A DNA stretch of 49,136 nt from Chiloscyllium plagiosum (lineage: Eukaryota), in NCBI RefSeq assembly GCF_004010195.1, contig NC_057752.1:6507956-6557091 (forward strand). The letters are read 5' to 3'. Both the position numbers and the translations under genes were made by a program. Shown here piece by piece: positions 1 through 49,136 of this stretch. The stretch's first letter is position 1, and each line of letters starts with the position of its first letter. Below the pieces are notes generated by a model. That model did no database searches. It was not told the origin of the DNA and worked only from the letters and a program-made list of their open reading frames with translations.

Positions 1-335
1 AATTTATCATTCCTTGTGTTCAAATCCCTCTATTGTCTCAACTCTCCCTATAATTTTTAACCTTCTCCAGGTCTACAGCCCTCCAAGAACTCTGCATTCC
101 TCGAATTCTGGCCTCTTCTGCACCTCTCACTTCTGTTACCCACCACTGTCTTGAATTGCCTAGACCCTAACTTCTGGAATTCCTCTTTAAACCTCTATTC
201 CTTTAAGTTGTTCCTTAAAGCTCTCTCTTTGGTTAGCTGCTCCAATGTCCTGTTATATTGCTCAGTGTCAATTTTAAAAAATCTTGCTATAGTGAAGCAC
301 CTTGTGTTAAAGATGCTTTATAATTACAGATTGCT
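1..335 (+). mobile_element. Degenerate L2/CR1-group LINE 3' end
   Basis: Shares motifs (tgcattcctc-aattctg, ctggaattcc, gctatataaatgca-type tail) with segments at about 13960-14500, 18300-18740 and 23890-24060. Boundaries approximate. Confidence 0.45.
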
Positions 336-377
336 ATTGAGTTTCAGAGAGAAAAGAAATGTATTCCTCTCACTTAC

Positions 378-586
378 TGCAGGTTGCTTCTGGTTTGTTT
401 CTCTTGATGATGGGTTCAGGGATCATTGTCCTCCGACTGTATAGTGCTGTCCAGTTCAATGTGTGATAGTAGCAGAGTAATTTATTGAACGCCACGTACA
501 CCTGTCCAGCACCAATCTCTTTTAACGACTGAAACCCAAGAGATGTCACTTGCTTCAACTTCATGATCATCAGAGACAAACCACGG
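378..586 (-). CDS. ERBB3: ErbB receptor exon 12 (209 nt), end of domain III
   Basis: Acceptor ccttttttgtAG, donor GTaagt. Translates (N)RGLSLMIMKLKQVTSLGFQSLKEIGAGQVYVAFNKLLCYYHTLNWTALYSRRTMIPEPIIKRNKPEATC. LYNRG across the exon 11/12 junction is ERBB3-type (ERBB4: LYSG). Confidence 0.92.
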
Positions 587-879
587 CTACAAAAAAGGCA
601 GTGAGGATCATAGTGAGGGGTCTTGGGACTAATTATAGTGGTACAGTACTTGATTTTGCTCATCCACTTCTATTCCCCACCGTCACCCTCCCATGCAACA
701 TAGGATGACACCTCCAATCAAGAGCTCACTGTGCAGGGACTCTGGAAGCAAAAACTCTTATGTTCCGGTAGATTAATGCAGACTAGTTGATTTGTATATT
801 TGTAGGTATATTCCTATGTGTTACTGTATGACAGCAAGGAACTGACCACAGATCGCTCAATTATGGGTAGGGTAACAGT

Positions 880-1232
880 GAATCATAGAATCCCTACAGC
901 TTGGAAACAGACCCTTCGGCCCCACAAGTCCACGCCAACCCACGAAGAGTATCCCACCAAAACCCATTCCCCAACCCTATCACTCTACATTTACCCCTGA
1001 CTAATGCATCCAACCTATACATCCCTGAAGACTATGGGTAATTTAGCATGGCCAGTTCACCTAACCTGCACACCTTTGAACTGTGGCAGGAAACCAGAGC
1101 ACCCGGAGGAAACCTGCGCAGACACAGGGAGAATGTGCAAACTCCACACAGACAGTTGTCCAAGGCTGGAATTGAACCCAGGTACCTGGCACTGTGAGGC
1201 AGCAGTGCTAACCACTGAGCCACCATGGCTCC
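880..1232 (-). mobile_element. HE1-type tRNA-derived V-SINE, near full length
   Basis: On the minus strand: A box (ggtggctcagtggttagc), B box (gggttcaattcc), V-domain core (gtgtggagtttgcacattctccc...ggtttcc) and a CR1-like 3' tail (gggattctatgatt). Several paralogues in the window. Confidence 0.85.
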
Positions 1233-1234
1233 GG

Positions 1235-1636
1235 GGTTATGTTATTGATAATCCAGAGGCCTGCCTAATGACCCAGAGACATTACAAATCTCAATAGCAG
1301 GCATCTGGGCAATTGATTCAATAGGTCTGCAATAAAAAGCTATTATCAGTAATAGTGACCATGAAACCAATGGATTGTCTCAAAACAAAAAATCTGGTTT
1401 GCTAATATCCTTTTGAGAAGGAAACCAACTATTCATATCCAGTCTGGCTGACAGGAGATTGTATGTAATTAGACCCGACCCATACTAATGTGGTTTGCTT
1501 CTAACTACCCTGTGAAATAGCCTGACAAACATTCAGTTGTATTCAAGAAGGTAACAACTCAACACCACCTTTGGACAATCAGGGATGGAAAATAAATGCC
1601 TGCCTTGTCAGTGACATCTGCATTCCATTCTAAAAG
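1235..1636 (+). mobile_element. Second tRNA-derived SINE family, degenerate
   Basis: Aligns with 44095-44345 (tggattgtctcaaaac...tctggtttgctaat...gaaggaaa...ctggc). Confidence 0.55.
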
Positions 1637-2015
1637 ATCACTCCAAGGCTCTTTTATCATTCCCTCTTCTGAAGGCACTGACTCTCACAGGGGTATATTC
1701 CATATTTAACAATGACTCACCTATAAATGTCCACTCTTCATGTTTAATTTCAGACAGTGTATGTGGGCAGCTGCAGGGGAGGGGGGTTGGAACGTCCTCA
1801 TCACACTTGAGCCCAATCCTATTCTCATCCACAATCCAATGAGGGAGTTACAACAGGAACCACTTGATTCTGATTAGAAATTTTGAGCTGACATTTCACC
1901 AGCCTCTCTCCCTTATCAGGTTAGGATACTGAAGCTACCTGGGCAACCCCTCAATTGTCTGACTGAGATTTGATACCTTCACATCACTAAGCCTCTTTTT
2001 TTTGGAAATTCTTAC

Positions 2016-2106
2016 TTGTAAAGTGTCCTGCCTCCAATAGTAGTTAGATTGGAAAAGACACTAAAATCCGTCATGTTTTGTGGCCAGGACTGAATATTCA
2101 AGTAAC
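2016..2106 (-). CDS. ERBB3: ErbB receptor exon 11 (91 nt), domain III
   Basis: Acceptor ctctctttctAG, donor GTaaga. Translates (G)[29 protein letters not shown](N). Confidence 0.92.
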
Positions 2107-2796
2107 CTAGAAAGAGAGCGAATTCAGGCATGATGTTAGACTACTTCAAATTGACAGACCTTACACTCAAAATATCAGCCTTGCATCATCATTGTGTTTG
2201 ATTTTTTGAGTACATTTCTGTCCAAGATCATTAAAAATAGGACCACAGGAACAGGAATATACAATTCAGCCCACCCAGATACTCCAGAATAGTTTTATTT
2301 TTGTAAATCCTCTCTTGCTGTTTGCATCCTTGGCTGAGGATTCAGCCAGCCTGTACTTCGTTTTCTGCGAATCACCCAATAACTGGAAACAGAAGTGTGC
2401 AAGAGAGGCCCAGGGCCAATTAATTACCCTCCCCTCCACATTTCCCTTAATATCTAGTTTTAGAAGCAGGATGGTGTTTGGCAGCCCTTTGGATCCATGC
2501 CCAGAATGAAGTTTGATATGATCAACACCCTGGCTCAGCCTCTCAGATTGTACCTAATGTTATGCTGTACTGGTATAACCTTGTTCCAAAATCAGGCTGT
2601 ATCTGGAAGGCACACAATGTACTGGCATGAATTTTATATCCATCAGATAATTGAATAAAATCACCAAGCACTGTTTAGAGCACTGGAGTTAAAAAACTTA
2701 TGAACTAGCCCTTAAATCTGTGAACTCAAAAATACATAATGAACCAAACTACTCGACTCCACTTCAGGATTTTTGCCATCTTGTTGAAGTACCCAC

Positions 2797-2870
2797 CTGT
2801 TATCTCTTGAACAGTTTGAAATACCTTCAGTTTTTCTGGATCAAGAGGTGCAATTTTGTGATACAGATCC
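2797..2870 (-). CDS. ERBB3: ErbB receptor exon 10 (74 nt), domain III
   Basis: Acceptor ctggttttAG, donor GTgggt. Translates (G)DLYHKIAPLDPEKLKVFQTVQEIT(G). Confidence 0.92.
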
Positions 2871-3624
2871 CTAAAACCAGCATAAAAGCAGGAATTAAAT
2901 TCATTCTGAAACTAAGACAAGTTCCATCATCTGCAAACCATATGACCCTTGAACCATATAATCCATTAGCAAAACTATTTACAAAATTCTCAAACACTTT
3001 GTACATATTAGAGAACTCGCAATTCGACCGGCACTTTTCTTCAGAATCACAAAGCCAAAAAAAATTCAGAACATTAACATGCAAACAAGATAAAAAGAGG
3101 AAAACAATTTTGTAATCAAATTTAGTCCTTGCTGTGTGTGAATAGGAGTGAAGCCCTGAAATTGAATGTGTTATTATCTCAGTGAGGTTAGAAATAGTTT
3201 TCCAAGATGAAAGGTGACTTAAAGCATGACAGAATTCCCCTCATGGCTCAGCTGAAAATGACCAAACTATTCAGACTATAGGGCCCTGATTTAATCTGAA
3301 CCAGGGAGAAAGTTGGAATGTTACAGTTAGTTTCTGCGCTGTGATGGGGAGGAGTAATAACTGCTGCTGAAAAGTCCAATTTCTGAAGAGGGAGAAATGA
3401 AACATGGGGGTGTTACTGAAAGAGGATTTGATTTGGCGACAAAAGAATATCTATTATCTGTGCCATTCAGCACCTCCCTTCCGCTAGCTAAAAGTGTCAC
3501 ATTATTCCCAGGTCCCTGCAAAAGACAAACTTCAACCAAGTGGTACAAATCCCCACACTGATGTCCATACATTATTTTCCTAGTGGGTGAAATGAATGAG
3601 CAAGAATGAGTTAACATTCCACAA

Positions 3625-3990
3625 AAATAAAACAATGAATTGCAAATGCTGGAGATTTGAAACAAAGACAGAAGATGCTGGAGAAACTCAGCAAATCTGG
3701 CAGAACCTGTGGAAAGAGAAACAGAGTTAATGTTTCGAGTCCAGTGACCCTTCTTCAGACTAAAAGCAGCTGGGAAGTGGTGGTATTTATGCTGATAACA
3801 GGATGGGCTTGGGGTGGAAGGAGTTCGTGAAATAGATAGAGACGGTACTCAGAGTGAAAGCTAAATAGGAGAAGTAGGCAAAGGGATTGCTGATAGTTGG
3901 GAGAGAGGTAAATACAGAGTGGGTACTAACAGGAAGTGTGAATTGTTGAAAATGGGTTGACTGTGCTGGGAGCAGGACAGGACCTGGGGG
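3625..3990 (-). mobile_element. Older Penelope-like element 3' fragment with hammerhead motif
   Basis: Minus strand reads agtCTGAAGAaGGGTCactgGACTCGAAACattaact, then ...ctgctgagtttctccagca...ctccagcatttgca. A pyrimidine-rich tract lies upstream. Boundaries approximate. Confidence 0.6.
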
Positions 3991-4106
3991 ATGGATAACG
4001 AACATCGGCATCTCACAATTTCTTTTCATAGCCATTAGTGTTGTACAGTATTTGCATAATGACAGTTCCTTTTCACCCGTCAGTCTGATTCAGTTTTCTT
4101 CCTTAC

Positions 4107-4227
4107 CCACTGATACCAGTGATGAGAAAGTCAAGATTTCCTGTGATCTTCGTGCAGTTGATAAACTGATCGATGTTGTTTGAATCCACTGTCTGATATC
4201 GACTCCCAGCTCCAGTCCCGGCACAAG
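4107..4227 (-). CDS. ERBB3: ErbB receptor exon 9 (121 nt), start of L domain III
   Basis: Acceptor tttatataaccAG, donor GTaagg. Translates [40 protein letters not shown](G). Length 121 nt and GTGxGSRxQTVD match recalled human ERBB3 (ERBB4 exon 9 is 127 nt). Confidence 0.93.
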
Positions 4228-5187
4228 CTGGTTATATAAAGAAAGCAGAGGACACATCTGAGTAAGTTCTTTCTCTTTCAAAACATTCAGGTCAGAAGAA
4301 CCGAGGTAAAACTTCTGGTCTGTTCGGAATTATTTCATCTCAGCCAAACAGAAACCTGGCAATTTCCTGCCATTAAATACACCAAGATTTACTGTTTGGC
4401 TTCCCACGATGTATTGAAGGGCTGCAAACGTCTGCAGTATCCAAGAGAGAACCATCAAGGGGGGGGGGAGATTGCCAAAACAAGATGGGGAGGGAGTGAA
4501 AACATAAGAAGTCTCACTGGTAACAGAAATATTGTTGAATTTGCAATTATTGTACATTCGTCTTGTGTGAAATGCAACACATAAAATGGATTCTATGAAA
4601 TTCGTGCAGCGGAGCCTCCATGTGCCTGATGGTGGTGCTGTTGGAGAGCAGGAACTGGAAGCTCCACGTCACCACAAACAGATATACACAAGACGGCAAC
4701 GTTGGAAAGTTCCTGCAAGGAAAAAAAATCTGACTTTGTCTGACTTCAACATTTGGTGCAATTCAAATAAACAGAACTAAATTTCCTCAATGCATCATAT
4801 ACACCAATCAAGAGAATTTAGAAATGCTGAGTAACTGCTGGCGTGGTGGTGGGTAGAGGCACAGGCTGGCGAACAGTGCACGTGAGTGGACTTTGGAATC
4901 CCCATGCCATTACTTGAGGCCAAGGGAGTTCCTTTCAACCAGCGTTAGTAATGTCAGCCTTATCAGGCGATTTGTTCAATTGCTGTTTGTGATCCTTAGT
5001 GCCCACAATCAAGTGTTACATTTACCTACATAACAGCAATAACTGCTCTTGAAATGTAATATTTGGGTGGGACTTCCTGGGGCCATGTACTGTTTTAAAT
5101 AGATTTTCTTTCAGGAGTATGTCAGAAGTAGTGAAAGGATTCTGTTCTGCTATTGATGGCTCAGCATCAGTATAAAATTCCTGAGAG

Positions 5188-5500
5188 GGATTCTTGTGAT
5201 GCAGTGGTAGTGTCCTATCTCTGAATCAGGATGCCCCAATTCAAATCCCACCTGTTCTAGAGGTGTTTAATGACACAGAATCATAGGATCCTTACAGTGT
5301 AGCAACTGGCCCTTTGGCCCAACAAGTCCACACCGATCTTCCGAAGAGTAACCCACCCAGACCCATTCCCCCTCCCTATATTTACCCCTGACTAATGCAC
5401 CTAACCTACACATCTCTGAACACTATGGGCAATTTAGCACAGCCAATTCACCTAACCTGCACATGACATCTCTGAATAGGTTGCTTAGAAATATATAAAA
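5188..5500 (+). mobile_element. Short tRNA-derived SINE split by an HE1 3' fragment (5276-5462, minus strand)
   Basis: A-box-like gtgatgcagtggtag and B-box-like ttcaaatccc. The HE1 tail lies between duplicated ATGACA (5270-75 and 5463-68). Related sequence at 43165-43395. Confidence 0.55.
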
Positions 5501-6434
5501 TTCTCACATTGACATGTTCATATATTTGGGGAGGAGACTCTGTTCCAATGAAGGCTCCACACTGAAAGCCTAAACTACATTCTCAGCCATTTCTAGCATT
5601 TTCTACTTTTCTTTCAGATTTCCAGCATTTACAGATTTTTCCTATTTTTCAGTAAACCACAGACTGTTTCTATTCATAAGTGCACATTGTTTAAAATGCA
5701 ACCCAATACTGCTTCCATCAAGAACCACAAATTTGACACAATGAAAAAAAGTTCACTGTCTTGCCACCAATCTCTGGGTAAAGGCCACACTAATGCTAGA
5801 CCCCTGAGGGCTAATTGGTACCAGGATACTTCGGCCTCTATTTCTGTGGCTAGTGGCTTGATGGGACACAGAACTACTGACATGGGGTTGGGGGCAGAAT
5901 CTGGAATTGGGAAATTCAAGGAAGTGAAATTTCTTGCAAATTCACTGTCAATTTTATCAAGTTGCTACGAGGCTAAGCTGCCGATTGTGTGCTGGCAGCA
6001 GCCACATTTACAGAGTAAAGAATGTATACCAAGTGTTAATTATGTGAACAATATAAAATGCATAAGTAAATTAGACAGCTTTATCTAAAAACATCAAATT
6101 GGAGGTTTAAAAAAACTACACTTCTCTCACTTTTTAAAATAGGCCTCTCAATATGAGATCATACCGTAGATACTTAGAACAAGCCAACAAAGATGATCTC
6201 ACTGACTGGTTTTCCAGGTTAATTTCAGCTCCAGGTTCCAATGTGTTTTCAGGCACTGTGGTTTGACAGGCTGGATACAATTCAAGCAACAGAACTCAAA
6301 TTCCAATCAGCCACTAACTGGTACAAACATTTCTATTTACCCCACTAATATTGTAGCTTAAGGGTGTATCTGTTGCCGGGTCACCCTGGTGAGGAAGAAA
6401 GTCTGGCCAATACTGTTCACAATTTGCTGCTCAC

Positions 6435-6548
6435 CTTTCGGACACAGACCATCACACGGCTCGCACATTTTCACGCCATTTTTCTCAACCTCCATCTTGT
6501 CACTTGGACAAGCTCGGACACAAGAACTTTGATCAACAATAAAATTTG
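6435..6548 (-). CDS. ERBB3: ErbB receptor exon 8 (114 nt), end of domain II
   Basis: Acceptor tttatcctgcAG, donor GTgagc. Translates (A)[37 protein letters not shown]. Confidence 0.92.
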
Positions 6549-7412
6549 CTGCAGGATAAAAGACAGAGGAAACCAGTTACATTGCATGAGTACTTGCCTG
6601 AAAGTGCCAGCAATGATTTCCAGTGGTTAAAAAAATTTCACCACAAAGTAGATTGTCCATTGGCATCATTTTTAACTTAGGAGGAGATGGATGATACCAA
6701 AATGGCTAGCCATGATACACAATGCCTGATTTTCCCTCCCAGTGACTTTGGCGAAAAGAGAAATCTAATGCTACATATAATGAGCTAATTCAACATTGAC
6801 AACAATTAAAATTACTCTACGGGTACATAGAATGCTGCAGAGTGTCTCCTGACTGGTGAGGATCAATAGTTGAAGGACAAAGATTTAAGATAAATTGCAG
6901 AAGATTAAAGGGAAAGTGAGGAGAACCATTTATTAAACATAATGCAACTTGCTGTTATGAACTGGAATGCACTGGTGGCAAAGTCACCAAAGACCAAATT
7001 ACCTCCTTCTGCATTGAATAATTCTCTAAAATTTCTGCATGACTCTCCATGTGTTGAATGTCAGCACAACAGAAAGGCAACCCTATTCCATGTGCTTTTT
7101 AAAATGTGCACAGGCTAGTTTACAGGTAGTGGAGGTGGGATCCAAAGTCAGCATCCTGAGCCATACAGAACATGAAATTTCCAGATTCTCCCCACCAGCC
7201 TATTGAGTTAACCAAACCCAGCCTGGAAACAAATTGAGTGCGGAGAGGGACAGGATGTTTTGTTGGGAAGGCAGATCATTACTATACATAGTCCAGTGTT
7301 ACAGACACTGCTGAGCATTGCGTAAGTTCTCCTGATAAACCCATCATTTAAAGAGTGTGAAATGAGAGGGAAACAATTTTCCATCAATAATATAGACATT
7401 AGATGCACTTAC

Positions 7413-7554
7413 CAGGGCAGCTCTTCACACAGAAAGCTCCATACATATACTTGGTATCTGGGTTGCGCTCTAGCTGATAGGATTGCTTGTTGTAAATTAA
7501 TGGTTGTGGACAGACTGGGACACAGGCATTACTGTCATTAAACCGCCTGCATGC
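7413..7554 (-). CDS. ERBB3: ErbB receptor exon 7 (142 nt), domain II with dimerization arm
   Basis: Acceptor ttcccacAG, donor GTaagt. Translates [47 protein letters not shown]; CPQPLxYNK is ERBB3-like. Confidence 0.92.
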
Positions 7555-7803
7555 CTGTGGGAACATAATCGTTATGAAAGAATCAAACTGGCTTGAGGAA
7601 TAACCATTTCATAGTCTGATACTTATGCACACCATTGTTCCTCATTGCTTACACACTTTTGAGCAGTCTCAATCTGTCAGGCTCAAACACACTGTCTTTC
7701 AATTCCAATCACTCACTCCCCATCACTAATACTTACACTGCCTCTCAGACCTTGTTTCATTTCCTTTCTGTTATGTTCAGTCTGGCTGTCAGTCCCATCA
7801 CAG

Positions 7804-7836
7804 CCTGATGAAGGGCTTTTGCCCGAAACGTCGATT
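7804..7836 (+). ncRNA. Minimal type I hammerhead ribozyme motif
   Basis: CTGATGA (7805-11), A, GGGC-TTTT-GCCC, GAAAC, GTC (predicted cut after 7832). The 5' strand of helix I is mostly lost by truncation. Confidence 0.65.
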
Positions 7837-7931
7837 TTACTGCTCCTCAGATGCTGCCTGAACTGCTGTGCTCTTCCAGCACCACTAATCCAGAATCTGG
7901 CTTCCAGCATCTGCAGTCATTGTTTTTACCT
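7804..7931 (+). mobile_element. 128-bp Penelope-like hammerhead-bearing insertion with 13-bp TSD
   Basis: AGTCCCATCACAG duplicated at 7791-7803 and 7932-7944. The insert starts cCTGATGA. Confidence 0.85.
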
Positions 7932-8507
7932 AGTCCCATCACAGTAACTCACTGTCAGCCTCAGTCCCTCAGTTCCCACTGCATTCTCCCACATTCATTC
8001 CAATTGGTCTCCATGGTGGTCTCATCATATAGCTTCTCTCTTTATGCTCATCCCTCTTCTGAGTGCTCACATTATAAATCTCTATTGCACAATCATTCTT
8101 TTTCTCATTCACCTCTCAGTTTGTGTTATTTTTTTCCCAACAGAATGTCTTCTGACCAAAGTTGAGTGTTAGTATCATTCCTGCCAGGCACTCAAATCAA
8201 TCAGACATAGGACAGAATTGTCTGTCAGACAGCACTTCCTGAAGAGGAAGCAGACAAGCCTTTTTGCTTGTTCTTGACTACATCACCACCTCCTAATAAA
8301 ATGGTTCAGGATCAGTTCTCAGTGTTCACTATGCCCGGTACAGTTAGAATTTACACTTCATATGAGGAAAACGGACAGGAGATCCTCAACAGCTCGGAGA
8401 GCTTCTCTAAACATAGAAACAGAGGGGTAATCAATCTGAACCATTAACTCTGTTCTCTCTCCACACCTTTTTCCAGATCTCATTATTTCGGGATGTCTGG
8501 TTTAATT

Positions 8508-8601
8508 TCCATGCAAACTCCTCACAGTCACCTGGGGTGGAATCAAACCTGCATTCCTGGCACTGTGGGGCAGCAGTGTTAACCACTGAGCCACCATGCC
8601 A
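8508..8601 (-). mobile_element. HE1-type SINE 5' fragment (tRNA head)
   Basis: Matches 1135-1230 (ggcactgtg-ggcagcagtg-taaccactgagccaccatg). Confidence 0.75.
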
Positions 8602-8660
8602 CCAGCAAATTATACTAGAGTTCACATTTTGTCACCGATTGACTGAAGGAAGATACTTAC

Positions 8661-8782
8661 GAAACAGTCTGTATCTTTTGGCCCTGAACATCCACCGGCA
8701 CATTCACTGTGGCAGCACTCACTGGGGTTGTGTTGTCCAAAGCATCGGCCATTGCACTGAGGAGCACACACTGATTTGGTCA
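8661..8782 (-). CDS. ERBB3: ErbB receptor exon 6 (122 nt), domain II
   Basis: Acceptor ttcttcctcacAG, donor GTaagt. Translates (L)[40 protein letters not shown]. Not in the ORF track; read by hand. Confidence 0.92.
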
Positions 8783-8860
8783 CTGTGAGGAAGAAAAGAA
8801 AGTAGTAAACAGAAAAGAGTATGTTTTGTGGTCTTGACAGTTGGAAGTGTCAAATTTAAG

Positions 8861-9069
8861 GAGAAAGTGAGGACTGCAGATGCTGGAGATCAGAGCTGAA
8901 AATGTGTTGCTGGAAAAGCGCAGCAGGTCAGGCAGCATCCAAGGAGCAGGAGAATCGACGTTTCGAGCATAAGCCCTTCCTGAAGAAGGGCTTATGCTCG
9001 AAACGTCGATTCTTCTGCTCCTTGGATGCTGCCTGACCTGCTGCACTTTTCCAGCAACACATTTTCAGC
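8861..9069. mobile_element. 209-bp fold-back Penelope-like insertion with 15-bp TSD
   Basis: AGTGTCAAATTTAAG at 8846-60 and 9070-84. Inverted arms 8895-8979 and 8985-9069 (85 bp, 2 mismatches). Hammerhead core CTGAAGA...GAAACGTC at 8980-9007 on the plus strand. Confidence 0.9.
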
Positions 9070-9148
9070 AGTGTCAAATTTAAGCAAAGGTTAGAATCAT
9101 TACAGCTTTTTCTACTTGCTCATAATTTTTTTTACCTATTTACCTCAA

Positions 9149-9463
9149 GAATTAGAATTCCTGCAGTGTGGAAACAGGCCCTTCGGCCCAACAAGTCCAC
9201 ACTGACCCTCTGAAGAGTAACCCACCTAGACGCATTCCACTACCCTATATTTACCCCTGACTAATACACCTAGCCTAGGCATCCCTGAACACCATGGGCA
9301 ATCTAGCTTCCCAATGAACCTAACCTGCACATCTTTGGATTGTGGGAGGAAACTGGAGCACCTGTAGGAAATCCATGCAGACATGGGGAGAATGTGCCAA
9401 GTCCACACAGACAGTCACCCAAGGCTGGAATCAAACCCAGGTCCCTTGCACTGTGAGGCAGCA
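9149..9463 (-). mobile_element. HE1-type V-SINE, 5' truncated
   Basis: Colinear with 880-1200. Confidence 0.85.
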
Positions 9464-9894
9464 AGGCATTGATTCCTGCCAGAGTTCTAGAGGTCAGGAA
9501 CCCTTGAGCACCTCACAAAACTGAACATCGTCAGAAGGAATAACAAACATAAGGGATAGAAGTAGGTCATATAGCCCTCCAGCCTGCTCCACCATTCAAT
9601 GAAATCACAACTGATCTTCTGCCTCAAATTTCTCCATTTTCTCACCTTTTTCACATTTTCTGTGATTTACTTGGTGGCCAAAAACCTATCAGATTCAGTC
9701 TTAAATAATTCATCAAATGAAACTCCAGAGCTTTCTGGGGTAGAGAATTCCAAATATCGGCAGCTCTTTGATGAATTTTCAGTCCTAAATAGTCAACACA
9801 ATATTCTAATGGTCTTATTATTCCAACTTCAGGCCATACTGTGGAGGAGTAGACAAAAGAACGCACCAGTTCCTCAGTTCCTTTATCTGATAAA

Positions 9895-10130
9895 GAACTT
9901 GCATTTATGAGATCCCCATAACATCTCAAAGTTCTAGTGCCATTGAGATCTATTTGAATTGGCAGATAGAGCTTCAGTTTAACAACTAATCCAAAAATAC
10001 TACCTTGGACAGTGCAGGTCTTCAACTGCACTACATTTAAGAATAACCTAGATAAAGTATGCGCTTTAATCTTTGGGCGAGGTTTAAAACCATAATCTTC
10101 AGACTCAGAGTGGAGGCAAGGCAACACTAA
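9895..10130 (-). mobile_element. Degenerate Deu-core SINE
   Basis: Reverse complement resembles 12190-12570 and the same-strand copy at 41560-41960. Explains spurious ORF 9651..10232. Confidence 0.45.
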
Positions 10131-10610
10131 TTTGTAATTATCTGTAACTAATTTGGTTAACCTTTCAGAATTCTTACATTTTGAATAAGTTATATGTATG
10201 AACAAGCACCCGAAAACAAGGGGAGCTAGCACCCTTCAACTGTGTGCGATTTTGTTTTTTTTAATCTGTAAATGTTTTCCTCACCTCTTCATATTTGTAT
10301 GCTAATCATCCGTTAAATCTGGCATTGACATGTTTCAGAAATATGTGGTACATTTGGATCAAGTTCTGTAGTGCATCCATACGCAAATGCCTGTGACACA
10401 CGGCAACCTTAAGCCAGTTCATGCACTGTAACTCAATGGACTGACCCTTTACTTTTTAATTTCAGTTGTACCTAGCAGTAGTAGGAATATGAGAGGCCAT
10501 TTAACCCCTTGAACCTGTTCTGCTATTCAATGTGATGATCATGGCTGATCTGTGATCTAACTTCACATATACTATAACAACAGATTCAATAGGAAAGTGG
10601 GCATACTCAC

Positions 10611-10676
10611 AGGTCTGACAGTCATCTTCACCAGGGCCCCAGCAATATCCATTACAAGATGCATGACACTTGGCAC
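10611..10676 (-). CDS. ERBB3: ErbB receptor exon 5 (66 nt), furin-like Cys-rich domain II
   Basis: Acceptor tttttttcAG, donor GTgagt. Translates (C)AKCHASCNGYCWGPGEDDCQT(L). Confidence 0.92.
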
Positions 10677-11734
10677 CTGAAAAAAAAGGAGAAATGTCCT
10701 CACTATGAGACAACACAGATACACTTAACAAACTAACTGATAGCATGCAAACATAATTGCCTTCAATTTTGGGGCTGCTGACATTGATCTGCTTAGAATA
10801 TGGGAGGAAGTAAAATCATAGCACTTTTCAGCACAGGAGAATTTTAGAATGTTTTGTGACTAGAAGGTGGTGGAGGCATGTAGTTTTAAGGCAAGCAACC
10901 CCAGGGTTATCCATGGTAGTTGGGAATGTGAAATGAGCATTGAACTTATTGGAGGGCGGAGCAAGCTCCGAGGGGCTGTGTTGGGTGAATGGCCTACTTC
11001 TGTTCCTGTTCCCAATGTTCGTAGGAGACCATTTGATTCATCTAGCCCATGTTGCTGTGTTGTTACTACAGTGATACCCAGGCTTTGTGGTTAGCTGTGG
11101 GATCTGTCAATACTAGGTTAGGTGGATCAGGCCTGGGTGGACAATTCAACTCAAAAGCTCAACTCTTGGGAAAACTAAAATCTTAAAAATTGAGAAAACT
11201 AGGACAAGGGGATACAGGTTCAAACTAGTAAAAGGTTGCTTTTCTAAGATCAGAAAATTCTTACACACATTTTGCATTTATTACTGTCCTTGGACTAAGT
11301 ACAGTATAAAGGAAGAAAAGCAGCAGGGACACTCTGGAATAATTTAAGAAACAATTGAAGGCTGAAATAGTAAGGGGGTGGCGGGGTTATATGTATTCTG
11401 AATGCATAAGCAATATTTTCTCATCCATAATTGTCTTATGATCTGCAATAATCCGAGATACATTAAGTTACAGGGCTGTACCCACAAAACTCCCACAGCC
11501 AGGGTTTTATCCCTTCCACTTAGGCGACTCAAGAATGTTTTGATAGAGGCCGAACAGAATACCAACTGAGTGTTTTCCAAGTCTAGGAAAGGCTTATCCT
11601 CCGAGGAAATGTCAGGGGAGGTAAGGGCTAATGAGGAAGAGGAAAATTAATAAAAATAAGTAAGAGTTCCACTTTCAAAAACATTCAGTCTGCTTTCTTC
11701 AGGTGAAACACGTATTCACCTGCTCATTTTATTT

Positions 11735-11960
11735 CGGTGGTTGGTTCGCTGATTTAGATGGACGGCTGCTTTGTGATGCACAGTAGCTCCAACATCATGG
11801 GTTCAATTCCTGTACCAGCTGAGGTACTGTGAAAGACTCTCCTTCTCAACTTCTAACGTCTGGTGACCCTCAGGTTAAACTCGTCACCAGTTATCTCTCT
11901 CTCTCTCTTTCTCTCTAACGAGAGAACAGCTCTATGGTCTGATAAGATTATTGCAATTTT
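11735..11960 (+). mobile_element. tRNA-derived SINE with internal (CT)n
   Basis: B-box-like gggttcaattcc near 11799-11810, body gtgaccctcaggttaaac, CT microsatellite. No full cloverleaf. Confidence 0.45.
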
Positions 11961-12184
11961 TATCTGACACAACAAAATTCCAACATTTTTCACTTAACTG
12001 AGAATTAATAGCAAGATTTTTTTAAAAAGATCCCAATCCTAATTAGTTTAAAATTAATTAGATGTGTGGATTTTCCCTTTTCTTTGGGACATTCTTTTTC
12101 ACATCATTGTTTTGAACTTTGAAATATTCTGTTTTAGATGGGTTCATAGTGACAGAGCCTGGTACAAACTGCACCATACATTTA

Positions 12185-12575
12185 TGTCAGCTTAGCTCAG
12201 TTGTTCCAAATTCCATGACAGAGACTTGAACACATAATCTAGACTAGGGAATCTGAGGGGGTGCATTGTAAGAGGTGCCATCTTTCATTGAGATGTTTGA
12301 CTGAGATCCCATCCACCTCCTTAGAAGAAGATCAAAGATTCCAGCCACGATTTGAAGGTGTATGGAGGACTCCTGATGTCTTGGCCAATATTTAACCCAA
12401 CCAAGCCCCCACCAAACCATCGACTAGTAATTGATCGCATCGCAATTAATGGAACTTTTCTGTGCACAAATTCACTTCTGCATTTGGCTCTATAATAACA
12501 GTAATGATCAGTTTCAAGAATACTTTGAAATATCTGGGAATGTGAATGGTGCTCTATAAATGCTAATTTACATAT
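12185..12575 (+). mobile_element. Deu-core SINE (SacSINE1/AmnSINE1-like)
   Basis: tRNA-like head (tagctcagttg), Deu-like core (gatgtcttggccaatatttaaccc...tgtgcacaaatt) and ctctataaatgc tail. Confidence 0.6.
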
Positions 12576-12943
12576 CAACCTTATTATTATTATAAAGCAT
12601 AGCGCGGGGGGGAGCTGGAAAAAAAAAACTATCATCCAAACCCACACTCTGATCAGACCACAGAAGCCAGCTGGAGAGAAACACCCAGAAATAGCTAAAC
12701 CAAACCAGAAAATCTCTTCTGTGCCCCCTCCAGCCCAACTGCCAGTCAAATAGTCCAGAAGAAAGCCTCAGATTAACAATGTACCTGAACCTAACCACAT
12801 TTCAAAGTTAAATTGACCAAACTGCTTTTGTGTTTTTTGTGAGCTGGGGGCTGGGGAGAGGAGGCCAAATCTGTGCTTGAGAAGGACTGGATCAGACACT
12901 TCTGTAATGTCCCGAGAATTGAACAGCCAACTATTCACAAATG

Positions 12944-13048
12944 AAAAATGGCCATTTAGGTAGAGTATTGGAAGCCATAATGCATATAAAAGCCAAAAAT
13001 GGCCATTTAGGTAGAGTATTGGAAGCCATAATGCATATAAAAGCCAAA
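12944..13048. repeat. Perfect 51-bp tandem duplication
   Basis: aaaaatggccatttaggtagagtattggaagccataatgcatataaaagcc at 12944-12994 and 12995-13045, followed by aaa. Confidence 0.95.
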
Positions 13049-13269
13049 GTGCACATGTAGGCATTCACCAGTCAGTATCAGTAGCTCAGGAAAAGGAAAG
13101 TTAATAGAAGGAGAAATTGTGCACAAGAAGTCAAAACATTTGAGACAGAGTTTGACATTTGGAACACTAAGGCCTTCACCTTTAAGAAAAAGGACCAACT
13201 TATTATGAAAATTATAAAACCATAGATTCCAAATTTGGAGGACTCCAATTGATTGACTGCTATACTTAC

Positions 13270-13404
13270 AGCCTTTTACGGAATCCTTTGTCTCGTTGAA
13301 GTCCAACCTCTCCTTTGGGTTGTGAAGAATGTCAGCCCAGTTGATGGCCTGTGTGTGACACAGGAAATTGTTGCTTTCCAAATACACACCTCCCAGCAGA
13401 ATCT
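13270..13404 (-). CDS. ERBB3: ErbB receptor exon 4 (135 nt), end of domain I
   Basis: Acceptor ttttgtggtgtAG, donor GTaagt. Translates EILLGGVYLESNNFLCHTQAINWADILHNPKERLDFNETKDSVKG(C). Phase 1/1. Confidence 0.9.
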
Positions 13405-14105
13405 CTACACCACAAAAAAAGGACAGAGAAGGAGATAATGTTTATCCACCTGAAATATTTAATAAAATCTATGGATACTTTCTTTAAAAAAAACAAAATA
13501 TCAACATTATATAATACTTTAGTCATCTGTCTTTTGGGTCAAACAATTATTTTCAAATACTATAAAATATTACATAGAACCCATTCTTCCTAGAGGATTG
13601 CTTATTTGGATGAAAGAAAACTAAAATCTCCACCAGGTGGCTCAGTAGGTAAATGCACCACATATACTGGTGAAAAAGGAAGTCATGCATATATCTAGTT
13701 TTGCATCACTCTTCTCCAGAAAGGTCTCAAAGCATTTGCATTCAAAAATTTTGTTGAAATGCAGTAATTGCAAATACATGGTCAAATGCTCTTCTGCACT
13801 CAGCAAGGGCCCTCATTCAGCCTAATAGACCAGGAAAGCTCCAAGCTCAATTACTAGCTTCATGTTGAATTACTAGATCTCAACAATGGATTTCAATATT
13901 ATTGAGCGAAGGAAAGCAAACAAAGAAAAAAAATCACACTGGGTTTCTGACCCTGGTTGTGATCTTCTAATCTCTGCCAGCTCTGTGTAGTCAGATGTGA
14001 TATCTGCACTCCTCCAATTCTGACCCCTTGAACATCCCAGTTTCAATTGTGCGCCATTGGCACCTATGCCTTTAGCTGCCAGGTCCCCAAGTTCTGGAAT
14101 TCCTT

Positions 14106-14122
14106 CCCCCCCCCCCCCCCCC
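14106..14122 (+). repeat. C17 homopolymer (G17 in the pre-mRNA)
   Basis: Direct read. Confidence 0.95.
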
Positions 14123-14142
14123 ATCTCATTCTTTCAGTCATA

Positions 14143-14361
14143 CAGTTGGTTCTGCTATAACACATCTTTCTTCAACGTGCATTGTCTATAACGCGATTGA
14201 AGAATTTAGACCATTATTTGTAGAACACAACCTTTCCTCATCTGTTTTGGCTATAACACGATTCCAGTCTCATTTGTTTAAATGGTGCTGCTATTACACA
14301 ATTTTCTTATAAAGCAGGATTGCACAGAAACAGAACTATCCCATTATATCAGAACAGATTG
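14143..14361. mobile_element. Tc1/mariner-pogo (Tigger-like) MITE, 219 bp
   Basis: TA on both sides. Termini CAGTTGGTTCTGCTATAA and TTATATCAGAACAGATTG (14/18 inverted match). Inserted in an L2-like relic. Confidence 0.75.
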
Positions 14362-14656
14362 TACCATATAATAACCTCTCTCTTTGACCAAGGTTTTTGT
14401 TAAATCAATCCCCTATCTCCTTATATGGCTCAGTTCCAACCAAACACCTTTGCGATATTTTACTATGTTAAATATGCTATATAAATGCAAGTCGCTATTG
14501 TTGAATGGAGTAATTTTATATAAGATGATGGTTCTGAAAGAGAGTTAATGTTGAAGTTATAATGCCTCCACTCAGTCTGATGATGGCACACTTACTTTGA
14601 GTGGCAAAACAGTTGGTCTTGCACAAGGTCCTGTTGGAGACAGACATGGCATACTA

Positions 14657-15604
14657 AAGTCAAGGAGATGTACAGCACGGAAACAGACCCTTCAGTCCAA
14701 CTCATCCATGCTGACCAGATATCCTAACCTATTTAGTCTCATTTGCCAGCACTTGCCCCATATCCCTCTAAACCCTTCCTATTCATATACCCATCCAAAT
14801 GCCTTTTAAATGTTGCAATTGTACCAGCCTCCACCACTTCCTCTGGCAGCTCATTCCATACACGTACCATCCTCTGCGTGAAAAGGTTGCCCCTTAGGTC
14901 TCTTTTATATCTTTCCCTTCTCACCCTAAACCTATGCCCTCTAGTTCTGGACTCCCCAAACCCAGGGAAAAGAGTCTCTCTATTTATCCTATCCATGCCC
15001 CTCATAATTTTGTAAACCTCTATAAAGTCACCCCTCAGCATCCGACGCTCCAGGGAAAACAGCCCCAGCCTGTTCAGCCTCTCCCTGTAGCTCAAATCCT
15101 CTAACCCTGGCAACATCCTTGTAAATCTTTTCTGAACCCTTTCAAGTTTCACAACATCTTTCCTATAGGAAGGAGACCAGAATTGCACGCAATATTCCAA
15201 CAGTGGCCAAACCAATGTCCTGTACAGCCACAACATGACCTCCAAACTCCTGTACTCAATACTCTGACCAATAAAAGAAAGCATACCAAACGCCTTTGTC
15301 ACTATCCTATCTACCTGCGATTCCACTTTCAAGGAGCTATGAACCTGCACTCCCAAGTGTATAAGTCCTGCTAAGATTTGCTTTCCCAAAATGCAGCACC
15401 GAGGGCCCAGCACCAATCGTTGTGGCACTCCACTGGTCACAGGCCTCCAGTCTGAAAAACAACGCTCCACCACCACCCTCTGTCTTCTACCTTTGAGCCA
15501 GTTCTGTATCCAAATGGCTAGTTCTCCCTTTATTCCGTGAGATCTAACCTTGCTAACCAGTGTCCCATGGGGAACCTTGTTGAACGCCTTACTGAAGTCC
15601 ATAT
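14657..15604 (-). mobile_element. CR1 LINE, 5' truncated, with internal deletions
   Basis: ORF 14739..15653 has DFSKAFNKVPH, SGVPQ and LEYCVQFWSP motifs. Near-identical to 47514-48669 but lacks the YINDL/FADD block. Confidence 0.9.
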
Positions 15605-15772
15605 AGCTGGTACAATTACAACGTTTAAAAGGCTTCTGGATGGATAAATGCATAGGAAGGGTTCAGATGGATATGGGCCAAATGCTGGCAAATGGGATAG
15701 GTTCAAATTTGGATGTCTGGTTAGCGTGGACAAAATGGACTGAAGTGTCTGTTTCCATGCTGCATGATTCTA
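15605..15772 (+). mobile_element. CR1 LINE 3' end fragment
   Basis: gctggtacaattacaac...atatgggccaaatgctggcaaatggga...tctgtttccatgctg; inverted relative to the adjacent CR1. Confidence 0.8.
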
Positions 15773-15968
15773 TTTTGCGTGTTCCTGAAGCATGCCCCCC
15801 ACAGACTAAGTGTTGGACTAATCACCTTAACCTCAACAAATGAAGGGGTTTTGCATTTGTTAAATAAAATAAATATATTTATTCACTGGAGAAACATATT
15901 GCAACAGGAGATTTTTTTGTGAAGTGCAAAAACAGAGCAATATATTTGAGCGGTCAGAATAATGCTGG

Positions 15969-16680
15969 TGTTATGAAAATGTGGGTGTAGTGTACCTTTA
16001 AGAGAGTTAAAAGTAACTGAACTACTTGACAGCACCAGGTGTTCTTAAAAAAGACATAATGTAACCTTTTGGTCCAGCAGTAAGGGTAGCTGGTTGCTTG
16101 GAGACACAAACAGATTCGAATTAGGCCAATCAGTTTAAATTATATCCCCCCAAAAAAACCAAATTCCAATCCAGTTTGAATTTAGTATATTGACAATCTT
16201 AAAAGCCAATGATACAATTCGATGCTTTGGGAGTATAAGACGGGGGAAAATTGAACAGTTGAGAAGAGAACTGCCAAGCTACTGGCTTGTAAAAACTGCC
16301 CGAAAATAGCTCTCTTAAAGGTACCTTTATCGATCAGTAACCTGTGAAGCAGAATCCCGAACAAGAAGAAAAGAAGACAGGAATACAGAGAAGAACTGAA
16401 AGCTGCCTGGTTTTGAGATAAGTAGTTTTGTTTTGTAAATCTTAATCGAGATTTTTATTGGATCAAGATTGTAGAGGGGAAAGTAAAAGATAGGTTAGAG
16501 GAAGAAGTTGTGAATAGTTGTTAGTTAGTGATTCTCTGTTATACTTTAAGAAATAAAGTTGTTCATTTTTACTTTAAATAGTTCTTGGCCTCTTAAATTT
16601 TCACAGATTACTGCATGGAATAAATCTTTTCTGATTTGCTGGTTTAAATTAAGCAGGAGAGTTTACCCTGTGTCGTAACA
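15969..16680 (+). mobile_element. Solo LTR (712 bp), probably Gypsy/Ty3 type
   Basis: TGTTATGA...TCGTAACA termini (7/8 inverted). 4-bp TSD CTGG (15965-68 and 16681-84). CCAAT at 16126 and 16206, TATAA at 16234, AATAAA at 16552. Confidence 0.8.
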
Positions 16681-17114
16681 CTGGATGCAAAGAGTGTATA
16701 TTTTCTCAGCATTCCTCACTGGTCTGTTGAATCTTATAGACTAGCTGAAGCACTATCATTTTCTGTATTTGTACAGTGATGTACATTGTGTTGAAGAGAT
16801 CAATTCATAGTCTCTGGTACCGTACAATGTATTTGCCAAATTTGTGTTTATTAAAATGGCTGCTCTTTTCCTTCTGCAATGGAACTCTCAACTGTTGATA
16901 ATTCAAAATGCAACTGCTGAAAAGTATCATGTTGACTTTAGTTGTAAATGCCCCCTTCCCACTTCCATTAAAAATAGAAGGTGAAAAGACAAATTCTTCA
17001 GCATAACTTCTACATACCTTGATGTACATACAGCCTATACTGAGGGTGGGAGGAAACCAAGTCAAAATAATTAAATATACACTTTCTTCACGGAGGAAAA
17101 TCATTTTTAAATAG

Positions 17115-17460
17115 GAATGAGGAGCATGGATGGGGTGAATAGCCACGGTCTTTTTCCTAGGGTGGGGGAATCCAAAACTAAAGACATAGGTTTAAGTTAG
17201 AGGGGAAAGATTTAGAAAGGACCTGAGGGGCAATGTTTTAATGCAGAGTGTGGTGCGTGTTTGGAATGAGCTGCCAGAAGTAGTGGTGGAGGTGGATACA
17301 GTTACAACATTTAAAAGGCATCTGGATGGTTACATGCACAGGAAGGGTTCAGAGGGATGTAGGCCAAGTGCTGGCAAAAAGGGAAAGGTCAGATCGGGAT
17401 GTCTGGTTGGCGCGAATGAGTTGGATCGAAGGGTCTGTTTTCTTACTGTATGATTCTAAG
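17115..17460 (+). mobile_element. CR1 LINE 3' end
   Basis: Encodes VVRVWNELPEVVVEVDTVTTFKRHLDGY; ends in tatgattcta tail. Confidence 0.85.
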
Positions 17461-17904
17461 CGTGAGAACTTTGAATCAGTACTGATCTCCAGCACAGGTC
17501 ACAATTAACAACAAGACACGAGGTCTTTTATGTAGAAAAATGGCTTCGCAGAGATGAAAGGGAAAGATAGCTAGTGCATTAAAGGCTGAGAGATGAGATG
17601 GATGACTGAAAGCTGAGTGGAAGTTGGAAGGGTTTAAGGATGGATTCTAAAGAGTGGATTTCGGAGAGGATAGGGATAACGGGGAAATCTGTTCCTCTTG
17701 TTCAAGAACCGAATTTATTCCAATACGTCCAGAAGCAACAGGATAACTAACAATTTGTGACATTACAAGCCAAAGGAAGCTACACTCTGTAAAGCGAATT
17801 GATGAGATGAATATTTGACAATATCTGTTGCTACATAAGTTCACACATTTAAGTACTCATTGCTTGCATTAACATGGCACTTTTTTGCTTTTATTTTTGA
17901 AGTA

Positions 17905-18062
17905 GTCATGATTTGGAGATGCCGATGTTGGACTGGGGTGTACATAGTTAAAAATCACACAACACCAGGTGATAGTCCAACAGGTTTGATTGGAAGCACA
18001 CCAGCTCGTGTGCTTCCAATCAAACCTGTTGGACTATAACCTGGTGTTGTGTGATTTTTATC
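17905..18062. mobile_element. 158-bp fold-back insertion with 9-bp TSD (second family, probably Penelope-like)
   Basis: TTTGAAGTA at 17896-904 and 18063-71. Arms 17949-18001 and 18008-18060 (53 bp, 1 mismatch) centred on AGCT. Confidence 0.75.
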
Positions 18063-18519
18063 TTTGAAGTAAAAATCTTTGTAATTCCACAATGTGCCAC
18101 CAGATGAATGCACAGGATCGAGTCTACATTACAGAAGGCTGGTGGCAGCAATCTCAGGAGAAAGGCATTTTCCGAGGAGCTGGTTAAGGAATACAAATGT
18201 GAGCTCTCTTTATACAATAACAAGAGGTCTATTGGAGGCCACCCTGAAGTGTAAATGAAGGCATCAAAAGTTTGTTGAAGGAGAAACTTTCACTGAATAT
18301 CTCTGACCAAATGTGCCAGTGACAGTAAAGTTAACCAACTGCTACCACTGCTTCAAGCTCATAATTCCAATTCAAAGCAAAGATGGGCTAATCACTGAGC
18401 TCACCCATGCAGACCAACAACTTGCTTTCACCCTACAACCTTCCAAAATATCTGCCCTCCTCCAGGAGCTCAATTTTAATCACTCCACCTTTGGCAACAA
18501 AATCTTCAAGTTGCTTTTC

Positions 18520-18586
18520 AGAAGGTTGGTGTAGACTTGATGGACCAAATGGCACCTTTCTGCACTGTAGGGATTCTATGATTCTT
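18520..18586 (+). mobile_element. HE1/CR1 3' tail fragment
   Basis: gaaggttggtgtagacttg...cactgtagggattctatgattct. Confidence 0.65.
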
Positions 18587-19018
18587 AAAACTATTTCCTT
18601 AACCAAACATTTGATCATCTGACTTAATATCTCATTAAATGGCTGAGGTGTCGTTTTGTCTGATGATGCAGCTCTGAAGTGCTTTAGGATATTTTGGTAC
18701 ACTAAAAGCACTACATAAATGCAAATTGTTGTTATCTTCAGTTGCTTTGAAGCCTCATTAATGCACATGCAGTCTCCCAATTGCTATATTTGCCCTGCAG
18801 TGTAACCAGGATGATGGAGGGGCTATAGGATCTACCTCGATTACTGACCTACATTCACTGAAAGGGTACTTGTAAAGAGAACATCAATACTCAACTTGAT
18901 CATGGCAGGGCAATTCAAGACATTCGCTTTGCAACAAGCTTTATCATGAGCTCCCTCATGACCCAATATGAGGAACTAAGTCATATAGATCAGGACATCT
19001 CCAATTCAATTTCTGGTA

Positions 19019-19771
19019 TGAATTTGAATTGAATTGAATATATTGTCAAGTCTACCAAAGCACAAATATAAGCTTTGTCTTGCGAGCAATACAAGCAGTT
19101 CACATAGTTAAATATCTTAGATAAGTAAATAATAGGTTACCAGCGGTAAATACAAAAACACAGGGACAGGCGAATGTTAAGGGTTTGTGAGTCCATTCAG
19201 TATTCTAACAACAGTAGGATAGAAACTGTTGCGAAACCAGCTGGTGCGTGTGTTCAGGCTTCTGTAACTTATCCCCAATGGTAGAGGTTGTAGAAAAGCA
19301 TTGCCAGGATGGGATGGATCTTTGAGAATGCTGGCAGCCCTTCCTTGACAGTGGGCCTGGTGATGGATTCTAAAGATGGGAGGTTGGCCTTTGTGATTGT
19401 CCGGGCCGAGTTCACCACTCTCTGTAATCATCTCCGATCTTGAATGGTACAGTTGCCATACCAGGTAGTGATACATCCAGACAGAATGCTCTCGGTAGTG
19501 CACCTATAGAAGTTGGGAAGGGTATTCGTCGTCATGCCAAATTTCCTGAGCTGCCTGAGGAAGAAGAGACGTTGTTGGGCCTTTGTAAGCAGTGCGTCCA
19601 CATGAAGAGTCCAAGAAAGCTTGTTGTGGATGACCACTCCCAGGAGCTTGACATTCTCCATTCGTTCCATCTCTGTGCTGTTAATGTGTAGGGGGGCATG
19701 AGTAACATCCCACTGAAAGTCAATAATGAATTCCTTGGTTTTGTTGACATTGAGAGCTAGGTTGTTCTCAG
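19019..19771 (-). mobile_element. Rex1/Babar LINE, 5' truncated
   Basis: Encodes NNLALNVNKTKE...KAQQRLFFLRQLRKF...ESILSGCITTWYG; (CAATT)n 3' tail. Paralogous to 33296-35020. Confidence 0.88.
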
Positions 19772-20931
19772 AATGCAAAATGTAATTCTGGGTCCTAACT
19801 GGGGCAGAGCAATTAGCCTCTAGCTAAGAAGAGGAAAACCAGTCAGGGTTCTTGTAGTTCAGCACATTTCAACTGTAAAATGCGTTTTATGTAGTATCAG
19901 ATGGGAATAGAATCAGACTCAACTTTGATGTGTCCTAGTCAAACAGTCCACTCACACTGACTGTCTGAGTTCCATCTTGAGAAAGCTGGATGACATATTA
20001 GAGGGGTTCTTGGCACCTGTATAGGCAGTGTGAAACAAACTCTTCAAGAGAAGAAGCAGGATGGGTGAGTATGATGCATAGCAGAAAAGCTGCAGGGTGG
20101 CTTTCTGCTGGCTAAATTTCACCATGCATATCCTTTTTGCTGCTTTGCTTTCTGAAATTTGGCTCCAATCCTGTTCCCCGGCTGAAAATCTGGTTTGACA
20201 GAAACTGTGCTTTTCTCACTGACTCATTGCAAAAGTCACAACAAATAAATCTTTTAATTACACCCGTCAAGTATCATCCAAACCCATGGATTTAACAGAG
20301 AATTCGAATGAGCTGGAGGGAAACACCAAGAGATTGTCGGTACAAAACAGACAGACAGTCTTCTTTTCCACCTGCTTAATTTGCAAGCCTTCAGATCTGA
20401 AACAATGCCTCCTTCTTAATTTAATCAACTTCCTTCGTTACGACCAGGGCTGGAGGAGTGCATTGTTGCTCGAGCTCCATTATTTCACCAGTCACAAAGC
20501 ATAAATAAAAATACTTTTCTCCAATTACCAAGATGACCAATTAAATGCCTTACCTATATTGAGTTTTTAAAGTGACAAGATCAGTCAACCTGATTTTTTA
20601 AAATCAAAACAATTATTGGTTTATTATTAAAGCAAAACTGATTCAAAAAGATGCAATAACTAGTTAACATACAGTCAGTAAGATAGAAACCGAAATTCTT
20701 CTTCCTCTAAATATCCCCAAAACACACGTGTAAACATGCAGACCCTCAAGGAGAAGAGAAAAATAAAAGGTTGCTCTGCAGAGATTAGCTTTCTGGAAAA
20801 AAATCACTTTATTAAATAGATAATGTTTAAAGGCAAAAGAACAAAAGATAGAATATTGGAGTGTCTATTGCTCAAATGTTCTCGCACATGTGGTCAGTCA
20901 CTAATCATGTATGGTTGTTTTTGAAGTCTTA

Positions 20932-22617
20932 GAACATAGAACATTCCAGCGCAGTACAGGCCCTTTGGCCCTCGATGTTGCACCGACTTGTGAAACCAAT
21001 CTGAAACCCTTCTAGCTACACTATTCCATTTTCATCCATATGTTTGTCCAATGACCATTTAAGTGCCCTTAAAGTTGGCGAGTCTACTACTATTGCAGGC
21101 AGTGCATTCCATCCCCCTACTACTCCAAATAAAAAAACTACCTCTGACATCTGTCCTATATCTATCACCCCTCAATTTAAAGCTATGCCCCCTTGTGTTA
21201 GCCATCACCATGTAAGGAAAAAAGGCTCTCACTGTCCACCATATCTAACCCTCCCATTATCTTATATGTCTCAATTAAGTCACCTCTCAACCTTCTTCTC
21301 TCCAATGAAAACAGCCTCAAGTCCCTCAGCCTTTCCTCGTAAGACCTTCCCTCCTTACCAGGCAACACCCTAGTAAATCTCCTCTGAATCCTTTCCAAAG
21401 ATTCCACATGCTTCCTATAATGCGGTGACCAGAACTGTATGCAATATTCCAAGTGCAGCCACACCAGAGTTTTGTACAGCTGCAGCATGACCTCATGGTT
21501 CTGAAGCTCAATCCCTCTACTAATAAAAACTAACACACCATATGCCTTCTTAACAACCCTATCAACCTGAGTAGCAACTTTCAGCGATCTATGTACATGG
21601 ACACTAAGATCTCTCTGCTCATCTACACTACCAAGAATCTTATCATTAAGCCCAGTACTCTGCATTTTTGTTCCTCCTTCCAAAAGTGAATCACCTCACA
21701 CTTTTCCACATTAAAATCCATTTGCCACCTCTCAGCCCAGCTCTGCAGCTTATCCATGTCCCTCTGTAACCTACAACATCCTTCTGCACTATCCACAATT
21801 CCACTGATCTTAGTGTCATCCGCAAATTTACTAACCCATCCTTCTATGCCCTCATCCAGGTCGTTTATAAAAATGATAAACAGCAGTGGACCCAAAACAG
21901 ATCCTTGCAGTACACCACTAGTAACTGAACTCCAGGATGAACATTTTCCATTAACCACCATTAACCACTTCTTTCAGCTTAGCTAATTTATGATCCAAAC
22001 CGTTACATCACCCTCAATCCCATGCCTCCATAGTTTGTGCAATAGCCTACTGTGGGGAATCTTATCAAATGCCTTACTGAAATCCATACACACCACATCA
22101 ACCACTTTGCCCTCATCCACCTGGTTGGTCACCTTCTCAAAGAACTCAATGAGGTTTGTGAGGCACGACCTACCCTTCACAAAACCGTGTTGACTATTCC
22201 TAATCAGCTTATTCCATTCTAGATGATTATAAATCCTATCTCTTATAATCTTTTCCAACACTTTACCCGCAAGCGAAATAAGGCTCACTGGTCTATTCCC
22301 CTTCTTGAACAAAGGAACAACATTTGCTATCCTCAAGTCTTCTGGCACTATTCCTATCGACAATGACAACATAAAGATCAATGCCAAAGGCTCGGCAATC
22401 TCCTCCCTGGCTTCCCAGAGAATCCCAGGAATCCAGCCCTTATCTATTTTTACACTTTCCAGAATTGCTAACACCTCCTCCTTGTGAACCTCAATTCCAT
22501 CTAGTCTAGTAGCCTGAATCTCAGTATTCTCCTCAACCAACATAGTCACACTAGAAAAAGACTATTGACAAAAAATATTCATTTAGCACTTCCCCTATGT
22601 CCTCTGACTCCATGCAT
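20932..22617 (-). mobile_element. CR1 LINE (second subfamily), 5' truncated, 8-bp TSD
   Basis: RT fragments QHGFVKGRSCLTNL, DFSKAFD, INDLD...KFADD in broken frames; (GTTCTAT)-type tail; AAGTCTTA at 20924-31 and 22618-25. Confidence 0.9.
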
Positions 22618-22789
22618 AAGTCTTACAGATAAGCTTGCTCAGGAAACACAAACTGGAGATGTTCCTTCAATCACTTTTTCAAAAGAACAAATAGATTTCA
22701 CTTGAACTTAATAGAAGGTTTTCTTTTCAGAAATAAGAAGGTTTAACTGGGCAGCTTGTTCTTAGTAGGCTTTCTTCCAACTAAACGAT

Positions 22790-22910
22790 AGTGAGAACTG
22801 CAGATGCTGGAAAGTCAGAGTCAATAAAGTGTGGAACTTGAAAAAGCATAGCAGGTCAAGCAGCATCATAGGAGGAGAGGAGTTGATGTCTCAGGTCGGA
22901 ACCTTTCACC
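22790..22910 (-). mobile_element. Degenerate Penelope-like terminal fragment
   Basis: gtgagaactgcagatgctgga...gaaaaagcatagcaggtcaagcagcatc matches the 8861 family; hammerhead core decayed. Confidence 0.7.
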
Positions 22911-23182
22911 TTGATGGTTAAACAGCTTGTCAACACTCAATATATATGTTCTCATTGGTCAGGTACAGTTGTCTATGGGACTTGACCTGAGCACTCCTTT
23001 CAGAATAGGAGAAAAAGTCACAATGTCTGCAAAGGTGCCCACAGTCATTGGAAATCCACGGTTAGGAGCTTAGTCAAGTGCTGAATCGACATTGGTAAAA
23101 GGGAATCTATGCCTTGCCCTCTTTGTATTGCACTGATCCTCCCAACAGCTTCTCCATTCACCCAGCATTTCAACAATCCTAC

Positions 23183-23369
23183 CTGTTAGCTGTTTAAATC
23201 CAAGCTGTTTCAACCCATGAACTCCATCCTTCCGATAATTGAGAATGACCGAGAGTGCATACTTGTCATCATACAGCTTTGTGCCACGTATAATTCGTAG
23301 GTTTTCTAAAGGAAGATACTCAAACTGATTGAGAGCCACTAGAACGTATCCAGTCACCTCCCGGATCGA
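23183..23369 (-). CDS. ERBB3: ErbB receptor exon 3 (187 nt), domain I
   Basis: Acceptor cacAG at 23370-71, donor GTagga. Translates [62 protein letters not shown]. 187 nt as in ERBB3/ERBB4. Confidence 0.9.
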
Positions 23370-24749
23370 CTGTGAGTGAGGGAAGGGTGGGTGGAATAGA
23401 AAGCAAAATTAAGTCAGTATAAGGGGTGTAATCATTAGACAATAACATAATTTAATGAGGAAGAAATCAGTGCCCCAATGGCTGAATTTGCAATACACTC
23501 CCCAGAGTGAAGCTGGGATAAGAGGAACTTTTGCTTCAGTCCTGGCCTGTGTTGACTTATTTGATCTCACAGAGGACAACAGGGGAATGACAGAACTGGC
23601 CTCAGTTCAGAATTTGGAGGCGAGAATTGGGGCTGAGAAATCAGACAGGGTCCCATTTCTGACCACTGTCCACTGACGAAAGAATCAAGAGAATAAAAAG
23701 GTATTGAATTAAGGTGAATGACATGAGGAAGAATGCCTTTACATAGCAAGTGGTTAGGACCACCTTGAGTGCACAATGGAGGCTGTTTCAATCATAACTT
23801 TCAACAGCGTGTTGGATAATTATCTGAAGAGAAAACATTTACATGATTACAGGGAAAAGGCAGGAGAATGGGGCTAGGAGAGCTGTTCTCCCTAACTTAG
23901 ACTTCTCTTTTCTTCTAAGATGCTTCTTAAAACCTACCTCCTTAATCAATCTTTTGCTGACTTATCCTAATATCTCCTTATATAGCTCGATGTTGCAAAG
24001 TTTTAATGATGATACTCTTATGAAGCTGTGTTAAAGGCATTATGTAAATCCAATTTGTTCACAATTCAAGAACTAGTAACCTCAATTCAATCTCAGCAAC
24101 AATATTGGTCTTAAATGAATTTTGGTTTATGTTCACAAATGTTCACTGTCCCAAAAATAATAACAATCATGTTTCTGGTTGATTTCATGATTCAGTCTCT
24201 TTCACAAATACAAAATGTGAGAGCTATTACTTGTGATGAACACTTATTATTTGTGTCAAACAGCTGCTGAATATGATGGTCACATCATCTGGGCATTTTT
24301 TTCCTTCTGTGCTCTAACCAATCTATAATTCTATGATGCCTGCTGAAGAATGCCTGTGTGGGGATTTTGGTTGATGAATGTGGTGTTCAGCAATGACTTC
24401 CTCACAGGTATTCTGCTCAGTATAACGAATATTTCTGATCAGCATTAAAATAATAAGAATCAGAAATCTAGGTCTGTTGGTCTTAGATTCACAGAATAGA
24501 CAAGGTAGTAGAGGATAACCAGAAGCAATTAGTGTCTCTAGAAGAGAGGTATAAACTGGAGGTATAAAAATACATTTTATTTCATTTTCAATATTCAGAT
24601 CTTCCCTCAATTTGTTTATACTGTGTTGCCTAACCACATAAATGGCTGAACTCTGCACTGTTGCATCAAACATATGGGGATGATGATCATAACTTTAAGT
24701 CATTGTGGGAAGCAATAAGCAAAGGGCAGAAGTGTGAATACTTAAATGA

Positions 24750-25040
24750 ACTACACGGCATCAATGTCAACTTCACCAGTTTCCTCATCTCCCCTTCCCC
24801 CACCTCATCCCACCTCCAACTCGGCACCGTTCCCCTTGAACTGTCCTACCTGTCCATCTTACTTTCCACCTATGCACTCCACCCTCCCCTCTGACCTATC
24901 ACCATCACCCCCATCTGCATCTACTGTACCTATCGCCTTCCCAGCAATCTTTCCCCCACCCCCACCCTCATATTTATCACTCAGCCCCTTTTCCCCCTCC
25001 CCACATTCCTGCTGTACTTTTCCAGCGCCACCCTTTTCAA
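24750..25040 (+). mobile_element. Penelope-like ORF C-terminal remnant plus pyrimidine tract and terminal-repeat start
   Basis: HGINVNFTSF resembles the recalled C-terminus of Penelope GIY-YIG ORFs. It is followed by a C/T-rich tract, then ATTCCTG (25005-11) fused directly to ctgtacttttccagc of the 8861/25572 family. Confidence 0.6.
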
Positions 25041-25571
25041 CACTAGTGCAGCAGTGTCTAAACTGGGGGAAGGCCAATTTCAATATCATTAGACAGGATC
25101 TGGCAAAAGTAGACTTGCAGATAGGTCTACATTTGGAAAGTGGGAATCTTTTAAAAATAGTATAGTAAGAATTCAGGGCTAGCGTATTCCTTTAAGAATG
25201 AATGGCAAGAGCAGCAAGTCCAGGGAGCCCTGGATGTTTAGGGGATACTGAGAGTTGAGAAAGGAAAAAGGAAGCTTATGTTGGGTATAATGGATTAAAA
25301 ACAGGGGAGGCCCTTCAAAGGTATAGGGTGTAGGGGGTTGCTTAAAAAATAAAATTAGGAAGGCAAAGAGGGGCAATGAAATATCTTTGGCAGATAGGAT
25401 CAAGAAAAACCCCAAGGTGTTTTAGAGTGGTGCCTGTTAAAGACCAAACAGGCAACCTGTGTGTGGAGCCAGAGGATGTGGGTGAGATCTTAAATGAATA
25501 TTTCTCATCTATATTCATAAAGGAGAAAGACATTGTAGCTGGGGATTTCAGTTGGGATGGTGAGGCTCTAG

Positions 25572-25757
25572 AGCCAAGATTAGAGTAGTGTTGGAAAAGC
25601 ACAGCAAGTCAGGCAGCATCCGAGGAGCAGGAAAATCGACGTTTCGGGCAAAAGCACTTCTTCATTCCTGCTCCTCAGATGCTGCCTGACCTGCTGTACT
25701 TTTTCAGCACTATAATCTTGACTCTAACCTCCAGCATCTACAGTACCCACCTTCTCC
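25572..25757. mobile_element. 186-bp fold-back Penelope-like insertion with 14-bp TSD, nested in CR1
   Basis: TGGTGAGGCTCTAG at 25558-71 and 25758-71; inverted arms; partial hammerhead core on the minus strand. Confidence 0.88.
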
Positions 25758-26962
25758 TGGTGAGGCTCTAGTTTTAATGGGAAAACAGGTATAAATCCCC
25801 AGGACCTGATGAGATGGGAAGCAATGGAGAAGATTGCTGAGGCCTTGACAGAGTTATTTAGTACTTCACTAACCACAGATGATTGGAGAATAGTTAATGT
25901 GATTCCTTTGTTCAAGAAGGGCATCAGGATAGGCCAGTTAATTACACACCAGTTAGCCTGATGTCAGTGGTAGAGAAATTATTGGAAAAAATTTTGAGGG
26001 ACAGGATTAATCAACACTTGGAAAGGCAAAGATACTCAATGTGAATCTATTACAGGGAGATCCTGTCTGACTAATTTAATTGAAATATACTGATGAGGTA
26101 ATACAACTGATGTGGTTTACATGGATTCAGTAAGGCCTTTGACAAGGTCCTACATGGAAGGCTGGCCCAAAGGGTAAGAGTCCATAGGATCCAACATAAG
26201 TTTGCAAACTGGACCCAAAATTGGTTTGCAAATAGGAGGGTTTTTTTTAGTGATTGGAAGTCTGTGACCAATGGTGTACCACAGGGATCAGTGCTGGGAC
26301 CCTTGCTATTTGTCATGTACATTAACAACTTGGATGTGAGTGCAGGAGGTGTGATTAGTAGGTTTGCAGATGACATGAAAATTGGTGGTGTTATTGATAG
26401 TAAAGAGGATAGTCTCAGGTTACAATCTGATAATCATCAGCTGGTAAATTGGGCAGAGCAATGGCGGATGGAATTTAGCTCTGACAAGCACAAGGTAATG
26501 CATTTTGGGAGCACTAAATAAGGGAAGAATATACACTATGAATATCCCTATGGAGCACTGAGGAACAAAGAGACTTTGGTGCAGAAGTCCATAGATCGGT
26601 GTCAGCACAGGTTGACACAGTGGTGAAGGTCGTGTATGGGATGCTTGCCTTCATTAGCCAGGGTATGGAATATAGGAGCAAGGAAGTCTTGTTACAACTT
26701 TATAAAGCATTGGTTAGCCTACAGATGGAATACCATATGCAGTTCTGGTCGCCACATCCGAAGGACATCATTGCACTGGAGAAAATATAGAGGTCATTCA
26801 CCAGGATGTTACCTGGGATGGAAAGTCTCAGTTTCGAGGAGAGACTGGATAGACTGGGCTTGTTTTACCTGGAAAACAGAGGAGGCTGAGGGGGTGATTG
26901 AGGAAAACAAAATTGAGAGGCATGGACAGGGTAAATCGTGTGAATCTTTTCCCCTGGCAGAT

Positions 26963-27297
26963 ATCATAGAATCCCTACACTGTGGAAATAGGCCATTAGG
27001 CCCAACAAGTCCACACCAACCCTCCAAAGAGTAACCCACATAGACCCATTCCCCTACACTACATTTACCCCTGATTAATGCACCTGACCTACACATCCCT
27101 GAAACACTATGGGCAACTTAGCATGGCCAATTCACCTAACCTGCACATCTTTGGATTGTGGGAGGAAACCGGAGCAAACCCACGCAAACATGGGGAGAAT
27201 GTGCAAATTCTGCACAGATAGTCACCTGAGGCTGGAATTGAACCTGGGTCCCTGGTGCTGTAAGGCAGCAGTGCTGACCACTGAGCCACCATGCTAC
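26963..27297 (-). mobile_element. HE1-type V-SINE nested in CR1
   Basis: Full head-core-tail match to 880-1232; CR1 sequence resumes after 27300. Confidence 0.88.
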
Positions 27298-27594
27298 CCC
27301 TATGTCTAAGACCAAAGGACATACATTTAAGCTGAGGAGTAAATGTTTAGAGGGGATCTGAGGAAAATGGTTTCACCTAGAGAGTGATAGAAATATGGAA
27401 CGTGCTGCTTGAGAGGGTGCTGGAGGTATGTACTCTCACAATATTTAAGCAGCAGCTGGACAAGCACTTAAAATGCCAGGGCATAGTAAACTGTGGACTA
27501 AGTGCAGACAAATGGGATTAGTGTATTTTGCTGTTTGTTGGTTAGCATATGCATAGTGGGCCGAAGAGACTTTTTCTATGTTGTATGACTCTTT

Positions 27595-28320
27595 GCCTTC
27601 CAGGACAGATACAGCATGGATTACAGAGTAAAACTCTCTCTACTGTTTTAAGACTGAAAGTAAAGCTTCCTCAACACTGTCCCCATGAAACATTCCAAAT
27701 TCAGGGACAATACAGGGTCAAATACAGAGTAAAACTCATTCTACTCTGTCGAACTAAACGTAAATTGAAAATAAAATGCTCTTGACATCATCCCTATCAA
27801 ACACTTCCAGGACAAGGACAGCATGGGGTTGGATCCAGATTAAATCTCTTTTAAACTGAAAGTAATCTCCCTCAACATTGTGCTGTCCCTGTCCTGGGAG
27901 TGTTTCATGGGGACAATTTCAAGGAAGATTTACTTTCAGATTACTTTCAGTTTAAAAGAGCAGAGAGAGGTTTAATCTGTATCTAACCCTGTGCTGTCCC
28001 TGTCCTGAGAGTGTTTGATGGGGACAATGTAAGATACAGAATAAAACTCCCTCTGCACTGTCCTAATCGCACACTCCCAGGACAGGGATAGCACAGGGTT
28101 AGATACAGAGTAAAGCTCTCTCTGCACTGTCCCCAAACATTCCCAAGACAGGGACAGCACAGGGTCAGATACAGAGTAAAACTCCCACTACAATGTCCCC
28201 ATCAAACACTCTCAGGACAGGGACAGTACAGGGTTAGATACAGAATAATACTCCCTCTACAATGTCCCCATTAAAACTATCTGAGGCAGCTACAACACAG
28301 GGTTAAATAAAGAGTAAAGC
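27595..28320. repeat. Approximately 69-bp minisatellite with an inverted internal block
   Basis: Unit gatacagagtaaa-ctccctct-cactgtccccatcaaacactcccaggacagggacagcacagggtta recurs at 28033, 28102, 28168 and 28237; about 27878-28031 is in reverse orientation. Confidence 0.88.
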
Positions 28321-30766
28321 ATTATATACAATTGTAATATTTTCCATAAACTCATATGTTCACTCCTTACTGCATTAGTATGAACTTTGCTATCTCTCCA
28401 CCAGCCAATTTAATGTTTGGAGTTCCATAAAGCTCCCCATCTTTCCATTTTCTCCCCTTTTTTCCTCATTGAGATAGCAGCAGAATTAAAGTGAGAGTGT
28501 GTCTTTACTGACAAGATCATAATGAAGGGAGATTTTCATCATTGTAAATTCACAAGAACTGGAACTACAATTACAGAGAAAACAGCCTTTTGCCAATTCA
28601 GTGTGGACTGCATTAGAACCCAGCTTCCAGAAGCTACTGGAGAACATGCTAACACTCAATGCCGCCCAGTCTCCTGAATTTGAATCTCTCTGACTTGTGC
28701 TGCAACAGTAACAAGAGTGTCTTATTTCAGCACAACATAGCTGTCTAACAGTTCATTGTGCTGCCTTTCTAGTAAATAACGGAGTATAAATATTAAACTG
28801 CCTCCTGACACGTGACTCATCAGCAGTGACAGTACCAGCAGGCAAAGCAAGGAAACTGGACAAGCTGAACTCAGGGTACCCACGTCAGGGTGATTTGTAA
28901 CAAATGATCTGCCCTTTGACCTCCCGTTACTGAAAGAATTTACAAGGAAATGCATTCATTTAAGCTCAAATTCATTTCAGCATCCCGCAGGAGCTCATTA
29001 ACTTGAAGTTGGTCCACAATGCAAACTCAAGTTCAGAGAAAGAGAGAAGCTTATGAGGCTTCATCCATTGGGAATAAGGAGGTGCACATATTCCACTCAA
29101 TCAGCCTTGGTGCTCAATAAAGGAGAGAAGATGCAAGTATAGTGTGTTGTCAAAATGTTTGTGATATTTGTCTTTAGAAGAGCTCAGGCCACCTCCAGAC
29201 ACAATGCAGAAATTAAGGGATACTTTAATACACTTGCCCTAGTTAGGTGATCACAGCTGACACAGCATTTGGAATGCTACATTTGCCATCTGAATTGTGG
29301 GCCAAGGAGGGGAAATATCAACAAAACTTCCCACTGCTGTTTCCATCCAATGATCTCTGTTGGAAAGTGCACATGGATGCAAAGGTCAACACGAAATAGT
29401 AATCAGGCTTGAGTGCAAGGTTTCCCCCAGTTGAGTCATGTTGCTGACCCCTCAGTTCACAGATGAAGACTGGGTATTTGGACAAGGCACTATATAAGTG
29501 CTTGGCACCCAGCAAGGAGTTACTGCCTTCAAGAGAAGAAGGGAAAGAAATGGAGAGAAGATTGAAAGGAAATAAATAAAACTTTTGGTTGTCAGCTTCC
29601 AATGATCCCCTATTCAGGAATTATTAAAACAAAACATCCTTTGGAAAGTTGAAAAATAAAAATAGGCCCTCAGGGCCTAAAGCAGTTGTTTGCCTTTTTG
29701 AGGAGCATCTTCAACATTTATAAACCAACAGAAAAGTTTCTGCATTTCTTGTCTCAGTAATTTTTAAATGACCCCTGGCCCTGTCGAGGTCCAGACAGGC
29801 AGTACCTTACTTGTGGTTTGAAGTAACGATTGTGTGTTATTTAGTACTCTGTATACTGATCAATGTGGCAAATTCCTGTATTTCAATTGAGAAAACTACT
29901 TTCATTTCTCCCCACAGTATGGTAAATGGTCAAACAGACTTCATAAACCTCAATTAATTTGCATGGCTCCTTCTTCCGTTGTTGGAATGTTTCAAGAGCT
30001 TTTCAACCAATAATGGCTTTCTGTTTGCCAAGCAAAATATGCAACAGACAGACTCATACACAAAAAAATCTGATTCAGGTCATGTTGGTTAGGGCAATAT
30101 TGGTCATTTTTCAAAAGGATGTTAATGGAATCTTTTAAGTTCACCTGAAAATCTTACTTGAAGACCAGGACCTTCAGCATTGCAGCTCTCCTTTGCCTAA
30201 GCTAGGACTTCCAGTCGTAATGGAAACTTGGTAGAGTTCTAACCAAAGGTCACTAACCTGAAACGCTATGCAACTGTTTCTCTTCCCACAGATGCTGCCT
30301 GACCTGGATTCCCATTGTTTTCAGTATTGTCTGCTTATATTTCAGATTTTCAGTTTCAGTAGTATTTTTACTCTTGTATTAGTAAAGAAGTAACCTGCAT
30401 TGTAATAGTTCACATTGTAATTAATGTGGTCCAAATGGAAACACAGGCAGCTTTTCGGAACAGGATAGTCTGGAGAAGTCAACCCATGCCCCTTTTTTCT
30501 GCAGCAGCGTGCTAATTTCTGAGCTTTAAATGTCCAGCAACATAGCCAGACCCTTTGACTGCTGCTGTGAAAGGGTAAGGGTAGAAAGTAAGTGTGGGGT
30601 TAGGGTGGTGGTTGGCTAAAAGATTAAGGTGTCAAGTGGGTAATGTGCCAAATAAGTGATAATATACTTATGGTGGGTCAGGAGGGGCATGGTTGTTGGA
30701 GCCATTGGGGAGATGTGTGCCTGGAGTTGGCAGGGGTGGTGAGCAAGGTTGGGGGGGAAGATGTCA

Positions 30767-30829
30767 TGTGTGAGTGTGTGTGTGAGTGTGTGAGTGTGTG
30801 AGTGTGTGTGAGAGAGAGAGAGAGAGAGA
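30767..30829. repeat. Compound (TG)n/(AG)n microsatellite
   Basis: Direct read. Confidence 0.95.
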
Positions 30830-31104
30830 AAAGTTGTGGTGGGGGATCTGGTTAATATTTGCACAGGCGTTAGACTAGCGTTTTAAAATGTCTAATTTTT
30901 CGTGGGTAATATTAGCAGAAGCTGAATGCTCCAAATTTTCTAACATTAAGGGTTTTTCTCCCCAAAGATTCATGAGAATTACCAATCAGAACCTTAAATT
31001 TCAAGGCAATTCCCAAGATGCCTGCTGTGTCTGGATTCTGCAGGGTCCTGATGCGCAACTCCAGTCTGCACTGCTCAGTGATTATCTGGCCATTAGAATA
31101 TCCA

Positions 31105-31262
31105 GCAGGAGGCTGGAAGAACACAGCAAGCCAGTCCTAGAGAACGGTTTATTCACAAAACGTCAACTCCTCCACCTCCTGGTGCCACCTAAGTTGCTGT
31201 GTTCTTCCAGCTTCCTGCCTGTCTACTTTGGATTCCAGCATCTTTAGTTTTTTTTCGTCTCT
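31105..31262. mobile_element. Degenerate fold-back Penelope-like fragment
   Basis: gcaggaggctggaagaacacagcaa is inverted against ttgctgtgttcttccagcttcctgc; ends ttccagcatct. Confidence 0.65.
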
Positions 31263-31271
31263 ATTGGAATA

Positions 31272-31423
31272 CAGAACAACCTCAGTTATCCAAACATCAA
31301 TTATCCAAATTTCGGATAATGCGAAAAAGATCTCAAGGTCCTGTAAAAAATGTTATCCGAACTCGTAGATATCCGAACAAAATACTCCCTGCCCGTCTCG
31401 TTTGAATAATTGAGGTTGATCTG
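31272..31423. mobile_element. Tigger/pogo-like MITE, 152 bp
   Basis: TA flanks; termini CAGAACAACCTCAGTTATCCAAAC and GTTTGAATAATTGAGGTTGATCTG (21/24 inverted match). Confidence 0.82.
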
Positions 31424-31839
31424 TATCCAGGACAGGGAAAATAGTCCTAAGAAATTCTTTCACAGAATAGAAGGAATTTTGTCATTTATTTTACAAAACA
31501 GTGGATGTAAAGTACATGGAATGAAGATCATGCAGACAGAAATCACGTAATTAATAAAAAGAAGAGAATTCTCACCTGAGAGTTTAACAATTTGGGATAT
31601 TCTGTCTGCAAGTGGAACAAATTAGGGAACCTTGCCCAGGATCTGGTTGGAACAAGAGGTATTTTGGATTTCTAGGAGCAGCAGTGACATTGCAATAATG
31701 TATGTACTTCAAAATTATTTCATTGGCTATAAAGTGCTTTGGAAATTTTCAATAGAAACATCTATTAAATAAATAAAGTGCTTTGGAACATGCTGAGGTC
31801 ATGAAATGCACAATATAAATGTAAGCCTTTCTTTAGACG

Positions 31840-32150
31840 GTATAAGGCTTTCAGACAAGATTTTAAACAAAGGTCTCACCTATTTGCTTTGGTGGACATG
31901 AACGATCCCAGGGTACGATTATTAAAAAGAGCAAACGAGTTTTCCTTTGTGTCCAGGTTAAGATTTGTCCCTCAACCAACATCACTAAAATAGATGATGA
32001 TCTGATCAATATCATATTGCTGTTTGTGGGAGTTTGCTGTGCACAGCTTGGCTTCTGCATTTTCTACATTGCAACCTTAAGTGTACTTCTCAAGTACTTT
32101 ATTGGATGTAAAGTGCTTTAAGACATCCACTGGCTCTGAATACTTTCTCT
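31840..32150 (+). mobile_element. Deu-core SINE
   Basis: ccctcaaccaacatcactaaaa...ttgctgtttgtgggagtttgctgtgcaca...aagtactttattggatgtaaagtgcttt. Confidence 0.7.
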
Positions 32151-33295
32151 CTGTCTTTTTGCTGGCTTTGTAAATGCTCCTCCTAGCAAAGCACTAAGTC
32201 ACACAGATCAAGAGTGTGGAGTGAGCTGTTCTCAGCATGGGCAATTGTTAGAAGCTATAAATTACCTCTTTAGCCCTCATGGAAAGAAATAATTATTGAG
32301 CAACAGCTCTTTCTCTTGTAATCCCCACTGGAAAACGAACGTGTGCGGATGCTGGGTGAATAAAGGATAGGGCAGGTGTGATCCTATCCATAACCAAATA
32401 GTCTGCTGCCATACAGTGTCTGGGCTAACCCATTAGGAACAGCCATAAAGATCTGCAGAGTCAGGAAGCATTCACAAGTCAGCAGCAGCCGCTGATTCTG
32501 GATTAACCGAGATCATGCTCACTACGAATTCTGAGTAAAGATTGACAGCTGCAGAGAAGCCTGTTGTGGCTGGATAGCCTCTATACTGTGCATATTGACT
32601 TCACACATGCTGACCTTGAAGTCCTCTCAGTCCAGCTGGTGTGATGTAAAGTTTAAAAATAGGGAACGTTTGCCTTGACTAAATAAATGCATGTTTTAAA
32701 AAAAAAGTGTAATTGGATCTCGCTCCTCTGCAGCATCCCCGTTCCCACTCCAAAACCCACCCTCAAATCTTCCACTCTTCTCTCAAGGACTGCCTGGGGT
32801 TTTCCAATTCTGTGCTTGTCAGCATTTATTTTAAGAGATGGACTATCATGGGCTGGCGAACACAGACAGGAGCAGATTACCCTGGGCACTGACTAATCCA
32901 GCAGCCCTGAGGTGCCCACTCTAACTACTCTACCACAAGGGCCACTTGTGAAAATTGTGTTACTCAACCCACAGAACAGTACAGCAGCAGGAGGAATCAC
33001 TGTCCTCAGAATGAAGACATCATAACCCACTCAACGATTAAGCACAAAATGACCGACTGAAAGCAGGCTCACTGTGTGATGAGAAATGCTGCTCTCATTT
33101 GACTCAATCTAATAATGTTTATTTGACAAAATGGGTTCATCCTTTTTGCATAAGGTGCAAGAGCCACAAAATCCTCAGAAAGAACTTGTTTATAGTCGGT
33201 CAGTAGACAGAAAAAAACATCCAGTCAAGACTGGATAGAAATCAATGTACTGTTGCCAAGAAATATAGAAGCCTCATCAGTTAAGATTAAAGAAA

Positions 33296-35020
33296 TGAAT
33301 TGAATTGAATTGAATTTATTGTCACGTGTACCAAGGCACAGTGAAAAGCTTTGTCTTGCAAGCAATACAGGCAGATCACAGAGTTAAGTAGCATAGATAG
33401 TAAATAATAGGTAAGCAGTAGCAAAAACAAAAACATAGGTACAGGTGAATGTTAAGAGTTTGTGAGTCCATTCAGTATTCTAACAACAATAGGGTAGAAA
33501 CTGTTTTGAAACTGGCTGGTGCATGTGTTCAGGGTTCTGTACCTTCTCCCTGATGGTAGAGGTTGTAGGAAAACATTGCCAGGGTGGGATGGATCTTTGA
33601 GAATGCTGGCGGCCTTTCCTTGACAGTGGGCCTGGTAGGTGGATTCTATAGATGGGAGGTTGGCCTTTGTGATTGTCTGGGCTGAGTTCACCACTCTCTG
33701 TAACAGTCTCCGATCTTGAATGGTACAGTTGCCATACCAGGTAGTGATACATCCAGACAGAATGCTCTCGATGGCGCACCTATAAAAGTTGGCAAGGGTA
33801 TTCGCTGCCATGCCAAATGTCCTCAGCTGTTTGAGGAAGAAGAGACGTTGTTGGGCCTTTGTAAGCAGTGTATCCACATGAAGAGCTGAAAATGTGTTGC
33901 TGGAAAAGCGCAGCAGGTCAGGCAGCATCCAAGGAACAGGCGAATCGACGTTTCGGGCATAAGCCCTTCTTCAACTCCTCTCCTGTTCCTTGGATGCTGC
34001 CTGACCTGCTGCGCTTTTCCAGCAACACATTTTCAGCTCTGATCTCCAGCATCTGCAGTCCTCACTTTCTCCTGTCCACATGAAGAGTCCAAGAAAGTTT
34101 GTTGTGGATGGCCACACCCAGGAGCTTGACACTCCACTCGTTCCATTCTGTGCTGTTAATGTGTGGGAGGGGGCATGAGTAACATCCCACCGAAAGTCAA
34201 TAACGAGTTCCTTGGTTCTTCTGGCATTGAGAGCTAGGTTGTTCTCAGTGTACCATTTTTCCAGGTCTTCCACCTCCCATCTGTAGTCTGTTTCGTCGCC
34301 ATCTGAGATTCAACCGACTATGGTGGTGGTGTCATCAGCAAATTCGTAAATGGCATTAGTCTGGTATTTGGCGACGCAGTCATGGGTATACAGTGAGTAC
34401 AGTAAGGGGCTGAGTACGCACCCCTGGGGGACTCTAGTGTTGAGTGTTAATGAGGATGAAATATTGTGCCCAGTCTTCACTGATTGTGGCCTGTGGGTCA
34501 GGAAACTGAGGATCCAGTTACAGAGAGTGGGGCGTGGTCCGAGATCACTAAGATTAGTAATCAGCCTCAAGGGGATAATAGTGTTGAAGGCTGAACTGCA
34601 GTCAATGAGTAGGATTCTTATGTAGCTGTTCATGGTGTCAAGATGTTCTAGGGAGGAGTGAAGAGCAACTGATTTGGCATCTGACATGGATCTGTTGGTC
34701 CAATAGGCAAATTGGAGTGGGTCAAGAGTAGTGGGGAGGCTGGAATTGATTAATGCCATGACCAGCCTTTCAAAGCACTTCATGACCACTGAAGTTAGGG
34801 CCTCTGAAAAGTAGTCATTCAGACAAGCTGCATGAGCTTTCTTAGGCACAGGGATGATGTTGACCCTCTTGAAACAGGCAGGGACAGTGGCCTGCTGCAG
34901 GGAGAGGTTGAAGATGTCCGAGAAGACCTCTGTCAGTTGATCTGAGCATGCTCTGAGTGCACGGCCTGGTACTCCGTCTGGTCCCATCGCTTTCCTTGGA
35001 TTCACATGAAGGAAAACTGA
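33296..35020 (-). mobile_element. Rex1/Babar LINE, 5' truncated, RT domain present
   Basis: KAMGPDGV, ALTSVVMKCFERLV, LDPLQFAY, SAFNTI, VPQGCVLSPLLYSLYTHD, FADD; (CAATT)n tail; interrupted at 33886-34072. Confidence 0.92.
33886..34072. mobile_element. Fold-back Penelope-like insertion nested in Rex1
   Basis: TSD T(A/G)TCCACATGAAGAG at 33871-85 and 34073-87; same subfamily as 8861-9069. Confidence 0.9.
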
Positions 35021-35216
35021 TGGGAAGTGAAGTAAAAACTTGGCCTATAAATTCAGCTGTGCAAAGCAGAGTTGCAGGAACCATGCTGAATACAACCATG
35101 TTGCAGCCAGCATTACCCATTGGGATGGGTTGATAGTGGTGCAGGAAATTAGCTTCACTGAGACGTCTTAAAGACAGCCATTACCCCTTACAGTAAGGAG
35201 CACACTGTAAAATACG

Positions 35217-36752
35217 TAGAGTCATAGAGTCACAGAAATGTACAGCATGGAAACAGACTCTTTGTCCCAACTCTTACATGCCAACCAGATATCCTACATT
35301 AATCAAATCCCATTTGCCATCGCTTGGCCCATATCCGTTGAAACCCTTCCCATTCATATACCCATCCAGGTGTATCTTAAATGTTATCATTGTACCAACC
35401 TACACCACTTCCTCTGTGGACAGACAGGAGGCTGGAAGAACACAGTAAGCCAGGCAGCATCAGGTGGTGAAGAAGTCGACATTTCGGGTGTAACACCTCC
35501 ACCACTTCCTCTGGCAGCTCATTCCAGACACACATCACCCTCTGTGTGAAAACGTTTCCCCTCAGGTCCCTTTTAAATCTTTCCCCTCTGACCCTAAACC
35601 TTTGCCCTCTAGTTCCGGACTCCTCCATCCCAGGGAAAAGACTTTGTCTGTTTACCCTATCCATGCCCTTTATGATTTTATATACTGCCATAAGGTCACC
35701 CCTCAGCCTCTAAAGCTCCAGGCTCCAGGGAAAACAGCCCCAGCCTATTCAGCCGCTTCCTATACCTCAAATCCTCCAACCCTGGCAACATCCTTGTAAA
35801 TCTTTTCTGAACCCTTTCAAATTACACAACCCTTCCTATAGGAAGGAGACCAGAATTGCACCAATATTCCAAAAGTGGCCTAACCAATGTCCTGTGCAGC
35901 CGCAACATGACCTCCCAACTCCTGTACTCAATACTCTGACCAATAAAGGAAAGCATACCAAATGCCTTCTTCATTATCCTATCTACCTGCCACTCCACTT
36001 TCAAGGAGCTATGAACCTGCACTCCAAGGTCTCTTTGTTCAGCAACACTCCCCAGGACCTTACAATTAAGTGTATAAGTCCTGCTCTGATTTGCCTTTCC
36101 AAAATGCAGCACCTCGCATTTATCTAAATTAAACTCCATCTGCCACTCCTCGGCCCATTGTCCCATATGATCGATATCCCATTGTACTCTGAAGTAATCT
36201 TCTTCATTGTCCACTACACCTCCAATTTTGGTGTCATCTGCAAACTTACCAGCCATACCTCCTATGTTCACATCCAAATCATTTATATAAATGACAAAAA
36301 GTAGTGGACCCAGCACTGATCCTTGTGGCACACCATTGGTCACAGGCCTCCAGTTTGAAAGGCAACCCTCCACCACCACCCTCTAGCTTCTACCTTCGAG
36401 CCAGTTCTGTATCCAAATGGCTAGTTCTCTCTATTCCATGTGATCTAACCTTGCTAACCAGTCTACCTTGAGGAATCTTGTCAAACACCTTACTGAAGTC
36501 CATACAGATCATGTCCACTGCTCTGCCCTCATCAGTCCTCTTTGTTACTTCTTCAAAAAACTCAATCAAGTTTGTGAGACATGATTTCCCATGCACAAAG
36601 CCATGTCGACTATACCCTAATCAGTCCTTGCCTATTCAAATACATGTAAATCCGATCCCTCAGGATTGTCTCCAACAACTTGCCCACCACCGATGTCAGG
36701 CTCACTGGTCTATAAGTCCCTGGCTTTTCCTTACCACCTTTCTTAAATAGTG
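35217..36752 (-). mobile_element. CR1 LINE, 5' truncated
   Basis: ORFs 36390..36596 and 35822..36379 (GKSCLTNL, DFSK, GVPQGSVLGP, YINDLD, KFADD); (gactctat) tail. Confidence 0.92.
35417..35494 (-). mobile_element. 78-bp Penelope-like fragment nested in CR1 with 19-bp TSD
   Basis: ACCT(A/C)CACCACTTCCTCTG at 35398-416 and 35495-513; insert matches the 31105 subfamily. Confidence 0.8.
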
Positions 36753-37138
36753 TCATGAAGTGAATTGTCCAAACTACAAGGGACTAGTCAAAATTGTTGA
36801 AGGAGCAGTGCTTGTGATGTCCTTAGAAACGTTTATTGACTGGAGACATTTAACTGTAGCTATTGTACATATAAATATAGGGAGAGTGCAAAGAGAGCAG
36901 GAGTTTCAGATATCTTGGGGTTTTATTCAACCTTTATTTTTCCTCAGTGACTTGCTGGGGTTAGGTTTCATATATGCTGGTAAACCTCTGGTACCTAACC
37001 TCTTTCGAAGGCAATCATTGCTTTATCTGATCTTGGATGGAGTTTCAGGGAACTGTTTGACTGTGGAGGTTATGTTTTGGAGGTTGGGACAAGTGGAGAG
37101 CATGGAGAATGGGGTCATTGTTCAATAACCTGTGTGTT

Positions 37139-37337
37139 TTAGATTAGATTAGATTACATTACAGTGTGGAAACAGGCCCTTCAGCCCAACAAGTCCACAC
37201 CGACCCGCCGAAGCGCAACCCACCCATACCCCTACATTTACCCCTTACTTAACACTACGGGCAATTTAGCATGGCCAATTCACCTGACCTGCACATCTTT
37301 GGACTGTGGGAGGAAACCGGAGCACCCGGAGGAAACC
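37139..37337 (-). mobile_element. HE1-type V-SINE 3' half, cut by the gap
   Basis: V-core and tail with (TAATC)n end; CpGs retained, so probably young. Confidence 0.85.
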
Positions 37338-37376
37338 NNNNNNNNNNNNNNNNNNNNNNNNNNNNNNNNNNNNNNN
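37338..37376. other. Assembly gap (39 N)
   Basis: Direct read. Confidence 0.99.
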
Positions 37377-37470
37377 CCTGAAGAAGGGCCTGTGCCCGAA
37401 ACGTCGAATCTCCTGTTCCCTGGATGCTGCCTGACCTGCTGTGCTGTTCCAGCAATAAGGTTTCAACTGT
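37377..37470 (+). mobile_element. Penelope-like fragment with intact hammerhead core
   Basis: cCTGAAGA-A-GGGC-CTGT-GCCC-GAAAC-GTC-GAAT at 37377-37409. Confidence 0.8.
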
Positions 37471-38536
37471 TTTCCTCAACCTTGTTCAAGGGTAGAAAAC
37501 TAATTTCAGTGACCATTGTACAGCAAAGTGTTTCATATCCTAGTTCAACCATTTTTATGGCCTTGCCGACACTATGATTGTCCTGCCTCTGACAGTCAGA
37601 CTGGAGCCTAAATCATCTGAATTCAAATTCTGATCAGCTTGACCGATTTACTTTCAGAATAGTGTTACTTAACCAAGAGACTTCTCAAGCCTGGGTTACT
37701 CCAGTGGCATGTTGGTAGGACTTGCTGGTATACTTAGAACAGAATCTTCCCATTCACAGAATTTACCACATCTTTCCATTCTGCTTTTCAGGATCAAAGC
37801 CATTGAGCTGAGAATCCTCGACACAAGTGGGAATTGAAAAAGGTAAGAGACCAACATTCAACAGATCTTTGATACAAATAATGAGTGTTAATCACAACCA
37901 TTAAGCCCGAATATACACAACAATGTTGTGTTGGTGAAAGGACCTGAATTGTGAAATCAAGAAAAAGATCATCAACAATCATCATATTTTCTGAGACAAT
38001 GAACACTTGTGAATATGAACCAAAATTAATTAAGGCCAATAAACGTTAAATAGAAATTACTATTTCTTAGATTGTGAACAAATTGCATTTATATAATATA
38101 GCATCTTTAATATAGAAAACATCCCAAGCATTTCAGAACATCATCAATAAAACTTTGACATCAAGCCACATTAGGATATATTTGGACACATGATCTAAAT
38201 CTCGATCCAAGAGGTAGGTTTTAAGGGACATCTTAAAAGGAAGAGAGGGGCATCATGGATTTTTCAAAGCTTGGGTCCTGGGCAGCTGAATGTAAGACCA
38301 CCAATGGTGGACCAATTAAAGTCAGGAATGCTAAAAAACAACTGGAATAGTCAAGTACAGATATGCCAGAGGGTTGTAAGAGGTTCTAGAGATAGGAAAG
38401 AAGTGAATCTAAGGAGGTACTTGAAAGTAAGAATGAGGATTTTAAATGATAAATGCACACAGAACATGTTACAAGTCAACTATGCAAAATGCCTGTGTTA
38501 TTCTGCCGTTTACAGAGAATGGCTTTTTGTCCCTAC

Positions 38537-38688
38537 CCTCAGGAATGTGAGGTTGCGGTTAGCATCGATGTTTGTGATCTCCAAGTTGCCCATCACAATC
38601 TCACAGTTCGTGTACATCTTCTGGAGTTGCTGGTACTGCTGCTCGAGGCCAGATAGTGAACTCAATTTATTTTCTGTGCCAGCACACA
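38537..38688 (-). CDS. ERBB3: ErbB receptor exon 2 (152 nt), start of receptor L domain I; ERBB3 by whole-gene assignment, though this exon is ERBB4-like
   Basis: Acceptor ttttttcAG at 38689-90, donor GTaggg at 38535-36. Translates [51 protein letters not shown]. 152 nt, phase 1/0, as in ErbB exon 2. Confidence 0.9.
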
Positions 38689-39042
38689 CTGAAAAAACAC
38701 AAACAGAGACACTTTCAGTAAACAAGAGTTTACATTCACCAGTTAATTAAGTTTCTTGTTGTCTTTTTATTAAATCCTAGAGGCAGAGTACACCTATTGG
38801 GTAAAGCTTGTGTATTAAGAAAGCACAAGTATCAGTTCCTTCATCATCAATTTTGTTCCATTCATAGTTTTGCTCCCTTATTGAGGTGGTTTCTCATTTC
38901 AGTTCACAGTGCACAGTGTAAGACAAGTTATAGTGTACTAGATTTGCGTAAACAGAATATTTTTACAGATACTGAACGGTAACTTCTTATTGTCTGACCC
39001 AGTGCATCAGTAACAACAATTTAAAACTATTCAATGCTTTTA

Positions 39043-39162
39043 ACAGAGTAGATATTTTGGGTCCAGTGAAGTGACCTTTCAGTGGACCCAAAACATTAAC
39101 TCTGCTTTCTCTCCACAGATACTGCCAGAGCTGCTGAGTTTCTCCAGCAATTTCTGCTTTCA
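39043..39162. mobile_element. Degenerate fold-back copy of the older Penelope-like family
   Basis: cagagt...ttttgggtcca is inverted against tggacccaaaacattaactctg; continues ctgctgagtttctccagca as in 3625-3760. Confidence 0.6.
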
Positions 39163-40076
39163 TTAGAGCATATGACCTTGGTCAAAGAAGTACTTTCTCA
39201 AGGAGCATCTTAAAAGGAGGAAAACATGTGGTGGAGCGTTTTAGAAAGGGAATTTCAGAGCTGGGTGCCCAGGCAGCTAAAGACATTGCCACTAAAAATG
39301 AAGAGATGTACATCAGAGATGTGCAACAGGCCTAAATTGGAGGTTTCAGAGATCTCGGAGGGTTATGATGTAGAGGAGCAGAGTTAAGGGGGACTAAGAA
39401 CAGGGAAGGATTTGAAAACAAAGATGAGGATTTTTAAATCAAGGCAAAGGTTGATAGGTGAACAGGATTTTGTTGTGAATTAGAATATGGGCGGCAGAGG
39501 TTTGGTACCTGGAACAAGCAATCAACTGCTAATGAGACACTGGGCTTCATCACAAAAGATGCATACAGAATATAAAAAGCAAGCCAGTACTGCTGCACTT
39601 AAACAGAGTGCTCTTCAGACCTCATTGAGAATACTGTGTTCTGTTCTGGGTGTCCCACCTTAGAAAGAATGTGCAGGTCTTGGACAAAGTCCAGCGATGA
39701 CTCAGCATTTCATATTGGAACTGTAGGCAGCCCTTGAACTTGTATCGCCATTCAATCAACCGATCATGGCTGATCTGCAACCCAATTCCATCAGTTTGCT
39801 GTGACTCCATATCCCTTATTGCCTTTAGTTATCAAAACTTTATCAATCTCACAGTCTTAAAAATAATAGTTGATCCAATTTAGACAACCATTTGTAAAAG
39901 AGATTCCATACGTCTACCATACTGTATATGTAACAATAATTCCACACTGGACTTCTGATTTGCTTGGCTCTAATTTTTAGGGTATGGCACCTAGTCACAG
40001 ACTCCCAACCAGTAGAAATTGTTCCTATCTAGCCTCACACACCCCTCAATATCTTGAACATGTAAGTTAACCAATT

Positions 40077-40237
40077 TTTGGATTAGTGGTGCTGGAAGAG
40101 CACAGCAGTTCATGATGAAGGGCTTTTGCCTGAAACGTCGATTTTGCTGCTCCTCGGATGCTGCCTGAACTGCTGTGCTCTTCCAGCATCACTAATCCAA
40201 AATCTGGTTTCCAGCATCTGCAGTCATTGTTTTTACC
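40077..40237. mobile_element. Fold-back Penelope-like insertion with 14-bp TSD
   Basis: TAA(G/T)TTAACCAATT at 40063-76 and 40238-51; about 35-bp inverted arm; same subfamily as 7804-7931. Confidence 0.85.
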
Positions 40238-41559
40238 TAATTTAACCAATTGTTTATCTTCCAAATTCTTCACTATCTAACCTTAGTTTGGATGATCTCT
40301 CCAGGTAATCTAACCCCTGGAGTCTCTGTTCCATTCCCCCCCAAACTAATGCAACTTTTCAAAGATGTATTGTTCAGACAGTTTGCAAAAAAAAACACAA
40401 TGACAAATTGGATACATTTGGGTTCTATTCCTTGGAAATGAAGAGACTAAGGAATAACTGAGGTATTTACATTAATAAAGGGAACTAACAAGTATTGGTA
40501 GAGGAAATGATTGTTCCCTCAAATAAGGGAATCCAAAATAAAGGATAACAATCTTCAAATTTAAGCTGAACTGGTCAAAAGTGAATGCATAAGAAACCAA
40601 TTCACAGAAAGAGCTTGAGAATGTGGAATGCACTGGCCTTAAAAACCTTAAACATCAAGTCAATGGAGGTAATCCAAATTAAGATGTTTCCTTGGGATAG
40701 AAAGATACAAGTAATGGAGAAAGGACATGAAATTGTGATTAAAATAATGATGGCTAACAAAATGGCAGAACAGGTTCGATAGGGTGAATGGCATCCAGTT
40801 CAAATAAACTAACCTTAATTAGTAGTCATGACCATAAAAGATGAACAGGTACATTGATGGTTAATGCCATAATCTTTGAAACATGACATAGCACGAAAGC
40901 CTTCCAATCAAGTGTGGCATTGTGATTTCAAAACTTGGCTCATCATTCACCTGCTCAACTCAAATGTGAAACTATGAATGGTAAACACTGTTGGCTTGAT
41001 TTACTGGTAGAACTGATAAGGTAGATTTGCATGCAGTGATAACATTGTTCTGTGTAATCTGAAAGTGTAATCAAAACATGAAGGATAAATAGTGCCAGTT
41101 CCCAGATTTGGCCATTTTGCAGCTCCACCACACTAACAACTCTTGCATCAAATAATATAGAATGAAGTCCCTGGGAGATACTTTATTTTTTTCTCTTGGA
41201 GAAATTTAACAACTCCCCTCCTTTCCTCAAAGCTTCAATACCACATGAGACTGATGTGGCGGTTTATCACTGGAGCTTCAGCAATGACTGTCAATCTCCA
41301 ATGGGAGGCATCAGTACCAGCCCTAATTCCATCTTTGTCCAAAAGCTACACATGCCCAATATTCAACAGAGGCACTGTGCCATCAAACGTCAAATCTAGC
41401 CCAGAGTCTTATAGTCAACAGTGAGGCATGAACCAAATGCATTTGCCTCCACAGCCCTTATTGTCGATTTCTTCCTCCCATGTTGTGTGGAATGTGGACT
41501 GAACATACTTGCCCATGTTTCCAAAATGGCCACTCTTCATCAAAGTCAGCACAGACAAT

Positions 41560-41960
41560 GCATTAACATTGCATCTTTCATGATCTCAGGGCACCCCCAA
41601 ACACATGACAACCAATGAAGTGCTTTTTAAATGTAGGCACCATAACAGTTAATTGTACACAGTATGATCCCACAGCAACAATGTGAGAATGGCCAGACGT
41701 TTTAAGACATTGGTTGAAGGAAAAATTGACCAGGAGACTGAAGAGATCATCCCTGCCCTTCTGTGGGATAGAAGTTGTGGGTCTTTTACGTTGACCTGAA
41801 GGACAGGTGAGGCCTCAATTTAACATCGCATCCGAAAATCAGCATTTCCAGCAGTGTAAAACACCCTTAGTACTGCACAGGTGAGTCAACCTATGTTTAC
41901 ATCCTCAGGTCTCTGGTCTGTGAGGTGAACCCACAATCATCTAACTCAGAAAGAGTGCTA
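41560..41960 (-). mobile_element. Deu-core SINE
   Basis: Reverse complement of the 12185 and 31840 family (aatgaagtgctttt...tggttgaagga...ggcctcaatttaacatc). Confidence 0.6.
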
Positions 41961-44094
41961 CTAACCAAGACATTGCTGAGCCCAGATATTCAATCACAGA
42001 GAGGATCACTGCCAAAGCCGGGACTGAGCTCCTACATTCACTTTCCAACTGTGGTGTCAAGAGAAAACCCATCGGGTAGCAGAGCCGTCTTGACTATTCC
42101 CCTCACACCACTGCTGTCCTACCTGAGCTCAGCTCTGGGATGGGGTTGTGGGGAAGGGATAATGTTATTTGAGACATTCCGCCTTTGCCCACTGAGCTAT
42201 GAAGGCAGCAAGCTAGTTATTTTAAAATGGAAGTTGCATCACAAAAGCATTATTGGGGAGGTTGGGGGGAGGAGCAGGAAATAGCACAATTAAAAAGCTG
42301 TCAGATAAATACCCACTGAACCACAATGCAAATCTACTTTAAAAAAATCACAGACTAGCACAGACCTGCCTCTTGGCAGCATTCACTGCTGCGAAAAGAA
42401 AACCCATAAAACTTGATGTTCATCCCAAGTGTGCTTGTTCCTCGTAAGGGTGCGACCTACAATTTTTTTTTTCTTGTATGCCGACTGATTACGTCAGGTA
42501 CTAATATATTAGTAAAATTATGAGGAAGATATAAATCACTGCAGCATTTTTGAGTGTTTCATCCAAACAACATAATTGTCTGTCTGCTTCATGTATCTTG
42601 AGATTTGGGGAGAATTTTCTTAGGGAACATTGGCAGAAATAAGATGAGTCTGTGACACCTGGATTGGAAGGGACACACCCTAGAATCCTCCAGGAAATCA
42701 CAGAGGAAATAGGTGAGGCTTTGGTTAAAATTTTTCAGACCTTTATAAAGCCTGGAGCTGCTTCAGGTGACTGTAAACTAGCAGAAATTAAGTTAATCGT
42801 CAAAGTCATTTAAAACAACATTGGTGGGTTGAGCAGCTGTAATACAAGGAGAGGACTGTGTCGATTAATATGTTTTTATTGGGGAGAGGGATAATATTTG
42901 GGGGAGTAAAGATTGGCTCCAGTACTTTCACTAGCTTTTTGTAATAGAACACAGCAACCAATCTTTACTCAGGCTTACATTTATTTACAGAGTGGAACAT
43001 TACAAGTATACTCCTAATTCAACCAGACTAGAATTTTCAGTAAATGTTTCTTTATACACGTTTGAAGTCAAAATCAAAATAATTCCATCAATTGAAATTA
43101 ACCAAATCAAAACAAGTGTGACACTCCCTTAAAAGGGAAATATTTATTTATACATATACATTTTTTAAAATCAACCTTGTTGGACATGTTATTGCACATC
43201 TCCATGGTCATTGCATACTGAAGCAACTTCTAGCCCATAGATAGGGACACTACCACTACCACTGCCACTGCCACTGCCACAAAACCATGTTGGTTTATAA
43301 TTATTTTCAATCAACTTGTTTGGACATGTTACGATACACTTGAGGCAGGTGGAAGTTGAACCTGAACCATGTGGCGCACAGATAGAGACACTATCGGAGC
43401 TGTAATGTTTCTTTATATGCGCTTGGGTGAAACTCTAATTAATGTCCATCACCTGCATATAATTAAAGACAATTGATATACAATTAACTGTAGGAAGGAC
43501 ATGATCCAAACCTTCCAAAAAGTGCTGAGTGACACTAATAATACAGTTGTATGGGGTTTATTTGATTTGGACAGAGAGTCCAGAACTGCACGCATAAATC
43601 AAAATCAATTTTCATTATCATTTGGACTTGGATCAGTGATTGGTACGGCTCAAAGTTCAGATGACAAATAGACATAGAAGGGAAAAAAAAGCACAAACAA
43701 TGACAGTGTGCTCCTGATTTTGGTTCAGCATTTGTTTTTAAAAGTGTTTTGGTAGAATGTTATTGCTCCTCTGCCAGCAGGTGATGATTGTTCATAACAA
43801 ATTTCCCAACTGTTGAGTAGTGTGCGATTAGGGAAATATTGACAAATGTCCTGTGGGTTGACAATTGTGAAGATGGTCTGTACCACGGGATGTAAATATG
43901 TGGAGGGGGGTTAAATGGGGAGAAAGGTGTAGCTTGTGAGCATGTTCTGCAACCTTAGGATCTCTGTTTGGAAATCTAGCCTAAGTTTGAATCCCTGAGC
44001 CAGGTCAGGATTTAGACTCCAAGAGATTTTCATACTCTGTTGACCAAAGCATTAGATAGGGTCAATGAAACATACTTTTGTTCTACGTGCTCAA

Positions 44095-44345
44095 GGGGAG
44101 GCAGTGCAGAGTGGTAATACAGTGTATGAGTAAATCAGAACTCAAGGTTGATATTCCCTGGACACAGGTTTGAATCTCACCGTGGCAAACAGTGAAATGT
44201 GAATTCAATAAAGTCTGGAATAAAGAGCTAAAGGTCCTAACAGCGACTATGTCAATTGTTGTAAAAACCATTTGATTCACAAGTGTTCGTACAGGAAATA
44301 AATCTGTCATCCTTACCTGGGCTGGCCTACATATGATTCCAGCAA
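44095..44345 (+). mobile_element. tRNA-derived SINE (same family as 1235-1636)
   Basis: A-box-like agtggtaa, B-box-like ggtttgaatctc, body gaattcaataaagtctggaataaagagcta. Confidence 0.6.
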
Positions 44346-45529
44346 TGGGTGATAATCCTCATCTCCACTTTCCTGCCTTATTCCCATAACCCTTGATCCC
44401 CTTACTGATTAAAAACCTTTAACCCCTTGATTATTACATGTTTTTGGAATGCTGTCAGTGTCCTCTATCATGAAGATTGATGCAAAGTTCTTGCTTAACC
44501 TCTCTGCTATTTCTTTCTCCCAGCCTTGTTCGCTAAGTGGCCTATGTTCCCTTTGGTCTCTCTGTTCCTTTATACATATTTAAAGAAGCTTTGTCTTTAT
44601 ATGAGTTGCTAGTTTACCCTCAAAGTTTCAATGCTTCCTCTTTATTATTTTTGGTCATCTTTTGTTGGCTTTAAAACTTTCCCAGTCCTCTGGTATACCA
44701 CTAATCTTTGCTGTCTAATATATTTTTTTCTTTTAATTTGATGCTATCTTTAACTTCCCTGGATAGCAGTGGTCAGTTTATCCTCTTCCCAGAATTCCTC
44801 TACCTCAGTGAGTTATATCTTGGCTATGAGTCATGCATTATTTTCTTGAATATCTTAAATATTTCTTAAATACCCTTATTTGAGTTTAGCACAGTTGATT
44901 CCAACCCAAGTTTCTCCTCTCCAACCAAATGCTAAATTATTGTCACTGTTCCCTCGATGATCCTTTACACTCATAATTTATTAAACTTACCTCATTACAT
45001 ATTACTACATCCAAAATAGCCTTATCCCTCATTGGATCCACAACATATTTTTCCAGGAAACTCCCAAATACACTATGAATTCTTCCTCTTGGCGACTTCT
45101 ACAATGCTTACAGCAAACAGTATCACAAAACGACCAGGGTTTTCACCAGGTTTTAATCACAAACATGCTTTTTCCCCAAAATGCTCTCTCTTCTTCCTTC
45201 ATGTGCACAGCCTGAGAAAATTCACAGGCAATTACAGTTCAGTTTGCAGTGCATCTCTCCCTTTGAAGTTCTTGCTTTAAAATTTATTTGATACCCATCA
45301 AGTATGATTTTCCATTATCTCCCTCTACGCAGGGGATAATCCACACAGGTCTTTCAGTCACAAATTGTATTGCTCAGAATTTACAACTTTTTAAAAAATT
45401 TGACTGCATGTCCACTTTTAAAAAATTAATTAAAACATGTATCTTTTAATAGTTCAATATACTGCGAGCTGATTCATGTTTATGATCCATAATCACAAAA
45501 AAGAGAAAGGTAACAATCATGTTTTGCTC

Positions 45530-46085
45530 ATTTTGAGGTTGTACAGGATATTGGTGAGGCCTTTTCTGGAGTACTGTGCACAATTCTGGTTGCCCTGCTA
45601 TAGGAAGGCGATCACTAAATTGAAGGTGGTTCAGAAAAGATTAACTAGGATGTTGCCAGGAATGGAAGATTTGGGCTATAAAAAGACTGGATAGGCTGGG
45701 ACCTTTTTCACTGGAGCATAGGAGGTTGAGGGGTGACCTCATAGAGGTTTATAAAATTATGAGGGGCATAGATAAGGTGAATAGCAAGGATATTTTCCCC
45801 ATGGTGGGTGTGTTCAAAACTAGGGGTCATAATTTTAGAGAAAGTTTTAAAAAGGACATGAGGGGCAACCTTTTAACATAGAGAGTGGTTTATGTGTGGA
45901 ATGAACTGTCAGAGGAAGTGATAGATGCAGGTACAGTTACAACATTTAAAAGACATTTGGACAGGTACCTGAATAGGAAAAGTTTGGAGGGATATGGGCC
46001 AAATGCAGGCAGGTTTAGGAACATGGTCAGCGTGGGCTTGTTGGACCGAAGGATCTGTTTCTATGCTGTTCGACTCTGTGTTCTA
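45530..46085 (+). mobile_element. CR1 LINE 3' portion
   Basis: LYRILVRPFLEYCAQFW; VWNELSEEVIDAGTVTTFKRHLD. Confidence 0.88.
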
Positions 46086-47513
46086 TGTTTTACATTTGCT
46101 AATTTGATGTTCCCAATCAACACAAAGGTTGTACTGCTTTTTTTTTAATGTGCCCTCATTATCTCCTGATTTATCCTCTGTCCTACAGAACAGTTACAGT
46201 TAGGAGCCAATAGACTTCTCTCACCAGTATCTTCTTCCCCTTGATCTTTCCTACATCATCCCATCATAGATTATTTCTTGCTATCATATTCATTCCATCT
46301 CGTACTAACAAAGCTAACCCACCCCCCTTTCCTTTTTACCTGTCATTTTGAAAAGCCACATATCCCTGAATGTTTAGTTTCTAGCTTTGATCTCCTTGTA
46401 ACCATGTCTCTGTGATGGCTACAACATCATACCCATTAACCTCTATTTGTGCCACTAATACTTTTAATTTATTCTGAATACTATGCACATTTAATTAAAG
46501 AGCCATTAATTTTACCTGTTTACTCTTTTCTCCCCCTTTTACCCTATTTGCTGCTGCTTTTTAATGTTTGCACACACTGGCCTTTCCTGTCCCACTCTGC
46601 CTATTATTATTAAAATAGTTGCCCTCCAGTGTGACAATATCCTCTTACTTTGTAAGTCTACGTATTCTCCTAAAGCCTCCTCCCTCTAATTCATTTAAAG
46701 CCCTCCTATAGCTGTAATTATTTGATTCACCAGGATATTGGTCTCAGCATGGTTCAAGTCAAGCCCATCTGACTGAAACAGCTCCTTTCTACCCCAGTAC
46801 TGGTGCCTGTACCCCACGAAGTGAAACCCATTCCTGCCACATCACTCTTTATGGCATGCACTTAACTCCTTCACCTTGTTTACTCTGTGCCAGTTCGCTT
46901 GTGGCTCTGGTAGTAGTCCTGAGATTATTATTTTGGAGGTTCTGCTCTTCAGTTTAACTCCTAACTGATTATGGCTAATCATCTAACCCGTTCCTGCTTT
47001 TTCCCCACACCTTTTGATCTCTTTGGCCCTAAGAACTGTATTGAACTCCTTCTTGAAAATGTTAAATATTTTGGCCTCAACTACTTTCCCTGGCAGAGAA
47101 TTCCACAGACCACCACTTTCTGGGTGAAGAAATTTCTCCTCAAAGAGTCCCCACTGTGTGACAACAGCTTTATTCTGCCCTGGTCTATCTGGACTCCTGG
47201 AGATTGTGACATAGTTTTCTTATCCAGCAGCAGAATAATTCACAACTTTGCCAAAAAGATTAGAGATAAATTTAGCAATGTGAATGTTAGCAGCCAGCTC
47301 ACAGTGCAGTGGTCTCCCAGAATCCAAGCTAAACAATCACTGGTGTGCAAATGGCTGACAAGAATTTAACCGTAACTACTGTACCTCCCTTCAAATAGTT
47401 AAGAAAGAGAAAGTCTATGGCAATGCAAATTGTACATGTGCCACTAAATGGACACTTTGACAAATATATCATCTCCACCTTTTGATGCCCCTGTCCTGAG
47501 CAAAATCTTTACT

Positions 47514-48669
47514 TGGAGTCATAGAGATGTACAGCATGGAAACAGACCCTTCGGTCCAACCCGTCCATGCCGACCAGATATCCCAACCCAATCCAGTCCC
47601 ACTGCCAGCACCCGGCCCATATCCCTCGCAACCCTTCTTATTCATATACCCATCCAAATGCCTCTTAAATGTTGCAATTGTACCAGCCTCCACCACTTCC
47701 TCTGGCAACTCATTCCATACACATACCACCCTCTGCGTGAAAAGGTTGCCCCTTAGGTCTCTTTTATATCTTTCCCCTCTCACACTAAACCTATGCCCTC
47801 TAGTTCTGGACTCCCCAACCCCAGGGAAAAGACTTTGCCTATTTATCCTATCCATGCCCCTCATAATTTTGTAAACCTCTAATTAGATCACCCCTCAGCC
47901 TCTGACACTCCAGGGAAAACAGCCCCAGCCTGTTCAGCCTCTCCTTGTAGCTCAGATCCTCCAACCCTGGCAACATCCTTGTAAATCTTTTCTGAACCCT
48001 TTCAAGTTTCACAACATCTTTCCGATGGGAAGGAGACCAGAATTGCACGCAATATTCCAACAGTGGCCTAACCAATGTCCTGTACAGCCGCAACATGACC
48101 TCCCAACTCCTGTACTCAATACTCTGACCAATAAAGGAAAGCATACCAAATGCCTTCTTCACTATCCTATCAACCTGCGACTCCACTTTCAAGGAGCTAT
48201 GAACCTGCACTCCAAGGTCTCTTTGTTCAGCAACACTCCCCAGGACCTTGCCACGCAGTGTATAAGTTCTGCTAAGATTTGCTTTCCCAAAATGCAGCAC
48301 TTCGCATTTATCTGAATTAAACTCCATCTGCCATGTCTCCGCCCATTGGCCCATCTGGTCCAGATCCTGTTGTAATCTGAGGTAACCCTCTTCGCTGTCC
48401 ACTACACCTCCAATTTTGGTGTCATCTGCAAACTTACAAACTGTACCTCTTATGCTCGCATCCAAATCATTTATATAAATGACAAAAAGTAGAGGACTCA
48501 GCACCGATCGTTGTGGCACTCCACTGGTCACAGGCCTCCAATCTGAAAAACAACCCTCCACTACCACCCTCTACCTTTGAGCCAGTTCTGTATCCAAATG
48601 GCTAGTTCTCCCTGTATTCCATGAGATCTAACCTTGCTAATCAGTCTCCCATGGGGAACCTTGTTGAAC
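47514..48669 (-). mobile_element. Young CR1 LINE, 5' truncated
   Basis: 239-aa open RT segment (SGVPQ, YINDLD, KFADD, LEYCVQFWSP) with a frameshift near 47880. Confidence 0.92.
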
Positions 48670-48827
48670 ATGCTGCCTGACCTGCTCGAGGGTAATCAGC
48701 TGGTCAAGTTTTAATTGCCCAAGGGGTGTTAGAGAGGAATGTCTGAGATTTTTGTGGGTAATTTTTCACTTCTCCTGCCTGGAGAAAAATTGTGTTTGAG
48801 TTGAGTGGGGAGTGTATCTATTGTGTT

Positions 48828-48966
48828 TCAGGCATTATTCCTGATGAAGGGCTTATGTCCAAAAAATCAATTCTCCTGCTCCTCAGATGCTGACTGACCT
48901 GCTGTGCTTTTCCATCACTGCATTCTCGACTCTGAGCTCCAGCATCTGCAGTCCTCACTTTCTCCC
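48828..48966 (+). mobile_element. Penelope-like terminal fragment, hammerhead partly decayed
   Basis: attcCTGATGAagggcttatgtcc; GAAACGTC mutated; ends ctccagcatctgcagtcctcactttctcc. Confidence 0.78.
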
Positions 48967-49001
48967 AGATAGATAGGTAGATCAATTGATAAATAGCATT
49001 A

Positions 49002-49136
49002 CACATAGAGTCACGGAGATGTACAGCAGGGAAACAGGTCCTTTGGTCCAAGTCATCCATGCCAACCAGATATCCTAAATTAATCTAGTCCCATTTGCCA
49101 GCACTTGGCCCATATCCCTCCAAACCCTTCCTGTTC
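49002..49136 (-). mobile_element. CR1 LINE 3' end running off the window
   Basis: Matches 14657-14780 and 47514-47640. Confidence 0.85.

Follow-up and report, generated by a model that had tools for sequence, protein, structure and literature searches.

An ERBB3 gene of Chiloscyllium plagiosum whose ERBB4-like start of domain I is most likely retained ancestral sequence

Is an ErbB receptor that begins like ERBB4 and continues like ERBB3 a chimera, or an ERBB3 that has kept the sequence of the ERBB3/4 ancestor? This question is raised by a 49,136-nucleotide stretch of the genome of the shark Chiloscyllium plagiosum (here, the window), in which a sequence-only reading had described an ERBB4-like domain I on an ERBB3-like domain II/III. 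HER3, a target of cancer drugs, is marked by a dead kinase, by its selectivity for neuregulins and by a PI3K-rich tail. When ErbB3 lost its kinase activity is asked in the portion of Stein and Staros 2006 consulted here (PMC1618406).

The 11 exons in the window lie on the minus strand, sum to 1413 nt and are all bounded by canonical AG/GT splice sites. Spliced together, they read through 470 codons in one frame with no stop, as had been claimed from the sequence. They are listed below under what we take to be the usual ErbB exon numbers.

38537..38688, minus strand: exon 2, 152 nt; domain I begins here, and its first strand (residues 5-16) is ERBB4-like and holds the Lys equivalent to HER4 K35
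23183..23369, minus strand: exon 3, 187 nt; part of domain I, ERBB4-like in its first half and with ERBB3-type residues 86, 91, 101, 108 and 110 in its second
13270..13404, minus strand: exon 4, 135 nt; end of domain I, equal in length to exon 4 of ERBB4 in the same genome, sequence not ERBB4-like
10611..10676, minus strand: exon 5, 66 nt; start of cysteine-rich domain II
8661..8782, minus strand: exon 6, 122 nt; domain II, one codon more than the 119 nt of the three paralogues
7413..7554, minus strand: exon 7, 142 nt; dimerisation arm, with ERBB3-type Lys at EGFR position 248 and ancestral Ala at EGFR position 265
6435..6548, minus strand: exon 8, 114 nt; end of domain II
4107..4227, minus strand: exon 9, 121 nt; start of domain III, with a two-codon deletion as in bony-vertebrate ERBB3
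2797..2870, minus strand: exon 10, 74 nt; domain III, with the Asp equivalent to HER4 D376 and, at EGFR position 357, a Tyr of ERBB4 type
2016..2106, minus strand: exon 11, 91 nt; domain III
378..586, minus strand: exon 12, 209 nt; end of domain III, with the Lys equivalent to HER4 K438
Same contig (C43), positions 6505705-6467316, outside the window: exons 13-28; domain IV, membrane helix, pseudokinase and tail

The extra codon of exon 6 is common to four other elasmobranchs and is not found in the chimaera. Exon 9 measures 127 nt in the three other ErbB genes of this genome. The junction of exons 3 and 4 was checked in reads, one contig of sequencing run X1 joining them exactly; the remaining junctions rest on splice signals and orthologues. 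Reads of run X19 were mostly repeat-derived here, and run X20 had none. Exon 1 was not found when ATG-to-GT candidates were scored against five orthologous signal peptides in the first 110 kb, nor over 230 kb upstream (7,001 bases of which are N), where the best of 76 candidates scored 2.6. Rfam gave no matches in the window.

Exon 2 shares 38 of 50 residues with human ERBB4, a count made by eye on the alignment, and 26 of 50 with gibbon ERBB3; the sequence-only reading had given about 39/51 for ERBB4 and about 27/51 for ERBB3. In database searches with this exon the top ERBB4 matches scored 69.5 to 70.5 bits, and ERBB3 about 40. Across exons 2-3, identity was 0.76 to 0.79 to all 14 ERBB4 sequences, compared with 0.54 to 0.68 to bony-vertebrate ERBB3, of which 15 sequences span these exons (coelacanth ERBB3 lacks them and falls outside the comparison); residues 1-80 are about 0.78 to 0.88 identical to ERBB4. 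In 40-residue windows, the excess of ERBB4 identity was 0.20 to 0.21 at starts 1, 41 and 61, fell to 0.08 at start 21 and to 0.06 at start 81, and was gone from residue 101. On these alignments the ERBB4-likeness is genuine and is limited to about residues 1-80, that is, exon 2 and half of exon 3. The description of exons 3 and 4 as ERBB4-type thus holds for the first half of exon 3; exon 4, which matches ERBB4 at 13-21 of 42-43 residues and bony ERBB3 at 13-19 of 40-43, is ERBB4-like in length only.

The ERBB3 signatures that had been read in exons 6-12 fared unevenly. The 121-nt length of exon 9 was confirmed and reflects the two-codon deletion that bony ERBB3 also has. Overall identity is marginal, at 0.63 to 0.72 to ERBB3 versus 0.64 to 0.69 to 13 of 14 ERBB4 sequences (0.61 for one gapped entry). 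The motif HKI is shared with gibbon ERBB3 and is a weak signature, because gar, sturgeon, lungfish and turtle ERBB3 lack it. ERBB4-type residues are scattered beyond domain I as well: A260, Y349 and N561, like N39 within it, separate the shark protein from bony ERBB3, as does the first strand (E5, K7, L11, S12). The start G-T-E-N-K/R and N39 are also shared with the ERBB4-like receptors of lamprey and hagfish.

The sequence-only reading had held that the lack of a separate ERBB4 in the genome would overturn the ERBB3 call. A search with exon 3 found four ErbB loci, among them an ERBB4 on contig C7 with an HRD loop, the alpha-C Glu and introns of 100-140 kb. Its introns 2 and 3 span 99,514 and 140,579 nt, compared with 15,167 and 9,778 nt in the gene studied here, which is indeed compact, as had been noted, and lies on another contig among other neighbours. 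Human ERBB3 is, we assume, flanked by PA2G4 and RPS26. Both flank the shark gene as well, bearing out the neighbourhood proposed for an ERBB3: a PA2G4 exon lies ~51 kb downstream, and RPS26 (two exons, intron-containing) lies ~281 kb upstream of exon 2 on the opposite strand. An Ikaros-family gene lies between these neighbours. LANCL, presumably the neighbour of ERBB4, was represented by LANC-like genes on contigs C7 and C5, with none on C43.

The kinase exons, which had been singled out for inspection, carry dead-kinase motifs at the level of sequence. Exon 21 encodes HRN in the catalytic loop, as do all five other chondrichthyan species sampled, and the alpha-C Glu is replaced by Asp in all six. 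Bony ERBB3 also has lost this Glu but differs in what replaced it: Gln in lungfish and caecilian, Pro in coelacanth and His in most others. The Gly-rich loop, beta3 Lys and DFG are intact, as in bony ERBB3. Unlike ERBB4, the shark protein lacks both the catalytic Asp and the alpha-C Glu, and the leucines of the segment before the kinase, which we take to be the receiver surface, are replaced. In cyclostomes, by contrast, HRD was present in seven of seven proteins with a readable loop (eight checked), and the alpha-C Glu is intact. The loop residue does not by itself define activity, since HRD occurs in 4 of 100 readable bony ERBB3 loops (some turtles and rodents). That ERBB3/HER3 has HRN in place of HRD is stated in the portion of PMC13259870 consulted.

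None of the traits of an ERBB4 orthologue (HRD, alpha-C Glu, grouping with ERBB4, giant introns, LANCL neighbour) is present in this gene. It is the one ERBB3 of chondrichthyans; its catalytic loop reads HRN and its tail ends in the ERBB3 manner. We consider it very probable that its ERBB4-like exons 2-3 are ancestral ERBB3/4 sequence, retained in sharks while bony-vertebrate ERBB3 changed rapidly there. Trees, the polarity of sites, kinase motifs and synteny support both the ERBB3 call of the sequence-only reading and its suggestion of a slow-evolving gene with ancestral states.

In phylogenetic analysis, shark ERBB3 clustered with bony ERBB3 in trees of exons 2-3, 6-8, 9-12, 13-15 and the kinase. 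Support was 95 (UFBoot) for exons 2-3, with 43 taxa and agreement among five models, and 100 for exons 2-4; alternative topologies were rejected for exons 6-8 and the kinase. The tree of exons 4-5 was unresolved and placed shark ERBB3 with cyclostomes; in that of exons 2-3, one lamprey protein branched as sister to ERBB3 and ERBB4 together. Two entries without domain I, coelacanth ERBB3 and one from lamprey, were excluded where that domain was used; a crinoid was left out of the AU tests, and a 421-residue entry labelled Lampetra planeri (P0089) was excluded as teleost ERBB4-like by eye.

Ten sites in exons 2-3 have the shark ERBB3 residue in ERBB4 and not in bony ERBB3, and nine of these states also occur in outgroups, by a lenient criterion under which one outgroup sequence suffices. 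Branch lengths from the split to the tips were 0.22 for shark and 0.70 for bony ERBB3 in exons 2-3, 0.32 and 0.40 in exons 6-8, and 0.58 and 0.61 in exons 9-12. Relative-rate tests gave p<0.05 in four of five comparisons for exons 2-3 and in none of five for exons 6-12. By these estimates, exons 2-3 evolved about three times faster in bony ERBB3 than in the shark.

The sequence-only reading had offered gene conversion or chimerism as the alternative. We found no positive support for it over exons 2-3, where AU tests do not reject the conversion topologies (p 0.086, 0.28 and 0.086). The power of these tests is limited, since one conversion topology is also not rejected in exons 9-12 (p 0.24). 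For residues 1-80, orthology is ahead by just 0.85 log-likelihood units.

The form of conversion that survives best, though we regard it as improbable, is a short and very old transfer from ERBB4 to ERBB3 on the chondrichthyan stem, covering the first ligand-contact strand (at most ~18 codons at the start of exon 2). Residues 1-18 contain six of the ten ERBB4-shared sites and none of the ERBB3-shared ones, and for this segment alone an ERBB4 grouping is best by 6.7 log-likelihood units; however, the segment was picked post hoc and orthology is not rejected in it (p-AU 0.23). Ser10 and Gln16 were not seen in the three cyclostome outgroups, Gln16 occurring among outgroups in the two invertebrates only, but E5, K7, L11, S12 and E15 are present in cyclostomes. 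Residue 10 (Ser in shark ERBB3, Ser/Thr in ERBB4, Val in bony ERBB3, Leu in cyclostomes) fits both histories, and at this site shark ERBB4 itself has Thr. Rewriting of the strand on the bony stem gives the same pattern, and lungfish ERBB3 retains intermediate states (E5, R7).

Replacement of exons 2-3 entire, or of domain I, by ERBB4 sequence in chondrichthyans would make a true chimeric receptor, and we judge this highly unlikely. The higher identity of exons 2-3 to ERBB4 and the AU values are compatible with it, but the maximum-likelihood tree is orthologous, and when shark ERBB3 was constrained to join ERBB4 the uniting branch had zero length. The observed log-likelihood gap of 7.3 was reached in 0 of 60 simulations under the constrained tree and in 37 of 60 under orthology. 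Nine interleaved sites within exons 2-3 match bony ERBB3 and not ERBB4, and five of the nine are derived. Only two of ten states fixed in shark ERBB4 occur in shark ERBB3, both also in outgroups or bony ERBB3. Four-fold synonymous identity to the shark's own ERBB4 is not raised in exons 2-3 (14/35, compared with 11/31 in exons 6-8 and 23/57 in exons 9-13), and between the two exons lie 15 kb of intron here and 99.5 kb in ERBB4. Whole-domain conversion was rejected on the orthologous tree, the interleaved ERBB3 residues and synonymous sites that are no closer to ERBB4.

That the gene might be an assembly chimera, or else an additional paralogue of ERBB4 type, is scarcely credible. Three elasmobranch orthologues are named 'erbB-4-like' in the database and the best matches of exons 2 and 3 outside sharks are ERBB4, but the kinase tree rejects all alternatives (p-AU below 2e-7), tail matches after the six shark, ray and chimaera entries are ERBB3-named proteins, the stingray orthologue is named erbB-3a, PA2G4 and RPS26 flank the gene, five other species have the same protein, a read contig joins exons 3 and 4, and the search with exon 3 gave just four loci, with no other HRN-type ErbB among them. 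Several shark ERBB3 genes bear the 'erbB-4-like' label and are easily mistaken for ERBB4.

The tail bears on the order of events. All six chondrichthyan tails (sharks, rays, chimaera) have two YxxM and two NPxY, the extra one being NPEY, whereas 98 of 103 complete bony tails have four to six YxxM and all 103 have one NPxY; the bony trait of about six YxxM PI3K-docking motifs is thus absent in the shark. Three cyclostome tails had zero or one YxxM. The shark tail is also shorter, at 269-277 residues versus 353-494 in 12 bony tails measured whole. It ends in NPDYW, as in bony ERBB3, and is collinear in alignment with the ERBB4 tail, including its distal part, but stops after NPDYW. The short tail is likely an ancestral leftover, although it could be a chondrichthyan loss. 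From its two YxxM and two NPxY motifs, the prediction is weaker PI3K recruitment than by human HER3.

What is new here is that chondrichthyan ERBB3 combines dead-kinase motifs with only two YxxM. This combination suggests that the kinase was lost before the PI3K sites multiplied and the ligand strand was remodelled. The catalytic Asp and alpha-C Glu would have been lost on the ERBB3 stem, before the split of cartilaginous and bony fish; on the bony-vertebrate stem, the first ligand-contact strand would then have been rewritten, the alpha-C region changed further and YxxM multiplied to four to six. Shark ERBB3 thus likely records the order in which human HER3 acquired its special features, with catalytic-motif loss placed on the jawed-vertebrate stem and timed apart from PI3K-site expansion and ligand-strand rewriting.

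ERBB3/HER3 receptors are characterised by binding to neuregulins alone, by slight or absent kinase activity and by an obligate dependence on heterodimers. By analogy with human HER3, a ligand, most likely neuregulin, would bind between domains I and III and the domain II-IV tether would open. The receptor would then heterodimerise with ERBB2, EGFR or ERBB4, its pseudokinase acting as allosteric activator while the partner phosphorylates the ERBB3 tail. The portion of PMC10948148 consulted names K35, E112, D376 and K438 as the HER4 residues that salt-bridge NRG1beta; they map to K, D, D and K in shark ERBB3. The N138 glycosylation Asn and the dimer residues D218 and R232 of HER4 are missing. 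As described, the retained Lys makes contact with neuregulin and not with betacellulin. An ancestral ERBB3/4 pocket would imply an ERBB4-like broad ligand range, and we raise as a doubtful possibility that cartilaginous fishes carry a living HER3 intermediate: already a pseudokinase, with the ancestral pocket and a putative range of betacellulin, HB-EGF and epiregulin plus neuregulins. If so, bony vertebrates would have invented both the selectivity for neuregulins alone and the six-site PI3K amplifier, and these inventions could be traced to some ten residues of the pocket. The shark receptor is a natural reagent for asking which pocket residues confine HER3 to neuregulins.

Rates were also compared in the kinase, with a frog EGFR entry truncated there excluded from the test. 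The split-to-tip values were 0.57 for shark and 0.85 for bony ERBB3, and p was 0.010 or lower in five of five relative-rate comparisons. The rate asymmetry of exons 2-3 recurs in this region, where orthology is beyond doubt.

The sequence-only reading described 11 exons of an ErbB gene splicing into one frame, with an ERBB4-like domain I on an ERBB3-like domain II/III. The motifs that it named lie on the minus strand, and the exons were recovered in a single frame of 1413 nt (470 codons without a stop) in which every end is AG/GT. The junction check in reads covered exons 3 and 4; these are directly joined in one 2,045-nt contig of sequencing run X1 (its kind guessed as RNA), and the listed contig of run X15 reads on into the intron at this junction. 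Exons 13 to 28 were found downstream of the window; with them the frame, taken from exon 2 onward, runs through 1,228 codons before it meets a stop. The features are as follows (G000, this species' genome; C43, the contig carrying the window).

Window 38688 to 378, minus strand: ERBB3 exons 2 to 12
Window 28032-28318: intronic tandem repeat, 69-nt unit, 4.2 copies
Window 14568-15593: intron 3 repeat of very high copy number (run X15 depth in the millions), probably a LINE fragment
Window 12944-13048: exact 51-nt intronic duplication
G000:C43:6499051-6498980, minus strand: exon 16
G000:C43:6492107-6491972, minus strand: exon 17
G000:C43:6472592-6467316, minus strand: exons 25 to 28, the tail

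A search of the genome with exon 3 returned four loci, the window and sites on contigs C7, C33, and C5, which were mapped to ERBB4 (C7), an ERBB2-type gene (C33), and an EGFR-type gene (C5). The C7 gene has HRD, the alpha-C Glu, an intron 2 of 99.5 kb, and an intron 3 of 140.6 kb. Its kinase exon 20 is missing from C7 and is found instead on a small contig that is unplaced (locus L028, G000:C80433:743-967), which is an assembly gap in ERBB4. Neighboring genes were compared with the human ERBB3 and ERBB4 arrangements. PA2G4 and RPS26, proposed as markers of ERBB3 synteny, were both found near the gene on C43 (a PA2G4 exon ~51 kb downstream and a two-exon RPS26 match ~281 kb upstream); an Ikaros-family gene lies ~203-207 kb upstream, and LANC-like genes are on C7 and C5. 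When the tail was used as the query, six chondrichthyan entries came top; the others among the best 120 of 139 matches were bony-vertebrate proteins, called ERBB3 wherever their name specifies a paralogue, except for one hamster entry labelled 'kinase 2'. We conclude that the gene is a real, intact ERBB3 orthologue. Its full architecture recurs in the orthologues of catshark, basking shark, two rays, and chimaera, so the gene is neither an assembly error nor species specific.

The Ikaros-family gene and RPS26 (G000:C43:6749219-6827601) are encoded on the other strand from ERBB3 and PA2G4, which suggests a local inversion relative to the human order. An intronless full-length RPS26 match without stops (G000:C10:39825059-39825367) is probably a retrocopy, and further, decayed copies occur on C30, C6, and C24. 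PMC9120683 and PMC4898815 report four ErbB genes in cartilaginous fish.

Exon 2 is indeed closer to ERBB4 (human ERBB4 chains, 69.5-70.5 bits; EGFR, ~47; ERBB3, ~40), and exons 2-3 are 0.76-0.79 identical to ERBB4 (14/14 sequences) and 0.54-0.68 identical to bony ERBB3 (15 sequences). The likeness is narrower than first described, being limited to approximately residues 1-80 (residue 1 being the first Cys of exon 2); the exon 4 sequence is not ERBB4-like.

Trees were built with lamprey, hagfish, hemichordate, and crinoid receptors as outgroups and with ERBB4 of shark, ray, and chimaera as candidate conversion donors. In the exons 2-3 tree (43 taxa), shark ERBB3 grouped with bony ERBB3 (UFBoot 95; 100 for exons 2-4) and shark ERBB4 with bony ERBB4; the exons 4-5 tree was unresolved. 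Orthology was best in every region by AU tests, which rejected 3/3 alternatives in exons 6-8 and in the kinase and 2/3 in exons 9-12. Five substitution models gave the same ranking for exons 2-3. Shark ERBB3 shares 10 positions there with ERBB4 but not bony ERBB3, 9 of which have the same state in at least one outgroup; at 9 others it shares bony ERBB3 states that ERBB4 lacks, and 5 of these (I30, N45, H101, F108, and Q110) are derived. States fixed in shark ERBB4 occur in shark ERBB3 at 2/10 positions, both also seen in outgroups or bony ERBB3. Four-fold synonymous sites match the ERBB4 of the same genome at 14/35 for exons 2-3, 3/10 for exons 4-5, 11/31 for exons 6-8, and 23/57 for exons 9-13; since this identity is not raised in exons 2-3, there has been no recent conversion. 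(P0089, a protein entry labelled Lampetra planeri, resembles teleost ERBB4 by eye and is possibly contamination.)

In exons 2-3 the length from the ERBB3/4 split to the tips was 0.22 in shark ERBB3, against 0.70 in bony ERBB3 and 0.12-0.14 in ERBB4. Shark and bony ERBB3 were alike in exons 6-8 (0.32 versus 0.40) and 9-12 (0.58 versus 0.61) and diverged again in the kinase (0.57 versus 0.85). Relative-rate tests with a lamprey outgroup gave p<0.05 in 4/5 comparisons for exons 2-3, 5/5 for the kinase, and 0/5 for exons 6-12. Further ERBB4-type residues are A260, Y349, and N561, at positions given in PMC1618406 as dimer, ligand, and tether contacts. The mosaic is therefore only apparent, a patchwork of bony-vertebrate acceleration over a conservative shark protein. 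Trees, site polarity, and rates thus agree on one of the two origins first proposed, a slow-evolving chondrichthyan ERBB3 with ancestral states, and we regard ancestral retention as very probably the explanation of the ERBB4-like exons 2-3. The other, chimerism or gene conversion over these exons, is unlikely and gains no positive support from trees, site states, or synonymous sites. Speaking against orthology, residues 1-18 favor grouping with ERBB4 by 6.7 units but do not reject it, residues 1-80 give it a lead of just 0.85 units, and residues 46-85 carry no signal; on this evidence a micro-conversion of the first strand only is a possibility, though an improbable one. Whole-exon transfer from ERBB4 to ERBB3 in the chondrichthyan lineage is highly improbable, for although AU rejected 0/3 alternatives in exons 2-3 (p 0.086, 0.28, and 0.086), the tree there is orthologous, the branch uniting shark ERBB3 with ERBB4 has length zero, and the observed gap was reached by 0/60 simulations on the shark ERBB3-plus-ERBB4 tree versus 37/60 on the orthologous tree (28 taxa), in a kind of parametric test that tends to be liberal.

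According to PMC10948148, HER4 K35, E112, D376, and K438 form salt bridges with NRG1beta, betacellulin having a counterpart for D376 only; these residues map to K7, D84, D347, and K410 in shark ERBB3. Position 7 is Lys/Arg in 6/6 chondrichthyans, and among the 89 readable of 114 bony entries it is Lys in none and Arg in one (lungfish). Judged from these residues, the shark pocket is more ERBB4-like than that of human HER3, and a broader ligand range is possible, with the best-documented retained contact (K7) concerning neuregulin, not betacellulin.

The shark kinase has HRN, and Asp takes the place of the alpha-C Glu; its Gly-rich loop, beta3 Lys, and DFG are all intact. Human HER3 has HRN and a His at alpha-C (PMC13259870). 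Of 8 cyclostome entries checked, 7 have a loop that can be read, and each of these has HRD. Among the 100 bony ERBB3 entries whose loop is readable, 4 have HRD as well, as apparent independent reversions in rodents and a turtle cluster; one HRG and one HRY were also seen, and isolated odd cases may stem from errors in the sequence. The odd-loop proteins are P0128 (sea turtle), P0191, P0197, and P0221 (rodents), P0169 (alligator), and P0205 (sloth).

YxxM motifs bind PI3K p85, and NPxY motifs bind PTB adaptors, e.g., Shc. The shark tail has two YxxM and an extra NPEY; all 6 of the chondrichthyan tails carry two YxxM plus two NPxY and are collinear with the distal ERBB4 tail. Of the 103 bony tails that are complete (the set includes isoforms of the same gene), 98 carry 4-6 YxxM, and a single NPxY is present in every one. 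The HER3 tail recruits PI3K (PMC13259870). In the simplest order, the kinase would have been inactivated on the jawed-vertebrate ERBB3 stem, and tail amplification and pocket remodelling would have followed on the bony stem; alternatively, chondrichthyans would have lost tail motifs rather than kept an ancestral short tail. What makes the gene valuable is this stepwise history of HER3, together with a ligand-range question that can be tested, rather than any chimera.

The available text of PMC1618406 asks when ErbB3 lost kinase activity and does not contain the word 'shark'; PMC8615588, PMC12614167, and PMC11245391 provided background only. None of the titles and abstracts searched deals with what characterizes chondrichthyan ERBB3 in its domain I, kinase, or tail (most subscription papers fall outside this scope, and earlier mention is possible). 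Liu 2013 (Genomics) and Wu 2021 (Pharmacogenomics), known from reference lists, reportedly address ErbB evolution.

Exon 16 is a long juxtamembrane exon like that of ERBB4's long form, and coelacanth ERBB3 is similar; database entries for rays and chimaera show the segment shortened or absent, a hint that it may be alternatively spliced, as happens in ERBB4. Exon 17 encodes a Gln within the membrane helix at a position that is Leu in catshark, basking shark, rays, and chimaera; the difference could reflect species variation or an error in the base call.

What the first reader, a model, noticed from the sequence alone, without database searches (positions are those of the whole stretch)
3725..48870. 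Dispersed short retroelements carrying a minimal hammerhead ribozyme, with helix covariation
Seen: CTGANGA-A-[helix II]-GAAAC-NTH recurs with an intact core at 7805 (+), 8980 (+) and 37378 (+), nearly intact at 3725-3761 (-), and partial at 25632 (-), 33942 (-), 40112 (+) and 48841 (+). Helix II keeps its pairing while the sequence changes: GGGC-TTTT-GCCC, GGGC-TTAT-GCTC, GGGC-CTGT-GCCC, GGGTC-ACTG-GACTC. Helix I strands also covary across copies: ATTC/GAAT in one family, AGT/ACT in the other. Helix III is only the palindrome ACGT. Established: this is the layout of the minimal type I hammerheads of Penelope-like elements and retrozymes, thought to cleave as dimers. Inference: at least four subfamilies of 80-210 bp non-coding, ribozyme-bearing copies without poly(A), about one per 3-4 kb here, possibly a non-autonomous retrozyme-like class in sharks.
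Basis: partly seen in the sequence, partly recalled or inferred. Interest (0 to 1): 0.75.

Follow-up and report, generated by a model that had tools for sequence, protein, structure and literature searches.

The report
Hammerhead stubs of shark Penelope elements
These short repeats are the end pieces, each with a minimal hammerhead-ribozyme motif (cutting untested), of protein-coding Penelope-type jumping genes present in the same genome, a known kind of element; their fixed ends suggest that they are likely copies of the uncut front of the element's RNA rather than a separate self-spreading class.

Summary
The motifs are real: intact cores at 7805, 8980 and 37378, and 81,449 exact matches genome-wide against 0 for the control pattern. 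Helix I and III covary across families. The helix II differences cited within the main family are only loop changes and decay.

They are not a separate retrozyme class. Longer copies run on, colinearly, into a pLTR, a GIY-YIG endonuclease with a Neptune-type CX4CXXC linker, and an RT. One contiguous 2.6-kb copy ends in a stretch 96% identical to window 7804-7895.

The ends are not random. 3' ends fall at about +62 or +98 from the predicted cut (the PLE 'tail'). 5' ends pile up at the first base of helix I (59 of 84 insertions at risk), not at the cut (4 of 110). Of 50 young head-to-head pairs, 39 have a target duplication and 38 have one long and one short tail.

Best reading: internal priming on uncut RNA, run-off at a likely start site, often from both target strands. 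No TSS or cleavage was shown. The scan found this before on other DNA (173 notes). New member of a known kind; interest 0.33.

The parts
3622..3824 (-). Family E PLE end: about 65 nt of upstream pLTR with CATAAATA, hammerhead core 3758-3729 (GGGTC-ACTG-GACTC, ACGT decayed to ACAT), tail
   Evidence: aligned 3659-3824; 3' end read from sequence
7804..7931 (+). Family A solo stub from -28 to the long-tail end; intact core 7805-7832; 13-bp TSD AGTCCCATCACAG at 7791 and 7932; the 5' strand of helix I is missing
   Evidence: 95.7% identical over 92 nt to the end of the long copy L232
8436..8480 (+). Decayed fragment of family E, no core
8860..9069 (.). Family B head-to-head pair: minus arm with long tail, plus arm from -30 with short tail and intact core 8980-9007; 15-bp TSD AGTGTCAAATTTAAG at 8846 and 9070; arms 98% complementary over 85 nt
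17906..18066 (.). Family D head-to-head pair that turns at the AGCT helix III palindrome (both arms start at -4), so no core; long plus short tail; 16-bp TSD with 1 mismatch.
22787..22905 (-). Old copy from -20 to long tail, core incomplete
24754..25044 (+). Longer copy: last 19 codons of the endonuclease ORF (HGINVNFTSFLISPSPTSS), whole pLTR, ATTC, then the hammerhead deleted, short tail
   Evidence: 16 of 19 residues identical to P0002
25577..25758 (.). Head-to-head pair: minus arm -26 to short tail (C3 missing), plus arm +6 to long tail; 14-bp TSD TGGTGAGGCTCTAG
33882..34072 (.). Family B head-to-head pair: minus arm -26 to short tail (C3 missing), plus arm +4 to long tail; 13-15-bp TSD TCCACATGAAGAG
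35431..35504 (-). Old partial copy of a diverged family
37377..37468 (+). Family C (CTGT loop) copy, intact core 37378-37405, short tail; its 5' side abuts an assembly gap, so helix I cannot be read
39079..39160 (+). Family E partial copy starting inside helix II
40080..40241 (.). Family A head-to-head pair: short minus arm +25 to +59, plus arm from the core to long tail (C3 replaced at the junction); about 10-14-bp TSD
48837..48965 (+). Family B' solo stub beginning exactly at ATTC (-31), GAAA box decayed, long tail; no TSD found

Best explanation
The repeats are short insertions of the terminal module (hammerhead motif plus about 60-100 nt) of protein-coding Neptune-type Penelope-like retrotransposons, and most were likely made when the element's reverse transcriptase started inside the uncut RNA leader and ran off its 5' end. 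Shown: the unit is hammerhead, tail, 37 nt, ORF (N-terminus, RT, Zn linker, GIY-YIG), about 220 nt of pLTR, hammerhead, tail. Shown: 3' ends sit at about +62 or +98 from the predicted cut, 5' ends peak at -31 (A of ATTC, first base of helix I), TSDs are mostly 11-17 bp. Inferred: the endonuclease makes a staggered cut, and the RT primes at one of two internal sites, as the Anolis Poseidon protein does in vitro. Inferred: -31 is the transcription start, so priming in the 5' leader gives a 90-130-nt run-off cDNA, and priming in the 3' pLTR gives the longer, variably truncated copies. Inferred: when both target strands prime, one at each site, the two cDNAs join head to head and give the palindrome with a tail on one side. 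The stubs are probably dead on arrival. The hammerhead fold is under selection in the parent elements, but cut RNA is apparently not the usual template.
For: Parent element: GIY-YIG Pfam match over cut-off. L232 is a gap-free 2.6-kb copy with DKG, RT motifs (MDIQSLYTSI, RYIDD), EN, pLTR, core and short tail between CAAGATAGTTCTC repeats. Close homologues of the RT piece carry PF00078 and the named ones come mostly from sharks and rays. Tail runs into the ORF 5' end in 9 of 29 loci, with a complete core upstream in 3. CX4CXXC before GIY-YIG is the Neptune/Nematis mark (PMC8557442, passages).

Ends: 59 of 84 insertions that reach -26 end by -35, against 4 of 25 in the next 10 nt (Fisher p=1.7e-6); 4 of 110 end at -2..+3. 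Genome-wide family B exact counts: 43,036 reach -31, 23,158 reach -35, 19,117 reach -39, so 54% then 83% survive equal 4-nt steps. Family D: 23 of 58 arms start at -40..-24.

Pairs: TSD in 39 of 50 young pairs, control 0. 38 of 50 are long+short, 3 same-type, 9 unclassified, while solos are 38 long and 36 short. In 25 of those 38 the short-tail arm reaches further 5', so neither arm contains the other.

Promoter hints: -31 lies in an Inr-like YYANWYY (TCATTCC, TTATTCC; motif recalled). A TTATCT stretch starts 32 nt upstream in families A/B. TATAAAT and CATAAATA stand about 30-35 nt before helix I in D and E.

Precedent: two internal RT starts that match the tail, extension of both strands, cleavage not needed (PMC11167929, main text). 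TSS inside the pLTR in D. virilis (PMC2377424, passages).
Against: No direct TSS evidence: the one informative raw RNA run (single-cell poly(A)) shows no place where many molecules begin or end. The extra G expected from copying a cap is not significant: 14 of 52 junctions, 2 of 14 solos. The TATA-like stretch in A/B is non-canonical and the copies are homologous, so it is one observation. In D. virilis the TSS is about 120 nt upstream of helix I with an intron between (PMC2377424, PMC4209133), so a start at helix I is not general. The sample overstates the step: it kept 121 of 214 insertions and dropped copies beside assembly gaps, which are often long; the genome-wide excess is about one third of the copies that reach -31. 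The two arms of a pair differ by 4.8% against 8.7% for same-family arms, but only 12 of 35 mates are as close as the nearest other arm, so one template molecule is not shown. The window's own family D pair turns at the helix III palindrome, next to the cut.
Confidence: 0.6

Rival explanations
1. Same PLE origin, but -31 is an RT barrier or a preferred joining point on a longer read-through RNA (folded or protein-bound hammerhead, or ATT microhomology with the target), not the RNA's 5' end.
For: Several solo junctions share 1-3 nt (A, AT, ATT) between TSD and ATTC. PAc prefers ATT for cleavage and its protein assists hammerhead folding (PMC11167929). No cap or read-start evidence here.
Against: The peak is as strong in arm-to-arm junctions, where no target DNA takes part (57 of 137 paired arms). 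An RT coming from the 3' side has already unwound the fold when it reaches -31 (inference). Promoter-like motifs sit about 30 nt upstream in three lineages.
Confidence: 0.22
2. The RNA is cut by the hammerhead, but the RT jumps the nick onto the 5' fragment held by helix I or passes a religated junction, so cleavage leaves little trace in the genome.
For: Helix I and III covary across families, so the fold is under selection. PAc HHR cleaves with protein help (PMC11167929). 4 insertions end at -2..+3, L256 starts at +1, and the pair at 17906 turns at -4.
Against: The per-base end rate at the cut (0.006) is like its surroundings (0.003-0.005) and far below -26..-35 (0.114); a jump should fail often. 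A circle predicts no stop at -31.
Confidence: 0.08
3. The short units are a self-propagating non-autonomous family (SINE- or retrozyme-like) that spreads from short master copies or circular RNA.
For: Short units outnumber long ones and have fixed ends. If the promoter is internal, stubs could be transcribed. All 5 sampled TAAT-loop cores were short. Animal retrozymes derive from pLTRs (bioRxiv 10.64898/2026.07.22.740005).
Against: Copies are colinear with the autonomous terminus and form a size series from under 60 to 645 bp. 19,117 family B copies still carry upstream pLTR. Pair centres differ from copy to copy. 1 head-to-tail dimer in 214 insertions. Stubs end at the RT start and so lack the downstream stretch that PAc needs (inference from PMC11167929).
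Confidence: 0.06
4. Ordinary random 5' truncation, with palindromes made by fold-back of one cDNA.
For: High 5' truncation and inverted copies are the described norm (PMC8557442). Self-priming was proposed for Adineta PLEs (PMC3846280).
Against: The step at -31. In 25 of 38 typed pairs neither arm contains the other, which a single fold-back cannot give without later trimming.
Confidence: 0.04

Closest known systems
EN+ Penelope-like elements, Neptune (or Nematis) type (PMC8557442, passages; PMC3846280, passages)
   Same: RT then C-terminal GIY-YIG with CX2-5CXXC linker and DKG motif; pLTR with hammerhead; heavy 5' truncation; adjacent inverted copy; 30-40-bp tail on one side; TSD.
   Different: Extreme abundance (families A-D cover 3.8% of sampled bases); most insertions are only the terminal 90-220 bp; TSDs mostly 11-17 bp against 8-10 in Adineta; a sharp 5' boundary at helix I is not mentioned in the passages read.
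Minimal hammerheads (min-HHR) of metazoan PLEs (Cervera and de la Pena 2014, PMC4209133, results and discussion read)
   Same: Type I, no helix III beyond a palindrome, extra base between A9 and G10.1, G10.1-C11.1, short helix I, many families per genome, mostly single motifs 'probably related to truncated PLEs', some pairs on opposite strands.
   Different: Sharks are not named in the parts read (supplements not seen); counts here (over 81,000 exact matches to one pattern) exceed the 4,000-9,000 given for coelacanth and Xenopus; the main families have a U.U mismatch in a 4-bp helix I.
PAc, Poseidon of Anolis carolinensis (Frangieh 2024, PMC11167929, main text read)
   Same: Two ends about 35 nt apart some 60-100 nt past the hammerhead; uncut RNA as apparent template.
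   Different: Poseidon clade, ORF starts inside the hammerhead; here the likely ATG is 37 nt past the tail. The paper does not describe leader-only insertions or a 5' stop.
Animal non-LTR retrozymes (PMC7761336, passages; bioRxiv 10.64898/2026.07.22.740005, introduction to discussion read)
   Same: Non-coding, 100-300 bp, type I hammerhead, pLTR-derived; reported in one cartilaginous fish.
   Different: Retrozymes are head-to-tail arrays giving circular RNA; these are solos or head-to-head pairs with the two motifs on opposite strands, and are colinear with autonomous elements.

Membership tests
EN+ Penelope-like element | ORF with PLE-type RT followed by GIY-YIG endonuclease | tested here: met
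   L232/L151 contiguous but frameshifted copy; Pfam GIY-YIG; RT by homologues with PF00078; the RT pieces alone gave no Pfam hit. No intact full ORF recovered: long open frames were assembly gaps.
EN+ Penelope-like element | pLTR repeated at both ends with hammerhead; ORF follows the 5' pLTR | tested here: met
   Hammerhead-tail-ORF start in L275, L276, L280; ORF end-pLTR-hammerhead-tail in L123, L125, L232. Both ends were not seen in one gap-free copy.
EN+ Penelope-like element | Inverted 5' copy, 30-40-bp tail on one side, TSD, no poly(A) | tested here: met
Neptune clade | CX2-5CXXC linker before a C-terminal GIY-YIG | tested here: met
   CHRRNCKTC in P0002; shared with Nematis (PMC8557442)
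Neptune clade | RT phylogeny with reference PLE clades | not tested
   No named reference sequences in hand; Neptune against Nematis is not resolved here
Minimal type I hammerhead | Core CUGANGA, GAAA, NUH with palindromic helix III and compensatory changes in helices | tested here: met
   Rfam models did not match
Minimal type I hammerhead | Self-cleavage as dimer or with protein | not testable with these tools
   No read pile-up at the cut in one unsuitable library
Non-LTR retrozyme | Head-to-tail tandem units each with a full hammerhead | tested here: not met
   1 abutting dimer in 214 insertions; none in the window
Non-LTR retrozyme | Independence from a colinear coding parent | tested here: not met
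   not settled for the TAAT subfamily (5 cores, all short) or families E-G, whose ORFs were not sought
Non-LTR retrozyme | Circular RNA intermediate | not testable with these tools
   No suitable RNA data

The most novel reading that the evidence does not exclude
Shark Neptune elements start their RNA at the first base of the hammerhead and reverse-transcribe it uncut from two internal sites, one on each nicked target strand. Hundreds of thousands of leader-only 'strong-stop' insertions then record the start site and both priming sites, and two-sided priming, not fold-back, explains the inverted pLTR with a one-sided tail that marks all EN+ PLEs.
Probability: 0.5. Interest if true: 0.6.

Novelty: new member of a known kind. 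Interest (0 to 1): 0.33.

Why it matters
As elements, these are ordinary: PLE ends with minimal hammerheads are described from fish, coelacanth and frogs. Their value is as a very large fossil record of an unsolved transposition cycle. Published work leaves open what the PLE hammerhead does and how the inverted pLTR and tail arise. The end statistics give two testable answers: cut RNA is not the usual template, and the two arms of an inverted insertion are separately primed cDNAs. The several-percent genome share also means that shark repeat annotation and hairpin or miRNA prediction will meet these palindromes often (Rfam's best weak hits here were miRNA models).

Tried and rejected
Rfam scan: no hammerhead family at E<=10; weak miRNA hits are the palindromes. 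DNA search of the genome with the 8895-9069 palindrome returned nothing because common words are skipped. Pfam GIY-YIG against the genome gave one hit, L031, not examined. The 770-2160-aa 'open frames' were N gaps in all 20 examined. PDB search with the RT piece: nothing under E 0.2.

RNA: no RNA holder listed. X22 laid 0 reads. X21 showed no start or end pile-up, but it is a poly(A) single-cell library dominated by passenger copies. Loose ends at -31, +61 and +99 in other runs (350, 74 and 247 contigs in X15) agree with the junction peaks, but those at -31 are mixed with other subfamilies' upstream sequence, so I do not count them as proof.

A 3' splice site at -31 was rejected: no AG precedes ATTC. 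Extra-G cap mark: inconclusive. Folding: the leader's fold is not more stable than shuffles (z -1.0) and helix I does not form in the monomer; one search folded the antisense strand by mistake and is not used. The 9 family G ends at -35 were set aside as likely alignment artefacts between diverged subfamilies. Peaks at +11 to +20 among solos come from old or other-family copies aligning only by the conserved block. Four of the 21 solo 'TSDs' come from a 44-bp minisatellite and are false.

Literature: no paper held hammerhead+Penelope+shark in a relevant sense (1 review, 'shark' refers to the shape), Penelope+Neptune+shark+retrotransposon (0), or PLE twin priming (3 listings on other topics); two searches gave listings only. 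Repbase and Dfam could not be searched, so the families may be catalogued.


Full report
Numbering. Positions are given relative to the predicted cleavage nucleotide C17 (0). In families A-C the C of CTGA is -27 and the A of ATTC is -31.

1. Observation. A motif scan finds intact cores at 7805, 8980 and 37378 and a CpG-decayed one at 3758 (-); the four partial copies are as described. In 1,204,607 non-N bases (the window, 200 kb around it and twenty 50-kb blocks from 20 other contigs) a paired-helix descriptor gives 93 hits against 2 in the control. One 29-nt pattern matches 81,449 times genome-wide, control 0. Rfam has no hammerhead match at E<=10. The window lies in introns of an ERBB-family gene on the minus strand; the exon at 23187-23360 matches ERBB4 best (E 3e-25 against 3e-18 for ERBB3). 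The three intact cores are antisense to that gene.

2. Covariation. Across 8 lineages the first three helix I pairs are canonical in 22 of 24 cells: 1.1 is G-C, A-U or U-A; 1.2 is A-U, U-A or G-C; 1.3 is A-U, G-C or C-G. This is reached by 6 of 40,320 permutations. Helix III is ACGT or AGCT, both palindromes. The lineages are related, three are G subfamilies, and E and F rest on 3 and 2 copies, so the number is not a clean probability.

3. Parent elements. Copies extend upstream to varying lengths into a pyrimidine-rich pLTR and an ORF end. That ORF end is a GIY-YIG domain preceded by CHRRNCKTC, the CX2-5CXXC linker of Neptune and Nematis PLEs (PMC8557442, passages). The longest open frames in the genome search were gaps. 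A search with the DKG region gave L151/L232, a gap-free, frameshifted 2.6-kb copy: N-terminal region, RT motifs, endonuclease, pLTR, core, short tail, with a 13-bp repeat on both sides. Window 7804-7895 is 95.7% identical to its last 92 nt. Of 90 homologues of the RT piece many carry PF00078, and the top named ones are shark and ray proteins. In 9 of 29 loci holding the ORF's 5' region the tail runs straight into it, with a likely ATG 37 nt on; 3 of them have the complete core upstream. The window itself holds the link: 24754-25044 has the last 19 codons of the endonuclease, the pLTR and a tail, with the hammerhead deleted.

4. Ends. BLAST with 19 natural references gave 276 arms of families A-C in the sample, grouped into 214 insertions, 62 of them close head-to-head pairs. 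TSDs of 9 bp or more flank 39 of 50 young pairs (control 0) and 21 of 84 young solos (control 1; 4 of the 21 are false), mostly 11-17 bp. 3' ends are bimodal at about +58-66 and +95-103. For 5' ends I kept 121 of 214 insertions (identity 85% or more, 3' end at +44 or beyond, no gap within 30 nt, minisatellite dropped). The per-base end rate is 0.006 at the cut (4 of 110), 0.114 at -26..-35 (59 of 84) and 0.017 in the next 10 nt (4 of 25); the mode is -31 (19 insertions). Dropping gap-adjacent copies removes long ones and inflates the step. Genome-wide exact counts for family B avoid most of that: 43,036, 23,158 and 19,117 copies reach -31, -35 and -39, an excess loss of about one third. Family D shows a broader cluster, 23 of 58 arms at -40..-24.

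5. Pairs. Of 50 young pairs 38 have one long and one short tail, 3 have two of a kind and 9 have an unclassified end; solos split 38 to 36. In 25 of the 38 the short-tail arm reaches further 5', in 6 the long-tail arm, 7 tie. Each arm then holds sequence that the other lacks, which a single cDNA folding back cannot produce unless trimmed later. The arms are more alike than average family members (4.8% against 8.7%) but not provably from one molecule.

6. Mechanism. PAc from Anolis cuts and extends both target strands, starts reverse transcription at two internal sites that match the genomic tail, and does not need hammerhead cleavage (PMC11167929, main text). D. virilis Penelope starts transcription inside the pLTR (PMC2377424, passages). 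I infer that the shark RNA starts at about -31, carries both priming sites in its leader, and yields 90-130-nt run-off cDNAs when primed there; two-sided priming gives the palindromes; priming in the 3' pLTR gives long copies. PLE origin is about 95% certain; the run-off and two-sided model about 60%. Against it: no read starts at -31 (unsuitable library), no significant extra G (14 of 52), a non-canonical TATA in A/B, and a different start position in Drosophila. Most stubs cannot act as ribozymes on their own: helix I is often truncated, pairs put the two motifs on opposite strands, and only 1 head-to-tail dimer was seen in 214 insertions.

7. Known and new. Cervera and de la Pena (PMC4209133, results and discussion) describe these minimal motifs in fish PLEs, as dispersed singles and as opposite-strand pairs. 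Inverted pLTR, tail and TSD are in PMC3846280 and PMC8557442 (passages). The retrozyme criterion of tandem units (PMC7761336, passages; bioRxiv 10.64898/2026.07.22.740005, parts 1-3 of 5) is not met. Dimer cleavage by Lunse et al. is known to me only through a review passage (PMC6765202); PMC6155905 was seen as passages. Supplements of PMC4209133 and of the preprint were not seen and may list shark motifs. Searches found no shark-specific account and no twin-priming model for PLEs in this library. This scan has 173 earlier notes with these words in at least 16 genomes, several with the same run-off and two-sided readings. My reading was noted before I opened them; they are not independent evidence. 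They gave two leads that I tested (extra G, TATA spacing) and the paper PMC3846280.

8. Verdict. Observation confirmed with corrections; interpretation partly supported; new member of a known kind; interest 0.33.

Noticed in passing
If it is the same gene, that note may have the wrong paralogue.
   Followed up: partly
window:882-1232, 5280-5438, 9149-9491, 26963-27298, 37147-37337: Repeated SINE-like family and CR1-type LINE 3' ends (HE1 and HER1 names recalled, not tested); LINE RT pieces at 14739-15662, 21198-22561, 26111-26521, 35822-36382, 47848-48570.
   Followed up: no
window:19124-19823 and 33399-35044: Two copies of another LINE with RT (Rex/Babar-like, name recalled); the PLE pair at 33882-34072 is inserted into one of them.
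   Followed up: no
L002:1500-1700: Between the TSD and the hammerhead stub lie a short snap-back of the target and about 150 nt of another LINE, suggesting a template switch during insertion.
   Followed up: no
G000:C5:5025381-5025700 (L074): A 44-bp minisatellite of about five units built from the +20..+64 part of family C, without hammerhead.
   Followed up: partly
L050:1380-1425, L225:4796-4841, L191:2205-2250: A further hammerhead group (G) with long helix II and TATAAATA plus TCACT upstream; three subfamilies with compensatory helix I changes; ORF not examined.
   Followed up: partly
L264, L273: Partial tandem duplications of the leader and ORF start, as expected from template jumps.
   Followed up: no
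L123:4500-4760, L125:3900-4300: The family A ORF has a long Pro/Thr-rich low-complexity stretch before the conserved N-terminal RT motifs.
   Followed up: no
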